From: Haplodiscus bocki
Taxonomy: Eukaryota
Reading direction: 5' to 3'
NCBI GenBank assembly: GCA_965655095.1
Contig: OZ296654.1
Coordinates: 94,054,001 to 94,118,000 of the forward strand
Length of the DNA: 64,000 nt
A program made the position numbers and the translations under genes. This document shows positions 1 through 64,000 of this stretch, in pieces; positions within the stretch are counted from its first letter, which is position 1, and the number at the start of each line of letters is the position of its first letter. The notes under the pieces are model-generated. The model was not told where the DNA came from, did no database searches, and worked only from the letters and a program-made list of their open reading frames with translations.

Positions 1-931
1 ACTGATTCGTAGAGTTCTATCACAGTCAGTTCAGTTCGGCGATTCTTTTCGTTCCACACTGAAAATACGACCCAGTTTTCAGAATGGACTGCTTGTATAT
101 CCGAAATTCGTTTCATAGAAGTCGAAAAAATGATATCGCCATTTATGGAATCAATTAAGCTGAACTCGTAAAAATGTTTCGTTTCCTCGCTTGAAGAATC
201 AGGAATAACAGGGCTAACAACTAAGAAAACTATGTTGGGGTTCAGATATTTGAACAAAACTGTTCGGTCGCTTTGCACCTTGCCGGGAGAATCGACCAAT
301 TCGCCCTCTCTCTTGGCGTGAATTGATTGGATCTTGTGGGTAGGTCCAAAACTTTGTGTCCAGAGAGTTTCACCGGCACCACAGTCTTTGTATCTCAAGC
401 CGATAAGTTCAGAGACTGACTTCATTGCCATTACAATGAAAGGCTGATGTTGGAATCTTCTTCGAAATCGCTTTTTTACAAATTCAGATTTCGGGTAAAG
501 CGTTAACTCCATTTGAGAGTTAAGAATTCCAAAACTCTTGATTTCCTCCTCGTCGGCTAACTCAGGTATTGTAAAAACCTGTACAGCTTTGTACCCTTCG
601 TCTAAAATTAGTTCATAAACCTCGCCGCTTATTGGATTAAAATACACCAATGCCACATTTCCGTTCAACTTGTTTTGACCAATCACAACAGCGCGTGGTT
701 TGTATTTGTAATTGTCTGTTGTGCGCTGAACAAACAAGAACGAATTTGATTCGCCAGCTTGGGTAGCGAATGAAAAGTCTTTGAACCAATGAGACCACAC
801 TATTTTACCCGAATTGCTCAACATTCCGAGTAGCTTTCCGTTAGAGGTCAAAAGAATAACCATTTTATTGACATTGAACTTATCTCGAACTAATTCGCTG
901 TCTTCAGCACCACATTCAGTCAAGAAAGTAC
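1..931 (-). CDS. EMC1: ER membrane protein complex subunit 1, exon 2 (continues beyond window start)
   Basis: Frame read manually from acceptor cactcacag|GT at 932/931: LVRDKFNVNKMVILLTSNGKLLGM, LFVQRTT, SDRTVLFKYLNPN, HSENWVVFSVWNEKNRRTELTVIELYE, all matching EMC1 C-terminal motifs; phase 1 matches exon 1. Confidence 0.93.
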
Positions 932-935
932 CTGT

Positions 936-2991
936 GAGTGATGCGCATTTCTAGGAAAAATTTTTATCCAAATACTTAAAATGAATTTACTTCAAATGAT
1001 TCATTTTGATTTTTTGACAAAAAAAATCTGAAGGAAATCGAACAACGGACCTTTAGTATAACAATCAAGATATCAAAAGACTAGTCAACAATTTAAAAAA
1101 TTTCAGAAATGAGGATATTATTGCACTGTTTTTGAGATTCTACTGCCAACAGTTAACGCAAAACAAAAGGCGCAGAGGTACTGCAAAAAATTTTGACGTC
1201 AACGGTTCAAAGATAAAAATGCTGAAAAAAAGGCGCCCTAGGGGGCGAGGAGGCTCACTCTCCGCTCAGAAAGAAGATTATTGAACAGAACTGAAGCTTG
1301 AAAACCCTGTTCATAATAGTAACCGTGCGTTTGTATGATATATGATGCATTTGTAGCTAAAAAGATTATTTGGAGGGCAAAACAACAGAAATTTTATGAA
1401 AAGCGACCAGTTAGCTAACTTTAAAAGTTTGGCTAAATTGGGTTAAATACCATACTGGACAAAAAATTTCAGAAATCTAAAAAAAATCAAACATTGCTGT
1501 ATATTTATTACGTTGAATGCGTAGTCACTGAGTTGTTTTAGAAGGGAAAAGATCAAAATTTACCATAATATCGCGAAAACTGTTATTTTTGCCAAATCAA
1601 AGACACCATGACCTGCACTGGACGGTAAAAGAGTGAAAATTCCGGAGCCGTCATTCGTAGAACTGCAAAAACCTTCAAAGATTTAGGACTCCTCTGACCT
1701 AATCTGCTAGAAACGTTAGTTGAAATAGTTGTTCGAGAGTTGATGAAACAAAAGTGCGAAAAAACCGGAAAAGTTAAAAAATTAGCCAATTTTTGGGCTA
1801 TTTCGAAGTACCAAAATGACCAGCTTCTAAATAAAGTTTGCAGACTTGACAAACAAGTCTCACACTTTAAAATTTTCGCACAGATTGATGCTGGCTGTAT
1901 TGGTAACGAAGTGATTTGTGAGACAAATGGGCGAACATTCCGAAAAAACGCAAATACACTAGTTATTTTTTTTTACTGGAAAACAATGGACGTTTTTAAA
2001 ATCCGAAGCGGCGCACTTTCGTTCCAAACATGGGCTGGTCGCAAAATTTACGTATTTTCATACACCAACGAAACTTGCGGATTACCCACATACAACGTGA
2101 AAAAACTATTCGTTTACTAATTCCGTTAAAGGTTAAAGTTCCCAGTTAAGAAAATGAATTTCATTAGTGAAATTGAGTTCAATGGAGGCAAAAATTGCAA
2201 ATTTTACAACTTTTACACCACCAAAACGGTAAAATTGGCAAAAATTTATTGCTTACCGTTTTGAGACACTTTTCGGTTTGAAGAGCGGAAGTTACGCCGC
2301 GTATTTGATTAGCCGAGGGTTGAGTTTTCCAAAGTAGAATGTCGAAAATTATTGAATAGTCTTAAAACAACCAAAAAATGAAAAAAACGGTCTTTCTGCA
2401 CATTTACGTGGTACAAACTCTGTTAAAAACAACTGCAAAAACTTTGTATTTCTCAAAACTGATTTCTTCCGTGTCCAGAGAAACATTTTGGGCGATTTTT
2501 TTTCGAATATAGCAGGAAAGTTTTAGACTGATATCCCAACTTTTCAAACCGTCCACATTATTTCAACGATGCTTTTTTTGGTTACTACTACAACTATTTC
2601 TGCTAAGCTCATTAAGTAGTAGAGATAAATGTTCACGTTCAAACTAAGTGCAGCGATATACGAAAATCCAGAGTTCACGCGGAACTGACAAATTTACGGA
2701 TGAAAAAGTCCACAGACTGAATTCAATATTTTTCTTCTGTATGAAATTAGAACGAAAAATGAGAAACATGCTTTGGAAATCACAGCTTTTGAATGAAAAA
2801 TGCCTGAACACTTTCAATAAATCAAAAAAAGCTCACCTTTCAAGATTTCAAAGCTGCTAACGTGCTCTGCCAATTTGAAATTATGCTAAAATACTGTTCC
2901 GGTAGATGAAAAATTTCATAGATTCTTTTTGACAATTGTTGCTTCCTTTAAAATATAAAAACCCTCCAAAAACAAAAAAAGTGCATCACTC
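936..2991. mobile_element. hAT-type non-autonomous insertion that constitutes the EMC1 intron (intron 2995..932)
   Basis: Inverted repeats GAGTGATGC (936-944) / GCATCACTC (2983-2991), immediately flanked by identical 8-mers GTACCTGT at 928-935 and 2992-2999. Confidence 0.8.
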
Positions 2992-2995
2992 GTAC

Positions 2996-4433
2996 CTGTT
3001 GAGATTTTTTTATAGCTGTCAGTTACGAAATTGACAAATTGCGAAAAATGAGAAGAAATTCTGCGATAAAACATTTCTAGGATGGTGGTTTTTGCACGAC
3101 TCGCGAATTCAAAATCGGCTTCTAGAGTGATCATGGTTTCGCTTAAGTTTAAGTCACACATATCAACGTTGACTCCATAAGCTAAGGATTGATCTTTTTC
3201 CCACAAAACTGAAACTTCGCTTTCAGATGAAATTCCCAATAATGCCAAATTGTAGTCTTCAAAGGAAAACAAAACTCGTTCAAGTTTTCCGCTGTTTTTG
3301 CCGCTCACGGCAGCCACGGTGGTAACTTTTCCATGCTTCCGCAACTTTTGGGAGCCAATTATGTGTGTAAAAACTTTTTCAGCGGAATGGGTTTCAAAGG
3401 CTGTGATGGTACGTTCTGACGATTCGTCGCTGATAACACCGACTATCAGTCCTGATTTGGAGTTAGAAGTTAATATTTCGAAATGAGTCTCATAATTTGA
3501 GAACAAAGCGATATGTTCGAATTTGCCGTTCTCAATGATTCGTAGCAAAGAAGCGTGGGAATCAACATATTGAATCAGGTACATACCAGTTCCGATAAAC
3601 TTGACATCAGCAACAGCAAACTTCAGTTTGCTTTCATTTTCTTTTTCGGTTTCTGAGGATTTTCCACCGAACGCTGGAACAATACTCAGGGAATCTTCTT
3701 TCCAGCAGAATGCAAACATGCCTTCTAACTTACATTCAGAGGACGAACCCGTGATCGTCTTGATAAATTCCTCCGATTTTTCCCCAGTAGCAGCATCTAA
3801 CGTCAACACGATAACTTTGTCAGAATGTAGGGTAACCACTGCAACATTACCTTGCGAAACACCAATAGAACCTTGCAGAACATCGCTTTTCTGAGGAAGC
3901 ACGATTTTCCTCATCAAGTAAGGTTCCTCTGTTTTCAGTGAGTATGACCAAGCAGCGTTTTCATCATTTGTGAAGCATGCAATTTCTGATCTAGTAGCAA
4001 CGAAAAGACCAATGTTGGGTTTTGAAATAACACCATAATCGTCGATTGCTGAGTTGAAACTTGCTGTTTCTTGAAAGGGAATTTCCTCTCTTAGACTTCC
4101 TGAAGTTTTGTCAAACACCCGAAGAAGTCTCCTTTTCTCGTGTACAACATAGATATCTCCGTTGTCGGCTAACTCAACCCGGGATATTTCTCCATCAACA
4201 TCTCCAAAGACTTTTCTCCAAATAATTTTGCCTAATTTAGGCTCCACAAGTGCCAAAACATTCTCGGATGCAACCAATGCTCGTGACTGGCTGTTTACTG
4301 TGATGAACCTCGACCAAGTGACGCAACCGAAGTTTTCGATCAGCCAATCAAATTTGCCGACTTGGTCTTCGAACAAACTGAGAGCAGTCGGAGGGCAGCA
4401 GCATAGCAGAGATAGCAAGCAATACAATTTCAT
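2996..4433 (-). CDS. EMC1: ER membrane protein complex subunit 1, exon 1
   Basis: Within ORF 2916..4466; second Met (4433) gives signal peptide MKLYCLLSLLCCCPPTALS followed by the EMC1 hallmark LFEDQVGKFDW and GKIIWRKV; donor ACAG|gtacgag at 2996/2995 (1438 nt, phase 1). Confidence 0.93.
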
Positions 4434-5289
4434 TGCTTCCTGAAAATATTGAACTACCAAAAACATCTCAAAACTTGCGTTCAGCGAACATGAAGAATTA
4501 AGTTATTTCCACTACTATTTATGGAAAGACATTAAAAACGACTGAAAAAACCTATTCGAAAGCTCCACAGCAAAACCAAAAATATAATTCTTTTATGGCC
4601 AGCTTTTCATTTGTTTGACGCCAAAAAGTTTCAAAAAACCGCGATGAAAGTCAATTAGTGAACCAATAAATATTCAAAACTTAGCAGCGAACTACTAGGA
4701 AAAAGTTTTTCTCTGAAACGATTAATTTGAGACTTCAATTTATTTTGTACCTCAACCCCAAATCGCAAGGCGTCAAAAAAGAAAATATTCTCATTTTGTT
4801 CATTCGCACCAAAATCTTTAGAATTCTAAGTAATTCTTCTCTAAACGTCAAGATTTATGAAAACAATTTTAAAATTTGAAGCATAAATTTTCAACTAAAA
4901 CTGTCTACTATGTATATGGCGCCGCTTGTTTCTTCATTCCATAACCCATACAATATTCACATACAATCCTTTACTTTTTGGACTGCCAAGTCTATCAAAA
5001 AATCATGCATGGATTGAATTCCAATCTTATACAGATATTTTTTTGTGTCTCCGCAATATGCAAAAAGAATTCTATGTTTTCGAGCTCATTACAGAGAGAA
5101 CAAAGCGGGTGGGGTTTTGGACCGTTGTTCTACATCACATAATCGAATCTTCGTCTCTGCAACAAGTGTAAACAAACTTGAAAAAATTGCTTTCATGAAA
5201 AGGCGTCAATTTGTTTCCACAGCCAGCTCAGGGAAGTGTGACTCGTCAGCTCCATATATACTTCTTGATTTTCCTATCGTTCAGCCCCG

Positions 5290-6420
5290 GTCGCCGAAAT
5301 CTATTCTGTTCTGCCGGCACCATTCATAAATTTCGCTCTTTTGAATAGGACCCGATTGACAAATCGATTGCTTTTGCTTGTTGCAGCCAGTGTGTTTTCA
5401 TTCAGTTCAGCAATTTTGAAGCGAAAAGGTGCTATCGTCTAGTTAAGTTTTTTTAGACACTTTCCTAATTAGCTATAATATGTCTTTGAGCTTCTGTGTC
5501 GTTAAAGATTAAAGTTATCCAAGTCCAGTATTCTGCTTGCTGCCATGTGTATTCCAATATCAGGCAACCTCACTCCTCCTTCCTCCACAGGAATTTAGGA
5601 CATTTGGGAGCTAAATCATGTTTCCTGGAATTAACCCCACTTTGATTTCAACCTGAACTGATTGAAAGATTGCACAATCGAGTTTGTATCTGATTCATGT
5701 GAATGGCCAAATTTAAAACTTCTGGTGAAACTGAAGATACCGCTGTAATATGTTTCCCACGGAAAGTTTCATGCTTGTTCTATGTAAATTCTCTGCTTTC
5801 AATATATCTTCTGCAAGCTTGTTCATATTCTTCCCATCCGCTTCTTCATCTGTACCGATGAAAACATCCTAAGACTTTCACTGTATATGAACATTTGTAC
5901 CCATTTATAGACTGAGATGTCAGGACTACAGTTTTGTAGGCGCTACTCTAGAATGCATTCAATAAAAATTTGTGATCTACGGCTGAAACCCTGCCTTCGT
6001 TCCGGAGCGCAAAAAGTTTGGTCTTAAATATTACTAGCCGAGAGCTTTTATTGTCAGATAAATACCGTACATTCTTGAAATACAGACCAAATACAAGAAA
6101 AAAATTGAAATGTTCTAGACTGTCACCCTTTCTCCCAAATGATTCTCACCTATTTGTCCCACGACAAAATTTTTCAACAGTACCAAGTAGTTTACCGGGA
6201 CTAATTTCGAACACAAACGAAGCGGAACTTCGCAACATATTCTGACTTTTCAGTTGAAATCCAAGATAAAGTTGACAGATTGAAGGTCTTGAGAGACCTC
6301 AAAACCTGGATCAGATATATGATAGACACTTTTAGAGCCATGTCTACAAAAGTTTGTTTTAAAAAGTCCACTTGAAACCAGTATCTACTACAGTCTCTAA
6401 TAGTCAAAAGTATATGCAAG
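5290..6420 (-). mobile_element. Decayed L1/Tx1-like non-LTR retrotransposon fragment (boundaries approximate)
   Basis: Minus-strand peptide remnants such as IPVEEGGVRLPDI (compare LPxxxGGLGLPD) and VKVLG, broken by stops and frameshifts. Confidence 0.45.
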
Positions 6421-6446
6421 CATGTCTTTCAACAATCGCCACTTTG

Positions 6447-6624
6447 TAGCTATTTTGAGAGCTGTAAGTTTTTTTTACAGGTAACGTTATCTGTGACACC
6501 AAGTGTTGTTCATTTTTGCGTTGTTATCTTGTGTAAATCTTTTAAACATTGCGCAAAAATGAACAACATTTGGTGTCACAAATAACGTTACCTGTAAAAA
6601 AACTTACAGCTCTCAAAATAGCTA
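6447..6624. repeat. Long near-perfect inverted repeat (about 74-bp arms, about 30-bp spacer)
   Basis: tagctattttgagagctgtaagtt...gttcatttttgcg pairs with cgcaaaaatgaac...aacttacagctctcaaaatagcta. Confidence 0.9.
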
Positions 6625-7230
6625 ATATTAGTCGACAAGACGTCAAAATCGCTTCAAAAATTTCGTATCTCATTGGTCAATCATGAGGACTTGTGACTCT
6701 TGATGAAAACACCAAAAAATTGCATAAGTCTGGTCAACTAAGTTTAAACAACCTTCATAATCTGAACCTAAAAGATAACAATTTGAGTTTGGGGCATGTG
6801 TCAATTTTGATGATTGAGAGGCGGCACGTGCCGATTTGAAAGAAGTTCCGATGTCTTGTTTACTAATATTAACCACTTTGAACTTTGAGCACTCAAAAAA
6901 TTTACATATAACGTTTTTTGGGGACCCTAATAGACTTCCCGCATTGTCTCATATTCAGAACACTATTAAGTGAAATATTACCTTTTAGAGCGCTGGTGTT
7001 CCTTTTTCAGACTAACGGTCAAATATTTTGCATTTTTCAGAACTAAAAAATAAACCAGTACCTGCTAAGATGGTTCAAAAAGGGTCTCTTTGACCGTTTG
7101 AATTAGATGACTAGACTTTCTGATGACGTCACAAAATGAAAGTTTTGGACAGGATACAAGAAACTATGCATAAGCCGGTTTCCAATACTCCTTCTTCCTT
7201 TGTCAGAATGTGTAAAGCCGAAAGTTTTTC
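6550..7230 (+). repeat. Dispersed repeat, copy 1 (related to ~33420-34100)
   Basis: Colinear shared blocks: aagttccgatgtcttgtt, tgtctcatattca, ccttttagagc, agtacctgc(t/c)aagatg, tagatgacta, tcagaatgtgt. Confidence 0.8.
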
Positions 7231-8304
7231 ACAAAATACAAACGAATAAGAGTTGATATTCTTGAGTTGGAAGACTGATTACCCAATCCTACATGAAAAT
7301 GCATATAGTGAAAAGTATCTCCGCTGTTGCAAACTATCGGAATTTTTCTGACGTCATTCTCGAAAGACCGGCGCCAGCCAATAAAAAGCTAGTAAATAAA
7401 ACTCAGTGTTTCGGTTATAGCGTCATGATGATTATGCCTAATGAAGAAAGTGAGTGAGTTCTTCAAGTCATCCGCTATATTCACTCACCTATTTTATTCA
7501 TTCGGCGGGATAATAGTGACTTCGAAACGGAAAAAAACTTGAACAGATCTTAAAGTGTTCAGAACGGATTGAAAATTTAATCTGCCGATCTGGCAAATGG
7601 GTTTGATAGTTCTCAAAATGCCAAAACTTAAATGTATTCAAATTCAAAAATATGATTGAACAAGACAAAAACAACCAATTTTCGTTAACCGGAAAATATT
7701 ATTTCAACGCTTGAGTAGAAGGGCACCGCATGGTTCAGCTAGTGCTCTATTGATGTTTATGAAAAAATATATAAAAATATTGGAAAAGTCTAGTACCGTG
7801 AAACTGAACTCATCAGACAACTGAGCCATAAACCTAATAAACGTAATTCTCGCGTAAAATTAATTAATCCATGCACTCAATGTTAATAGATAAAATGCAA
7901 TAGATGCCGGTGAATTGCAAAATTGCTAACTAAATAGAAATGGACTTCCAATTTTCTGTAAGAAGAGATGCTTATTTCATCGTGACTTTTCTACTTTACT
8001 TCAATTAGTGTTTCCTGGCTTTTCCCTAATTTGTTGTTTTTCTGAATTGAAACCTAAAATTGTCCCAGTTAATCAGAGACTATACAGAATTTTTCTTCTG
8101 GTAGTTCTTACGTTGTTCGAAAAGACATTATTTAGCGATTTATTTTTAAAACTAAAGTAAACTAATAACGTTAGAAAAGCTACCTTTTGAGCAAAACTGC
8201 TCTACAATCATTTGCAATTTGTACTTGGAAGCAAATGCTCCGTCTGAGAATCTAAAACCTAACGTTACAACAATTTGCAAACTGTTTATTATTTTGAGTT
8301 GTCT

Positions 8305-8710
8305 AATATTTTCCGCCATTTTTATAATACGAGGAAGAACGCGAACGTTTGTTTACTCAAGGTTTGCCAATTGATAGTGTCAGATGTTCGACGACTAATC
8401 GGACACTTTCTGAACGTGAATTTTTTCCCCTAAATTGTAGCAAATTTGCCGTAGAATGCGCGACTGAAATAGTAAGATTTCTCAGAACGTTTAAATTTTG
8501 GGGTTTTTTCGAAAAAACCTGAATTTTTTTTCAAAATCGCTCAAGGTGGCAAATTTGCTGTAGAATGCGAATCAATTGATAGTCTTTCTTAAAAATGTCT
8601 TTATGAAGAGAGTTTTTTTTGGAAAAAAACACTTTCGGTCTTCTAAAAGGCATCTTTATCAAAATTGGAGGGCGGAAAATATGGCGTTGGCAGCCGGCCA
8701 TCTTATTATC
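8305..8710 (+). mobile_element. Non-autonomous dispersed element (DINE-1/Helentron-like); further copies at ~29725-30140 (+), ~41535-42040 (-), ~46770-47215 (-), ~48680-49105 (-), partial at ~52730-52900 and ~53780-53890
   Basis: Shared motifs ttgccgtagaatgc, ttggagggcggaaaa, gccggccatctt(g/a)tt, cgtgcaattgg; subterminal inverted attttccgcc/ggcggaaaat. The Helentron-like class is inferred. Confidence 0.6.
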
Positions 8711-9062
8711 ATTATTCCTCTACTGATGAGTCATTTAGAAAGCTTATCCAACTAGAAGTGAGGATAAAAAAGTGCGGGAAAATTTTATTTCCCAGCACGA
8801 AAAAAAACTTGAAGATCACTTCAATTTTTCAAAGGTTTCTCTTAAAACTGACATGCGCAAAGCAACATAATCTAATAGATATTTCGGACACTGAAATTTA
8901 AAGGAGTAAAGCGCAATTTTGGACACAAAAATGAGAAAGTATCGACGCCGACTTTTCTCCACCATAGCTTCAAAGAAGAGAAAAATTAAAATGAAAGTTG
9001 CAAAAAAATTAATTCCCAGCACTTAAAAGGCAAAAAGATTGTAAAAAGATAAAATTGCGCAA

Positions 9063-10268
9063 CTATAGGACATTTTTGCTGCCAATTCCATTCAGAATGG
9101 GTCTCAGCTCGTTTTGCGTCGCTTCGGTTACAGCAATGACGGCACATTTGTTCACACCCACGAAGGTTCCCAGTTGTTTTGTGTCACCTGCTACCAAATA
9201 AGGAACCCCTTGTTGACCACACATCTTCGGAAATACCTGGATAACTTCAATAGGCTGCAAGTCCCCGGCTATCACGACAAGTTTGGGTTCTTTATTTTGT
9301 ATACTTTTGGCTACATCGTGGATGCCACATTTGAGTCCCTTGGGTAGGCCTTTGTCATCGCCCTGGGTTGTCTTATACGTCTTCAAAAGAGAGAACACTT
9401 TGGTTGATATCGATTGATTGGCTTTCTTCAAGTCGTTTCTCTTCGAGTCTTCCATGTTGATATTAAATTGATCTCCGAGTTGCCGGGCAACAATTTCCCA
9501 TCTTTTTGCAAACTTCTTATTCTTCCATACCCGCTTACCCTTTCCTACTTTAGAATCATTTGAGGCCATTAGTTGGTTTCTCAATTTTTTTCTCTGGTTT
9601 CTGCGCTTGCGCTTGAAGTTGTCTTCATTTTTCATCAGTATTTTGGAATCCTCGGCATTTCCTGGCATTTCCGCCGGTGTTTTCGTATCCTCGATATTAT
9701 CTTGTTTTTCGGTGGCTTTCTTGGTTTTATTTGCATTCTGTTTCTTCATGGGCGTTTTGGAACTCTGGAGATTTTCTGGCTTTTGCGCTGGTGTTTTAGA
9801 ATCTTTAGAATCTTCTTGCTTAGCCGCAGATTTCTTGGGATCTTCAGTCATTTTCTGCTTTTTATAAAATGCTTCGGAGCCCTTGAAGTTTTTGGGCCTT
9901 TTCGCCGGTGTTTTGGTATTATTCACATTATCTTGTTCTTCAACGTGTTTATTGTTTTCATCGGCATTCTTTTTCTTCAAAGGCGTTTTCGAATCCATGG
10001 CGTTTTTCCCAGGGTTCAATATTTCAGCATCGTCGGTCAGTTTTTGTTTCTTCTTAGGGGTTGTGATATCAATGACATTTTCCTTATGTTCTGTCGAAGA
10101 TAGCGCTCTCGAGCCAGCTTCGATGGTTTTGACTGCACTTTCACAACTCTCCACCGTTTTGGTAGCTTTAGATTTCCGCTTGGCGACCACTCCAGTTTTC
10201 TTTACGGGGTCAGCTTTGGCAGCAGTCTCAGCCAAAACTTCAGGTCCTTTCGTGCAACGGGTTCTCAT
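9063..10268 (-). CDS. Intronless 401-aa protein: long Lys-rich low-complexity N-terminus plus C-terminal L7Ae/L30e/S12e/Gadd45 RNA-binding domain (NHP2/RPL7A-like)
   Basis: C-terminus CGIHDVAKSIQNKEPKLVVIAGDLQPIEVIQVFPKMCGQQGVPYLV...LGTFVGVNKCAVIAV fits the L7Ae family pattern; uninterrupted ORF. Confidence 0.85.
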   Translation of the reverse strand: MRTRCTKGPEVLAETAAKADPVKKTGVVAKRKSKATKTVESCESAVKTIEAGSRALSSTEHKENVIDITTPKKKQKLTDDAEILNPGKNAMDSKTPLKKKNADENNKHVEEQDNVNNTKTPAKRPKNFKGSEAFYKKQKMTEDPKKSAAKQEDSKDSKTPAQKPENLQSSKTPMKKQNANKTKKATEKQDNIEDTKTPAEMPGNAEDSKILMKNEDNFKRKRRNQRKKLRNQLMASNDSKVGKGKRVWKNKKFAKRWEIVARQLGDQFNINMEDSKRNDLKKANQSISTKVFSLLKTYKTTQGDDKGLPKGLKCGIHDVAKSIQNKEPKLVVIAGDLQPIEVIQVFPKMCGQQGVPYLVAGDTKQLGTFVGVNKCAVIAVTEATQNELRPILNGIGSKNVL

Positions 10269-11299
10269 TTTTCAACCAAAACAAAACCTGAAGAAGAAAC
10301 CAAAATTTTGAGTTGAGAGCCCTGTCAGATATTTCAGATTTCATGATAATACCACAAGTCATTTGCATTCGTTGATCAAATTAACCAGTCAAACGGTAGT
10401 GACATAATACTAAATGGAAATCTTTATAACATTTTATAAAATGCTATAAAATGAAGGAAGTACATTGATAATGTAGGTTAAAGGCTATGAAGTGTGTACT
10501 ATTTAGTGTTGCATGATTGAACAACTTGTTTGACAACTTGGTTTATCATTTGATTGATTTTTTATGGGAGTTTTTTACGAAATGCGTCCACAACCAACAT
10601 TCTACACTCTTTTGGCAATTTGTAGTTGTTGTTACTTCCACTAAAAATAGCTGTACTATAACAGCATTAAGCTTTTTCAAGATGACATACGTCAGTAGTA
10701 TGGGTAGGGGGAGGGGTCAGGGCTATTTTGACTCCTTTGCAGTTTTACCCAATTATACGAATTTCGCAGCTTATTGATAAAGAAACTTCTCGACAGCTTA
10801 AGGACCAATGAAACTACACAAGCCAGCCCCAACTAAATTTGACAGCCGGCTCGCAGCTGAATATACATTCAGAAAATTTTGTCAAAGTCATGTTGAGATA
10901 ACAAAAACTGCTTTTGTTGAACAAAAACATCAAGAAGCAGAAAAGTTTAAATACTCACCATTAGCTCATCAAGCAGAATTGTCCAGTAAAATAAAAGTTT
11001 GAGATAAAAGTAACAAAGTTTTTTGATGAGGTATCGAGTGATAAAAATGAAAAACTTTTGATTCAGTATAAGGACAAATAAATTGCCTCCGAGGGGTCCT
11101 CCGACACACTTTACACACACGCTCACTGCAGTAGAAAACCGTAATGCAACTAACATACGCGAAGACCGGAACGGGGTTAGAACTCACTACGTTCCACGGA
11201 AAACTCCACGAAAGATGAAAGAGTAATAGCATGACCAAGAGGATCCACTGAAAATTGAGAAAATTTAACCGATATTTATTCAAATACCTTCACTAAGAC

Positions 11300-14200
11300 A
11301 AGCATGATTTATAAAGTGTCCAGTAATTTCTATTACTTGATATTCTTTTCCGAGGAGAACTCAAAAGGGATCCAAATCCAATACCATCTAAGAGCACGGA
11401 AATGAAACGAAGCTGAAACAAATCAACTGAATTACTTAGAAATTGAATGAAGTTTTCAAACCACTCGTAGCTTCAACGATCAACGAACTTCAACGACCCT
11501 ATGAAACTCTATGCGCATGGCTGTGAAAACATCTGTTCAGGGATGGCACAGCCTCATTTTCATTTATTTTTCAAACCAAAACTTCCGTTGGAGCTGAAAG
11601 GTATTTCGAAAAAACTCAATAATAACAAAAATAACCGAAAAGAAAATCGGACTCTTTAACGATAACGTTAGGCTATGCCGTGTCACGCATCCCGGTAAAT
11701 CTTCAAAGATGGCAATACCAAACTCTTCCAACACCCATCAAATTTACGGCAATAGGCTGAGAAGGATACTGAAATGAAATCTCAGGCGACTCTCGATTAG
11801 GTATTTCAGTACAGTGTGATGGTTGTTCCACCGCGAATGCTACTCACCATCCAATAACACAGAAGGCTGAGAAAAGGTTGCTGATTTTTTTTTTTGGGGG
11901 GGGGGGGGGTGGGGGGGTTTGCTTACGGCAGCTACAACAGTCTGATGCAGTTGTCAAAGATCCTGTCTTGGGTGGTTTCGGGAAAAGGGAAGCTTCACAT
12001 CAGAACACCTTAAAAGTAGATTGGGCTTGCTCCAATGCGATATGCCAATGTTTTCAATGTGTTCAAACACAATGATTACACCTTCTAAAACCAAATTTGG
12101 ACTACCATTTGAAATTGTTTACCTCGACTAAAATACACAGCTACTATGAAACACTGTGATTTGAAACATTATGCGACAAAATTGATTTTTCTCGTATTGT
12201 CTGTATGATAGGAATGATAAAAAATAAATCAATCAAATATTTGAAACATTCCATTTTTCTCACGATGCTTTTGGTTTTATGAGAAGTAATTCTAACGTCT
12301 GACCACGTAAGGTATTCAAATATTTCATGCACCAAAAACCTTACGGGCCGATTAAATCGCAAAACATAAACAGTGCAGCAAGTCACGTAGGCTGTTCAAA
12401 AAAGCCGATGGAGCTTGAATCGGCCGAAATTCAACGCCTCCAAAATTCATTGCATCGATAAACAGAAGAGTAAAATCAGTCAAAATTGGACCAACATCAA
12501 TGACAGGTAGTCGCTTCAATGTCCAATTCCCTGACTCGATCAAAATCAAACACATTACTTTCGCCGAACAGAAAACTCTCCATTCGAAAAGCACTTATGC
12601 TGTCTCGAGAAGACTACATGCAACAACGTTTTTATAATTTGACGCTACACTGTGTAACCATTTCTGCAGTGGTTTGGTTAAAAAATTGTGCAACTAAGCT
12701 GAGCCTCGAAACTATCAATCTGGATAACTAGCGTTACTTTCACAGTGCATTGGATATATCATTCCTGTTCTGAAATCAAGAGCGAATCAATTTTCCGAAT
12801 CTCGTTATTTCGTTTGAATTGTGGACCCGGGTCTTGTGGCAAAACATATTTAGCCGCTCAACTACTTAGAACAATCTTCTCAAACCGACGTTTGCTTAAG
12901 TTTTGTGGAACTATGAGCAATTTTCGTCTCATTACAATCCTTTCTATTAGAATGCACACGCGAAATTGCATCGATTTTCATCAACAATTTCAATGGAACG
13001 CAGATAAATGACATCAATGTGGAAACGCTAGAGATTATTGGCGATACGTAACAAGGTGCTTGTAAAGATGGAATTATTCTCAACTTAGTTGTTCCTGGCA
13101 GAACTGAATGGACGTCTATAGCTTTACGAGTTGGATAAAAATTTGAAAAACATCGCTCTCAACGTAACGCAAAAGATTTTTTCAAAAGTCCTCGTGAGTT
13201 GACCAAACTGAGGTGTTGCTCAGACACCTATGTGATAGAAAATTTGTTGAAGGAGTTTCAAAAAGCTCCACAAAAATCGTTTGGTAATGTAATAAATGTT
13301 TTGAACCCTCGGACAGATCCAATATTGAAGTATTGCTCCGTCTGTAGTGGCTAACCGCTGTTTCAGGAATGTTTTTGACAAATGGTATTGCCCAAAACTC
13401 GATATAGTTTTGACAGCTAACAAAGCTTTAGTAAAAATACAGCTGAGTCGTTCAATGCATTATAATTATGGAATTTGACACCCGCTTCCGGTTTTATTGG
13501 TATTCGGAAGTGGTTAAGATTAGTTTATTAAAACTGGTATTAATGTGTTTTTGTCTCTCAGCACGCTGCCAGATCTAATTTGTGTTCGCCTTCGTGAATC
13601 TAGTTGTTATTGAGCTGCAAAAGAAGTTTATTTGGTCAATCTGTTGCAAAACTTTCATGATTGTACAACAGCTAGAAAGGAGGAAAACTGTCAAAATAGC
13701 ACTAACTCCCCCCACCCCCACTAAAAAATACTGACTTCACTTTGTATACGACGTGTCATGTTGTTCATCAAGTGAAGCTAGCCTCCAGAATTGACACGGA
13801 CCAATGATATCTGTCGCCCAGCCAGAGAACCGCACGACGACAAGTAAACAACTTGGTGTTTTACCATCTCTATATTCTTAAATGTAGTAACATTCCTAAA
13901 TGAGAACACCAAAAATTAAACAAATGAACAAAGTGGGAATTAGCCCAAACAATGCCAAAGAATTTTTCACTTCTATTCACAAAACATTCATAGTACCTGC
14001 CTAATGACACAACGTTTCTGCTAACCCTGATTTCAGAAGCACTTCTGCAGATAGAACAGTTAAGACCCTCAGTGGAGTGATCCAAAAACTTTCTAAGAAT
14101 TCAAGAAAGCAAAAAAATTGTGATACTTCCTTGCAATATTCATTTTAAAACGCACAAAGAAGAAAACAGTCGCAATCAACAGTGAGCAGCCGCTGAAACT

Positions 14201-14450
14201 TTTGAGAGCAAAAACAACAGAAATTTTATGGTATCCCCACGTGAGCTAATTTGGAAGGAAGCATATGGCACGGTTCGCATATCGAAGCATTTGAAAACGA
14301 AAAGAACTTCCTGTGAAAAAAATCGATCAGAGTAGACGTTATCTCCAAAGTTTGTTAAATTTGGAGAAAAGTGAGAAAAATACACGACTGTACCGCTTTC
14401 GAATGAAATTGTACCATAACAGCTGCTTTGAATAACCTAACACCAGACAC
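11300..14450. mobile_element. Highly decayed Maverick/Polinton-like relic (may extend to ~18 kb)
   Basis: Plus-strand packaging-ATPase-like remnants GPGSCGKTYL (~12822) and IALNVTQ..FKSPRE (~13150-13200); weaker minus-strand capsid-like (VEFRPIQAPS, YLIDL) and PolB-like (FGDNVYSD) remnants. Confidence 0.45.
11885..11917 (+). repeat. T11-G14-T-G7 homopolymer tract
   Basis: Directly visible. Confidence 0.9.
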
Positions 14451-17400
14451 ACCCGATAAGATGCAAAATTGCCTACTTTTGGTAGATTTCGATGCAATCA
14501 AAAACCCTCAATTTTGAAAAATTTACAGATATCTGCTAACAAGGCTAAAAAGTAATTTGTATCGATAAGATATAGATTAGTAGCTAAAAAGTTGAATTAG
14601 ATGGCAAAAACACAAAAATTCGGATTAATCGGGAAAATACCAATTCACGACTAAAACTAACGCACGAAAAACAATATTTTCTGATGAAAATATCAAAATT
14701 ACCAAGAGGATTTCAAAATTTATCCAAATCTATAGAATCATTTTCTAATTGTAGCTATAAAAGGATTTGATAGTGAAAGAATTTCGTGAATTCACAAAAA
14801 AACGAATTCCTTGAAAGGATTCCGTTTCTGACAAGAATGTTCACGGAAAGTGTAGTTCTGTTGAGTTGCGCAACTTGACTGGTAGTCAGGAGTGCGATGC
14901 ATTTAGTCCGCATAGGTGAGTTGAAGAAAACATCACAGGGTGAAATTTCTAAGGCAGGACAAGGGACATTTTTGTACGATTGCAGCAAAAACTTTCATTT
15001 ATCATACAAATTGTGATTGCCCTTAATTACGGTTCGTATCAAGTTTCCATTGATTGAATAAATCTTTCGAACAAACCATTGGTTCGCGGACAAAAAGTTG
15101 GACCGTATTTGAATCGTGATTTCTAGTTGCTAACAAAACGTTTGAACTCCGGATTCACGAATGCAGGTATTTCGTCACATCTTATCAATTCCAGAAAGTC
15201 AGAACAACTTGTTAGGAATTGTTAACGTCGGAAGCCGAAGCACTTGTTAAGGAAAAAACTGCATCCAATTTGGAGAATTTGTCAAAAGCAACAAATAGGT
15301 ACTCGGAAGTTGAAAACGCTTTGTTTTAGGTACCATTAAGGTCTATAGTGAACGGTAGGAAAAGTTTTGAGGCAGTTGTACCTTTTTTGATAAGGTGCTT
15401 CTCTCACTAGCTGTTGCCTTGTCCGTCTGAGACCACGGAGAGCAAATTTTCTTTTCATTGACTTGGAGATCACCGTAATGGTTTCATTCCAACACCTGTA
15501 ATTTCAACTGTAGACGAGTCGCAAGTAACTGGTATCTGCTAGAGGCTATACAACTCTAAGGCTTAGGCGTTGCCAAGCATTCATTTTAAATATTCGAAAA
15601 TTTTTGTAAGTTTTTTATTCCATTTGCATTGGACGTTTTTATGCAATAGGTAAAGATTGGTTGTCGTAAGGTACTTTCATTTCATTTAGGGCTAAGACGT
15701 AACTTTTAAGAACGGAGATTTCATTTAAACCAAGTTGAAGATCTAGCTATTCAATCTTGGTATTAGAGAAATGACGTTTGTCAAAGTTGGCAACGAATCC
15801 AGTCAATAAAACACGTTTTAAAACAGCATGTAGACGAGCATGTTCTTGTGGAACCGTACACAATTATGCCGTCACGAAAACTAAAGCAACCGGCAAGACC
15901 ATCTAGGACTACATCAATCGTTTTTGAAATTTATTGGGAACGTCTACAAACCAAAAGTTGCTCGTTTGAATTGCGATGGATTGAGTTGCTCAGTATTGAG
16001 AGAAAGTGAATTGATTTGTCAGCATGGACTCAAAAACAAACGAGAGTAACTAGTATTTCTTCCCCCACCAACCCCGCTGAGAATATTATTTGCCCCCTAT
16101 AGCTGACGCTCAGCTGAGCAGTATGTTTCAAGTTGCTGTTTTTCAAGAAAAGTTATGGAACTGCATGTAACGTTAATTTGTTTTTCACTAGCTTCAATAA
16201 GCAATCAGCTTCTTGGAATCTATCGAGATTTGTGAATTGCTTGCATTGTCTTTTACCTCGCAAAAGATGAATTCAGTGAATACATTGGTAGTGGTAGCTA
16301 CAGCTTCGACTGAGGGGATAATCCCCTGGGGGACAACGGAAAAGAGCCGAATGACCTTCTCATCCGGAAGCTCCCGTGAAGAAGCTTCTTTTTAATCACA
16401 CCCATCACCTAAATCTACCGAAAATTGCGAAGGCACTGAAATATCCGCACACAGAAGGCTAGAGCTACTGGTCTCGTAGTTTGCTTTTCTTTAAGCGCGC
16501 ATAACATATTGCCATCATTTTCCAGTAGAAAACCCGGTACTCGCAGTGTTTGACCTTAATCTATGGAAAAAATAGAAACATCACAAAGAGATGTGAGAAG
16601 CATTCATCAAACACTATCATCAACTTCACAATATGAAGATCCCATTGCCTCTCAGTGCTAAATATGCAAAACTTGAAGCATTCCCGTCTAGAAGGGGAAA
16701 AGGTCGATAAAATAATAATTTCACAAAAATGCCGAGTTAAATAGTTTATTTTTTGCTCCGAAAAGCCCATTTAGCGATTAGGTAGATATAAAAGGCCCAA
16801 TAAAATTGACTTCTGCGGGGAAACAAAATAACTCCCGGAGAGGTCATTTGTTCAATTTGGCAACCTCACAACCTACCTACTTCTGGGCGCAAATTAAATC
16901 TGCAGCAAATTCAGAAATGTCGGAGATGCAGCGAAAGTGATCTAAAGACACGGAAAAGTTGAATATTATCGATTTGTGTTTAGCTGCAAACAAATGCAGC
17001 CCAAAACTATTTGGCGGGGCACAAAATTTAATACACTCAAAACGAGAGACAAAGGTCACTCCAGCGCCCAGATAGCTTTTGTACAACACTGAGGGAAGGC
17101 TGCGCTTCTCAACACTTGCGCCTACCTTGGTTTAAACACTAAGCAGCATAATTCAACAGCTGGTTCCAATCTAACTGGTACAGCCTAAGTTTACAGGCAC
17201 CACGCTAGTTGGGGGAGAAATACCGATAAAACAAGCACAACTTAGTCAATTCTTGAACATTTGTATTCGAAATGAAATTTCACTTTTCAGGGAGTCAATA
17301 GTTCCGTTGATAGAAAATGTTACATCGGTGAGTCGGGGGAGGCACAGGTTCGCATCTCAGAAAATGTGAAAAAACTATGATTCATAAACACTTGCGACAA

Positions 17401-18466
17401 AATGGGAGGAATGCATCAAACGACAGGACTCAAAGACTCTGTCAAAGGACAGGACAATCTTAACACCAAAACTTCATCAATCAAAGTTTCTACGGAAAAA
17501 TTAGCAAAGGAAAAAGGCAGCTGCTCATCGAACTTTTCTCTGAATTCAAAGTGATAATCGTTCGATCAAAAACCAACCCGATCTGTACTTAACTAAAAAT
17601 TCTGATTTTAGAAATGCAAGTTGATTTACATAGCTGACAAAGTGTACCAATGCGCAAAACTAACAAGAGTGTACTCGAATTAGAAGCGTACGGTCGCAAT
17701 CCGATCGACATCTGCAGCAAAATAATCAAGAGACGCGACTGATTTTTGTGAATTCCACAACAGCTGGGGATGATCAGCGGATAAGTATGGAAAAAGCAAC
17801 CCCTGTCAATCAATTTTCCAACTAGCATAGTTTTTGATGACGGCCACAACCCGATGAATATCAACAAAAAATCACTTTTAAAGACTTCAATTCCGAATAT
17901 TGGGTTGATTCATCTTTGGTGGCTTAAGAGAAAGATTGATCATTTTGTGACGCAAACAAGACAAACCTTCAAAATATTAGTGTAATATGAGTGTTACTTT
18001 AAATATTTTTTAAATCAATTTGCTCTATGGAACAGAAAATACATGAACTTCTAACACAGAGGCGAAGCAACACTTGCCCCAACGGAATACTGGTGAACAA
18101 ATCGACTAAATATAACTGATATTTGAAAGAGCCACGATACTACGAAAACTACTGATAACAAGTGTACAGAAACTGTTTTAATTTTTGTACATGTATATAC
18201 AAGTAAGAAACGCTAAAATATTTCATCCGCTTGCTTTGTTATTCACGCTTCAGCTACTATTTGCAATTTCCGACAGACACATCATATCCATTTTACAATC
18301 CCATTTCAGTTCTGCGGAATTATTTTCTTTTCGATCTCAAATTTTTCGATCTGGTATAATATTAATAGAAAACCGATCATTCCATTATTTCTCTGAAGTA
18401 ATAATTGATCCCATAAATGCGGATGGGTGTGTGGACAAGTCAGCGTCTAGAACCAGTGTTCCATCT

Positions 18467-18612
18467 NNNNNNNNNNNNNNNNNNNNNNNNNNNNNNNNNN
18501 NNNNNNNNNNNNNNNNNNNNNNNNNNNNNNNNNNNNNNNNNNNNNNNNNNNNNNNNNNNNNNNNNNNNNNNNNNNNNNNNNNNNNNNNNNNNNNNNNNNN
18601 NNNNNNNNNNNN
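18467..18612. other. Assembly gap (146 N)
   Basis: Run of n characters. Confidence 1.
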
Positions 18613-19699
18613 TTTATGGATGTGTATGTGTCAAACGGCAGCAGTCAATGCACCCCGGTGGTATACTCACTTGAATACGTTTTACTTTTATCTCAATTTA
18701 CTATTCATATCAACGCTTTGCGGTCCAAGATAACACAAAAATTTTCCTCCATACACACAGTTTTTAGGATTCTCAACTGCCCATAAAACCTCTGATAGCT
18801 CCAATTCATTTGAGTATTTTGATTCGAAATCCGTCGTTTTCGGCGTTTTCTTGGCGGAAAATAAGTTTGAAAGGGGTTTTTCTTGAATTTTAGAATTTTT
18901 AAAACATGGTGCCTTTCTTCTCCAAGCTGTGATTGTACCGCAAAGGAGTACGTCAGAGTGCTGATAAATCTATGGTAGTGACATTTCGAAAACTTACTTT
19001 TTGCTATATACTATCCGCAGTTGCGAAATATAACCGAGACAGCCGAAAATTTGCCAAAATCATGTTTTTATTCGGAAAATCCCGTTTCTGAGCGAACTTC
19101 CAAGACAAAAGTACAACTGTGAAACTAATGTGGCTACTATTGAGCCTCCAATAGCTTTCTAGATCCACGACCACTCTAAAATTTTCACAGGCACCGAGAC
19201 AAGACAGAAGTATCGTTTGGTGGTAAGAAAAAGTTAACCAATATGGTTTTATCGGCGGAGAAAGTTTTATTTTAAGGCATGTGACATGGGAAAATCGTAC
19301 TTTCAGAGTATGTATGTAGTTCCTCTGTTTTGTAATCGGATCTTCTGACGTTAAAAAGGTTGATGTTAACTTGTTTTTGCTGCATGGATATTTCCGCGTC
19401 AAATGACTGATCGGAGAGTTCAAAAAAAATTGTTTTCAATAACCGAAGTTTGATTTTTCGTATTAAACGTTCAACTATTGCAGTTTCGGGCTTAAAGAAA
19501 GCCTATATTTCAAAGCTTACTACAACTTTTGGTAGAAATATTTCAAAGGTAGCACAGTAGGACTCGACTTAGTTTTGGGCGAGAAAAAGTTATTTTTGCA
19601 GCCGAAAAAAATGATTCTCCGTTTTCTTTCTCAAATATGACACTTTGAAGCTTCGAATACACATCAAAGCCGTCTTTTGTAGCACAAGTTTTCACCTGT

Positions 19700-21750
19700 A
19701 GTTTGAAAATGTCAATTGGGATGAATTGATGAACTATTTCATGTGCTTACCTCGGCGAAAAGTTTCCGCTGGTTCATTTTTTCTTGCGAAAAGCAGAACT
19801 TTGGATCGTAGCTTGTCATATCTTGACTGTTTTAGCTAACAACTGTACCTGTAGACGTGTGGCCAGCAGTACAGATTGTCTATGTTTCAGAACATTTGGA
19901 CAGCTGTCACATAGGCAACTTACTCCTATTCAGTCGTGTTTCTTTCGCGAGAATCTTTTGAAAAAGGAAAGTTTTAGTAGTTCACTGATATTTATTCACT
20001 CCTGTCTCCTTTTCTTCGTATTCCAAATGGCAGCTTTCTTATTGGAGTAAACAGCTGAAACTGTAAATGGATCTAGCAAACGATTATCTGTGTGGGTTGA
20101 AGCCGTGCACTAAGTTTCCTAGCTCCTACGTTTTCATTTGGTTCACTTCGTGTGAATACGAAAGTAATTGCTACAGAACATATGGTTTCAAACGGTCTCT
20201 GAACCCTTTTGCGTTCCCGTGAATTCGGGATAATCCATTCCCATTAATTCCAGAAAATCCAGATTGCGTTAAATGAAGTCAAACCATTCCATTTACTTCA
20301 GCAACCTCACACTTATCTGCTTTCAGTTGCATATCTGCAGCATCTAACGTTTTAAAAAAATCTTGCATTTTATCAAATGGTCTTCCTTTTTCCTTCCTGG
20401 TTACTATTAAATGCCATCAACAAATGAAAGATCTCTATCTAAGCTAAATAATACTGAATTCATACTTTTTTGAGAGTCCACCGGCACTACCCTCAAGCCA
20501 AAAAAATTAGGACACCAAACTCCCGCTGAGTCAAATCCATACAACCTGAAAATTACAGTATTTAGCAGTAACTTTATGTAACGTAATTTGTCCGCACGCG
20601 TATATTATATACTGTAGGAAACTACGCCCACTCTTTAAAATTCTCAGTAACCATGTCAATCAAATTCTTTCGGAAATTCGGAATTTGGTAACCATCTTTG
20701 TCAACTGCTGCATTAAAAGCTCCAGAAATCAACCTCATTTCAACTCATCGGTCGCTCGTCACCCCAATCGTTTTCGGTTGTAAAAAACGCCTATTCTTTT
20801 ATTTCTATCTCTCTATGTGAACTCTGATTATTCGACACATTTGATTGTCGCTGAATTTTATAACCAGACTGGTGTTCGCCTTCTCTTTTACTGACTAGTT
20901 ATTACCTGGATTCTTACACGTCCTTTTCGAAGAAAATTGATCATGCGCTCCTTAGGAGTAACGTTTCAACTTTCGTCTTCCAATGAACAACCACTTTCTC
21001 TAAAATTGAATTTACCTCGCAACCGACTTTCAATTGTATTCGGTGATTGAATTTGTACTACTTTCAAGCAATCACGTCCCACTTTTGATTTGTCACCTCT
21101 CACATCATATCTAGCGTTATCAAGCCTCTAATGTCCCACGCTCATGTCAACCAAAACGTAATCCAATCACAGGTGGCTGTTCAGACTAACTCATTCCTCT
21201 AGCTACCATTTCATCTCCAATCAGAACTCTTTTCGAATCATCACGATCAAAATTTGTATCTGAAGATTGTGAATCGATCATTGCTTTGAATTTGTTGTGA
21301 CTGATTTCGTCGCTGAAGTAAAATGGACCCGTTCTCCTCCATTCAATTGCAATACAAATTTGTGGCCATCCTATGTGCACTCTGAAATTTCAATTAAGTT
21401 AACCTGACGGGTCATCTGACCACTTCCAAATCCAAGTTAGGTCGTTGAATTGCGTTTTTGCAGCATTTCGCAAAATGGCCAAGAAAGCCACAATTGGCAC
21501 AGTTTTTTAGTGGCTTTCAACAACTGATTTGGCATAGCGTGAAGTTTTTCATTCCACTGCTGCACCACTTTCGGTGTCCATGAACAGTATACACAGGCTC
21601 GACTTTCACTTTAACTTAACTGCTATTTGCGCTGGTGGTTGCGTCCTATACGACTTCAATCTATGCAGACCTTTTTCGAAAGCATTCGCTAACTCTACCA
21701 CTTGTTTTGATGCTTTTTGGTTCCATAACTAAACGTTCTTGCATATGTGA
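19700..21750 (-). mobile_element. Decayed Ty3/gypsy-like gag-pol relic (boundaries approximate)
   Basis: Minus-strand zinc knuckle CANCGFLGHFAKCC (~21460-21505) followed downstream by protease-like and EKGR(R)P-like RT-proximal remnants; many stops. Confidence 0.45.
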
Positions 21751-23673
21751 ATAGCTCATTGTCAGAAAACTAGGCCAGTGGCGGAGCTCGAATACAGAAG
21801 CACATGAGAAAAAAAACATGTCTTCTTTTTCTGAGAAGTGCTAGCTTTTGGAAAAATACACTAGCTATTATCATTTATATCCTATTATCATTTGCAATCC
21901 TCATTGAAACATTATCAAGTATACTGAAATCCTCAAAATTGTAGCTCCACGTAAAGTTGGCAAATTGTGTTAGTTTTGCTCTTTCAGTTGCTAAAAAGGC
22001 GTCTTCCCAGGAGAAATAAAAATAATCCAAAGAAAATATCTGACAGTAGAAGTTTGTGGGCTCTCCATAAAATGCCATTTGCCGAAAATGTCGTTCCGAA
22101 TTGAGCTACACGCGTACGAATGAATGTGATTGAAAAAATCAAAGCTAAATGTTCAGAGATCCTTAAATCAGCCAATTTTTTTGCGTCGAAAAAAGTAAAA
22201 AAGAATTTCTTCTTGCAACAGAACCTAAATTCCCGTGTAAATCGAGGGATGTTCCTCGTAATCGGTTGTGACTGCGCTTGCAGCTGAAAACTGCATTGAG
22301 GACATAAGATCAAAGAATGGGCGGAAGTCGAAAAATTAGCCTTTTCTCACGTTTATAGCACCGAAGAGATCTCTACAACATGAACTTTGCACTCTTCTGC
22401 TGGAATATACCAAAAAACTCTTTTTGCATCGTATTGTCTGGTACTAGTAGCTAGAGCACAGACTAACTTGATAAATAAAACTGCAATTTCGTTTAAAAAA
22501 AGTCACAAAAAGTAAATAAGTAAATTTTGGCACCAATAATGCCATTTTGACTTTGACAACTAAAAACCAGTTTGGACAAGTTTTAGAGAAAAGTTTCAAA
22601 AAAACATTTTGTATTCAATCCAGCAGGACGTGTGGTCACAAAATTGGTTTGGAAAGCAGAAAAGCAAGCAAAACTTTCGGTAAAATCGCGAAAGTAGCTA
22701 CTTCTAGTGTACTTTAAACCAGCGCAAAACCTCAGCTAGACAGTTCAGTGTTGGGCCAAATTATTCTTCGATGTTGTAGGCTGGATAGGGACCTGGTATA
22801 AAGCATTAGTTGCAGAATGTTTATTCATGTAGTTACTGTTCTCAATCGCTGTTCTCAATGAACGCTTCTTTTCCGTGACTTTTTTCGTTTAGCAGTTTGT
22901 TGAACAAAACATTATTACACAAAATGACAAACTCATTTAATATGGCATTTGCATCAAATTTGCCACAGTTCAAACTGTATGGGTTAAAATTCGGTGGGAT
23001 AAAATCTACTGACACCGCATTGGAGATCAGGTTAGAACTTCATCCGACAGAGAGTTTCGCTGTAGTTGGTATTACCACTTTATTCCAAATTATTTTTAAC
23101 CGACGCTTTTTTAAGAAAGCCCTCAATTAGTGGTTGTTTCAAGACCTCTGAAACTGATGAATCTCTACCACAGTTGTACAGCCTAGTAAAGGAACGCTAA
23201 AGCTTCTGCCATCCTGGAAAGAGGATTCAAAAAATGGAAACGCAAAATAATACGTAAATATTCCATTTCTTCTAAACTAAAGCACCGAAAACATTTGTGA
23301 TACCCCGACATATTTTGAGCGATACCACCAGCACCGCTCGAGCTTTCGTGATTCATTCTCTGTAACCGTGACAGTATCATGTTGACGGCTTCTACAAAAA
23401 ACTCATTTCCATGCTCTGAAAATTAGTATCAAGCGGCCTCTGGTTCTTCTAACCCTGCCTGCGATTGCTCAGAATGAAAACAAAATTGGACGGGAATACA
23501 CTCATTCACTGTTTTGTGATGTGCAATATTTACTTGAATACTTTCGAATTTATTAAGAAGTTGATCAAAAAAATAACGCCAGAAAATATTTATTTTCAGC
23601 ACGCAAGAACACAATGAGAACATAAAATCAAGACAAATTCGACTCAATTTTGTTCCATGTTAGTTCTAGTTGA

Positions 23674-24720
23674 TCATTTTTTCGGCGCCTTAGTTGCCGA
23701 TTTCGGGGTTGCTGGTTTAGCTCCTCCAGCTGTTGCTGGTTTAGCTCCTCCAGCTGTTGCTGGTTTAGCTCCTCCAGCTGTTGTCGGTTTAGTAGCCGCG
23801 GGTTGTTTGTCAGGTTGCTGTTTCGCGGCTGCAGGTTGCTTTGCACTTTGGGGTTTAGCAGCTGCGGGTTGTGCACCACCTTGAGGCTTAGCGGCTGCTT
23901 GCTTCTGAGCTATGGGTTTCGCGTTTGCCTGTTTTTGGGCCTCCGGTTTCGCGTTTGCCTGTTTTTGCGCTTCCGGTTTCGCGTTTGTTTGTTTTTGAGC
24001 TGCGGGTTTCGCGTTTGCCTGTTTTTGGGCTTCCGGTTTCGCGTTTGCCTGTTTTTGGGCTTCCGGTTTCGCGTTTGCCTGTTTTTGGGCTTCCGGTTTC
24101 GCGTTTGTTTGTTTTTGAGCTGCGGGTTTTGCGTTTGCCTGTTTTTGAGCTGCGGGTTTTGCGTTTGCCTGTTTTTGGGCTTCGGGTTTCGCGCTTGCTT
24201 GTTTTTGAGCTGCGGGTTTTGTGTTTGCCTGTTTTTGAGCTTCAGGTTTCGCGTTTGCTTGTTTTTGAGGTCCGGACTTCGTTTTTGTTTGATTTTCTGC
24301 TGCGGGTTTTGCGTTTGCTTGTTTTTGGGCTGCAGGTTTTGCGTTTGCTTGCTTTTGGGCTGCAGGTTTTGCGTTTGCTTGTTTTTGGGCTGCGGGTTTA
24401 GCCGATGCGGGTTTACCGCTGGTCTGTTTTGCCCCAGACTTTCCTTTACCACCCTTTACTGGTTTTTTGCCCAATTTCTTGTTCATCTTCTGTCTTTCTC
24501 GTCGTCGTTTGTGTCTTAACTGCTTAGCGTTGAGAGGTGCAGCTTTTGCGGTTTTCGCTGCCTTACTCTTCTTTTGGGGAGCTCCTTTACCCGCATTCGT
24601 GGGAGCTTTCTGCCCGGCATTGGCAGGCGCTTTCTGTCCAGCACCGGGGGCTTTCTGGGCCGCAGGTTTGGTCGGAGCTTTCTGAGCCGCGGGTTTAGCG
24701 GCCGCTTTCGCGTTCGGCAT
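23674..24720 (-). CDS. 348-aa Lys/Ala/Pro/Gln-rich repeat protein (histone H1 tail-like, no globular domain)
   Basis: Uninterrupted ORF with non-repetitive N-terminus, Arg/Lys patch RHKRRRERQKMNKKLG, 17 KPxAQKQANA-type decapeptides, 3 KPATAGGA units; minus-strand AATAAA at 23589-23594. Confidence 0.75.
   Translation of the reverse strand: MPNAKAAAKPAAQKAPTKPAAQKAPGAGQKAPANAGQKAPTNAGKGAPQKKSKAAKTAKAAPLNAKQLRHKRRRERQKMNKKLGKKPVKGGKGKSGAKQTSGKPASAKPAAQKQANAKPAAQKQANAKPAAQKQANAKPAAENQTKTKSGPQKQANAKPEAQKQANTKPAAQKQASAKPEAQKQANAKPAAQKQANAKPAAQKQTNAKPEAQKQANAKPEAQKQANAKPEAQKQANAKPAAQKQTNAKPEAQKQANAKPEAQKQANAKPIAQKQAAAKPQGGAQPAAAKPQSAKQPAAAKQQPDKQPAATKPTTAGGAKPATAGGAKPATAGGAKPATPKSATKAPKK
23890..24400. 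repeat. 30-bp coding minisatellite (17 units); 24-bp repeat x3 at ~23710-23790
   Basis: Unit gcgtttgcctgtttttgggcttccggtttc repeated with variation. Confidence 0.95.
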
Positions 24721-26160
24721 CTTGAGATTTGATGATATTTGAGACTTGAAGTACTCAATACAGTTCTGAAAAAAGCAACATAATATTGGAACACTTATTC
24801 TAAATATAAAATGACATAAGATCTTTTCAGGATATTACACAGGGGTATGAAAAGACCTTCAAAAAATCATTTCAGAAAATCACGAAAATTTTCACTTTTC
24901 TCCACACCTAGAGAGAAAATGTTGGAGCAACATCATAATTATATTTAGAAATAGAACAATTCAGTTCCCTGCCGCAATATTGGTGCCCAACGGATGAGAA
25001 AGAGGGAGAGACCGGCGTCAAAATTTGATCTCGCGAAGTAAATTTCAAAACATAAGCATCAAGGATGCTAGGCAATGAGCAATAAATTAGCACAATCAAG
25101 CAAATTACCACGCCGGCAAGTTATCACTCAACAGGGTTATCAAAATTCAATTTTCAGGTGTGAAAAAAAAGGAATCAATTGGTCCTACGCTTCACTTAAT
25201 GTCTGAAAAATAAAGCGTTTCAAAATGTTTTGCCGTCTCAGCCTTCAGCAAAAAATTCAAGTGGTACCAAATTTGAGGATAACGCTGTTCATTGTTTTTA
25301 CTGTACTACTAAGGTGCGAACAACCCTTTTCCATTCATTAGGGACAGAAAAACACCGTATTTAAGCGAATTGTAGCCGCAGCGCATAATTTTTGGGGCTA
25401 AATTTTGCGCCCTCAATTCATATGCGGCCAGTCGGAAAAATTGGGGTGACTAATTAGTCCACCTCACAGAAAAAATATGTGGGGTCGAATTACTCCGTGT
25501 TGACTACGTATAGATACTAATACAACCTTAAATGCGATTTCATGTTTCAATTATTGCATTTCATGACGATTATTCAACATTGAGCGGCAAAATTCAACTT
25601 TTGTTTAAATACAATTTTTGGTTGCGCTTAAATTTGTATGCGGCCTAAATTCGAACAAATACGGTACGCCCCAAAAATCAATCTTTTTCTGAAAAACTGC
25701 GGGGAAAAATGTTTTACAGCCCAAAACTACAACGATAATAAGTCTGAGGCGATCTCGTATTTTATATTTTATACTTTTTTATACTTGATAGTTGAGCCTC
25801 TGTCTCATTGTCAGGTTGAAAAAAAAATCGCTCCAGGTACACAATTTCGAGAAAACTAATTCATCTAAACTAAAGCATTTTTGAGGTTTTGTTGGCGTAA
25901 AACCAAAAAAAATTGTCTGATATTAATACTACACAGAAGTGAAGCTGTGCTTCGCAACACTTCCGCCAATAGAATACTGCTGATTCAACAATTAAGCAAA
26001 AATTTAATCACATAGGTATTTCTTAAGAACATATATACAAGAGGAGTGAGTACAGGGTTCGCGAACTCATTCTCTTTATTTTACAACAATATTTCTCTCA
26101 ATCCGGAAAGGTGCTATACTTCTGGATAAGATTTCGATTTTTATTTTTGTCACATTTTTT

Positions 26161-26210
26161 CAGATTCTGACGATGGTCTATAAGACCGAAAACATTTAAG
26201 ATAATCTTTT
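26161..26210 (+). ncRNA. Minimal hammerhead ribozyme motif in the Penelope pLTR (mutated second copy at 29650-29690)
   Basis: CTGACGA (26167-26173), T, stem II GGTC-tataa-GACC, GAAA (26188-26191); stems I and III look degenerate. Confidence 0.6.
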
Positions 26211-26909
26211 CGATATCAAATTTCGAAACGATTTTGCCCAGCAAAGTTATCCCCCTGACTTTTGGAGAAGTCAATGTTGCACCACTATCTCGGAGCGAGT
26301 GTTCAAGAGCGACTCACCAAAATCACCATCGGGGAAGTACCTGGCAAAGCACTCGACATCAGTATCGGATTTTCAACCCTAACAATAAGTTCTAGGACAA
26401 GGTAGCCCAGAATTGGTTGGACGGTGAGTTGAAGATATCCCCAAGTGAGTAAATCAAGCGCTTGTTGAAGTACAAGGACCGCATTACCTGCACTGTGTAC
26501 TCTACTCCCACAGGGAGGGTAACGAGGACAGTTTTCAAAAACTCATTGAGAAAACAGGTATCTTCGTCCCTCACGCGGTCACGAACTTGTCATCACAGCG
26601 TGACGGTCAAGTCACCGAGTACAATCGAGAACTAGCGAAGTTGTACCCGTCCTCCATTGCTGAGTCGGACTTACTCCAAACGGTACACAACAACCTCGCT
26701 GACATTAGGGCACTCACCGAAAAGTCAAGATCACAGAAGGACAAGCCATCGAAAGAGAAGCAAAAAAGAAGCGCAAACTGGAGCACTAGGTTAGCAGAAC
26801 CATCTTCAGTTTTTGAAGGTTTTCAGCTTGCGTCTTTTTAAACATCAATGGGGACCGCCTAGTCACCAAATCTACAGACCCAAATCTCAGCGCGGTTCAT
26901 CCACTCAGG

Positions 26910-27135
26910 TGACTCCGGAGGGCGAGGCACCTCGAAGTTCACAATAGTGTCACAGTTGGGGAATCCGAAAGAGGACTCCGGAGGGCAAGGCACTTCGGGG
27001 TCCCGCACTCAAACACCTGCAGATAACCCGGCGGGGGACTGCGGAGGGCTTGTGATCTTGGAGTACCCAACAGCTGACACGGAGCACGACGATGAGGACT
27101 CCGGAAGGCAAGGCACGGCACCTCGGAGTCCCGCA
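26910..27135 (+). repeat. Four degenerate tandem units (about 60-65 bp period) inside the Penelope-like element
   Basis: gactccggagggc(g/a)aggcac...c(g/a)caat-type unit at ~26911, 26974, 27037, 27097. Confidence 0.8.
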
Positions 27136-30100
27136 ATTTCATTGCCCCTTTGACCTGTTAAAGTAAAGATTGAGTAAAGAAGGTGTGCATGATTTCAGGA
27201 GATACAAAAAATCCCTCATCAAGTCGACAAATTGCAGACAACGCATCAACTTCCTTCCATTGTGTCTTGAAAACGACCAAATATCGAAATTCGTGACCTT
27301 CAGGGTTTCGACAATGGGTGTTTGACCCGACCAGGGCGAACAACTTTCAGCGGCGCCTTTCGAGAAAAGAAATACACTCTGCTAAAAAGCAATTGAATGA
27401 AATAAACTCAGAAAGCGAAGGCTTGAGAGAACTTACAAGGCTTTCCCCAAAATTCTTGCCGTCATTGATCACACACTGCCGGATCATAACCAAAAGAGTG
27501 AGTGAAGAAAAAAAAGGCATAACGAGAAGCTGAAATCACTTGCAGGGCGGCAAAGCAAACCTCTAAATAGCATCGGTGACACTGTCAAGATACTGGATGA
27601 CCTGAAAATCCCCCCAAAAATCATGGAACACCTGTCTCTGGGACCGAAACAGCCTGTGCTTGTCAAGTTTAACGGAATGACAACCTTAACGGAATTCAGT
27701 TTCTTGCGCTAGTTGATTTTCGCCTTCACAACCTGAAAAGCAGTGGAACTCTGAAAGAGAAAGTAGATGAGGTAAACTCACCGGCACTATGCTACAACAA
27801 AGAGATGAAAAAGCAACGTGAGAACCCCTTGCTCAACACGGTCAAAAAGTTCCTGACTGAAAAGAAAAGGAAGGCAGTTCCGTTCGATGAAGGACTCGGA
27901 TTCTGCATCATGGAAGATGAGACCTAGCAACAGAAACTCAGAGACATCTTGGAAGGGCAACAGTTCGAGAAAGTACTCAGAACGGATAGGAAGAATAACA
28001 CTCTGGCCATTGACAAGAAAATGAACAAAAATTTCAAATTTCCGAGATAATGAAATCTGTTGTCAGCCTAGCATCTCCTTAGGAAAATGAGACAGTCTTC
28101 TCCATGGATGTAAAGAGCCTTTACACCAATGTGCCAGTGATGGAGGCCATCGAGCGGGCATGTAAAGCTCTCTTCACATCAGGAAGCCCGCCATCCCTGC
28201 CATGGCTAACATTCAAGTCGCTCATGGAGCTGGCAGTCAAAAATGTTTGGTTCGTGCGAGGCTGCCGGGTTCATGTGAGTGGTACATTCAGAGAGATGGC
28301 GTTGCGATGGGCAATTCTCTAGCTGTGATATTCGCCAACATTTGGCTGAAACAAATAGAGAACATAGTCGCCGCGGAAAGGTAACCAGGCCCAGCATAAA
28401 GGAACAACAATGTACCCTTCCACTTTGGAAAGTGTGAGAAGAAAGTATCTCGAGCAGTGTACTCAATCCCTTGCAATGACTGTAAGCGCTGGTTCCACAG
28501 AAGATGTCCCGGGTTGTCCCTCAGGAGATTAAATAACTGCCCAACCCATCGAAATGGCACATCGGTTGGGTCCAGCTGAGGAAAAATCTCCCCTGTGAAC
28601 GCCAAAGTCAATGGACTGTATGTGGAAGACATCCTGAGAACTGCGAGAGAGTCAGAAATAGAAAAAATCGACCTCCACAGCAATATACTTTAAACCAAAT
28701 GTTAAATTTACGGAAGAAACTGAGAGACGGCAGCATGCCGTTCCTCGATATGAAGGTAAAGCTGAAGGAAGGGAAAATCACAACATCTGGGCACCAGAAG
28801 TCCACCAGCACACGACTGATCCCTCAATTCAGAGTCCTAGCCCTCATGGTTCACAGAAAGAACATCACAGAGGCGACCAAATACAGGATCATCAACTCGA
28901 TGCCAACCTGGGACAAATTCGTGGAAAGTATGGACTCGGCGATGAAAATCTGGGAGGCAAATCAGTATACTCCAAAGTTGTACCAACCGTTGATAAGAGC
29001 AACATTGGACAAGATCCTGAACAGTAGAGCTAAGCCTTTGTCAGAGCAACCAAAACCCACCAATACACACCATGCTTATTCTGCAGTACAGGGGAAACGA
29101 GAACAAACACTTCTCGATGATACTCCGGAGAACAACCAATGTGTCCGTGACCTTCACCACTCAAAAGATGAAAAGGGCACTGCCCTCCCTCAAAGCACTC
29201 GTCCTAAAAATGTTGCTGAGTAATGTTGTCTACCAAATTATTTGTCCTGGAAGTCAATCCAGCTACGCTCGGCAAAATAACCGCAACTTGACAACGAGAA
29301 TTGAGGAGCGCGCTCGGCCGACTAGCCACGTGGGGGACACCTAAAATCCTGCAACATAAAGATGGAAGAGGCCGAAATTCAAGTCATCGACAGAAACAAC
29401 AAGCCCATTAGGCAGCTGACTCTAGAAGTCCTGCACATATCGCCTAGAGAACACTCCATAAATCAAAAAGACGGGTACAGGGCTCACCAACTCACTCTCA
29501 GAGTAACTTTTATCATTACCAGCTTTGTGTCTTGATAATTCTATACCCACAGCTTTGTTTATATAACAAGACTATCAGTCTCAATCCAGAAAGGTGCTAT
29601 ATTTGTAGATAAGATATTAGACTTTCATTTTCGTTTTGTCACATCTTTTCAGATTCTATTGATGGTCTATAACACCGAAAGCGTTCAAATTAAACATTTC
29701 GATCGCAAGTTTTTTTAACGTTTACTCGCCAATTGAAAATGTCGGAAGTTTCCGACTATGAAAATTTTCCATCAACGAATGGTACCAAATGTTCCGTGGA
29801 ATGACACTGGAATGATGAGATTTTTCAAATGCGCACGGAAGTTAGTTTTTTTGGAGGAAAAGCCGTGTCGTGTTTGAAAACCCGGTTTTTTTCCGAATCG
29901 GTACAGGTGGCACATTTGCCGTAGAATGCCTATAAAATGATGTTACTTCTTGAATTTGTCTTTTTCACCATAACTTGGAGGTTTCCTTGAAAAACGAATA
30001 AAAATTTTTGAAATTTGAAAAAATTAGAGAATTTCCTCAAGAAACAGTATTAAAACGTTTACCATTTTCCAAAAAGCATCTTTGTAGAAGTTGGAGGGCG

Positions 30101-30699
30101 GAAAAAACGGAAAAAAGCCAATGGTAGCCGATCATCTTGTTTGTAATTCAACCAATCCACTAATAGCAATCATTCAGAAAACCAATGAGAAACGATCCAA
30201 TAAGTCTGTTCGACATGTGTAACAGAGATGAAGCAGTTCTTCGCAAACACTGCAAAAACCAAATAACGAAGAGAAAAATCTTCAAGCAGAACACAGAAAA
30301 GAACTCGGATTCGAAATCAATCTTTATCGCACTTATCATTTCCCCGACTCAATTCCTCCTAGCTACTCCACAGAAATTACACGCCGCGGTGGTTCAATCA
30401 GAGCTCGATTGAGCCAATTCTACCACCAATATTTGAGAAACAACTTTATCGAGGAATGATTTTTCGATTACTTCCTAAAAGTTTTGGCAATCAAAATGGA
30501 ATATACGAGCTCCAAGCGACTTCACGGACGCTGTGAGTCAGATATGGTTCAATAATTAACGCTGGATGAAGTCAATCCTACCATTTTTAGGAAAACATTT
30601 TTAAGAAAATCGGAAAAAAGAAGAGTTTGATTTTTCTATTGAAAGGTTATTTCTTCCGATCCATAGAAGGCCACCCACACTTTCAAAAGTGTCATAAAA

Positions 30700-33400
30700 G
30701 GCCACAACGTCGGGGAAAGAAATAGATGAATACGGTTAAGACAGACACAAGTCATCCACTAGTTGATGAGAAAAAGGTAATGAACAATGAAAGTCAAAGG
30801 ATCATCCAACACTCAATTACATTGATTTCTCGGGATTCAAGTATGCACAGGACCATCCAATCTATGAAGTATACCTTTTAATGTCGACACTTGAATGGGC
30901 GCTATACGGCCGCAATTCGACCACTAGTTACTAACTAGTTACTAAGAAAAACTATCCTAACGTATCCTAACGAACAACGTGAGAGAAAAAATTCGAACTT
31001 TCCAAAAACTAAACAATTTTTTCACAAAATATAAACCATCCAAGCTAAAACCGCAACACTCTAGTCAGTGATTAGAAGATTGAGCTCTAGATAGAACCAA
31101 TCTGACAACTGAAAAAAAGTTTCAACGAACAATGTGAGAAACGTCTTCGACATTTCAATTACAAGTCATGATTTGTTTGAACGAAACATGAAATTAGAAT
31201 ATCTAAGCTACTCCATGGAATCTCTGGTTCATCAGCAGTTCATTCAGTTAGGGCTAGAAGGACCCAATCAAGCCACTAGTTATTGAGACGATGACGCTCA
31301 TCTAACAATGCAAGCAAAACGATTTCCGATTTGTCGAACACAAGTTGACAATTTCCGTTACAGAGTTACCAAATCCACCATCCAAGCTACACCGCAGACC
31401 CTCTAGGCTATGAGTAGCTGAAGAAGCGCTAGAAGTACCCAGTTAGGAGAATAAGCACTGATAACAACAGTTCTATTGAACAACCCAGGAAACTACATCA
31501 CCAACTTTTCAAAAACAAGTCAAGATTTTCCGCAGTAAAATTCATCATCACCGAAAAAAACAGTTTGGAGCATCTCATGATTCGAATTACAGTGACTGAA
31601 AATGATATGGTCGGTGTGCTTTGCACCAGCGATATCAACTCAAAGCGTGGCAACAACAAACTCTTCAGTAGGAAGACGGCCGGCAAAGAATTTGCAGTTA
31701 TGTACGGAAAGTGTCAGCTTATCCAGATTTCAGGTCTTCTGTTTATCGCAAGTGTGACACAGATGCAAAGCTGTGCTTTGCAACAGTGGCCACACTACCA
31801 ACTCCACTCAGATCTGACAGTTTTGAGAGAAAAACAACTCGTGTCAAAACTAACCGGAATCAAAATTTTCAATTATGAATCAGTGGGCAAGGAAACGAAG
31901 GATGAAACGCCCTTTTGGTAACGAGAACGTCCAACTACTTCCCGATCAAGACGCGACACACTAACTTCGATCAGATTGATAACAGTTCGCGAGAAAAACA
32001 CTCTAGAAGAAAAGCGCGACTCAGAACTTCTTTCCTTTAGAAAAACAAATAACAATAAAGTGAATAACAATATACTTGGATGAAAGTGCAAAAAAGACAA
32101 TTCACGCTACTTAATGAGCTTTCTAAGCAACAAATTGTTGATTTAACAGTGCATGGATAAGATTCCATTCCCTGCCCTAAAAAGCACCTTTCAATAGAGA
32201 CGCAATTGGAAACATCATTGATTTTCTGATTACAGATTTTCTGAGATTTTGCAGACAAGAAGTACTGAAGAGACCACCCCTATGCCTCTGAAGAATCTAA
32301 ACAAAACACCTGATTGAAATAAGTTCAGATTACCGCTGGATATGCGCAATTCCACCAAAAGCCTCCACGAAATTGACTTTTGACGGACGGCGAACGTAAA
32401 AATCTTCAAACTTCAAAGAAAAATTGAATTCTTTGGCAACGGAGTAAAAAGCAGAGTATCCCAGTTAGTTCTGAAACCGGCCGCGAATCGGGTAGTCCAA
32501 TAAAGGCTAGATAGAAGCAGACAGACCACTCCTCTCAATGAAATCGCTTGTAAAGAACGCCGCAAGCGAAAACTCATGATTTTCAAGTAGAAGTCTACAT
32601 TGTTCGAAAAATGCAACGAAGTGGACCTTCCCTGCAACTGCTGAGATGTTCAAGCTAGCAAATAGTCAGGTAGGCGTCGGATAGACCCATTTGATCAAAT
32701 AGTTTCCAAGAAAAGCACCTTTAATGGAAGATATAAATTGAAAAACTCATCAGATCTTCAAAAACAACTCAAAATAATTCGCAAAAAATAGAAACCAAAC
32801 CCTCCCAGGCCGTCAACAGAACCATTAACTTTCCAGTTACGAAATTAGCGCTTGATGGATGCAAATGGATCAAAAGTTTCAGGAAGAAAAAAGATTGCTA
32901 AAGAAGCCAATATCTGAAGTTTTGAAATTCCAAAAAAATGAATTGAGAATTTTGCCTTAGTGTACCTATATATGAACTCTCTACTTATTGACATTATCAC
33001 ATAAATAAGACACGTGATCAATTATTTACACCAAAGCAAGTGAATAGATTTCAAACTTAAGCAGGAAGGCAGACTTTGTCAGCGAGTTGCAGACGCACGG
33101 AAAAAACGAATGGCGTCCGAAATACAAACACTTCGCTTTGGTTGCTCGCTCGTGTAATAACGCAGTCGCAAAGTGGAACATCGCAACATACTCCAACTTC
33201 TGAGTTGAAATCAAAGATGAAGTTGACTCATGGAAGGTTCTGCGAGACCTTTGAACCTTCAACGGATACATGATTGAGCCTTTTAAAAACTAAACCACAA
33301 GCATATCAGCAGTTGCTCGAGAAAGTCGAATTGAGACAAGTACGCGTCACAATGTCTTACACTCGAGAGGTTGATAAATCAATGATGTCTTTTTAGATTC
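30700..33400 (+). repeat. Decayed unclassified repeat; related segments at ~60700-60900 (+) and ~62800-63700 (-)
   Basis: catccaagctac...ctctaggctatgagtagctgaa (31379) matches the reverse complement of 62800-62850; cgagttgcaga..cacggaaaaaa..cgctcgtgtaat is shared by ~33083 and ~60799. Confidence 0.5.
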
Positions 33401-33419
33401 CCTATTTCGCTCAATATTC

Positions 33420-34100
33420 TTAGAGATTTACACTGTCAAAACGCAAAAATGAACAATTCTAGGTGTCCCAAAAATGAAACTGAGAAAAAATTGAGCTGCC
33501 AAAATGAGAAATTAGTCAACCCCACCAAAACATATTGAAAAATTGTATACCTCACTTGTCAATTATGAGGACCGCTGACTTTTAGTTAAAACATCAATGC
33601 ATAATATCGCCTAGATAAGTCTAAACAAGTTCCAGAATCTTAACCTAATGTTATTTTCATAAATTTTCATTTTCAGGAATTTGAAAGTCAGTGGAGGCGT
33701 CAACTTTGATAATTGACAGGCGATATGTGCCAACTTGCAACAAGTTCCGATGTCTTGTTCAATAAAATTATATATTTTGAGAGCTGGATCTTTTTTTGGG
33801 GACACCTAAAGCGTTTCCCTCACTGTCTCATATTCAAAACATTATTATGTGAAACATTTCCTTTTAGAGCACTGTTTTCATTTTTCTGACTAATGCTGAA
33901 ACATTTTGCACTTTTCAGAACGCATAAATAAACAAGTACCTGCCAAGATGTTAAAAAGGGCCCTCTTTCATTTTTTACCCTAGATGACTAAACTATCTCA
34001 TGACAAAAATGCAACTTTTGGACGCCATGGAAAAACTGCAAAAGCTGTTTTCAGTACACACTACAGTGTTGCCTTCGGTCAGAATGTGTGAAAACAGTAA
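33420..34100 (+). repeat. Dispersed repeat, copy 2 (related to ~6550-7230)
   Basis: Same colinear blocks as copy 1. Confidence 0.8.
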
Positions 34101-34249
34101 GAGTTTAAGCTTACACAAAAACATTTGAATTAAAGGCATACATGAGACGTGACAAAGCTTCAAATCCAAAAAATCACTTCCATTTCTAGCAATTAGACGA
34201 GAACAAGAAATGAAAGCATATCGAGACAGAGACTTCGCACAAAATCAAG

Positions 34250-34486
34250 TCAAATTAGCTTCGCGGTTTTTGCTGCTCCAAATTTTGTTCTGGTCAATTT
34301 TCTGCTGCCCAATTTTTTGTTACTCCTCTGCTTTTGTCTGCGATTTCTTGCCTTCTCCTGCTTTCTCATAGTTGCAAAGGAGTCTTCAGCTTTCCCATCC
34401 ACGACCATCGGCGCATTAATTTTCAGTGCCTTTTTGCCTGATTTCAAGACTTCTTTCTTCGGCTCTTTACTTTTAGTTTTGGCCAT
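34250..34486 (-). CDS. 78-aa small basic protein
   Basis: Very Lys/Arg-rich ORF; shares RNRRQKQRSNKKLG and AAKTAK with the 23674..24720 protein; acceptor-like aatttcag 15 nt upstream of the ATG. Confidence 0.55.
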   Translation of the reverse strand: MAKTKSKEPKKEVLKSGKKALKINAPMVVDGKAEDSFATMRKQEKARNRRQKQRSNKKLGSRKLTRTKFGAAKTAKLI

Positions 34487-37400
34487 TACTTACCAAAAAA
34501 CCTGAAATTCGAATAAAGGAAGATACAACAGAATAGCTTAGATTCGCCGCGGCCCACTATCTGGACGCGAAAGAAATCTGGCAACTTTTGGGTATGCAAA
34601 GGAAACTTTTCAGATTTATTGATTCACAAAAAATGATGGGTATATGCACAGGGAGGCATCGAAAAATATTGAAGCTTGAGATTCTAAGAGAATATATTTT
34701 TGAGACTAAGAGGCGAAAAGAAAAAAGCATGGAGCAATTCATCAGCTTATTAAAAGAAAATGTACTCTCGGGGATTCGAACTCATTCCCACAGCGTTACT
34801 GCAATTAAAATGAGGAAAAAGTCCTCCCCGAGCAGAACTTGCAGAAATATCTACAATGCAGCCCCACAACTACTTCGGACGTATAGTACTGATTTTAATT
34901 AGGTGAACTCTGGAGAAAAAATTGAGCAGCTTTGAAACTTCTTTTCTCAAAGCACAATGGTTTTAAGAGAACAGTGCAATCAAAACATTCTTGGATTTTT
35001 CACGAGATTTTCAAGTGTTTTTAATTCTGAAATCGCACCGATAGCTGAAAGGTTATGGCGGATTTCGGCCATTTTTCACAAAATTAGAGATTTTTCTCGA
35101 AAACAACAGAAGATACAGTAAAAATGTTCAGATACCATTTTGTAGCTTTGAATCTGTCCCAAATTCTTTAACAATTTCTCGGAAAATGAAGTCTTTAAAA
35201 GTTTACACTAAATAGCTGAAGTGAGTTTCCCATACTATAAGTTATAAAGGTTAATTTTCTTCGAAGTAAAAATCTCAAAAAATTATTCAAGTCTATAATT
35301 ATTTTTAGGCGAGATTCAAGGCTGTAAAACGCTGCATACTGTGTCTTTTTACCTTTTTCGAGGGCTGCAATTTTGAAGTTTACAAAACCAGGACAAAACA
35401 TAACAACCTTGGAAGAATCGAATTTGCCCACCATGATTTTTGGGGATGGTGACGGTTCATTTAAGAGCATTACATTAAAATTACATATCCATTTGGCCGC
35501 TCAAATTCTCCAAAAAGTGCAAAATGCCGAAAATGGGGAGTCTCAAAATTTGTGAGTTTTTTAACGATTTTGATGACAATTAAAAACGTTGCAACTTTTG
35601 ATCCTTGCCGGAAAATTTGCCCTTAGCTAAATTATTTTCCCGCTACTAGTACTAAAGTTCACGGAACGGCGGCACCCGTTAAAGTCTGAACACCTTCACA
35701 GAGGCAAGGTATTTACCGAAAGAGTATCAATGATCCCAATAGCAACAACGGTATTAGCCGCGGCCTTCTAATCGATTTTTGATCAGCTCATGCAGTCCCC
35801 TAGCACTTTGACTGTTCGGTTTAATCAACTCTTCAATCCAAGAAACAAGATCGTCCACAAAGAAATCAATTAACGTAGTTTAAAAAAGTCCGATCACGCA
35901 TAACTCGACAAAAGACGATGATTAAAGTACAAATTATCTTTGAGAAAGACAATAGCTGTAGAAGATAGAAACAAAAAAAAAACAACACAAAGGCTTGGGG
36001 CCGAATCTCAGCTCATGTTAACTAATTTTTTTTTCTCTCGGACTATTACTAACGTTTCAAAGTCCAAAAACAAACAAAAAACATGATATTTCTATCACGA
36101 CTTAACGAAGACGCTTTTTCGCCCTCTCGGCTGCACTCTCATAGCCCACTCCTGTCGGTCTCTCTGTTGCTTCAATTCGCTCCCGTGTTTTGCTTCGTCC
36201 TCCACAGTCTGCTGTGTCATTCGTGCGTTCCTCTCGGCGGTGCGGCCGCTTGCTAATGAATTTTGGCGAATATTGTTATTACACTTAGTCACCCCCTGTT
36301 TTGAAGCCGGTGTGGGCTTCCATTGTTCTTTTCGCCGAAGCGTCGCTTGCGCTCGAAGCGGCGGAACAGTTTTAATGCTTGGACTATTTATAGCCAGGAA
36401 CTAAAAAAAACTTTTTGCTTAAGAAGACGCGCGAGTCCAAATTAAAAATGCAAATGTTACTTCGATCGGAAAACGCTGTTTCATCTACGGTTTGAAGTGG
36501 CTGAGTCAGCCTTTACGATTAGGTGCAGCTCGACGCTCAGCGCCAAAATTTATCAAGCAGCGAAGTTGCTATAAGGATGACTGACTGCATGAAAGAGAAA
36601 ATAGTTCCCATCTTAAGACATAGGTCGATAGGGAAAAGGCCGGCCACGGCAGCCTGTTGACCAAGAGACCAAAAAACCGACATTGGCCGAGAGACCGCGT
36701 CAAGGGGGTCTTGCATTATCGCAAGGCCGTCCCCTTGGCGAATCATCATGCTAAATGGGTTGAATTATGGGGGATTATGGGGTCAAAAGCGCCTAAAATT
36801 GCTGATTTTACACAGTGGAGCGGGCATTTTGAGGTGGAGGGTCTCAAATTTGATTATTTTTAGTGCCTAACATAGTTTCATATACCTCCCTTTGCTTTGA
36901 ATTAATTTGCGTTCATCCCTTCTCTTTCCGGGGGTTGATGGCGTAAAAGTTGAACATTTACCAAAATTTGCATAAATACTGATTTCTTGAACTTTCGGAG
37001 CCGAAATCTTAGCTCCGAAAAAAATATCGGAAGTTTGTTGATCAGTTTTGTGTAAAATGGTCTTGAGAGCAATCAGGCCAAGCTTGAGCAAAATCGGGCC
37101 CATTTCCAGCAGGGGGAGACCAGGTTTTGCACAGTGGGGATTCTGTTAATTTGGGATTTTACCAAGTTTGAAACCCTTTTTCTCGACGCAGGGAAAAGAC
37201 ATCAAAAACAAGGAGGAGTTATGTGTATGATGGTCTCAGGAGAAATCATGGCCAATTCGAGCAAAATCTGGCCCATGTTGAGCAAGGGGGAATATGTTTT
37301 GCCATGCAGGGTCTATCAGGCCCCATTTGCGCCCGTTTTTACCTACCACGGACAACAGGGTCCTGGAGTAGCCCAAAATAATCCTACGTAGAAGCCCGTT

Positions 37401-37668
37401 TTCTCAAGTTCACAGAGGTGAATCCCGTTTGCCACTATCTTTCTTAGTTCTCGAGAAAAATTTTCCGAAAATTGGCATTATTTGGTCATTTCCGCTTCAA
37501 TACATTGTCCTATGCACTGGTGGCTGCAGGGTATTGAAGTCGCGTATCCGGGTCGCGTGCCATTGGTGCATGGTGATTTTTCTTCGACCAGCGCACCTTC
37601 ATTCTGTTCCCCACATAAGACGTAGTCACACCTTCTTCCTGTAGTTTTTATCTTCGATTTTAAACACG

Positions 37669-38269
37669 ATGGCCTCGATTAATCCTGAAAATTTGTTGCA
37701 ATTCATCAAATCATTTCCGGGGGACAAAAAGGAGCCTAACGTTGACTATATAAATCCCGAGTGGCCAAGAATTTCTGTTATCAGCATGGGCGGCGGAGAA
37801 TCAATTGGGGACCGTCAGCCAATTTCCCCTTTCATCACCAGAAGATCGCTAAGTGATTGCGTCTCGCCTCGCCTATACGAGCTTTCTACCATGAGGGGAT
37901 TGATGCAGCAGTTCTTGAATCACCCTGTCGTGCGCTTCTATGCTTTGCGGGAAGGGTACAACGAAGTTTACTCCGCGGTGGCTGGCAGTTCGATAGCGCT
38001 GATGCGATTTGACCCGATGGATTTGGTGCCTCATCCGTTCCTGAACCAGGAAGGTGTTGGTGTCAACGGCCTATTCTCGAATGGAACGAAGGTATCACTG
38101 GCTCACACGGAAACTATCGGAGGAGGGGGACGAGCAACGCTTTGATGCTCCAAGTGCCGAAGAGCTGGATGAAATGACTTTTGAGGGCATCTATTCTATT
38201 CGAGATGAATTTGCGAGACCCGTGCATATTTATCATAACCATGTCAAAACCTCTCCGCCATATTCATAA
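37669..38269 (+). pseudogene. Orphan coding-like region (158-aa ORF plus overlapping frameshifted continuation), function unknown
   Basis: Higher GC than flanks, globular-looking composition, overlapping ORFs 37669..38145 and 38054..38269. Confidence 0.3.
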
Positions 38270-39199
38270 AGACCTTTTTGGGCAGAACAACGAGCGGGCG
38301 ATGCAATTAGCACCACTCATATGATGGCGAACTAAGTTTTGGCCATGGAGACCGGTGCGCCGTCCGCTTAGTTGGCTGGTAAAATATCACCCCGGCCGAC
38401 TTATCCATTTCCGTCAAAGCTTTTGACAATCTAGCTTTTGGAGTTTGCACGGAGCTGTGGAAACACTTTTTGGAGCTAAAGTATTGGGCGATCAGTGTTC
38501 TCGCCCACAACTTGCGTAGGCACTTCGAGTGGTTCGTGGACTACTACGACATATCCTTGCTGCTTGTCAAGACCCCTGTCAAAAAAATCCCGGGCAAGAA
38601 AAACATGATAGCGCAAAGAACTAAAAACATGTCTACGCGAGCGGAACTGCTGTGCGATGAATCCAGCTCCTCTAGCACTTGAAACAGTTCCCCGATTTTA
38701 ACGTTATCCTGTACACTTTCTTCGAAACTTCTGTGCATAGTTTTGATCACACTCAAGGCTCATTTATTTTTGGATAGTAATCCCCCTGGTGAAACAACTT
38801 ACCAGCGGTTTGCTTTTTTTTGTGAAAAACAAGGTATTTTGCAACGAAGATCGAAACAGGAAAGAAATATTACAGAAAACAAAAGAGAAAAAATTAGAAA
38901 ATATACATCTCTACAATATAAATTAGTTATAGCATTTCAAGACCCTATTAGAAAAAATGTTAGAAAAAACATGCTTGTGCGTTTTTTGAACAGGGCAGTC
39001 TGCTGCATAATTGGTCTTCACAATAGTTTGGTAGTTCAATAGATGATTGTCAGTACATCTCATATCGGTCAGCAGTTTATAGTAACTATCTATGATAACG
39101 TTGATGATACTTTGTTGTTTAATACATAAACCTAGTCCATAAGCCGGACTGAAAATTCAGTCAATTCTCGGCAATAGTTGTTTCGTCGCTCCGCCCCAT

Positions 39200-40450
39200 A
39201 CAGTACAACCATAACCAGCAGTTGATAACAAAAAAACTAGTTAAAAGAAAGTGCAATTCAGCCGGAGAATAGCAAAGTATCTTGAGCTTTAATAACAGAA
39301 AAACAGTTGAAATGGGTTTTTCTCACAGCTTTTTCAATCTGTAAATTGAAAAACAGTCGATCATCCAGCATAAAACCTAACAGCCTCATTTGTTTAGCTT
39401 GTGCAAGGGATACGTACTGTGCTGGATAGTGCGAAATCTTTGATCGTTTCGACTAAACAACAATTTTGTCCGATTTGCTATGATTAAAAAATGTTTCGTT
39501 CCAATAATATCCTCGAGTACTAGGATTGGATTATCATAGATTGAACCATTTTCAACCTTTCCGGCTAAATATGGGGTATGGTCATCAGGGAACCCATAAA
39601 AATTAGCTTCTTTCGGTGTAGGGTTTCGTAACTTGGACATCGTAAAATTGGAGAAATAAGCTACAGGAACGGACCCTTGAGGAGCACCAAGATTGATCGG
39701 TGATACGCCTGATACTTGATTTTTGTAGAAGACTGACTGAGTACGTTTGAATAAAAAAGATATGAAGAATCGCAAAAACATAGGCACTAAGGTGCACGCT
39801 ACAACGCTGACGACATGCTTAAGCAATGCCAGAGAGCAAGTAGCAAAATCCAGAAAGGTTAGGCAGAGAACAAGCATGAGATAACAGCGGAGGTTCGAGG
39901 AGACTAATCCAACTTCAAACAAAATGAAGCTTCAGAAGAAAACTCTGCCAACTCGAAAGTCAGCGACAGCCAGCCCGTGTTTGGAAAATTCTCTCACAGA
40001 GCACTAAGGTTCCAAAAGTTGACAACTAGGAGTTATGTAAAGATATACGGAGCCCGAAACAAAAAAGCTTCCTAAAAAGCCGTTTTTCTAGAGAAATATT
40101 CTCAGAAAACTCGACTGAAGATTTTTTGCGCAACCCCGAGCCCACATGGGCACTCAAATGCTGAGGAAAAAAAAGAGACAGGCAGTTCAGGCAATTTTCC
40201 AGGTGACGAGAGTCGTAGTAAATTAACGAAAGGGGCAAAAACAATTGAAAAAATGTTCTACATCTAAAGAGTACATTGGCCCGACCACATATCTACAACC
40301 AAGCTGACCCTGAACTGCTCTCAACTGCTTTTCCAGGCAATTCAGCGGGCATCACGAAGCCCAGTTCACTTTCATTGTTTGTGCAACCGGATTAAAATGT
40401 TTCCGGAAGAGTTGGCAAAGGTTGAGGAAACCTATTTATTGAGTACTTTC
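39200..40450 (-). mobile_element. Decayed CR1/L2/jockey-type LINE reverse transcriptase fragment
   Basis: ORF 39386..39922 contains LGAPQGSV and FYGFPDDH (degenerate GVPQGSVLGP and FADD). Confidence 0.7.
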
Positions 40451-43400
40451 GGCAAAAAATCCAAGAGAAAATTTCGCTCACAGTCGAAACTTGCGCCAAA
40501 TCTCACTGATGTACACATTGCTTAATTTTTTCCCCAATTCAATTGATATGCATCACTTTGGGGAATGCTGAATGCGCTGAACGTTAGAAATGGAAAAACT
40601 TAATTGAAAATTGATTTTTTGCAGAACAAAGTTCCGTTAAAATATTGTGAAAAACTATTGGCTAAAGACTGAATGGAACCAACGCTTCATATTCCATCGC
40701 CAAACCGTTATCGGGATTCCATACGGGGGATATTACGCCAGAGAAGTGCGACAAAGTACACTTGCCCTCTGAAAAAATCAGGGTTTTCAATTATTTTCGC
40801 CAATAACTCGCCGGCGAAAAAGTCTCGGCCACCCAAAATTTCAGCCCCGTCAATTACGACATTGCCAGTGTAGCTCAGCAATAAGTCAACGGATCCTACA
40901 AATGCGTTTGTAGAAAATGAACGTCAGTGCCAAGAAACGCAGTGGGCAATGGGGAATGTCGAAAAGTTCAAAAATTTCAGCTTTTTTTTGACGGAAACTG
41001 GCCGAAAAAAAATGTTGGCAAGAAATATCAGAACACGCATTTCCAAGCTTCCTGTAGAGACAAGACTCAAAAATATACCTTTTGCCCTCCAAGAAATCCG
41101 AAAATTGAAATTTTCATCGTTAACAACTCGCCGGAAAAAATTCGGCGGCCAAAAATTGGAATACGATAGATTGTGAGCCCGTCGTAATGTTTTTACAAAA
41201 TTTGGGTAAATCTGACCAATAGGTGCCGAGAAGATTACATTCGAAGAGATGAAAATCAGAGGGAAGTCAAGGACGGAAAAAAATGAAAACACTTTGACGT
41301 GTCCTTGTGTGAATAGGCTTCACTCCGTTCGCCTAACAAAAGGAGTTAGTGAAGGTTGCAGTTCCTACAAAGCACTGATGATGACCCAACGCGGAAGCTT
41401 GTCAAACGCTTTCGATACGTCTGAGAAAACTTTGATATAGTAATGATCGATATTTTGAACTTCGACAAAAAAGTTGTCAGCAAAAACGCGCCATTGAAAT
41501 ACATGATTTTTTTCTCAATCCAAACTGAGTTGGTAACAAGACGGCCGGCTACCACCCGCATTATTTGCGCCTTTCGAATTTGGTTAAAATATGATTTTGA
41601 AACATGAAAACGTTTTTACCTCGGAAAATAACATTTTTCCATCATATTTTCTAATTTTCAATAACGTTCAAAGTTGCCAAAGAAACCACATATTGAGGGC
41701 TGAAAACACATTTTAAAGAAATATTACTATATTATACATATTCCACAGCAAAGTTACTACCTTTGGCGATTTTCAAAAAATTCAAGACTTTTTTTTCGAA
41801 AAACCCATCTATTTTTCAAAAAAACCTCAAATTTTCAACCTTTCGAGAAATTTTACTACTTTACTGTCATTCTATGGAAAATTTGCAACAATGTGATGAA
41901 AAAAATGACATTCAAACACGTGAACAACAGATGTTGGCTCGTCCACGCGAGCTCAATTGGCAAATACCGAGAAAAAAAACGCACCCATTTGAGAGGAAGA
42001 TTTTGTTTTCCATATTTTCAATATGGCCCAAAATATTAAATTTGTTGAATAAATTGGGAGTAGATACTTCTTGCTAAAGACTAATCTCTCAAATAACCTC
42101 AATACAACTGGAGTAATAGAGACAGGTCCTAAATTAAATACATTACTAGGGTCCTACCCTTCGGGTATTGGAATAACTCGGGTAAAGCACGTTTGAACAA
42201 TTCTGTAAAGAAGCCAAGCTCTAAATAGCTATGGGTTCTGATAAAAACATTGCATTTTCTTTGAATATAGTAATTCGTCCCATCTAGGAGCCGATGATTT
42301 CATACGAATAAATTCGTAAACTACAATAACACTAAATAAAGGTTGGTTATATCTCAAAAGACTCGGAAACTGATGATGTCATCCAAGTTGTCAGTTATAG
42401 ACATCACAAAGGTTTTGTTCAACCAAAATGTGGGAGATCAGTCTCCAGATATGAATCATCTATGATACATAACTTACTTTGATTCCACCGCCGTTTGCTT
42501 CCTGTTTTGTTGTTTCTACTAATGGCTGATTTGGCAATCAAAGTCTTGATGGTGCTTTCATACTCTTTAGCCTTTTCTATTCTTCCATGTTTCTAAAGTT
42601 TATTCTTTTAGGATGGGCAAGTTTTCTTGTGGCGTCATATCTGGTGGATCTGTACTAGTGATGACAAAGACTTTTCTTGGACAAAATGTGTCAAAACAGA
42701 AGTAAGCCCATAAATTAATCAAGTTCAGAAAACTGAATCAAAAAATTTCTCCTATGTTTCTTTGGATAAAGAACGTGATATCATGTCTATTCGTGATTTT
42801 CGCTGATCTCAGATTTTAACTTTCTGTTTCTGAATTCAGTTGGCAGGAAAGTAAAATTGTTTGATGATCTGAAGGAGCGGAGGGCTTCAGGCCTTCAGCG
42901 TCAGACTCTATCAACATTTGAAGCTAATACGTTATCCAGCACCTTATTGCCTCTACGAGAAGGTTTTCGTAGGCTTGTCACGTTTGTATATAGAAAGATG
43001 TTTTCAAGGGAATAATCATTCAAGCCTCCAAGTAACAAAAATTTGTAAGAAGGATAGACATCAGTGAGTGTCTATCATTTAATCTATCAACTCACTGCAG
43101 CAGCTATCGCTCGGATGATAATATACTGAGCGTAAGATCAGACGAATATCAGTAAAACCCAAAATAAACCATAAAATTTCAGCTACAGGAATGTCCAATA
43201 TTTTGAAAGTAACATTTTTTTGAATAGAAAGAAAGACTACAACCATGAGTTTTCGTGGAATTACAACAATTTCTGTCATGTCTAAAAATACTATAGCCAG
43301 ATAATGCAAGTTGATCATAGTGAACAATTTCATTTAACCAGCTTTCAACAATGCATGTAACACAACTTTACGTGAGGGCATCTGCAGCAATAAGTTCAAA

Positions 43401-44996
43401 AGAGTTGCGCTTGTTGAGAAAGCTACTATTTAAAAGCATAAAAATCAAAGTGTTGATATCTAGTCACAAACTCACTAGAACCTCTTTGTGAAAAAACGGA
43501 AACTTCGCTCGATATTAGATTCTTCTTTTGGTATTCCGCTCTCTAGCATATGCAAATGTTTCTTCAAAACCTTTTCCATTTCAAGTTCCCTTGCTGTAAG
43601 TTGAAGGGCTATACTGATCTTTTCATCAGCAAAATCTTCGAGCTTAATAACATTGCAAATAATTCGTTTTGCCACATACGTAGTAGTGTATCGTAACACG
43701 AATTTTTGTCAAATCTGAAGATATCACTAACACTATTCATAACATCTTGATTTAGAAAATAAAAAACGTTAGATACACATAGGTAGATCGATCAATCAAT
43801 CCCATCGATTTTTTTGTCGGTTTCCGATACGTTTGAAATGCGGATCTGAATAATAAAGGGAGGAATCGTATGAACATTCCCTCTCACGTTGTTGCTGCTA
43901 TGTTGGCGGATTGTCTACTTTCGCTAGTGCTGGTTTCAAAGAATAAACCTGTTTTGTATTTAGCATTTCATTTTGAGAGAATTAACAGCTTCTAAGGCAC
44001 AGAGTTTCCTTCCGCAAATTTTATTTGAGATGAAACTCCTTCGAAAACACACACATTGTTGTCTTTCTTTTTTTGGTTTTATTGAGACATTTACTCAATT
44101 CTTTGTCTGAGGCTTCAGGTAATTGTCCCACAGTCGAGCAATAGCTAGAATCGACAGAATCCAGACGGAATCTCTCCGCCTATCCTCCTGCTTGGGAGCC
44201 ACCACGCCTGCTCCCTCCACCATTCCTATATGAAAAAAAACTATTTATAGGTTTATCACAAAAAGCAGAATTCAGTCCATGCAATGGGCCAGAGTGCGAG
44301 TATCAGATTTTGTTCTTTCCGCTTGCATTCGTACCCAGTTTTGCTAATCATTCCTTCTTGGTGTTCTTTTCGGACCGCACCGCGGCCGCTAACAAACAAC
44401 GCAGCTGATAAGATCAGGCGGCGGCTGAGTAAATAGGTCACAACGGTCCGCTCGTCTAATATTCTCTTTATTATTTTCAGACGCACGCTCTGGAGAAAAA
44501 AAAATTCTCTACACTCCTTCAAATTTTTCTAAGCCTATAGCTTCCCGAGAACTGTAGCCTCAAAAACGCCGATTTTTGCTCAGGAGTTCACTTGAAAATC
44601 CTTACTGCAGTCTTCAACACTTATTACATAAATATACTTCACCAAGGGCTTGGCTCTTGGAACGAACACTGCCGAAGCTATTTCTGTACATCAACTCTAA
44701 TGTTAAACATGTTTAGCAATTCACTTGGTCTTTGCTAACAAAGTGTTTGATTTTCAAATTAACACTTTTTATTTTTGGATGAACACTAAGTTGAAAATCC
44801 ATGAAATCTATCAAGTCTGGCAGTTCAATTTTCGGAACATTTAGGGGTCAACGACTTATTTTGGAATTTCTTCGACTCCACAGGTTCCAGATGCCTTGGA
44901 TATCTCTGCAAAGAATGAAGCACAATTCTTTAGGAGTCTTTTAAATCAAACTTGCAGAAATTTTGATATATTTTTCAACGAAATATTTGGTTGTCT

Positions 44997-46419
44997 CAGG
45001 TTGGCCACATTTAATTCGAAGAAAAAGGGACCTTGCGAAGCCTCATAAAAAGGGACCAATAAGGGACCTGAAATTAACCCGTAAATAGAAAAACGGACGT
45101 TTAAGGGACCCTCTTTTATACTTGAATTGTAAGAGGCACTACTAGAAAAAAAATAAATGTTAACTTAAGAACTGAATTTTCAGAATTCTATTTAAGCGCA
45201 AGAGATTGTGACCAGTAACTTTGGTCCATTTAAACAGAATACATTATAACAGACATTATAACAGAGGCCTTGGGCACTCAGAGAAACCAGGTCGATGGTG
45301 CGTCGCGTTCTTTCATTAACATCGCTTTGCGGCTTCCAAGGTCAGATACCAGCTTCCGAGCTTGCTCAAGCTCATTGTTGGTCGCTGTGATATCCCGCTG
45401 AACCGTCAGTGTTGACTTTGTTTGACACCATCATATGTTTCTGTGGTCATATTGCTTCGGTAACTTGTCTCAGTTGTCTTCATCAGTGAAAATGCGGATT
45501 CGACAATCATGTTGTGAGTAGAAACTAGTAGGCAGGACGATATGAGCTTGGTCACAACGGGGAATGATTCAAGAAACGCCAGCATAGACTCATATAGAGA
45601 AAGAAACCGAACCGAAGTATACACGGGATAGTTAACGACGTCGAGAAAGTCGGAGCACTGTTTCATTATCGATTATCTTGGGACACTGTTGTTCCATCAG
45701 TGCCCGAAATCCTGACTTCCGACCAAGCATTACATTGCAATTATCTGTCATAAGATACACTAAATTAGATAAATCCAGATTGTGCTGCTGAAGGGCTGCC
45801 ACGGTCGCATTAAAGACGGCGGTCTCACTGTCCACCAACTTAATATCATCAATGGACTTTACAGAACTGCTAGATTTGATAAAACAGTGGTGGCTCTGGC
45901 ATTTGCTATCTCGATTGTAACTTGATTCCCTAAAAAATATTGCATTATTGAACGCAAAGGTCTATTTATTGTATTTTAATATTCACCTGAGTGTACTGCT
46001 TCAGAAGTAACATGGACGACGTAGGTTTGATGTTGCTCGAGAGATCCACATCCCTTCTTAACAGACAGAATCCTGCCGTCATATCTGCATTTGACATGAT
46101 GTTCGTCACCCGGTATCCTCACTGCCCATCGGAATTTCGACAGAAGCGTCTCAGTAACCTTACATACACCCATCTGAAAAACAAATGTTTCAGACCTGTT
46201 TCAAATAGGTCTGAAACATTTGAAAATAGGCTATTTGGCAACAATATACAAGAAATTCCGCAGTTGATGTTTAGGTATACAAAAAAGTTATTATCAAGCT
46301 AATACACATTAATGATCTGTTCTAAATGTGCCTAAATTGATCAACCCTAGGTCCCTTAAAAAGGGACTTTTGAATGTTAAGGGACCAGGTCCCTTAAAAA
46401 AGACCAAGTGGCCACCCTG
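44997..46419 (-). mobile_element. Internally deleted hAT DNA transposon (1423 bp) with TIRs and 8-bp TSD
   Basis: TIRs CAGGTTGGCCAC / GTGGCCACCCTG; TSD GGTTGTCT at 44989-44996 and 46420-46427; subterminal AGGGACC/GGTCCCT repeats; transposase pieces: BED-like finger (45976-46173), LMTDNCNVMLGRKSG (45632-45838), hAT dimerisation-like FPVVTKLISSCLLVSTHNMIVESAFSLMK (45406-45666). Confidence 0.92.
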
Positions 46420-47249
46420 GGTTGTCTTATGGGCTTTTTGACACAAGAACAATGAAAGTCGGTCGTTTATTTTTTGGGGCAGATGGACACTAGAGGCATT
46501 TACAGTGGCATCCTACCCAAAATCTGCCACAAAAACTTGCCGCAAGTTTGAGTATTTCAGGGCAGTGGACACTTTTAGCAGATGTTATGGAGAAAATTTC
46601 ACGAGTTTTTCTCCAAGTCATCTTCATTTTGGAGCAAGTCGTATCTTGATGACTCACGCAAGCAGCCATCACCGCATTTTTACGAACGAAAAGAAAAACC
46701 TGGAAAACGGGATATTCCACCTCTTCCACCATGCAGACATCACACAAACTTCAAAAGATAAATCTGAACAAGACACCCGGCTACCACCAGGATATTATTC
46801 GCCCTCCAACTTTGTTGAAGATGCTTTTCAGGGTGAAAGCGCTATTTTTGGAAAGAAAACTCCCTGAATTTTCTAATTTTCTGAAATGCAAAAATGCTTT
46901 GTTTTCCAAAGCTACAATTTAAGTAGGAAAAAGACATTTTGAAAAATAGCATCACTTGATACTCACCAAATTTCCCACCTCAACAGATTTTGAATTATTT
47001 CAAGATTTTTCTCAAAAAATCCCAAATTGCGTACATATTTAAAAAATTCTCTACTTCAGTCTGATTCTAAGGCAAATTTGTTACAATTTGGTGATTAAAA
47101 AAGTTTTCAAATTCCGGACATTCGGACATTTTCAATTGGCAAGTAAACATCAAAAAAAACTCACTCGTTGAGAGGATGATTTTCTTTTCATATTTAATTA
47201 TGGGCGGAAAATAATTAAACAAGCAATCGAAATAAAATATACCGCCCAG

Positions 47250-48121
47250 TTAAGCTTCCTGCTCTTTTCATCGACGACATCTTCATTGAAAGTGGGTCCA
47301 AACTACTAGTCGAAAGTTCTGTGACGGCGAGGCATGAACTCACGTTCTGTTTCATACATTTCGTTTTTGCCGCCCGTTCGGAACAACGAATAGTACTCCC
47401 TCTTTTCTGCACAAACCAGTGGGACAAACAATTTATGAAGGCCCAGTGTTGTTGTCTATAACCACAACTTTTGCTTTCTTTTTGATAATTTAACGCACAT
47501 TCTTGAGACATTTCATATTTTCAAATTTTCATGGACATTATCTTATTTCTCCGTTGAAATTTTTTGAACCTCTGCCACAATTTTCTTTGCTTTTTGGCTC
47601 GTCGCCCTTTTTGGAACAATGGCATGTGTTAAATTCAATTTCTCCGCAATAAGATTGTTCGAAGATTTCGGTTCTTTTTCTTCGCAGTTTTTGGTCAATT
47701 TTTGTCCTTCGTTTGTTGGCTTTTATCGCTTCGATGACTCAATTCTTTTGAACAATCGGTTATCAATCCCAAAGAACTCTGAGAACTATTGACTCCGTGG
47801 GGTTTAACAAAATTCTTCGCGATATTTGCCAAACTTTTCTTTTTCGTCAACTTGCGTTTGAAATTTGAACTCTTTCATATTTTTGGCTTGGCTCTTCTGT
47901 TGACGATTTCGACGAATTGGTGAATTGAGGAATATCCTAATCAGCTCTCAATGAAACAGTTTTTGTCAGTTCCTTTTTAGTGACAACAGAGCTGAAAATT
48001 TTGAGAGTGATCCAGTAGAATTATTCTGCATGCTTTCAAATTTGAAGTATTTTTTGGGAGTAGGCTTTCGTTGAGAGCAAATTTTAGGTCCTACTGCAAT
48101 TTTTCCTATTGCCAACAAAAC
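47250..48121 (-). pseudogene. Pseudogene of a basic-N-terminus / L7Ae-domain gene (probable paralog of 9063..10268)
   Basis: From 47516 the frame reads MKCLKNVR*IIKKKAKVVVIDNNTGPS*IVCPTGLCRKEGVLFVV, then frameshifts to SSCLAVTE..LDPL; 5' context ttcag|gttttgttgg resembles that of the intact gene, with ATA where ATG is expected. Confidence 0.65.
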
Positions 48122-50338
48122 CTGAATTCAAAAAAGACAAGCATAAAGGATGCTAGACATCAAACGCCCAGAATTTAGCACAGAAAGAAGTCAGCAAAAC
48201 TAACGGACAGTTTTCAAAAAGCAGAAAATATCATGTGATGAAAACTTTAGAATTTAAAATCTGAATGACTCAGCAGTCCCATCAACGGCATTACGACAGC
48301 AACACGAAAATTGATTGAATCATTAAGCATTCACCGAAACTGAGGCAAACGTGCTACGCAAAATTATGAATAAGGACAATATCTACATCTCGGAAAGTAA
48401 AAATAAAACGTTGGGCATTTCAGCATTCATTCATCTTTCGCTTAGGAGGTGGTTTCGATTTTTTTCAAACAGCGGAAAAAAGTAAAAATCATTCGGCCCA
48501 GCTGCTATCGTTTACTGCTTGAAGAGTTTGGAAGATGGACCGAAACAATCAGTTAGGGAGTCAACAGTTTCTTCATGCCAAACGAGCTCAGAAAAGCTCA
48601 AAGTCGGCGCTGCTCATCATTTGAGCGCGAAAATTTGGGTAAACCATAGAGGGGTATCACACAAATTTGGTCGATTAAGAAAGAAGACGCCCAGCTACCA
48701 TAGGGATATTTTCCACCACCAATCTTTGTTAAAAAGTGTTTATAGCAAAAATTACTCTTTTTTACATCCACATTGATACTTTTACCGATTTGAAAAACTT
48801 TCATTTTTTAAAAAAATCTCAAACTTTGGTCGGAAAAAGCGTATTCAAGAAAAATTACCCGTTTCAAGGTATTCTGCAGAAAATTTTTTTATTTCCCAAA
48901 AAATCGGAATTTATAGTCTAGTTAAAGTGGTCCTTTTTGTCCAAACATTTTCCCGCCATTTTATCGGGAATCTTTGGCGCCTTCTTGACGAATTGCACGT
49001 TTGACTTCACGTATCGTTGCGTGCAATTGGCAAGTTCATGTCAAGAAAACCTAATGCTGACTGAATGAATTTCTTTTTATATGAAATATGGACGGACGGA
49101 AAGTAATGCAAAAAAGAAGTGACTACAACAGTTGGCTTTTCCTACAAAAGTGCCGACTAAAAGTCAGACGAAAAATTGAATATTTAAATTGTGATGAAAA
49201 GACGATTCGAGTTTTGAATTTGATAATTCTAAGAATCGGTTCCTGAAAAAAGAGACCCAGCAAAGAAAGCTTACGACCAAAGAAAACAGCATGGACGCCA
49301 TGAACAAAAACGAAGCCAGTTTAACTCGATAGAATTCGAAATTCAGTTCAGAAGAAGTGATAAAAAGTCACTATTTTAGCGAAAGCAGCAAACAAGATGA
49401 ACACAAAAATTTAATTTTACGGTCAACATTGAAAAAATTCGATTTTTAGTCAACATTTTACGTACGTAAAAAACCTTCTTTTACATATAACTCGTTTTTT
49501 CCACTGCTAAAAGGTCCAAAAAGTTTTGACAAAGGTTTATGGCCAATCCAACAAAATGACTGGTACTGTAAAAGGCTCCGGTGGTCTAGCGCGTAGGACA
49601 AAAGGTTTGTAAGCCATACGGGTTCGAGACTATTAATACTTTTTTTTTCGAGATAACACCTATTTTTGTTGTTTTTCTTCAATACCCTCCCCCATATTTC
49701 ATGAAACCCGCTTATACAATTTAAGCTTTTGCAGATAATACCACACCGCAGATTTGAACGTGTTAATTATCTTTAAAAGATGAGATTTCTGTTTAAATTT
49801 GATCAACGGATAGTCGAGAGGTTGAATCATCCGAAAATTTCTTTCCAAATCATTTGTGCAATTCAGTCAATTTTGCATCAAAAACAGCCACGGACTTTAG
49901 TTGGAAAGAATGAACTGAACGATATTTTTCGTCACAAACTATCAGCAAAAATTTCGCCAATCACTTTGTAATCAATAATCGCAACACAACACATTTCACA
50001 AATGATCATTGTTTTCTGCCATTATTCAGTGTGCGAGAACAATCATCCTTTCGTTCTATGCCTTTTTTAGGTATACTTAGCCCATTGCAATATTTCGAGT
50101 TGAAATATTTCAACCACCAAATTGGTCGTAGAATGCGAATTAGAGTACTATAGGTGAAAATCACCCAAAAAGTGTTAGATTTGCAGTACAATGTGTAAAA
50201 ATGCAAAAATTTCCTCGAAACGTTCATTTCAGGAACAATTCAAAGGGCTTTCAATAACACAAACATTTATTGGTAAATAAAGATTACAAATGAAAATTAT
50301 CAAGTAACCAAACTTTTCTCGTAAAGATTCTCATATCT

Positions 50339-51198
50339 TCAATTGTCATTATTAGTACTAGAAACAATGCCTCCATTAGAACCAGCTGAAATATGCTCCG
50401 TTGTCTCTGCGTTTTCAATTTCTACGGAACTTGATCGCAAGTTTGAGGAACTGGAGACCTCATTTTGAGGAGGCCCCGAATCGGATGTCGTTCCGCTAAC
50501 TACAGGCGGTGGAGGATTCCAATAATGCGATGTATCCACGTATTGGTCGCTGTTGTCATCAAAACCATCATCATCGTTATCGTATTCATCGTCAAAGTCG
50601 TCATTGCTAAAACAATCTGAAGCACCGTTCAAAAACTCGGAACCACTGCCCAGATCTCCTGAAGAAGGCGACATCTCTTCTATCGAGATCCGACATCCGG
50701 AAGACTCCACAGATTTTTGGTTTTGGGTCGTTACAGAAGCATTACTTTTGGAATCCGACTGAAATTGTTGTGACCTCTGTGAAGAATCCATCGTCGATGT
50801 ATGTTTTTGCGGCATTTTTCCAGAAGTTCCGAAGTTACTTTTGTACTGCGATGTGCTGGAGGCGTCCGAAAAATTGGAAGTCATTTTTGGACCGGAGATC
50901 TGGCCCTGAAAGTTAGGCGCTGAGTTCCAGTAGCTACAAGGAAAATTTTGCGGTTTTTGGGCCCCGTTTTGATTTGGGACCGAAATTGTTGTGGATGTTG
51001 TTGTTGTAGCGGGGTCCGATAAAGCTATGACGCCGTCGGTTGTCGTGAAGTTTGATTTGAAACAGACAGTAATGAATTTTCCCACAGGGTATTCAAACCC
51101 GTTCAGTTTTTCTTTGGCGTATAAAGCATTCAGAGGTGTTTTGTACTTAGGGAAACAACATGCCATCTCATCCTTGTTTTCGGTTTTGTCAGCACCAC
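50339..51198 (-). CDS. RBM45: RBM45-like RNA-binding protein, last exon (second half of RRM3 plus Ser/Asp-rich tail)
   Basis: KYKTPLNALYAKEKLNGFEYPVGKFITVCF matches the RBM45 RRM3 signature (AIYAKxKLHGFEYPPG); acceptor gatcag|GT at 51199/51198; minus-strand AATAAA at 50266-50271. Confidence 0.8.
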
Positions 51199-51597
51199 CT
51201 GATCAGTGATGACGATAATCATGAAAAGCAAGGATAACTTGTAAATCCAGAAGAGGCAATTTTGAAGTCAACTTTTTTTTGCAAAACTTCAGTTGGCACT
51301 TCATGCCTACACAAACAAAAATGGTTCGGACAAACAAATTTTGTGCAAAAATTCTGTCTTAGGAACACTATTTTCATTCGTTAGAAACTTGAACTTGTGA
51401 GTTGCCAAATACTGTCAAACCGAAAGGTATCAAGTGTTGAGTTCAGATGAAGCGAAAAAGTCAATGATTTTGAAAACATAGAGACCACAAGTGATAGTCT
51501 TTGAAACGTGGGCAAAATTCCAAAAGCAACAGACAGTTAAGTTTAAGTCACTCATCTGGTAATCTTTGAAAAATGACCATCACTGAAGTTTACCCAC

Positions 51598-51859
51598 CCA
51601 GCTTGATTTCTTCCAGCCCGGGCACAATATCGAACAGTTTGTACAGCTGTTCATTGGTGAGAGAAGAGTCGTATCTCACGACCAAGTCTCTGTGAGGAAG
51701 ACCCAAAATGGTGGATGCCATCATATTCTGTTCCCATGTTAATTTCCCACAGACTGATGGGTTTTCCGGGAATACAGGAGTACACCCGGCACTAACAGAA
51801 CTACTCTGGGGAGAGGGTTTCCCGCCGAAAGTTGCGAGTTTGGCTGAAGATGCTGTACA
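51598..51859 (-). CDS. RBM45: RBM45-like internal exon (first half of RRM3)
   Basis: Manual translation RDLVVRYDSSLTNEQLYKLFDIVPGLEEIKL (RBM45 FDIVPGLE motif); donor G|gtgggt at 51598/51597; acceptor at 51859 or 51852. Confidence 0.8.
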
Positions 51860-52923
51860 CTTTTTTAGTGATGTCCATTTAACTTCACGTAATATTGATC
51901 AATCATTTTGTGGTTAAAAAAAGAGTCGTAATGAAACAAAAAATACATTATTTACCCAAAGGTCAACGATCTTAGTTCAAAAATAGGACACTCTTGGAAA
52001 GTTCGGAGTCAAGCATTGAAGAAAATTTACGCTTCCAGACAATGTGCCAGAAATAAACTTTCGAATTTTAACGTATTTCCAATTGTCACTAACAGTTTTC
52101 AAATTATTATTCATTGGCTCATGGACGTTTTGAATACCTAATCTTCTCACTCCGTAAGATATGCTATCAAGGTTGCACGAGAGAATCTAAATGAAAAATT
52201 TCATGGCAAAAAGTTCTTGTCTGGCGTTGCTTGAACATAGAACATGACTAAAAATGGCAATTCACATTTTTGAGACTAAACTGAATCATTCAAGTTTGAA
52301 AATTGTTGCATCTTTCAAAAAATTTAAAGAACCACTTGAACTACCCACTAAATGACTCTATTGTTGTAAATCTTTGTAGTTAATGAACATGCAAATCATA
52401 GTAATGTAGAACTTTCTCGTTAAAACAATTAATTGTCTAGCTTTGAGATCGACAGGTTTCAAGTTCGATCACTCCTATCGCCATGGCTTTTTTACGTTTC
52501 AGTTAACTCTCTTTGCCACGGTAAGCAATGCAAACTTTGCAACAAACCACAAATGGCCATTCGAGTGTTCATTAACACAGGCCCGTGTAACTCCGTGATA
52601 ATTTCCGCCTTCCAAATTGCGGAAGAAAGGTTAAAATGCCTTAATTCGAACTAAAAATGTGCAAGCTTGCATCCAAAATCTTTTTTTTTGCAGAAAAGCC
52701 TAAATTTAGACAATAAAAACTATTTTTTTTGAGAAAGACGACAGCTAGACGCATTCTACGGGAAATTTGGAAAAAAATGGAGAAAATTTTTTGCGTGCAC
52801 TTTTGCTTCATCGTGCAATTGGCAAAGCTGGTGTAAAGAATCTGAATGTTGAACAAATGATTTTCCTTCCAAATATGAAACATTGGGCTGAAAATAATAA
52901 ACTAAAAAAGGGACATCACTTTC

Positions 52924-53185
52924 CTTAACGGTATAATCACTAGCCGGACAGGTAGCAGCGATAACCGGGTGGAACCTGGCTACAGTGTTTGTTTCGACAG
53001 CCTTCGCAGCGGAAGAGGGTTTTTCGAACTTGATGATAGCGCTGCCACTCGGCTCCAAAGTGGCGCTGTTCCTCACTATGTTCACAAACTCTATCGTCCC
53101 GAACTCAGAGAAGTGTGCATTGAGAGAGTCTTCCGTATCCGTGGGTTGCACCGAAATGCGTAGCTTTTTCAGTTTATCCAGATAC
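52924..53185 (-). CDS. RBM45: RBM45-like internal exon (RRM2); 3' boundary ambiguous (52930, 52924 or 52920)
   Basis: LRISVQPTDTEDSLNAHFSEFGTIEFVNIVRNSATLEPSGSAIIKFEKPSSAAKAVE; acceptor ggcag|GTAT at 53186/53185. Confidence 0.8.
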
Positions 53186-54437
53186 CTGCCAGATTATTCA
53201 AAAATTAGTAATTCAAGTACTACCGTTTTTCGACAAATATGAATCGATTAGCGCCGACGATTTTTACTAGAAATTGATTTCGAATGTTTATCGAATGTTG
53301 GTTCATTTTTTGGCAGCAAAAACACCAGTGTAGCTATAATGTAGATGCAGCAAATATATAAATTTGATGCATTTGTCCAAATACCTGCGAAAATTTTCAT
53401 CTAAGAGCCCGGCTAACTCCTCCGGGATATTTTCCGCCACAAAAATTTTCTAAGAAAAGCGTTGGAAAAAACTAAGTAAAGTGCATTTTTTAACATTTTT
53501 TGATTTTTATCAATTTCTATCACAATTTTTATCGGATAAAACTAAATTACTTTTCAATCAGTGAAAAATTTTCCCATTGAGCAAAAAATTGTTTCAAAAC
53601 TCAAAAATTCCTGGTCAAAAAACTCAAAAACGCAAAGTTTATGAGTTAGACAATTTTTTGAATTAGACGTGAATTTTGGAAAATTTTACGTTCTTTTCGA
53701 GAATCGATCACGCAACCGTTGTAATACAAGATACACACATATTGCATTTACCCCTATGTCAACCAACCTTCACCGAGCGTCGAAGTGCACATTAAATTGT
53801 ATCGTGCAATTGGAGGCAATATTTATGTTAAAAAAACTGAATGTTGAATGAATGATTTCCTTCTGTATATTGAAAATATGGGCGGGAAATAAAAATACAT
53901 CACGAATGAAAAATTTGTCTCGCAATAGTCTCGTCTCATCGTTATATATACAAACTAGCGTACTGTTCACGCAGTAAGTCCAGATTGCTGAGTAATCGTA
54001 CGATTTTCATCAAATAAAATCTTTTTCTATTGTGACACTCTAAGGTTCGGCAAAAATGACATTTTGAGCCAACCTTTTGACTCCATATATATTTCAAACA
54101 ATATTTCTGTAATGGGAGAAGAGAAATCGTGAGAAAAGCAAATATTTATTTCTGCATAATGGCGCAAACTGGAAACAAGTACTTCTTCCAATTTTTGACC
54201 AAAATACTTTTCCAGTAGTAAAATGTGAAATCACTATTTCGGTTTCACTTTTATTTTTAAAAAGAATCTTGTGAAACTCATTGTATCAACCCCGTTACAG
54301 CTTTTCCTGACAATTTATAAAATTAACTGTATCCCGAACACTGACTGCCTAAGACACATTGAATATCGCATTTTTTCAAGCGATCCCCTTTAGCACGAGC
54401 AGCTAGTTGATTAATTAATTAATTAATTAGGAAGTAC

Positions 54438-54679
54438 CTGCTTTGCTCTGTCTCATCTGGAGGAACCTCTTCATTCACAGGATTGTTGTTACTACCCGTA
54501 GCTGTCCCAGAACTATTGGAGGGGTTGCGTGCTAATCTGGCCTTGAGGGTTTTGCCTTTCAAGAGGGGAGAGAATTCGTTCACTGCTTCCAATGCTCTCA
54601 ATGCCGGGTAGGATGAAGTGAAAGTGACGAAAGCACAGCCTTTGTTCACTTTAGTTTGTTTGTCTTTGATGATGAAAAC
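54438..54679 (-). CDS. RBM45: RBM45-like exon (C-terminal half of RRM1); upstream exon not found in window
   Basis: VFIIKDKQTKVNKGCAFVTF (RNP1)..ALRALEAVN..GKTLKARLA; donor GCAG|gtac at 54438/54437, phase 2, in frame with the next exon. Confidence 0.8.
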
Positions 54680-55184
54680 CTTCAACATAATTGATAAATC
54701 GGAAAATATTTTTCATTAGCAAGGCCCATTCTGAAAAAAGCACAAAAACATCGTGCCCTAACATCACATATATTCTTTTGGCTAAAGCCGAAAACGTCAA
54801 TGAATTTATCTTCCTAGATCGACTATTTTTTGTTTTTACAATTTTCCCGAAAAAAATTAATGCCTGAGCTCTTGAGAGTTTCAGAAATTCGCAAAAAAAG
54901 TGGCTCGTGATTCTCATACGAACACTTCTCATGTTCCGAGCGTATCCAACTTTCCGAAATGTAGTGGTTAGAGCACACAGAGGTGTCAGTTAGATCCAAC
55001 AAACCGGGACCTGTTTCAGTCGGCTCTGCCCGTATGGCTCAAAAAATAACTGGTAGCACCTTTGAGAATTTTCGCTTTCCTGACAAAATGTTTAAAATAC
55101 TATTGTTCTTGTTCTCGTAATACTATCGTCCCATGAGGCCAAAAATTTCGCAGAGTGCTTTTGCTACGATATAAACTCCCTTAG

Positions 55185-58000
55185 CCATTTTTTTTTGTTT
55201 TTCTAGTTGAGAGCCTGTTCCAGTCATTGGTGGCCAGAGCGATGTACACTTTCCACCTGTGCCGGTGACCGCTCATCTGCAGTACCTTGTAGGTATCAGC
55301 TTGAAATTGTGAATTATAGGTTTATCGTTGTCTACCCCTTGCACATTGACCTTCTATCTTCCCAGTAAGGCTCAAAGCTTCTAGCCCTTCTTTCCGCATG
55401 CCATGTCCCAAGAAACTCAGTTGTCTGGTGAGAACTGATCTTAGAAGGAACCGCTGTGTATTGCAAAGCTCGAGGACATCATTGCTGGATTTCTTCTGTG
55501 CCCAGCCGACACGTTGCATACGACGACAGCACCATATTTCGAATGCATCCATACTACAGCCTAAAGGTTTATTGAGGGTTCATGCCTCGAAATTATAGAT
55601 TGCAAATGGTATAATGTACGTCATTATAATACCCTCCCGGAGTTGAAGATGTTTTCGTTCGACAAGAAGCTTCTCATGTCATTAAAGGCTCTTTGCATGT
55701 GATACACGATTTATCATTTCAATTTCATGACGTCCATTCGTCAATTCCAAGTAAGTGTTGTCCCCAAAAACTTGGAGCTGTCAACTTCTAGCTTTTTTCC
55801 ATCTACGTAAATTTTTGCGCGGACTCTTTCTGCAAGCTCCTTTTTTACTACCATCACTTTAGCTTTCTTAGTATTCAAATTCATGCAATATTTCATGTTC
55901 GCTTTAACAGTTTTGTCGATCAGTTTTTGTAGTTCTTCGCTTTCTGCTTTCAGATTTGTGTCATCGGCGTAGCGAATGTTGTTAATCATTCCTCCGCCAA
56001 CTTTTATTCTTCTTATATCCTCAATGTTAGCCAACATCTCCTCACCGTACAGGTTGAAAAGAAAAGGTAACACAACGTAGCTTTGTTTGACGCCTTTCTT
56101 GATCATTATAGTGTTCGTTTCTAGATCATTGATGATTGCTTTGGCTTTCTGATCGTAACATATATTTTGGATCAGTTTTAGATCTTTGTTCTCTAATTCT
56201 AGATCGTCAAGAATATGGTTGAGTTCATTGTACTGGATTTTATCAAAGGCTTTCCTGTAATCAAAGAAGCCAGATAGATGTCATTCTGGCCTTCAATCGT
56301 TATTTCGTCGAGGTTGTTTACTGTGAATACCGCAATTTTAGTGTCACTGTCGGGGATGAAGCCGAATTTTGAGTCGAATACACAACTTCGCATGTTTCTA
56401 CGCCCTTTTCAGGATAGTTTTTGTTCGTTTTTCGAGAGCAAGACAGATTAAACTGATGGTTCAATGATCTTCGCATTGGTTTGCTGGAGGTTTCATGGGT
56501 AGTATCACAAAATGTGATTCTTGCCAGGGTGAAGGGATTTTTACTCTCTCGTAAACTTCATTGAAAAATTGCGGGATAAGCTCACATAGTAAGAGGTGTA
56601 TCCCCGAACACGCGCTGTCAGGGCCAGCTGCTCTATTCAACTTTCTTCTCCTGTGTGAACACTCTACTTCGGATTGCAGAAACGTGTCTTCTGTCAAGGC
56701 TTTGAGAACGTCTAGGGGCCTCTGCGATCTTTCTGGGTCATCATACACCTCAGTGATGTATTCCTCCCATCTCTCAATCATTACCGCTTCCTCGCCAACA
56801 AGGTGAATATCTTTTGAAGGACTTGAGTTTATTCCCCGCCACAACAGTTGATTGATTTGAGCATGGGCTTCTCTAGGTGTCAAGGTCCATCCAGACCCTA
56901 TGGCTCAGCAATGTTCGACAAAAAATTCTGTTTAGCACCATTGCATAAATGTTTGATAACTTTAATCAGCTTGCGGTATTGTTCAGATTGGCTCTTCATC
57001 TATCGACGTTGCTCCATTTCGTCTAGTATGTCTTGAGTCATCCAGCGGCCATTCTGACTTCTCCGGATTTTGGGCAGTTTTTGTTTTGCTGTTTTGAACG
57101 CCCGTAGCAAGTTCCCACGGGTATCCGTGTTCTTACTTTGATTGTAGCGGCTCAAAAAACATGCTGAATTCCATTGGTCACTGTTTGGTTGCAGCTATGC
57201 CAATTGAGTTTGCTTCTCTTCATTCTGTTTTCCCGCCGTTTCAATGGGAGCCTGAAGCCGGCAAGAACAGGTGCAAGGTCCAATTCGCAATCAGCAGCTG
57301 GGCAGGCTTCCACATCCAGGATGGCATTTCTGTATTTGGTGGGAATTGATGTGATCGATATGATTCAATGTGTGGTTGTTTGGGGTAGTCCAAGTGAACG
57401 TTTTGTTCAGTTTCCCCATGATGCAGGTGTTCGATAAAGTTGTCTTTCCAGACGCCAATCGACAAATCGTTATCCTCTCTCGTTTCTGCCTCGTCTCACA
57501 TCGAATCATTACATTGTTGTTTTTGCACTTTTTGACGGCATCTTCCAGCTTCCATAGAATGGTCTATGCCGTTTTCTTTGGCTGCCGAAGTTGGAGTAAA
57601 AAGCAAAACTGTGGTGCCTATTCTTCAGTTTGATGAGCAGAAGGCGGTCATTCATTGCCAGGACGGAGGTTACGTTATGCGCCAATTCTATTTCGATGTT
57701 TCAATGGTAATGGTTACTCCATTTGAGTTGTTTTCGTTGCCTGAGTAGTCAACAGTACGATTTTCCATATTGGGTTGCCCATTGCCATTCCACGTCAATT
57801 CCGAAACTCTGAGTAAACTCAATTTCAGTTACTTCATTTCTCGGATGATGTCCATCTTCCCTTTCTGTGAGGCTGTTCGGACAATCCAGGTTCTAAAATG
57901 AAATTCAATTTCCCTCCATTTCTCTCTCAGACGCTTTTTTCAATTTGAGTCGACAGTAGAAGACGGTCGGCCTAGATCTGCAATGTATCTGGATTTCCCA
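55185..58000 (-). mobile_element. Decayed RTE-clade LINE (endonuclease plus RT)
   Basis: KGVKQSYVVLPFLFNLY..INNIRYADDT; RTE-type C-terminus AFEIWCCRRMQRV..QLSFLGH..GKIEG..RGRQR; ERWEEY and AAGPD upstream; A-rich 3' end near 55190. Confidence 0.9.
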
Positions 58001-59209
58001 AGCGCGAGAGTTTCCCCGGAGACTCATTTACGCTATTTGTTGTGGATTGTTGTTGCTTTTTGTGGTTTGTCGTACCATGGTGTCATGTACAGGCCATTGC
58101 ATACCCTTCCCTAGTTAGTTCAGTAGATAAAATAGTCTACCCAACCACGGAACAACATAGTGGAGGTTGCGGTTGGATTTTGTCCGGAATTTTCCGTTGT
58201 TACAGTGTCCAAGAAAATGTCTATCAGAACAAAAACAGCTGTTATTCTTTTCAACGCCAGCCCGAATCTTGTAAAGCAATAACGTCTAAATTTCGAACGT
58301 TCAGGATGGTCATTTGCGTGCCAAGTTACAGAGTACGACAAATTAGCAACAGTCGTCAATAAAATTCCAAGTTAATCGCGTATGGACATAACAATTTTAC
58401 AGTAAATCACAAAATTAGGAAAAGTTGCGCTTGGCTTAAAGTGCTCAAGCAAAATCGGACGCAAAATACGCCTACCCCCAGAATACGTCAAATATGACAG
58501 TATCCTGAGAACAGATCGACTTCTTTTGCAAAAAAACAATCGGAAAGTTTTTCGAGTGGACCCGGACCTTTAGGACACATTCGAATCTCATACAGGACAT
58601 ATAGAAATTTTCCCCACAAGTTCCAGCAAGATCCAACATGATTTGACGGCCTATTTGCCAAGATGAATGATGTGATATTTATTAAGTACCATAACGAAAA
58701 AAGGAGCTCGCTTTCCATAATTCTTGACAAAAAAAGTTTTCACACGGCAGCCCAGATTAAATATCTGATCACTTGGAGTCGCCGTGCTATGACTACGCAA
58801 GATTGAGCAGATTTGGAGCAGCATTTACCCGGTATATGGGACCTTATTCCGAGATGTATTTTCAAAACAGCAACATTGGGCTGGATTTTCAAAGCTCCGG
58901 GGAAGAACACCAATCGAAAACTCAAAACTAAACTATTGAATGATTGCGACGCAAAAATGTACCTAAACTGGAGGCTCAGGATCCAGTAAATAGGAATCAA
59001 AATCGACAGAGAATCACGCAATCAGCGAATATCGGCTCCTATTTCAAATTTTCCAGGAAAAAAGCAACAGTGATTTTTCCGATCCGCAAACGCTTACACC
59101 TAAAAACTCAAATTCCCACTTAATCACTACCGCAGTTATCACTTCAATTGAATTATTGCCTCGAAGCTACTCCAGAGAAAATATAGAGAGCAAGTGGCGG
59201 AATCGGCGC

Positions 59210-59600
59210 TCGACGGAGCCACTCCGACCACTAGCCATTGAGAAACCTTCTTGAAAAACAAAGTAAGCAAATAGAAGTCAGATTTCACAATTACAAGTCC
59301 AGGTTCTTCCCAATGAAATCTGAAAGCGGGCTTTCCAAGCAAACACTCAGATATTCAGGAAGAAAGGCAGTTGTATAAGCATCCGACGGAGCCAATCCGA
59401 CAACTAGCGATTGAGAAAAACGTTCTTGAAGGACAGCGAAAGTAGAAACATTTTCATTTCAGTTACTAGTCGAGTTTTGGCAACTGAAACAAAACAGGCT
59501 CCTTAGCCTACCCCTCAGACACCGTACTCCATAGGCAACGAAATTGGCTGCGGATGGAGCCAATCCAACCATTAGCAATAGAAAAAACATTTTCGAAGAA
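59210..59600 (+). repeat. Three degenerate tandem units (about 170-bp period)
   Basis: ga(c/t)ggagcca(c/a)tcc(g/a)ac(c/a)a(c/t)tagc core at ~59212, ~59386, ~59553. Confidence 0.8.
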
Positions 59601-62600
59601 AAAAAGGTTAAAAACTCTACATTTCTCCAAACACAGTTGAAAAATTTCGACAAATATTGAAAAAGCAGCGTCTAGCGACTCCACACACAGTCAACGCCGA
59701 AAGTAGTTTATTACTCGTGAATTCGGCGACTGGTGACTGAGAAAAAACAATTCTAAAGAACAATGTAGTATAATTAGATTAGATTTTCGCAAAAGGATTC
59801 GAAGAAAAAACCAACCCGGAAACTCAACAAAAACGCCAGTCAAGTCTTACTTGAACAAGCAGCGAAGAACGCAATACTACCAATTGTTTTGAAAAGTTCT
59901 AAAAGCGCACGTATAATGATAATCGATTTTTCAATTACAAAAAATTGAGATTTCGCTCAAAAATCTAAGAACGATCACACAGTTTTGTGGTAACTCTTAA
60001 CATGAATTAGAAAAAACTGAAACAATGCGATCGGTGCTGCCACTGACACTCAAGGGAAACGGGGCATGAACGGACTCGGTTCCGGAGAAGAGTGCCGAAA
60101 CAGCAAAGAAGGTTGCAGTTAAGCCCGGTCGAAAAAGTATCAACGTATCCCCATTCCAAGACAATTGCTTGTCGAAGTGTAACAAATGCAGCGTAGTAAT
60201 GAAGTTGCGCTTGGCAAACAGTCGAGCCAAAAACCAACTCACAGTAGACAGTTATCGAACAGAACCTGCCATGGATTAGAACTAGAGGATAATTGCTGTA
60301 CATTACAAAACTAAGAGAAAGTACCTTGTGAGTGATTGAAACGATCAATTTTGGGTTGATCCACCAGCAAAAACGGACATTTAAGCAATACTGTCCGAGA
60401 AAATTTTCCAAGAATTACACAGCATAGTTCAACAAAAATGATGAAAACAAAACACGCAAATGAGAACTTGTTCACTTTCACGAGTACAAAATATTAATGT
60501 TTCGAGGAAAACACATGCAACAGAGGAACTCTGCCACGTTAAAAAAAACTTGTTATTAAGTGAAATTCAAGAGAAAACAGATGGATGAAAAAAAAGTAGT
60601 TTTCCAAGAAAATGAATCAGACCCAGCTACAACTTATACCATTTAACTTACCAATAAGTTTAACTCTGAATTTCGTGGCATTTGCCGGAAACCAGAACAT
60701 GTACAAAACATGTAGAACAAGGCGAGAGCAACGGAGCGAATATCAAAACTTAGCTAGAATGCCTACCTCGCTAGCAAAAAACGCCACAGCATATTCCACG
60801 AGTTGCAGAGACACGGGAAAAAATCGAAAGTCATCCGCAAAAAGCATGGCTTTCCTTGGTCGCTCGTGTAATCAAAATTACCGGAATTCATGATTTTCAG
60901 ACTTTTCGCACCAACACCTACCCGACGAAATTAGGAGAGCAGCCTTAGTCAATTTCTAACAGAATGAAATCCTTTGTTATGCTTGTTGAAAATGTAGGTA
61001 ATTTGGAGGCACAGCTGGCAAGATATAGAACTGTTAAAACGATAAATTACAGCCAAAACATTCAAAATTTTCGATTTCCGAAGCAAAAACGATCGAAACA
61101 TTTTGAGACATCCAATCAAAAGAAGCAAAATGTCGATCGAGTGTCGTCAAAAAATTTCCACCTAAAGCAGAAAATTCAGACAAATAAGCGAATGGAAATT
61201 AGGAGTGGAAGTTCCCATTTCGCAAACGCCAGGTTTTTAAAACCGATCTGCGTTTTTTTACACTGTTCACAACTTGCATTTAGTGCGTATTTTAGCCATT
61301 GCCCTCAACTTCATTACTCGTTGCTTGCCTCAAAGTCTCATCCCAAGTATTCAACACCAATTTCTTCCTTTTATCATGTAGAAGCTCATTGGAGCTCCAA
61401 AATTCGAAAAATGACCCTTGAGTTGTTCTTACGGCCAAAATGCCGGAGAAAAATATCGGCAGGAAACGTACATCTGCGACACCTCATCGAAACTTTCCTC
61501 TACGCAGTTGCCAATATCGGTTTTATAAAACCTTTTCGATTTGAAACTAACTTCTCACAAGAACGTTGACTTGGTTTTCAAAAAAAATTCCTCACGTTGT
61601 TTTGCTATTCTTCAGAATACCTCTCTTTTATGGGAAGTTTTGCTGATTTTAGGAATCGATTTCTTAGCTTAACCTGTATGACTGGCATCACCGTTCCATA
61701 TTTCTGAGAGTATCGAGAAACGTTTTCCTAATTTTAGAGTCTCTCCGCAGTTTGAGTATTTCTGATTATTTTCAACACTGATACATCTAGTTCTCAAAGA
61801 GTTGGAATCGTTTGGGTTGCAAGCATTGCGGAGCTCCACTCACCACTCAGTTTCTGTGTTGGACTTGTGAGTCGAGGGTGGGAAGTGTTTAACGGTCGAC
61901 ACTTCCATTTTTTTTTAGTTGGTTAAACGTCACAGTTTCTGAAAAAAACCAGTGAGACGACATTTGTTCATTTCACTTATTACTGACTGCGACAATTTGA
62001 CCGATTCTTTAAACGTTAATTACACTATTGGAGATGCAGAATTTCACAATGAGGCAAAATCGAGAGATCGCGCAGAGAGGTGTTTATGGAAAATGTCACA
62101 AAGAAACCAATTTCATTTTTGAAACTCTATTCTCAGAAAATATAAGAGCTTTAAATCTTAAGTCCCGTTTCACAATCTGTTTCCATTTTTGAAAAAGTGT
62201 TGCTAAAAGAAACTTCTCGGTACGTTTGTGAAATAAAGTCAAAATTTAGTCATTTTATAACGTTTCTGATAATCCTAATTCTTGTGTCCTGAAAGCTGGG
62301 TCTGCAGATGATCAAAAAACTCTGATCCATGATACAATACTAAGTTGAGCCTAAAATAATCCTTAGGTTTTTCGCAATCTAAAGATGAAAATTCAGCTAT
62401 TTTGTTTTTTCGGAGATCTCTCATCAAATGGTGGTATTTCATCTTTGCAGCTAGGTTTCCAAAAGCACAAAAATTGCAGAGTCATAACCAGAAGAAAGCA
62501 GTATGGAACACTGCATTTTGGTTGCCGTCAAAAAAATGGTGGTATATTTCCAAACAACTCAACATATCAAATTTTTGGATGACAATCCACCAATTTCAAC

Positions 62601-64000
62601 CCTGGAATCAAGCTCTTCATTTGATTCGAAGTCTGCATGGGGATAACAAGAAGATATGATTCTATCCAAGACCACTTTCTGTTGCAGTCAGAAAAACTTT
62701 TTGCTGGGTTCTTGCGAAACAAGTTTGAAATTCCAGCATTCTGCTTCTTTTTTGAAGACGTCTAGTCAAAATTTAGTCCTTCATCCCAGAAATTGAGACT
62801 AGCTCTCATTCAGTCACTCACAGGCTAGAGGTTCGGTAGTAACTTGGATGTAGCTCCGTGTTACTCGGAGGACTAATTTCTATTTTATTCCGGAAAAATC
62901 GAGAACTGTCTTTGGAAAAATAAGACGCTTTCACTTGCAGCTTCCGTCACTTCAACTTTTTCTGTGGCTACTGGTTGGATTGTGTCTATATAGCAAAGAT
63001 TACACTACTCATGGCGCAGAACTTCTGGGAGCTCGCCGAATGATCTGATTGTGGAAAACTTTTACAGGTTAATGAAAAATCGAAGATGTTTTTACTTCCG
63101 TAGTTCACGAAAATAGTTTTTCTCAATTAAAAGCGGTTGACACTCTCCAACTTCGGCTCAGTCAAGTGTTTGCAATCTTTAACTTCTGCTGGAGAACGAT
63201 CTTTTCAAAAATTATTCAAGAGAAATGGCTTTTGTGAGAAATCAAAGGTGTTTTCTCTCGCGTCGATCATTGAATGTGTTACTTTGACGATCATTTGTTC
63301 AATTGCGTTCATCTATTGTTAATTCGATTTCTCATTGCATGGGAGATCTGCGAAGTAACCGAGGCAGCACACTGTGTAGTTTTCTACCCAATATCTCCAT
63401 TTTCAAGTGGAAAAGATAAGTAGTTGCATGATTATTGGCCAGATTGCGGCCACCCAGCGCCCAATCGACTCCAGTTGCTCACGGAGAACATGAGAGATTG
63501 TGTGCTATCTGTAGTTTTTCGCAGGCAATTTTTCTCGACAGTAAACAATTGCAGTTTTCTGAGGTACCCCCACAGCTTTCGTACAGAAAACTTGTTGCTC
63601 TGTGCCAGTTTTATTCAGCTCACAACGCTGTTATTGGCGCGACTGCGATTCAGTTCTGTTCTTTTGCATTTCAGCAGCACCATGGTTTTAGGTCACATAA
63701 AATCTGATTCATTCGTCTGTGATGGTGTAATGCAAAGAGTGACTCCTGCGAGATATTGTCAATTCAAATCCATGTTTGGTTGTTTTTTCGGTATTTCAAA
63801 ACCTCTTTTCTGTATAAATTAGTTTTGCAAGTGTTTGTGAAGCGCAGCTTGACGTCTGTGTCTATCTAGGTACAGACCCAACGTCGAGAGATAGATTTTC
63901 AGTGCTGGATCATTGGCCTATAAACGTAGTAGTGGTGACTTGCATGTAATAGTTGGTGAATGCCACGCAACGCAAATTAGCAGGTGATTCTAAAGTATAT

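What the first reader, a model, noticed from the sequence alone, without database searches (positions are those of the whole stretch)
928..52929. Candidate family of transposon-derived introns whose ends are clamped by a shared AGTGATG...CATCACT stem
Seen: of four complete introns definable in two unrelated genes, three carry the same inverted repeat within about 15 nt of both splice sites, always AGTGATG at the 5' end and CATCACT at the 3' end. EMC1: GAGTGATGC/GCATCACTC (2991-2983, 944-936). RBM45-like intron B: AGTGATGTCC/GGACATCACT (52920-52911, 51876-51867). Intron C: TCAGTGATG/CATCACTGA (51586-51578, 51211-51203). Bases flanking the 7-mer differ between introns but stay complementary within each intron, and each 5' arm is followed by a T-run. 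Interiors (2064, about 1064 and 399 nt) show no similarity by eye, and none of these acceptors has an adjacent polypyrimidine tract. Known: hAT TIRs begin YARNG and make 8-bp TSDs; intron-generating transposons (introners) exist in several eukaryotes. Inference: a hAT/MITE family seeded these introns, and the TIR stem was retained while the interior decayed because it juxtaposes weak splice sites.
Basis: partly seen in the sequence, partly recalled or inferred. Interest (0 to 1): 0.93.

Follow-up and report, generated by a model that had tools for sequence, protein, structure and literature searches.

The report
Transposon-born introns clamped by conserved stems
In what is probably an acoel worm genome, several introns are closed by short inverted repeats starting AGTGA: one is an exact transposon insertion that uses its target-site duplication as splice sites, and two older ones keep the stem through compensatory changes in a sister species, so the stem looks functional.

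Summary
All six arms sit at the stated coordinates. A fourth intron just outside the window, EMC1 i2, has related arms.

**EMC1 intron 1.** It has the layout TSD-TIR...TIR-TSD, with ACAGGTAC matching 8/8. Splicing from the GT of one TSD copy to the AG of the other restores the reading frame. The intron is absent from a sister species, from a Symsagittifera-like acoel whose EMC1 has no introns, and from sea urchin. It is therefore a lineage-specific gain by a transposon.

**RBM45-like introns B and C.** These are older. The sister species (4-fold-site d about 1.0, intron interiors unalignable) has introns at the same positions. Those introns also have terminal stems built on the same cores, with 5 compensatory pair changes and 2 wobble-compatible changes. 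That points to selection on an RNA stem.

- Intron B as drawn (GT 52929 to AG 51853) is out of frame. The orthologous donor in this genome reads GA.
- "Always AGTGATG at the 5' end" follows automatically from any inverted repeat and adds no evidence.
- The T-run is weak evidence.
- hAT membership is not shown: no transposase was found, and only one TSD.

**Limits.** No RNA-seq exists for this organism and no genome-wide test was possible. The assembly gap is intergenic and irrelevant. The scan's first-stage notes on other pieces of this genome (s1-356307, s1-366646) report similar introns; I did not check them.

The parts
2992..2999 (-). Upstream copy of the 8-bp target-site duplication ACAGGTAC. 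Its GT (2995-2994) is the donor of EMC1 intron 1.
   Evidence: 8/8 identical to the copy at 928-935, and flush with the TIR.
2983..2991 (-). 5' arm (TIR) GAGTGATGC of EMC1 intron 1. It extends to 11 nt if one mismatch is allowed.
   Evidence: The stem forms in the full-length fold with base-pair probability 1.00.
932..2995 (-). EMC1 intron 1 (2064 nt), equal to the element (936-2991) plus one TSD length.
   Evidence: The spliced frame is colinear with the sister species (ISKGTFLTE), which reads straight through this site. The intron is absent from the intronless Symsagittifera-like gene and from sea urchin. It is present in both sequenced samples.
936..944 (-). 3' arm (TIR) GCATCACTC of EMC1 intron 1.
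928..935 (-). Downstream TSD copy ACAGGTAC. Its AG (933-932) is the acceptor.
53186..54437 (-). RBM45-like intron A. It has no terminal stem. GCAGGTA is repeated at both junctions (7/8 as an 8-mer). A copy of a dispersed repeat is nested at 53801-53895.
   Evidence: The sister species reads through this site (PDESEQARYLEKL).
52911..52920 (-). 5' arm AGTGATGTCC of intron B (14 nt if one mismatch is allowed).
   Evidence: Base-pair probability 0.99.
51860..52929 (-). Intron B, drawn at its widest in-frame canonical extent. The true donor is unresolved: GT 52929, GA 52923, or GT 52919 paired with AG 51854-53.
   Evidence: Frame analysis. The sister species has AAG|GTAAGT where the window has AAG|GAAAGT.
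52744..52880 (-). High-copy dispersed repeat nested inside intron B (about 70-100 times single-copy depth).
   Evidence: Depth and loose ends. Other copies occur in the window and in the sister species. Its homology does not clearly reach the arm.
51867..51876 (-). 3' arm GGACATCACT of intron B.
51578..51586 (-). 5' arm TCAGTGATG of intron C. In RNA it extends by two G.U pairs.
   Evidence: Base-pair probability 0.97.
51199..51597 (-). Intron C (399 nt, phase 1, GTGGGT...TCAG).
   Evidence: Frame analysis. The sister species has an intron at the same position and phase (L007 16747-17447).
51203..51211 (-). 3' arm CATCACTGA of intron C.
18467..18612 (.). Assembly gap. It is not part of the feature.
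   Evidence: non-coding flanks, far from both genes. It was left unfilled.

Best explanation
These are spliceosomal introns made by DNA transposons with short terminal inverted repeats that begin (C/n)AGTGA. After the insertion, the two repeats are kept as an RNA stem that closes the intron.

**Shown.** EMC1 intron 1 is one element plus its 8-bp target-site duplication. The insertion hit ACAG|GTAC. The GT of the upstream copy and the AG of the downstream copy are placed so that splicing removes the element plus 8 nt and restores the original codons.

**Shown.** Introns B and C of the RBM45-like gene already existed in the common ancestor with a sister species. Both species keep a terminal stem on the same core (TGATG/CATCA for C, TGTCC/GGACA for B). 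Flanking pairs have been swapped in a compensatory way, and everything else in these introns has diverged beyond alignment.

**Inferred.** B and C, and also EMC1 intron 2, began as the same kind of element. The stem is selected because it brings together, or marks out, weak splice sites: donors GTACGA, GTGACC, GTGGGT and GA/GT, with no strong polypyrimidine tract. This would work like the terminal pairing of euglenid nonconventional introns or structured teleost introns.
For: **Arms and statistics.**

**EMC1 intron 1.**
- TSD 8/8 flush with the TIRs.
- Absent from the sister species, from the Symsagittifera-like gene, which is a single 2910-nt ORF, and from sea urchin, whose nearest introns are more than 25 aa away.

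**EMC1 intron 2 (L002 14697-15417).**
- Arms GTGACCACT/AGTGGTCAC.
- By my reading of the flanks, the stem extends to 14 bp with one G.U pair. The reverse complement of the 3' arm reads CAGAGTGACCACT.
- Absent from the sister species.

**Introns B and C.**
- Shared positions with the sister species.
- Stems in the sister species of 11 and 13 bp with at most one mismatch (P = 0.02 and 0.0024). Its eight other introns show at most 9.
- Covariation table: 5 compensatory changes and 2 one-sided G.U changes.
- 4-fold-site divergence p = 0.555, d about 1.0, and no alignable interior.

**Folding.** All six stems appear in the full-length minimum-free-energy folds, with base-pair probability 0.5-1.0.

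**No sign of DNA-level excision.** DNA runs show no joint that skips B or C.
Against: - No RNA-seq exists for this organism. All junctions rest on reading frames and homology.
- Only 5 introns of this species and 10 of the sister species were examined.
- B and C have no TSD, and their donor-to-arm plus arm-to-acceptor distances are 15-16 nt rather than 8.
- The interiors share nothing, so "one family" rests on 5-7 terminal bases.
- No second copy of any element and no transposase was found.
- In intron 2 the stem buries the donor, which would normally inhibit U1 binding.
- Eight sister-species introns and intron A splice, presumably, without any stem.
- The covariation comes from two species, aligned on 5-nt cores chosen by eye.
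Confidence: 0.6

Rival explanations
1. The stems are a host splicing or processing signal that evolved in place and has nothing to do with transposons. The shared AGTGA(T/C)G would reflect a sequence constraint, such as a protein or snRNA binding site or a cryptic donor-like GTGA. The EMC1 "TSD" would be just the protosplice consensus CAG|GT seen at both junctions.
For: - B and C are old, lack TSDs and show RNA-type (G.U) covariation.
- CAG|GTAC donors recur in four introns of the two species, with or without repeats.
- No second copy of any element was found.
Against: - In EMC1 intron 1 all 8 positions match, not just AGGT, and the repeat abuts the inverted repeat to the base.
- That intron and intron 2 are absent from every orthologue examined.
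- The arms resemble CAGTG/CAGAG transposon ends (from general knowledge of hAT ends; for the sequences).
Confidence: 0.2
2. All of these are simply leftover TIRs of transposons that happened to become introns, and the stem has no function.
For: - EMC1 intron 1 alone needs nothing more than this.
- Intron 2's stem covers the donor, which looks unhelpful for splicing.
- Many introns here lack stems.
Against: At d about 1.0 a neutral 9-13-bp repeat should be gone in both lineages. Instead both species keep the B and C stems, with compensatory and wobble changes, while the interiors are unalignable.
Confidence: 0.12
3. The intervening sequences are removed at the DNA level (precise excision as in ciliate IESs) rather than by RNA splicing.
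For: The TSD-TIR...TIR-TSD layout would allow it. Intron B may lack a GT donor.
Against: - Genomic DNA contigs of four runs from two samples are continuous across B and C, with no skipping joints.
- EMC1 with its intron is held at 0.97-1.00 of sampled words in all four runs.
- GT...AG lies exactly where the reading frame needs it in 4 of 5 introns.
Confidence: 0.03
4. Chance resemblance among a few AT-rich intron ends.
For: Small sample; short motifs.
Against: The probabilities, and the recurrence of the stems in the orthologous introns of a second species.
Confidence: 0.02

Closest known systems
Introners / introner-like elements with TIRs and TSDs (Micromonas, Aureococcus, Symbiodinium, Polarella; Huff 2016; bioRxiv 10.1101/2020.10.14.339549; PMC9860276; PMC12130899)
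   Same: - The intron equals the element plus the TSD.
- Splice sites are recruited from the TSD. Polarella classes 13 and 14 take both from an AGGH TSD, and some classes have 8-nt TSDs.
- Positions are lineage-specific.
- GA donors appear in young introns.
   Different: - No family of sequence-similar copies is shown here; only the ends resemble each other.
- The host is a bilaterian, probably an acoel. Gozashti 2022 found introners in only two animal groups, and the P. naikaiensis genome paper reported no introns made only of TEs.
- The stems persist in old introns and covary.
Euglenid nonconventional introns
   Same: Terminal complementary bases (often CAG/CTG) pair to bring the intron ends together. 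TSD-like repeats sit at the junctions. A MITE origin is suspected.
   Different: The euglenid introns have non-canonical borders, are excised as circles and are removed by an unknown machinery. Here 4 of 5 introns are GT-AG and presumably spliceosomal.
Fritillaria borealis MITE-derived non-canonical introns (Henriet 2019, as summarised in PMC11282704 and PMC13326754)
   Same: An animal lineage with high intron turnover. Species-specific introns carry TIRs and TSDs.
   Different: Fritillaria introns are mostly AG-AC or AG-AT and depend on a changed U2AF/snRNA system. Here the borders are canonical, except possibly intron B.
Structured introns whose end-pairing helps splicing (yeast long introns; teleost (GT)n/(AC)n introns)
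   Same: Pairing near the donor and near the 3' end shortens the effective intron.
   Different: Those stems are not transposon ends, and no shared terminal motif is involved.
hAT superfamily DNA transposons (Ac, hobo, Hermes, Tol2)
   Same: An 8-bp TSD. Ends resemble CAGTG/CAGAG (intron C, intron 2 and the sister species' intron B).
   Different: No transposase was found. The first base is G or A in two introns. Only one TSD is available.

Membership tests
Introner (transposon-generated spliceosomal intron) | Intron borders coincide with element ends (TIRs) flanked by a TSD. | tested here: met
   Met for EMC1 intron 1 only: ACAGGTAC 8/8, flush with 9-11-bp TIRs. Introns B, C and 2 have arms but no TSD (0-4 of 8; and my reading).
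Introner (transposon-generated spliceosomal intron) | Many sequence-similar copies in the genome, a large share of them being introns. | tested here: inconclusive
   The interiors are unrelated and only AGTGA-type ends are shared. Within 64 kb all three such repeats are introns.
Introner (transposon-generated spliceosomal intron) | Position absent from orthologues (recent gain). | tested here: met
   EMC1 introns 1 and 2 are absent from the sister species, the Symsagittifera-like acoel and sea urchin. Intron A is absent from the sister species. B and C are shared with the sister species, so they are not recent.
Introner (transposon-generated spliceosomal intron) | Removed from the mRNA at the predicted junctions. 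| not testable with these tools
   All four runs that hold the locus are genomic DNA and no RNA run was found.
hAT superfamily | 8-bp target-site duplication. | tested here: met
   One case only, EMC1 intron 1.
hAT superfamily | TIRs beginning YARNG. | tested here: inconclusive
   - Fits: intron C CAGTG, intron 2 (3' arm) CAGAG, sister-species intron B CAGTG.
- Does not fit at the first base: EMC1 intron 1 GAGTG on both ends, intron B AAGTG at the 5' end and TAGTG at the 3' end.

hAT superfamily | Autonomous partner encoding a hAT transposase with the same ends. | tested here: not met
   ORFs inside the introns and a hAT-looking ORF at 45409-45961 give no Pfam hit. The AGTGATG/CATCACT pair at 42657/46950 does not extend beyond the 7-mer. 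Only this window was searched.
Structure-assisted (end-paired) introns | Terminal complementarity beyond chance, predicted to form in the full-length RNA. | tested here: met
Structure-assisted (end-paired) introns | Pairing conserved through compensatory substitutions in orthologous introns. | tested here: met
   Two intron pairs, 5 compensatory and 2 G.U-compatible changes, at d about 1.0. Only two species.
Structure-assisted (end-paired) introns | Splicing depends on the stem. | not testable with these tools
   Needs minigene mutagenesis.
Fritillaria-type non-canonical MITE introns | Predominantly non-GT/AG borders. | tested here: not met
   Four of five introns have in-frame GT...AG. Only intron B may use GA.

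The most novel reading that the evidence does not exclude
Acoel genomes run an ongoing cycle. Cut-and-paste transposons with (C)AGTGA ends keep creating new introns, wiping out any shared intron positions between related species. Their inverted repeats are co-opted as near-obligatory RNA clamps that stand in for weak or even non-GT splice signals. This would be a structure-guided mode of spliceosomal splicing in a bilaterian, possibly with local re-insertion that moves introns by a few codons.
Probability: 0.25. Interest if true: 0.85.

Novelty: new variant of a known kind. Interest (0 to 1): 0.7.

Why it matters
**Rarity in animals.** Transposon-made introns are well documented in algae, dinoflagellates and fungi but hardly at all in animals. 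One acoel genome paper looked for introns made only of TEs and found none.

**What is seen here in one gene.**
- A caught-in-the-act case in which both splice sites come from the TSD.
- Complete turnover of intron positions among three related genomes: EMC1 has 0, 2 and 6 introns, none shared.

**Evidence for function.** The transposon's inverted repeats outlive the rest of the element as a selected RNA stem. If this holds genome-wide, acoels would be a tractable animal model for two questions: how new introns are born, and how RNA structure can compensate for poor splice signals.

Tried and rejected
- **RNA evidence.** Both run searches returned only genomic DNA runs. Laying them gave flat depth and no spliced joints.
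- **SINE or tRNA head inside intron B.** ARAGORN found nothing and Rfam found nothing.
- **High-copy repeat in B as owner of the AGTGATG end.** Alignment of nine copies shows that homology starts about 20-30 nt further in. The GTGATG in the copy inside intron A is a coincidence.
- **Autonomous hAT at 42657-46950.** The arms do not extend and there are no Pfam hits.
- **Metagenome scan for the repeat core.** It returned four chance hits.
- **A 2065-bp element in the sister species with a 13-bp repeat, GTTGTGATGAAAA (L001 4120-6184).** It has no internal similarity to the EMC1 element and no TSD.
- **Protein search with the last RBM45-like exon.** It came back blank.
- **Walking left along the contig.** It reached a Maverick-like element and no genes, so I stopped.
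- **CATCACT as a branch site.** The A would lie only 4-5 nt from the AG in EMC1 intron 1 and in intron C, which is too close.
- **Looking up the ENA analysis accession numbers in papers.** No hits.
Full report
**What is in the sequence.**

All three genes-in-question introns lie on the minus strand.

AGTGATG and CATCACT each occur only six times in the window, against about four expected. Half of those copies are the intron arms. No other GTGATG...CATCAC pair within 8 kb forms a repeat of 9 nt or more.

Two random 40-mers from this window carry a perfect complementary run of 9 nt or more with P = 0.0073. Four of the five introns I could define in this species do, so chance is excluded.

The assembly gap at 18467-18612 lies in non-coding DNA far from both genes. 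No claim here crosses it, and I did not try to fill it.

**Gene models.**

EMC1 reads 4466 down to 2996, then an intron at 2995-932, then 931 down past the window edge.

A second public assembly of the same species (L002) continues to the left. It shows a second EMC1 intron, "i2" (L002 14697-15417). The spliced protein has 982 aa.

The other gene is RBM45-like. Its best solved relatives are 7csx and 7csz, E = 6e-15. Its introns are:
- A: 54437-53186.
- B: see below.
- C: 51597-51199.

Three combinations keep the frame:
- GT 52929 with AG 51861-60.
- GA 52923 with AG 51861-60.
- GT 52919, inside the motif, with AG 51854-53.

No RNA data can decide between them. Every run that holds this DNA is genomic: depth is flat over exons and introns and there are no spliced joints.

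**EMC1 intron 1 is a transposon insertion.**

The junctions read ACAG|GTAC-GAGTGATGC ... GCATCACTC-ACAG|GTAC. That is an 8-bp direct repeat, identical at all eight positions, lying flush against 9-bp repeats (11 bp if one mismatch is allowed).

Splicing from the GT in the first copy to the AG in the second removes the element plus exactly 8 nt.

The resulting ...ISTGTFLTEC... is colinear with the sister species, whose DNA reads straight through this site (...ISKGTFLTE...).

The intron is present in both sequenced samples.

**Who the organism is, and how intron positions behave.**

An exhaustive HMMER search gave three tiers of relatives:
- A sister species at 67% identity.
- A protein in the same 90%-identity cluster as Symsagittifera roscoffensis EMC1, at 39% (E = 1.5e-92).
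- Everything else at 26% or less.

The window's GC content, its few long introns and its Gypsy/CR1 content fit published acoel genomes. The genome is therefore probably an acoel.

EMC1 intron counts differ sharply between these genomes:
- The Symsagittifera-like contig has one uninterrupted 2910-nt ORF.
- This species has two introns.
- The sister species has six.
- No position is shared. Introns 1 and 2 also do not match any sea-urchin intron.

Intron A is likewise absent from the sister species.

Divergence at 4-fold sites between the two species is p = 0.555, or d about 1.0.

**The older introns keep their stems.**

Introns B and C occupy the same positions and phases in the sister species (L007). 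The interiors there give no significant alignment.

Both sister-species introns nevertheless have terminal stems:
- CGCCATGATGGTT / AACCATCATTGCG, 12 of 13 paired, P = 0.0024.
- TGCAGTGTCCA / TGGACACCGCA, 10 of 11 paired, P = 0.02.

The eight other introns of that species stay at background level.

I anchored the comparison on the shared cores, TGATG/CATCA for C and TGTCC/GGACA for B:
- The C pair shows two compensatory double changes. It also shows two one-sided changes that stay paired only as G.U, meaning only in RNA of the sense strand.
- The B pair shows three compensatory changes.

A neutral 9-13-bp repeat should not survive d about 1.0 in both lineages. The stems therefore look selected.

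All six stems appear in minimum-free-energy folds of the complete introns (400-2064 nt), with pair probabilities of 0.5-1.0.

**Is it one family, and is it hAT?**

The arms share AGTGA:
- G-AGTGATGC (EMC1 intron 1).
- A/T-AGTGATGTCC (intron B).
- TC-AGTGATG (intron C).
- Intron 2: GTGACCACT/AGTGGTCAC. By my reading, the reverse complement of its 3' arm is CAGAGTGACCACT. The stem extends to 14 bp with one G.U pair, and it includes the donor and four exon bases.

CAGTG and CAGAG ends together with an 8-bp TSD fit hAT. Beyond that the evidence is lacking:
- There is only one TSD.
- No transposase was found.
- No second copy of any element was found.
- Two introns start with G or A instead of Y.

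The 70-100-fold depth in the 5' part of intron B belongs to a dispersed repeat nested inside the intron. Its homology does not clearly reach the arm.

The constant orientation of the motif is automatic for an inverted repeat. The T-run after the 5' arm is only marginally enriched, and it is absent from the sister species.

**Verdict.**

- The transposon origin is well supported for one intron and plausible for the others.
- The idea that the repeat is retained as a functional stem gains real support from the cross-species comparison.
- How the stem acts is inference.

Introners with TIRs and TSDs, euglenid end-paired introns and Fritillaria MITE introns are the nearest known things. What is new is the host lineage and the long-lived, covarying stem on otherwise canonical introns.

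First-stage notes on other pieces of this genome report similar introns: s1-356307 on DHPS and s1-366646 on LEO1. I could not check them.

**Limits.**

- Fifteen introns from two species.
- No transcript data.
- No genome-wide test.
- The species identity is inferred.

Noticed in passing
window 2995/932 vs L001 11406; L002 14697 vs L001 16309; window 54437 vs L007 about 7983: Each of the three introns specific to this species has a sister-species-specific intron only 12, 24 and about 30 nt away. This is too close for independent random gains (roughly 0.1% jointly, by my estimate). It could reflect insertion hot spots or local re-insertion of intron-forming elements.
   Followed up: partly
L001 11390-11421: In the sister species, the first 16 nt of EMC1 intron r1 (GTACTGTCCCTTAAAG) resemble the last 16 exon nt before it (GGAACTTTCCTTACAG). 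This looks like a small tandem duplication at the donor.
   Followed up: no
L007 13798-16617: A sister-species RBM45-like intron appears to use a GC donor (CAG|GCATGG). Its ends are partly complementary (GCATGGAAT/ATTGCATGC). Together with the possible GA donor of intron B, this hints at tolerance for non-GT donors in this clade.
   Followed up: no
window 52744-52880, 53701-53943, 48919-49166, 47020-47261, 41847-42034, 29709-29827, 8288-8485; L001 15500-15578, 2559-2643: A dispersed repeat family with the core TTATTTTCCGCCCATATTT...TTGCCAATTG. It is high-copy and young in this genome (about 70-100 times depth at 95% identity or more) and is also present in the sister species. Its type is unknown.
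   Followed up: partly
window 51902-52283 (intron B interior): In the second sample (run X4), a 2280-nt contig matches only up to 51901, and nothing covers 52037-52203. This may be an allelic indel inside intron B that leaves the arms intact.
   Followed up: no
L009 1064-1618 (just left of the window): An ORF with a protein-primed DNA polymerase B domain (PF03175), lying in a run of same-strand ORFs. This is probably a Maverick/Polinton element.
   Followed up: no
window 23677-24834 (-): A 386-aa ORF rich in Lys, Pro and Ala, built from 17 copies of a 30-nt tandem repeat. It gives only weak matches to extensin-like and histone H1-like profiles.
   Followed up: no
window 45409-45961 (-): Two overlapping ORFs whose sequence looks by eye like a hAT C-terminal dimerisation region (...VESAFSLMK...). 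Pfam gave no hit.
   Followed up: partly
L001 4120-6184: The sister species has a 2065-bp stretch bounded by a perfect 13-bp inverted repeat, GTTGTGATGAAAA, upstream of its L7Ae gene. It has no TSD and no similarity to the EMC1 element.
   Followed up: partly
window 9066-10271 (-) vs L001 8521-8739: The L7Ae-domain gene lies next to EMC1 in both species, so this synteny is conserved. Only the L7Ae domain itself is alignable.
   Followed up: partly

What the first reader, a model, noticed from the sequence alone, without database searches (positions are those of the whole stretch)
928..2999. EMC1 intron is exactly TSD-TIR...TIR-TSD, with both splice sites supplied by the 8-bp target-site duplication
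Seen (minus strand): ACAG|GTAC-[GAGTGATGC...GCATCACTC]-ACAG|GTAC. The left copy gives the GT donor, the right copy gives the AG acceptor, and splicing leaves one ACAGGTAC with the frame intact (ISTG-TFL). Known: insertion into an AGGT proto-splice site is a proposed route to precise intron gain, and an 8-bp TSD is typical of hAT elements. Inference: an unusually clean example of such a gain in a conserved gene.
Basis: partly seen in the sequence, partly recalled or inferred. Interest (0 to 1): 0.88.

Follow-up and report, generated by a model that had tools for sequence, protein, structure and literature searches.

The report
Transposon insertion became EMC1's only intron
In an acoel-like worm genome, the single intron of the conserved ER gene EMC1 is just a 2-kb cut-and-paste transposon plus its 8-base insertion scar, whose two copies supply both splice signals; this is a clean animal example of a known but rarely caught way of making introns, though splicing itself has not been seen.

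Summary
On the minus strand, EMC1 has a 490-codon exon (4466-2996), a 2064-bp intron (2995-932) and an exon of about 416 codons. The intron is exactly a 2056-bp non-coding element (2991-936) plus one copy of an 8-bp duplication, ACAGGTAC. The element's terminal inverted repeats are 9/9 perfect and 13/15 when extended.

The GT from the upstream copy and the AG from the downstream copy form the only GT-AG pair that gives a 906-aa protein colinear with orthologues. Three related genomes lack an intron at this site:
- Two Symsagittifera-like EMC1 genes have no introns at all.
- The closest relative (67% aa) reads straight through the site and has at least four introns elsewhere.
- In sea urchin the homologous site lies mid-exon.

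So this is a lineage-specific gain by transposon insertion into an AGGT proto-splice site. That mechanism is already described for introners, but I found no report of it in acoels.

Caveats:
- No RNA data exist, so splicing is inferred.
- No second full copy of the element was found, so hAT membership and introner-family status are unproven.
- Two introns of an RRM gene in the same window carry similar AGTGATG...CATCACT ends but no clean duplication.

Unchecked notes from this scan report similar transposon-shaped introns elsewhere in this genome (DHPS, LEO1).

The parts
2996..4466 (-). EMC1 exon 1 (490 codons plus the first base of the Gly codon). It has no introns and contains the EMC1 N-terminal beta-propeller.
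   Evidence: ORF; Pfam PF25293, E 2.9e-22; 67% identical to the relative's exon 1, P0002.
2992..2999 (-). Upstream copy of the 8-bp target-site duplication ACAG|GTAC. Its GT (2995-2994) is the predicted 5' splice site (CAG|GTACGA).
   Evidence: The donor matches 7 of 9 positions of the CAG|GTAAGT consensus; the +5 G is the first base of the TIR.
932..2995 (-). The only intron of this EMC1 gene, 2064 bp = the element (2056 bp) plus one TSD copy (8 bp), phase 1.
   Evidence: the only GT-AG pair colinear with orthologues; alignment without a gap at the junction.
936..2991 (.). Non-autonomous DNA-transposon-like element, 2056 bp. It has no long ORF, no Pfam or Rfam match, and contains short segments repeated elsewhere in the genome.
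   Evidence: In one search, extra contig depth at 1149-1469 and about tenfold at 2433-2539 shows repeated internal segments. One search finds weak similarity to 14200-14620.
2977..2991 (-). TIR at the 5' end of the intron: GAGTGATGCACTTTT.
   Evidence: (I20).
936..950 (+). TIR at the 3' end of the intron: GAGTGATGCGCATTT on the + strand (minus strand ...AAATGCGCATCACTC).
   Evidence: (I20).
928..935 (-). Downstream copy of the duplication ACAG|GTAC. Its AG (933-932) is the predicted 3' splice site.
1..931 (-). EMC1 exon 2, open to the window edge. On the source contig it continues to the stop (L003 13536-14785) and contains the EMC1_C domain.
51853..52929 (-). Putative intron 1 of an RRM-domain gene; its exact ends are not settled. 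It carries AGTGATGTCCCTTT ... AAATGGACATCACT (14/15 TIR) 8-14 nt inside the candidate splice sites, with no matching 8-bp duplication.
   Evidence: end pairing -17.1 kcal/mol, 0 of 500 shuffles; RRM_1.
51199..51597 (-). Putative intron 2 of the same RRM gene: GTGGGTAAACTT-CAGTGATG ... CATCACTG-ATCAG. Only a 5-nt repeat (GGTGG) spans both junctions.
   Evidence: -14.9 kcal/mol, 29 of 500 shuffles.

Best explanation
A short-TIR cut-and-paste DNA transposon inserted into the coding sequence of an EMC1 gene that had no introns. It was non-autonomous and made an 8-bp target-site duplication, so it is hAT-like. The target octamer ACAGGTAC contains the proto-splice site AG|GT. After duplication, the upstream copy offers CAG|GTAC (plus a G at +5 from the first TIR base) as a 5' splice site. 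The downstream copy offers ACAG| as a 3' splice site. Removing everything between them takes out the element plus exactly one copy of the octamer. The mRNA is therefore restored to its pre-insertion sequence and frame (..KKISTGTFLTEC..). The insertion could thus be tolerated in an essential gene and persist as its only intron. Shown here: the anatomy, the absence of the intron in related genomes, colinearity of the predicted product, and intact constrained exons on both sides. Inferred: that the spliceosome uses these sites, that the element is a hAT relative, and that the predicted pairing of the two ends helps bring the sites together.
For: The TSD-TIR...TIR-TSD structure fills the intron to the base. 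The gene has exactly one intron, and the spliced CDS gives 906 aa with one terminal stop. Among in-frame GT-AG pairs near the ends, only 2995/932 gives a product without an indel against orthologues. There is no intron at this site in the closest relative L001, in two intronless Symsagittifera-like genes (L002, L005) or in sea urchin. Coding sequence on both sides is under strong constraint against the relative: dN/dS is 0.09 upstream, and downstream dN is 0.14 with saturated dS. The insertion is present, with no empty-site contig or loose end at either junction, in DNA contigs of four runs from two samples. No second EMC1 copy and no other EMC1 ORF from this genome was found. Related termini (AGTGATGNNCWTTT) give 7 hits in the window against 1.38 expected, with 0 of 100 shuffles reaching 7, and they sit at the ends of two further introns. 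The mechanism itself is documented: some introner families take both splice sites from the insertion site or TSD (PMC9860276, read).
Against: There is no RNA evidence: no RNA run holds the stretch, and no transcript-derived protein spans the junction. No second full copy of the element was seen at 90% identity or more in the contigs of four runs, in the rest of the window or in the relative, so mobility of this particular sequence is inferred from its ends alone. The acceptor has a weak pyrimidine tract and a competing upstream TAG 19 nt before it. An alternative donor, CGA|GTGATG inside the TIR, is also in frame and adds 2 aa. In the predicted minimum-energy fold, the 5' GUAC is paired with the GUAC at the start of exon 2, which could hinder splicing as easily as help it. 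The first TIR base is G, not the C/T usual for hAT (my own knowledge of hAT termini).
Confidence: 0.72

Rival explanations
1. The transposon insertion is real but is not removed precisely. Either this is a disrupted or poorly functional EMC1 allele, or splicing uses other sites, for example the donor GTGATG inside the TIR, which gives a 2-aa insertion.
For: There are no RNA data. The alternative in-frame donor and several other in-frame GT-AG pairs exist. The pyrimidine tract is weak and an upstream TAG competes. If the insertion were very recent, intact ORFs would not prove function.
Against: Both samples carry the insertion with no empty-site contig. No other EMC1 copy was found. The TSD donor matches the consensus better than the TIR donor (7/9 against 5/9, read). 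Only the TSD pair restores colinearity. The imperfect TIRs and the absence of near-identical copies argue against a very recent insertion.
Confidence: 0.17
2. The intron was gained by repair of a staggered double-strand break that captured filler DNA. This is the model proposed for Daphnia's new introns, which are flanked by short direct repeats. No transposase was involved.
For: An 8-bp direct repeat containing AGGT at both junctions is what that model also predicts. No other full copy of the insert was found.
Against: The insert ends in a 9/9 (13/15) inverted repeat that abuts the direct repeats on both sides. Repair filler does not predict this. Similar termini recur at other intron ends in the window.
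Confidence: 0.06
3. This is an old intron, homologous to the relative's intron 12 nt downstream and shifted by intron sliding. The TIR and direct repeat are then chance.
For: The relative L001 has a phase-1 intron only 12 nt downstream. Its donor also reads ACAG|GTAC.
Against: Given an intron, a 9-bp TIR plus an 8-bp repeat exactly at both ends has a probability of roughly 1e-9 (my estimate from base odds; one search gives the genome-wide background). The two introns share no sequence similarity. The intronless orthologues and sea urchin show that neither position is ancestral. The relative's intron ends show no TIR.
Confidence: 0.03

Closest known systems
Introner families that take both splice sites from the insertion site or TSD (e.g. 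Florenciella sp. family 2; Gozashti et al. 2022, PMC9860276, Fig. 2E)
   Same: A DNA-transposon insertion creates a spliceosomal intron. The element carries neither splice site. Excision at the RNA level restores the original mRNA length.
   Different: Those are short, multi-copy, near-identical families in protists, defined by many copies. Here there is one 2-kb element in a bilaterian, with no near-identical sibling found and an 8-bp duplication.
Micromonas and Aureococcus introner elements (Huff, Zilberman and Roy 2016; cited from my own knowledge and as summarised in PMC9860276)
   Same: Non-autonomous TIR/TSD elements whose duplication is co-opted as a splice site, giving precise intron gain.
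   Different: Those elements carry one splice site themselves and co-opt only the other. They have different TSD lengths, are far more numerous, and are algal.
hAT-superfamily non-autonomous elements (MITE-like)
   Same: 8-bp target-site duplication, short TIRs with an (N)AGTG start resembling the hAT YARNG terminus, and no coding capacity.
   Different: The first TIR base is G. No hAT transposase partner with these TIRs was found, and no other copies with independent duplications. Other superfamilies (P, Mutator-like, Merlin) can also make 8-bp duplications.
Maize Ds, dSpm and Mu insertions spliced out of exons (Wessler and others; my own knowledge)
   Same: A DNA transposon sitting in an exon behaves as an intron.
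   Different: Those use cryptic sites inside the element ends, and splicing is usually imprecise and leaky. Here the duplication allows exact restoration of the mRNA.
New Daphnia introns flanked by short direct repeats (Li et al. 2009; my own knowledge)
   Same: Lineage-specific introns with AGGT-containing direct repeats at both junctions.
   Different: Those are attributed to break repair and have no terminal inverted repeats.

Membership tests
U2-type spliceosomal intron | GT...AG boundaries with usable flanking consensus | tested here: met
   CAG|GTACGA ... CACAG|GT. The donor matches 7 of 9 consensus positions.
U2-type spliceosomal intron | Removal restores an open frame colinear with orthologues | tested here: met
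   906-aa product with one terminal stop. There is no gap at the junction against four orthologues. It is the only colinear GT-AG pair.
U2-type spliceosomal intron | Spliced junction observed in RNA | not testable with these tools
   No RNA run holds the stretch. The runs laid are DNA contigs. No junction-spanning protein is on record.
hAT superfamily (non-autonomous member) | 8-bp target-site duplication directly flanking the TIRs | tested here: met
   ACAGGTAC at 2999-2992 and 935-928, abutting the TIRs.
hAT superfamily (non-autonomous member) | Short TIRs with the 5'-YARNG terminus | tested here: inconclusive
   The TIR starts GAGTG, so the first base is G rather than C/T. A related terminus in the window starts CAGTG. 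Another begins AGTGATG with unpaired outer bases, T on one arm and A on the other. The YARNG rule is from my own knowledge.
hAT superfamily (non-autonomous member) | Autonomous partner encoding a hAT transposase with the same TIRs | not testable with these tools
   No whole-genome search was possible. None is present in the window. The element's ORFs have no Pfam match.
hAT superfamily (non-autonomous member) | Other copies in the genome with different duplications (proof of mobility) | tested here: inconclusive
   No full copy at 90% or more in the contigs of four runs or in the window. Only TIR-level resemblance at two other introns, without clean duplications.
Introner (family of transposon-derived introns) | Many sequence-similar introns in unrelated genes of one genome | tested here: inconclusive
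   Within 64 kb, three introns in two genes share AGTGATGNNCWTTT-type ends, but their interiors are unrelated. A genome-wide census was not possible. Other scan notes (unchecked) report similar introns elsewhere in this genome.
Introner (family of transposon-derived introns) | Intron absent at that position in related lineages (recent gain) | tested here: met
   Absent in L001, L002, L005 and sea urchin.
Introner (family of transposon-derived introns) | Splice sites supplied by the element and/or its TSD so that the mRNA is restored | tested here: met
   At sequence level, both sites lie in the two TSD copies, and intron length equals the element plus 8 bp.

The most novel reading that the evidence does not exclude
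The EMC1 element is one member of a family of hAT-like miniature transposons (termini AGTGATGNNCWTTT). On this reading the family has repeatedly seeded new introns in intron-poor genes of this acoel lineage, an introner-like burst in a bilaterian animal, and the pairing of its ends holds the two splice sites together and helps splicing. The sister species would then show a parallel burst from a different repeat family in the same gene.
Probability: 0.3. Interest if true: 0.75.

Novelty: new member of a known kind. Interest (0 to 1): 0.6.

Why it matters
How new spliceosomal introns arise is a long-standing question. Transposon-made introns are now well documented in algae, fungi and protists, but they are rare in animals: Gozashti et al. 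2022 found introners in only two animal groups. Clean single-event examples, where the pre-insertion state can be read off related genomes, are scarce.

Here an essential, conserved gene had lost all of its roughly 20 ancestral introns. It has since regained exactly one, and every base of that intron is explained by a single transposition into an AGGT site.

The case also shows that no specialised element is needed. Any transposon that makes an 8-bp duplication will create a precisely removable intron whenever the duplicated octamer contains AGGT, which is about 2% of random sites.

The draft genome paper for the acoel Praesagittifera naikaiensis states that no intron made only of transposon sequence was found (PMC6451197). 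This locus is therefore a counter-example in the group, and a handle for a genome-wide survey.

Tried and rejected
- RNA evidence. The look-up of sequencing runs found no RNA run. The four holders are DNA contigs from one study, so the junction could not be tested.
- Empty-site allele. No contig or loose end at either junction in two samples.
- Other copies of the element. None at 90% or more in those contigs. blastn against the rest of the window gave only two short internal hits at 14.2-14.6 kb, and nothing in the relative's locus.
- Coding or RNA function of the element. No Pfam, Rfam or tandem-repeat signal.
- A junction-spanning or full-length protein from this species, or a second EMC1 copy. 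Only the exon-1 ORF itself and the relative's ORF were found, even with a 528-aa query that admits proteins up to 924 aa.
- More loci of this genome through multi-copy ORFs. All window ORFs on record are single-copy.
- A clean 8-bp duplication at the two RRM-gene introns. Not found in any register. Their exact splice sites could not be fixed without orthologues or RNA.
- The pair 42657-46956. It shares only the 7-mer and has no clear flanking exons, so I set it aside as probably chance.
- TIRs at the ends of the relative's four introns. None found.
- Intron sliding from the relative's intron 12 nt away. Rejected (see rival explanations).
- Tandem duplication of an AGGT-containing exon segment. 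Rejected because the intron interior has no similarity to the exons.
Full report
**Observation**

Read on the minus strand, the sequence is ...AAA ATC TCA ACA G|GTAC-GAGTGATGCACTTTT...(2 kb)...AAATGCGCATCACTC-ACAG|GT ACT TTC TTG....
- The octamer ACAGGTAC lies at 2999-2992 and again at 935-928.
- Directly inside the two copies lie inverted repeats, perfect for 9 bases and 13/15 when extended (pair I20).
- GAGTGATGC occurs nowhere else in the 64 kb.
- My own scan for a 9-bp TIR flanked by an 8-bp direct repeat finds only this site in the window.

First-order Markov simulations give about one such structure per ten 64-kb windows by chance (6 hits in 60). The structure alone is therefore weak evidence. 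What counts is that it coincides, to the base, with both ends of an intron defined independently.

**The gene**

- The upstream ORF (4466-2997, 490 codons) carries the EMC1 N-terminal propeller.
- The downstream frame is open for 309 codons to the window edge and begins the EMC1_C domain.
- The source contig (L003, ENA ERZ26859043) shows that exon 2 runs on to a stop.
- Joining 2996 to 931 gives a 906-aa protein with a single terminal stop. This EMC1 therefore has exactly one intron, of 2064 bp = a 2056-bp element + 8 bp.
- I enumerated every in-frame GT-AG pair near the two ends. Only this pair is colinear with orthologues.
- The nearest alternative uses GTGATG inside the TIR as donor and would add two residues.

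**Is it a gain?**

| Comparison | Identity to window EMC1 | State at the window's intron site |
|---|---|---|
| Closest relative found (L001, ENA ERZ25074608) | 67% aa; dS saturated | Uninterrupted: ..ATT TCC AAA GGA ACT TTC.. |
| P0004 (its 90% cluster contains Symsagittifera roscoffensis XP_063718541.1) | 39% aa | Gene is a single uninterrupted ORF |
| P0160 (65% identical to P0004) | not measured | Gene is a single uninterrupted ORF |
| Sea urchin (about 20 introns) | 26% aa | Homologous residue lies mid-exon; nearest intron 12-13 codons away |

- These matches place the window's organism among or near the acoels.
- The relative L001 has at least four introns of its own, at other places. 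The first lies only 12 nt downstream of the window's site.
- At least three of the relative's four introns also fall at positions that sea urchin does not share.
- The simplest history is this. EMC1 lost its ancestral introns before these acoels diverged. The window's lineage then gained one intron, and the sister lineage gained several others.
- Both halves of the window's gene are under strong protein-level constraint.

**Mechanism**

- The target octamer contains AG|GT. After duplication, the upstream copy gives CAG|GTAC, and the first TIR base supplies the +5 G. The downstream copy gives ACAG|.
- Splicing between them removes the element plus one octamer, so the mRNA returns to its pre-insertion sequence whatever the register or frame. 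Any 8-bp-duplicating transposon landing on an AGGT-containing octamer would behave this way.
- The element itself has no ORF of note and no Pfam, Rfam or tandem-repeat match. It is non-autonomous.
- The two ends are predicted to pair: -19.0 kcal/mol, with 0 of 500 shuffles as stable. The stem appears in the minimum-energy fold of the whole intron, extended by GUAC-GUAC pairing of the two TSD halves. Whether this helps or hinders splicing is unknown.

**What is not shown**

- There is no RNA run for this organism. The four runs that hold the stretch are DNA contigs from two samples of one study.
- Those contigs carry the insertion with no empty-site contig. They contain no second full copy at 90% or more, only short internal repeats.
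- No junction-spanning protein and no second EMC1 copy is on record.
- The hAT label rests on the 8-bp duplication and an (N)AGTG terminus. The first base here is G, and no transposase partner was found.

**Family context**

- The motif AGTGATGNNCWTTT occurs 7 times in the window against 1.38 expected, and 0 of 100 shuffles reach 7.
- Apart from the EMC1 ends, three of the hits lie at the ends of two introns of an RRM-domain gene (51.2-52.9 kb, minus strand), 5-14 nt inside the candidate splice sites. The matching partner terminus of the second intron shares only the CAGTGATG core.
- One of these introns has a 14/15 TIR and strongly pairing ends. Neither has a clean 8-bp duplication, and their exact splice sites could not be fixed.
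- A fourth intron end in that gene lacks the motif.
- This is suggestive of a TIR family associated with introns, but it is not proof.
- Unchecked notes from this scan report similar transposon-shaped introns elsewhere in the same genome: s1-359258, s1-356307, s1-356459, s1-366646 and s1-361972.

**Comparison with what is known**

- Transposon-made introns whose splice sites come from the duplication or the insertion site are described for introners. These include families that carry neither splice site (PMC9860276; PMC12130899).
- In that survey animals were nearly devoid of them, with only two groups. A full-text search for "introner" plus "acoel" returned one paper, on Copia retrotransposons. 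The 2025 survey does not mention acoels.
- The Praesagittifera naikaiensis genome paper states that no intron composed only of transposon sequence was found (PMC6451197).
- S. roscoffensis is reported to have few introns (3.2 per gene) that are long (2.5 kb on average), at 36.7% GC (PMC9911081). This matches the window.

**Verdict**

The mechanism is a known kind. This is a new and unusually clean member, in an animal group where I found no report of it. Splicing and family membership still need to be demonstrated.

Noticed in passing
L001:11406-12478 and L001:13952-14958 (also L001:16382-16556): In the sister species, two EMC1 introns share a repeat of about 530 bp (about 81% identity, same orientation), and probably a third intron does too. 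In intron 3 the repeat starts 6 nt after the donor. This suggests the sister lineage's new introns also came from a mobile element, of a different family.
   Followed up: partly
L001:11402-11409: The relative's intron lies 12 nt downstream of the window's site, and its donor reads the same octamer ACAG|GTAC as the window's target-site duplication, although the codons are not homologous. It may be coincidence (about 1/256 for the four free bases) or a shared insertion preference. Unexplained.
   Followed up: partly
window 51199-51597 and 51853-52929 (minus strand): Two introns of an RRM-domain gene carry AGTGATG...CATCACT inverted ends like the EMC1 element, but no clean 8-bp duplication. The TIR itself contains a possible donor, A|GTGATG.
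   Followed up: partly
window 2450-2493 and 1237-1387: Short segments inside the element are multi-copy in the genome: contig depth is about tenfold at 2433-2539 and 2- to 4-fold at 1149-1469. The 2-kb element may therefore be composite or carry nested repeat fragments.
   Followed up: no
window 2992-2995 with 928-931: The GTAC half of the duplication is a palindrome. In the predicted fold of the pre-mRNA, the 5' splice-site GUAC therefore pairs with the GUAC that starts exon 2, extending the TIR stem.
   Followed up: partly
window 55741-56106 and 39386-39922 (minus strand): Reverse-transcriptase fragments (Pfam RVT_1), showing retroelement debris between the few host genes. Only three clear host genes (EMC1, an L7Ae-domain protein and an RRM protein) were recognised in the 64 kb.
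   Followed up: no
window 9063-10268 (minus strand) and L001:8464-9042: The L7Ae-domain gene next to EMC1 is syntenic in the relative. It is one 401-codon ORF here but is split into at least two called ORFs there, which may be another intron presence/absence difference.
   Followed up: no

What the first reader, a model, noticed from the sequence alone, without database searches (positions are those of the whole stretch)
51852..52932. Intron B: candidate non-canonical GA-AG intron with two alternative terminal pairings
Seen: three in-frame solutions: ACC|gttaag (52929) or AAG|gaaagt (52923) to aaaaaag|TGT (51860), or A|gtgatg (52919) to tacag|CA (51853). Only the GA donor satisfies the 8-nt TSD geometry (2 + 6), aligns AAG at both junctions, and matches AG|GURAGU at every position except +2. 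The 3' end GGACATCACTAAAAAAG can pair for 10 bp with either AGTGATGTCC or the adjacent CTTTTTTAGT; the second pairing would cover the acceptor. Known: GA-AG introns occur in some animals such as larvacean tunicates. Inference: the stem may enable a non-canonical donor or act as a switch.
Basis: partly seen in the sequence, partly recalled or inferred. Interest (0 to 1): 0.72.

Follow-up and report, generated by a model that had tools for sequence, protein, structure and literature searches.

The report
Transposon-born intron with GA start
An intron in an acoel worm's RNA-binding-protein gene was created by a small hAT-type transposon. A related worm has the normal GT start at this exact spot and this genome has GA, so it is either a rare GA-AG intron or splicing has moved to a neighbouring GT; no RNA data exist to decide.

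Summary
Three in-frame splice solutions exist, and both terminal pairings are present (13/14 and 10/10).

The 13/14 stem is the terminal inverted repeat of a hAT-like MITE family (YAGTGATGTCCATTT). Other copies of this family have 8-bp target-site duplications. The element spans 52921-51866, so it fills the whole intron apart from 2 nt at one end and 6 nt at the other. It carries a nested SINE-like repeat.

Orthologues in Symsagittifera roscoffensis and a Convolutriloba-like acoel are single ORFs without introns. A closer relative (contig L090) has an intron at the same codon boundary. There it reads AAG|GTAAGT...GCAG|, and it aligns column for column with the window's AAG|GAAAGT...AAAAAAG|.

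The gene is under strong purifying selection, so the intron must be removed productively. GA sits in an otherwise perfect donor with a GT 6 nt upstream, as in the FGFR GA introns.

No RNA run exists, and two GT routes remain possible. My odds are:
- GA-AG about 0.5
- GT(52919)-CAG(51853) about 0.25
- GT(52929) about 0.12

The "switch" idea is unsupported: -7.6 against -16.1 kcal/mol, and the second pairing is not conserved.

Earlier notes of this scan flag other GA donors on other DNA of this genome. I partly checked one of them.

The parts
52924..53185 (-). Exon 2 (RRM2) up to the codon AAG that precedes the GA donor
   Evidence: Pfam RRM_1 E=4e-11. 53-55% identical to acoel orthologues P0001 and P0002. 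77-82% identical to relative L090.
52928..52929 (-). Candidate donor 1: ACC|GTTAAG. The GT is the Val codon, 6 nt upstream of the GA.
   Evidence: In frame with the acceptor at 51860. Weak match to U1. GTC at the same place in L090.
52922..52923 (-). Candidate donor 2: AAG|GAAAGT (GA), positionally orthologous to AAG|GTAAGT of the relative
   Evidence: No differences in 4 DNA runs from two samples.
52918..52919 (-). Candidate donor 3: A|GTGATG, a GT inside the transposon's TIR
   Evidence: In frame only with the CAG at 51853.
51866..52921 (-). hAT-like MITE (1056 bp) that makes up the intron apart from 2 nt and 6 nt
   Evidence: Its ends match the family TIR CAGTGATGTCCATTT with 2 and 1 mismatches. 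The family has 90 exact 14-mer hits against 18 for the control. Other copies have 8-bp TSDs of 6-8/8 (L046, L065, L068, L071).
52907..52921 (-). 5' TIR AAGTGATGTCCCTTT. Its first base is A instead of C, which completes G(T/A)AAGT.
51866..51880 (-). 3' TIR AAATGGACATCACTA
   Evidence: A decayed homologue AATTGGACACCGC lies at the same place in L090.
52922..52929 (-). Upstream 8-mer (TSD1) GTTAAGGA
   Evidence: Read from the sequence. GTCAAGGT in L090.
51858..51865 (-). Downstream 8-mer (TSD2) AAAAAGTG; only 3/8 match TSD1
   Evidence: Read from the sequence.
52581..52903 (-). Nested SINE-like repeat of about 320 bp, antisense to the gene, with its A-rich tail next to the 5' TIR
   Evidence: More than 1,100 first-look candidates, 40 scored at 74-79% identity. 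Boundaries from the alignment of 30 copies. Very high depth in DNA runs.
51881..52580 (-). Interior of the element, essentially single-copy
   Evidence: Only three weak 85-110 nt matches elsewhere in the genome. No Rfam family above noise.
52901..52910 (-). CTTTTTTAGT, 5' partner of the alternative 10-bp pairing
   Evidence: (I21), -7.6 kcal/mol.
51860..51869 (-). ACTAAAAAAG, 3' partner of both pairings, ending in the AAG acceptor
   Evidence: The AG aligns with the AG of L090's GCAG acceptor.
51853..51855 (-). Alternative acceptor CAG, 7 nt downstream
   Evidence: In frame with donor 3.
51598..51859 (-). Exon 3 (linker and first half of RRM3). Its 3' part is 41/41 aa identical to L090, with 19 codons that differ only synonymously.

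Best explanation
Intron B is a transposon-born intron. A non-autonomous hAT-type element (TIR YAGTGATGTCCATTT, 8-bp TSD) landed in the linker-coding part of an RBM45-like three-RRM gene of an acoel. The target 8-mer held AG|GT at offset 6. The first copy therefore supplied the donor (2 intronic nt) and the second copy supplied the acceptor (6 intronic nt). A C-to-A change of the first TIR base completed a perfect AAG|GTAAGT donor. A related acoel still has this state. In this genome +2 is A. I think the intron is most likely still cut at the ancestral sites, as a U2-type GA-AG intron (AAG|GAAAGT...AAAAAAG|TGT). U1 and U6 pairing at all other positions would carry recognition, possibly with some use of the GT 6 nt upstream, as in the FGFR genes. 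Shown: the transposon identity, the family TSD, the positional orthology with a GT-AG intron, the absence of introns in more distant orthologues, and selection on the gene. Inferred: the birth geometry and the present use of GA. Odds: transposon origin and orthology about 0.85; GA actually used about 0.5.
For: TIR family and 8-bp TSD. The element fills the intron. Relative L090 has ACC GTC AAG|GTAAGT where the window has ACC GTT AAG|GAAAGT. Its acceptor AG stands in the same column after a decayed 3' TIR, 20/33 identical without gaps. Both junctions are phase 0. The orthologues in S. roscoffensis (L109) and a Convolutriloba-like acoel (L091) are uninterrupted ORFs. Purifying selection: over 222 aligned codons, 109 differ only synonymously and 31 change the amino acid, so a productive splice must exist. 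GA is present in both sequenced samples. Every donor position except +2 matches the consensus; the other two donors pair with U1 over only about 4 bp (sequence). An AAG acceptor is also the only AG available for the exon that starts at 54679 of the same gene. Precedents: the FGFR GA donor depends on a GT 6 nt upstream (PMC4176328, PMC7072748); in the GA-rich animals the GA is flanked by AG upstream and A downstream (PMC7072748). At a second locus of this genome (DHPS-like gene, C8), an element with a related TIR (CAGTGATT.AATC) is flanked by GCTAG|GAA and ACCAG|GAG. Splicing at AG|GA...AG|G gives a junction colinear with Pfam PF00809.
Against: There is no RNA evidence at all. Two in-frame GT routes exist. 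In most animals +2A donors stall before exon ligation. No U1 gene has a compensating A7-to-U change. The acceptor AAAAAAG has no pyrimidine tract, is followed 7 nt later by a CAG, and lies only 5-6 nt after a branch-site-like CACUAAA. The two 8-mers match only 3/8, so the TSD geometry rests on the family rule and on the relative, not on this copy. The direction of change (GT to GA or the reverse) cannot be set without an outgroup. The DHPS-like gene may be decaying: there is a frame change inside its first exon.
Confidence: 0.5

Rival explanations
1. Splice-site shift. The ancestral donor was killed by the T-to-A change at +2. The intron is now removed as a canonical GT-AG intron from the GT inside the TIR (A|GTGATG, 52919) to the CAG at 51853. 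The protein then reads ...TVKETSSAK..., a net change of -3 nt.
For: In frame. Uses GT and the preferred CAG. CACUAAA lies 12-13 nt upstream of that CAG and could be its branch site, while being too close to the AAG. Both ancestral consensus letters (donor +2 T, acceptor -3 C of the relative) are lost here, as expected if those sites are no longer used.
Against: The donor GUGAUG pairs poorly with U1 and U6 and lies inside the 14-bp stem. This route needs donor and acceptor to move together. The rest of the old donor is still perfect. AAG acceptors are used elsewhere in this gene. A compensating in-frame AG within 13 nt is expected by chance in about a quarter of cases.
Confidence: 0.25
2. The upstream GT (ACC|GTTAAG, 52929) is the working donor, joined to the ancestral acceptor at 51860. 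This drops Val-Lys from a variable linker. It corresponds to the FGFR VT-minus route used alone.
For: In frame. Only one mutational step from the ancestral state. The GT is conserved in L090. Four U1 genes carry U6-to-A, which pairs with +3U.
Against: Very weak site: C at -1 and mismatches at +5 and +6. The GT is conserved simply because it is a Val codon. Val-Lys is conserved in L090.
Confidence: 0.12
3. The two species gained their introns separately, by parallel insertion of related MITEs at the same AAG|G site. In that case the relative's GT says nothing about this genome's ancestral donor.
For: The window TIRs are only 3/30 away from the family consensus, although exon synonymous divergence from L090 is high. 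Both L090 arms share CCAATT/AATTGG where the consensus has CCATTT/AAATGG. Most introns of this gene are species-specific.
Against: Same codon boundary, and the same C-to-A change at the first TIR base. Conserved ACGTG upstream of the 3' TIR. L090 is richer in GC at third codon positions, so much of the divergence may lie on its branch.
Confidence: 0.15
4. The terminal stem is a chance inverted repeat in an ordinary old intron and not a transposon.
For: The flanking 8-mers match only 3/8. The interior is single-copy.
Against: Chance frequency 2.5e-4. Both arms match a defined genomic TIR family. Two more introns in the window carry the same TIR. Distant orthologues have no introns.
Confidence: 0.03

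Closest known systems
Introners: DNA-transposon-derived introns whose splice sites come from the TSD (Huff et al. 2016; Gozashti et al. 2022, PMC9860276; 2025, PMC12130899)
   Same: A TIR element equals the intron. Both splice sites are recruited from the duplicated target, so the mRNA is restored. The intron is absent from orthologues.
   Different: This is not a specialised high-copy family. There are about 70 intact TIR copies, and AGGT-TIR junctions are not enriched. It has a hAT-type 8-bp TSD. The host is an acoel; neither of those two papers contains the words acoel or Xenacoelomorpha. The 2022 paper found introners in only two animal groups.
GA-AG introns of vertebrate FGFR genes (Brackenridge et al. 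2003, as summarised in PMC4176328 and PMC7072748)
   Same: A GA donor in an otherwise consensus context, with a canonical GT exactly 6 nt upstream and in frame.
   Different: The upstream GT here is a weak site. The downstream intronic elements that FGFR needs were not examined. Use of GA is unproven here.
GA-AG-rich genomes of Eurytemora affinis and Oikopleura dioica (PMC7072748)
   Same: AG|GAA context. Notes from other windows of this genome suggest the pattern recurs here.
   Different: No RNA-supported count exists for this genome. No U1 variant fits GA.
MITE-derived non-canonical introns of Fritillaria borealis (Henriet et al. 2019, summarised in PMC11282704)
   Same: Species-specific introns derived from transposon insertion with non-GT starts.
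   Different: In Fritillaria the common ends are AG-AC and AG-AT. Here the other transposon-born introns that I examined are canonical (EMC1 intron, intron C).
hAT-superfamily MITEs
   Same: TIR starting with YAG, 8-bp TSD, variable non-coding interior.
   Different: No autonomous partner was identified here.

Membership tests
hAT-type MITE | Terminal inverted repeats shared with a multi-copy family | tested here: met
   15-mer with 2 and 1 mismatches to CAGTGATGTCCATTT. 90 genomic hits against 18 for the control.
hAT-type MITE | 8-bp target-site duplication | tested here: inconclusive
   Family copies show 6-8/8. This copy shows 3/8.
hAT-type MITE | Autonomous element encoding a hAT transposase with the same TIR | not tested
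   One pair of TIRs about 8 kb apart (L036) was fetched but not analysed.
Transposon-born intron (introner-like) | Element ends coincide with intron ends | tested here: met
   2 nt and 6 nt (or 7 nt) outside the element, depending on the splice solution.
Transposon-born intron (introner-like) | Intron absent at the homologous site in other species | tested here: met
   L091 and L109 are uninterrupted ORFs. The closer relative L090 has the intron.
Transposon-born intron (introner-like) | Removed from the mRNA | not testable with these tools
   No RNA run. Inferred from purifying selection.
U2-type GA-AG intron | GA at +1/+2 with consensus at the other donor positions, AG at the 3' end, in frame | tested here: met
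   AAG|GAAAGT...AAG|, open frame.
U2-type GA-AG intron | Junction seen in RNA | not testable with these tools
   the runs are genomic contigs only.
U2-type GA-AG intron | No canonical in-frame alternative nearby | tested here: not met
   Two GT routes are in frame.
FGFR-type GA donor | Canonical GT 6 nt upstream | tested here: met
   ACC|GTTAAG|GAAAGT.
FGFR-type GA donor | Downstream intronic elements that support GA use | not tested
   The elements are not defined for this lineage.
RNA structural switch | Two mutually exclusive pairings of comparable stability, conserved in relatives | tested here: not met
   -16.1 against -7.6 kcal/mol. L090 has neither the T-run nor the A-run.

The most novel reading that the evidence does not exclude
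This acoel lineage routinely removes MITE insertions from coding exons at the boundaries set by the target-site duplication, even when these read AG|GA instead of AG|GT. That would make it a third animal lineage with frequent GA-AG introns, after one copepod and one larvacean. The TIR stem may help to bring the ends together. In this reading, transposon-driven intron gain and a relaxed 5' splice-site code arose together.
Probability: 0.3. Interest if true: 0.8.

Novelty: new member of a known kind. Interest (0 to 1): 0.62.

Why it matters
The locus shows intron gain by an ordinary hAT MITE in a bilaterian. One gene has no introns in two acoels and has five or six, partly different, introns in two others. 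It also offers a clean natural test of whether a perfect-context GA donor works in an animal. The same site is GT in a sister species, the gene is under selection, and the three possible mRNAs differ by 3-6 nt, so one RT-PCR would decide. If GA is used here and at the other flagged loci, acoels join the very few animals with a relaxed donor code. Gene annotation of these genomes with GT-only models would then be systematically wrong.

Tried and rejected
RNA evidence:
- The look-up of sequencing runs listed only four genomic runs of one study.
- Read laying confirmed that they are DNA contigs with no junction that skips the intron. This also gives no support for DNA-level excision of the element.

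Protein searches:
- Word searches with exon 2 and exon 3 found nothing, or only the L090 ORF. No transcript-derived protein is available.

Leads that failed:
- A second genomic AGGAAAGTGATGTCC (C7:94148534) looked like a paralogue but is an unrelated coding stretch.
- Junction motifs AGG(T/A)-TIR and AGGTNN-TIR are not enriched over their controls, so this is not a specialised introner family.
- U1 genes: no A7-to-U variant.
- Rfam: nothing in the intron.
- The linker protein sequence is too variable in distant orthologues to choose among the three products.
- A search for the DHPS intron's 3' end by TIR+TSD pattern failed. It was later found through the next exon.

Limits reached:
About 20 TIR copies and the whole DHPS locus were therefore not examined.

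Full report
**What is there.**
The finding lies in a minus-strand gene for a three-RRM protein (Pfam RRM_1). Its best full-length relatives are uncharacterised proteins of the acoels Symsagittifera roscoffensis (XP_063720573) and Convolutriloba macropyga. The genome is 1.5 Gb and is evidently that of an acoel-type worm.

Exon 2 ends near 52924 and exon 3 begins near 51859. The GA site reads AAG|GAAAGT.

Both terminal pairings exist:
- 52907-52920 with 51867-51880, 13/14;
- 52901-52910 with 51860-51869, 10/10.

In random segments of the window, the first kind of pairing occurs at 2.5e-4 and the second at 3e-3. Contigs of four DNA runs from two samples are identical to the window at both intron ends.

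**What the stem is.**
The 14-mer AGTGATGTCC(A/C)TTT occurs 90 times in the genome, against 18 for the reversed control. It is usually preceded by C or T.

I fetched 49 copies and looked for the inverted partner of each. Many are short elements of 124-1,500 bp flanked by 8-bp direct repeats:
- L046, 8/8;
- L065, L068 and L071, 7/8;
- several more at 6/8.

This is a hAT-like MITE family with the TIR YAGTGATGTCCATTT. Intron B's arms differ from that consensus at 2 and 1 of 15 positions. The element spans 52921-51866, which is the whole intron apart from 2 nt and 6 nt.

Inside the element, positions 52903-52581 are a nested SINE-like repeat of about 320 bp. It gave more than 1,100 first-look candidates, lies antisense to the gene, and has its A-rich tail next to the TIR. 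The remaining 700 bp are single-copy, and no Rfam family matches there.

The same TIR bounds two other introns in the window:
- The EMC1 intron noted earlier by the scan (s1-359294) has a perfect 8-bp TSD, GTACCTGT, next to GAGTGATGCGCATTT.
- The next intron of this gene (51597-51199) has CAGTGATGGTCATTT 12 nt after the donor and CATCACTG 5 nt before the acceptor.

**Comparative evidence.**
The S. roscoffensis gene (L109) and the Convolutriloba-like gene (L091) are single uninterrupted ORFs.

A closer relative lies on an ENA contig (L090; 77-100% amino-acid identity per exon). It has introns, but only some of them are shared:
- It lacks the window's intron at 54437-53186.
- It has two introns of its own, one inside the window's exon 2 and one inside the window's exon 3.
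- The one inside the window's exon 3 appears to be a GC-AG intron.

At intron B the two species agree:
- L090 reads ACC GTC AAG|GTAAGTAACC where the window reads ACC GTT AAG|GAAAGTGATG.
- At the 3' end, L090's ACGTG..AATTGGACACCGCATATGCAG| aligns without gaps with the window's ACGTG..AAATGGACATCACTAAAAAAG|. The match is 20/33, with the AG in the same column.
- Both junctions are phase 0.

The first TIR base is A in both species, which turns GT+CAGT into GTAAGT. That geometry does not follow from this copy's own 8-mers, which share only AAG.

**Must it be spliced?**
Over 222 aligned codons between the window and L090, 109 differ only synonymously and 31 change the amino acid. The 41 residues after the linker are identical despite 19 codons with synonymous differences. 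The gene is functional, so a productive splice exists.

**Which splice?**
No RNA run of this organism is available, so what follows is inference.

For GA:
- Seven of the eight other donor positions pair with canonical U1, and +4 to +6 fit U6. The two GT alternatives pair over about four positions.
- There is a GT exactly 6 nt upstream. This is the arrangement on which the FGFR GA donor depends (PMC4176328, PMC7072748).
- The AG|GAA context is that of the GA-rich animals (PMC7072748).
- The only AG available for the exon starting at 54679 is also an AAG, where L090 has CAG. AAG acceptors therefore work here.

Against GA:
- +2A normally blocks exon ligation.
- No U1 gene compensates. Seven are canonical, four carry U6-to-A, one carries C9-to-U, and none carries A7-to-U.
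- Both consensus letters of the relative (donor +2 T, acceptor -3 C) are lost here, which is what one would expect after a shift to GT(52919)...CAG(51853).
- CACUAAA would be a good branch site for that CAG and lies too close to the AAG.

My odds are: GA-AG about 0.5 (possibly mixed with the -6 GT), the TIR GT with the CAG about 0.25, the -6 GT alone about 0.12, and the rest open.

**A second locus.**

One exon ends ...GCTAG|GAACAGTGATTCAATC. The next begins after ...GATTTAATCACTGACCAG|GAGG. This is a MITE with a related TIR and 8-mers GCTAGGAA and ACCAGGAG (5/8).

Splicing at AG|GA...AG|G gives ...ENKARRYYELGG..IDPGI, which is colinear with Pfam PF00809. The only in-frame GT route would delete eight residues that align to the profile. 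This supports working GA donors in this genome.

However, that gene shows a frame change in its first exon, so it may be decaying. I count the check as partial.

Other notes (s1-376812, s1-359551, s1-354141, s1-366646) flag further GA or non-canonical cases. I did not test them.

**The switch idea.**
The alternative pairing has -7.6 kcal/mol against -16.1 for the TIR stem. It consists of a T-run beside the nested repeat and the A-run of the second 8-mer. It has no counterpart in L090. I see no support for a switch. Whether the TIR stem itself helps splicing is open.

One oddity remains. This copy's TIRs are only 10% away from the consensus, although its 8-mers have decayed and synonymous divergence from L090 is high. 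Possible causes are a slow window branch (L090 is richer in GC at third codon positions), selection on the stem, or parallel insertion. L090's two arms share CCAATT/AATTGG where the consensus has CCATTT/AAATGG.

**Novelty.**
Transposon-born introns and GA-AG introns are both known. An acoel example was not found in the papers I could search. Neither was an orthologous GT/GA pair at one transposon-born intron between two species.

The scan has flagged GA donors elsewhere in this genome, on other DNA. This report adds the comparative anchor and the identity of the transposon family.

Noticed in passing
window 53186-54437 (minus strand): The intron between RRM1 and RRM2 (CAG|GTAC...GGCAG|GTAT, flanked by the 7/8 direct repeat GCAGGTAY) is absent from the relative L090, where the coding sequence runs straight through. 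It looks like a lineage-specific gain with the 4+4 geometry seen in the EMC1 intron. It contains two high-copy repeats.
   Followed up: partly
window 51199-51597 (minus strand): Intron C carries the same TIR family: CAGTGATGGTCATTT 12 nt after the donor G|GTGGGT, and CATCACTG 5 nt before the acceptor ATCAG|. The 8-mers do not match. L090 has a decayed homologue of the 5' TIR.
   Followed up: partly
G000 U1 genes, e.g. C4:50868059-50868221, C5:34243659-34243826, C5:39950183-39950350, C5:34083544-34083708: Four of about 15 U1 snRNA genes have the 5' end AUACUAACCUG (U6-to-A), which would pair with donors that have U at +3 (GUU...). One gene has C9-to-U.
   Followed up: partly
L090:13804-16614: The relative has its own intron inside what is one exon in the window. 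Exact restoration of ...TWEQ|NMMAST... requires CAG|GCATGG...GACAG|AAC, a GC-AG intron. A solo TIR-like piece at L090 14825-14848 matches the window's 3' TIR plus flank at 22/25.
   Followed up: partly
window 51902-52283: In the second sample (run X4) a 2,280-nt contig follows the window up to 51901 and then continues with unrelated sequence. Coverage returns at about 52284. This is a structural polymorphism inside intron B.
   Followed up: no
window 54680-54682 (acceptor before the exon starting at 54679): The only AG available upstream of the RRM1b exon is TTGAAG|GTT, an AAG acceptor. L090 has TTCCAG| at the same place.
   Followed up: partly
G000:C8:55820373-55825922: A DHPS-like gene is split by a MITE with a TIR related to this family. 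The junction is colinear with the Pfam profile only with AG|GA...AG|G. There is also a frame change inside its first exon (GESSRPGTPA* followed by ..SPEDGKRVFSELLEGL in another frame).
   Followed up: partly
G000:C3:41435979-41451720: The variant AGTGATGTCCCTTT recurs about every 980 bp (some gaps of about 1.96-2.05 kb) in one orientation, which suggests a tandem array that contains this TIR-like word.
   Followed up: no
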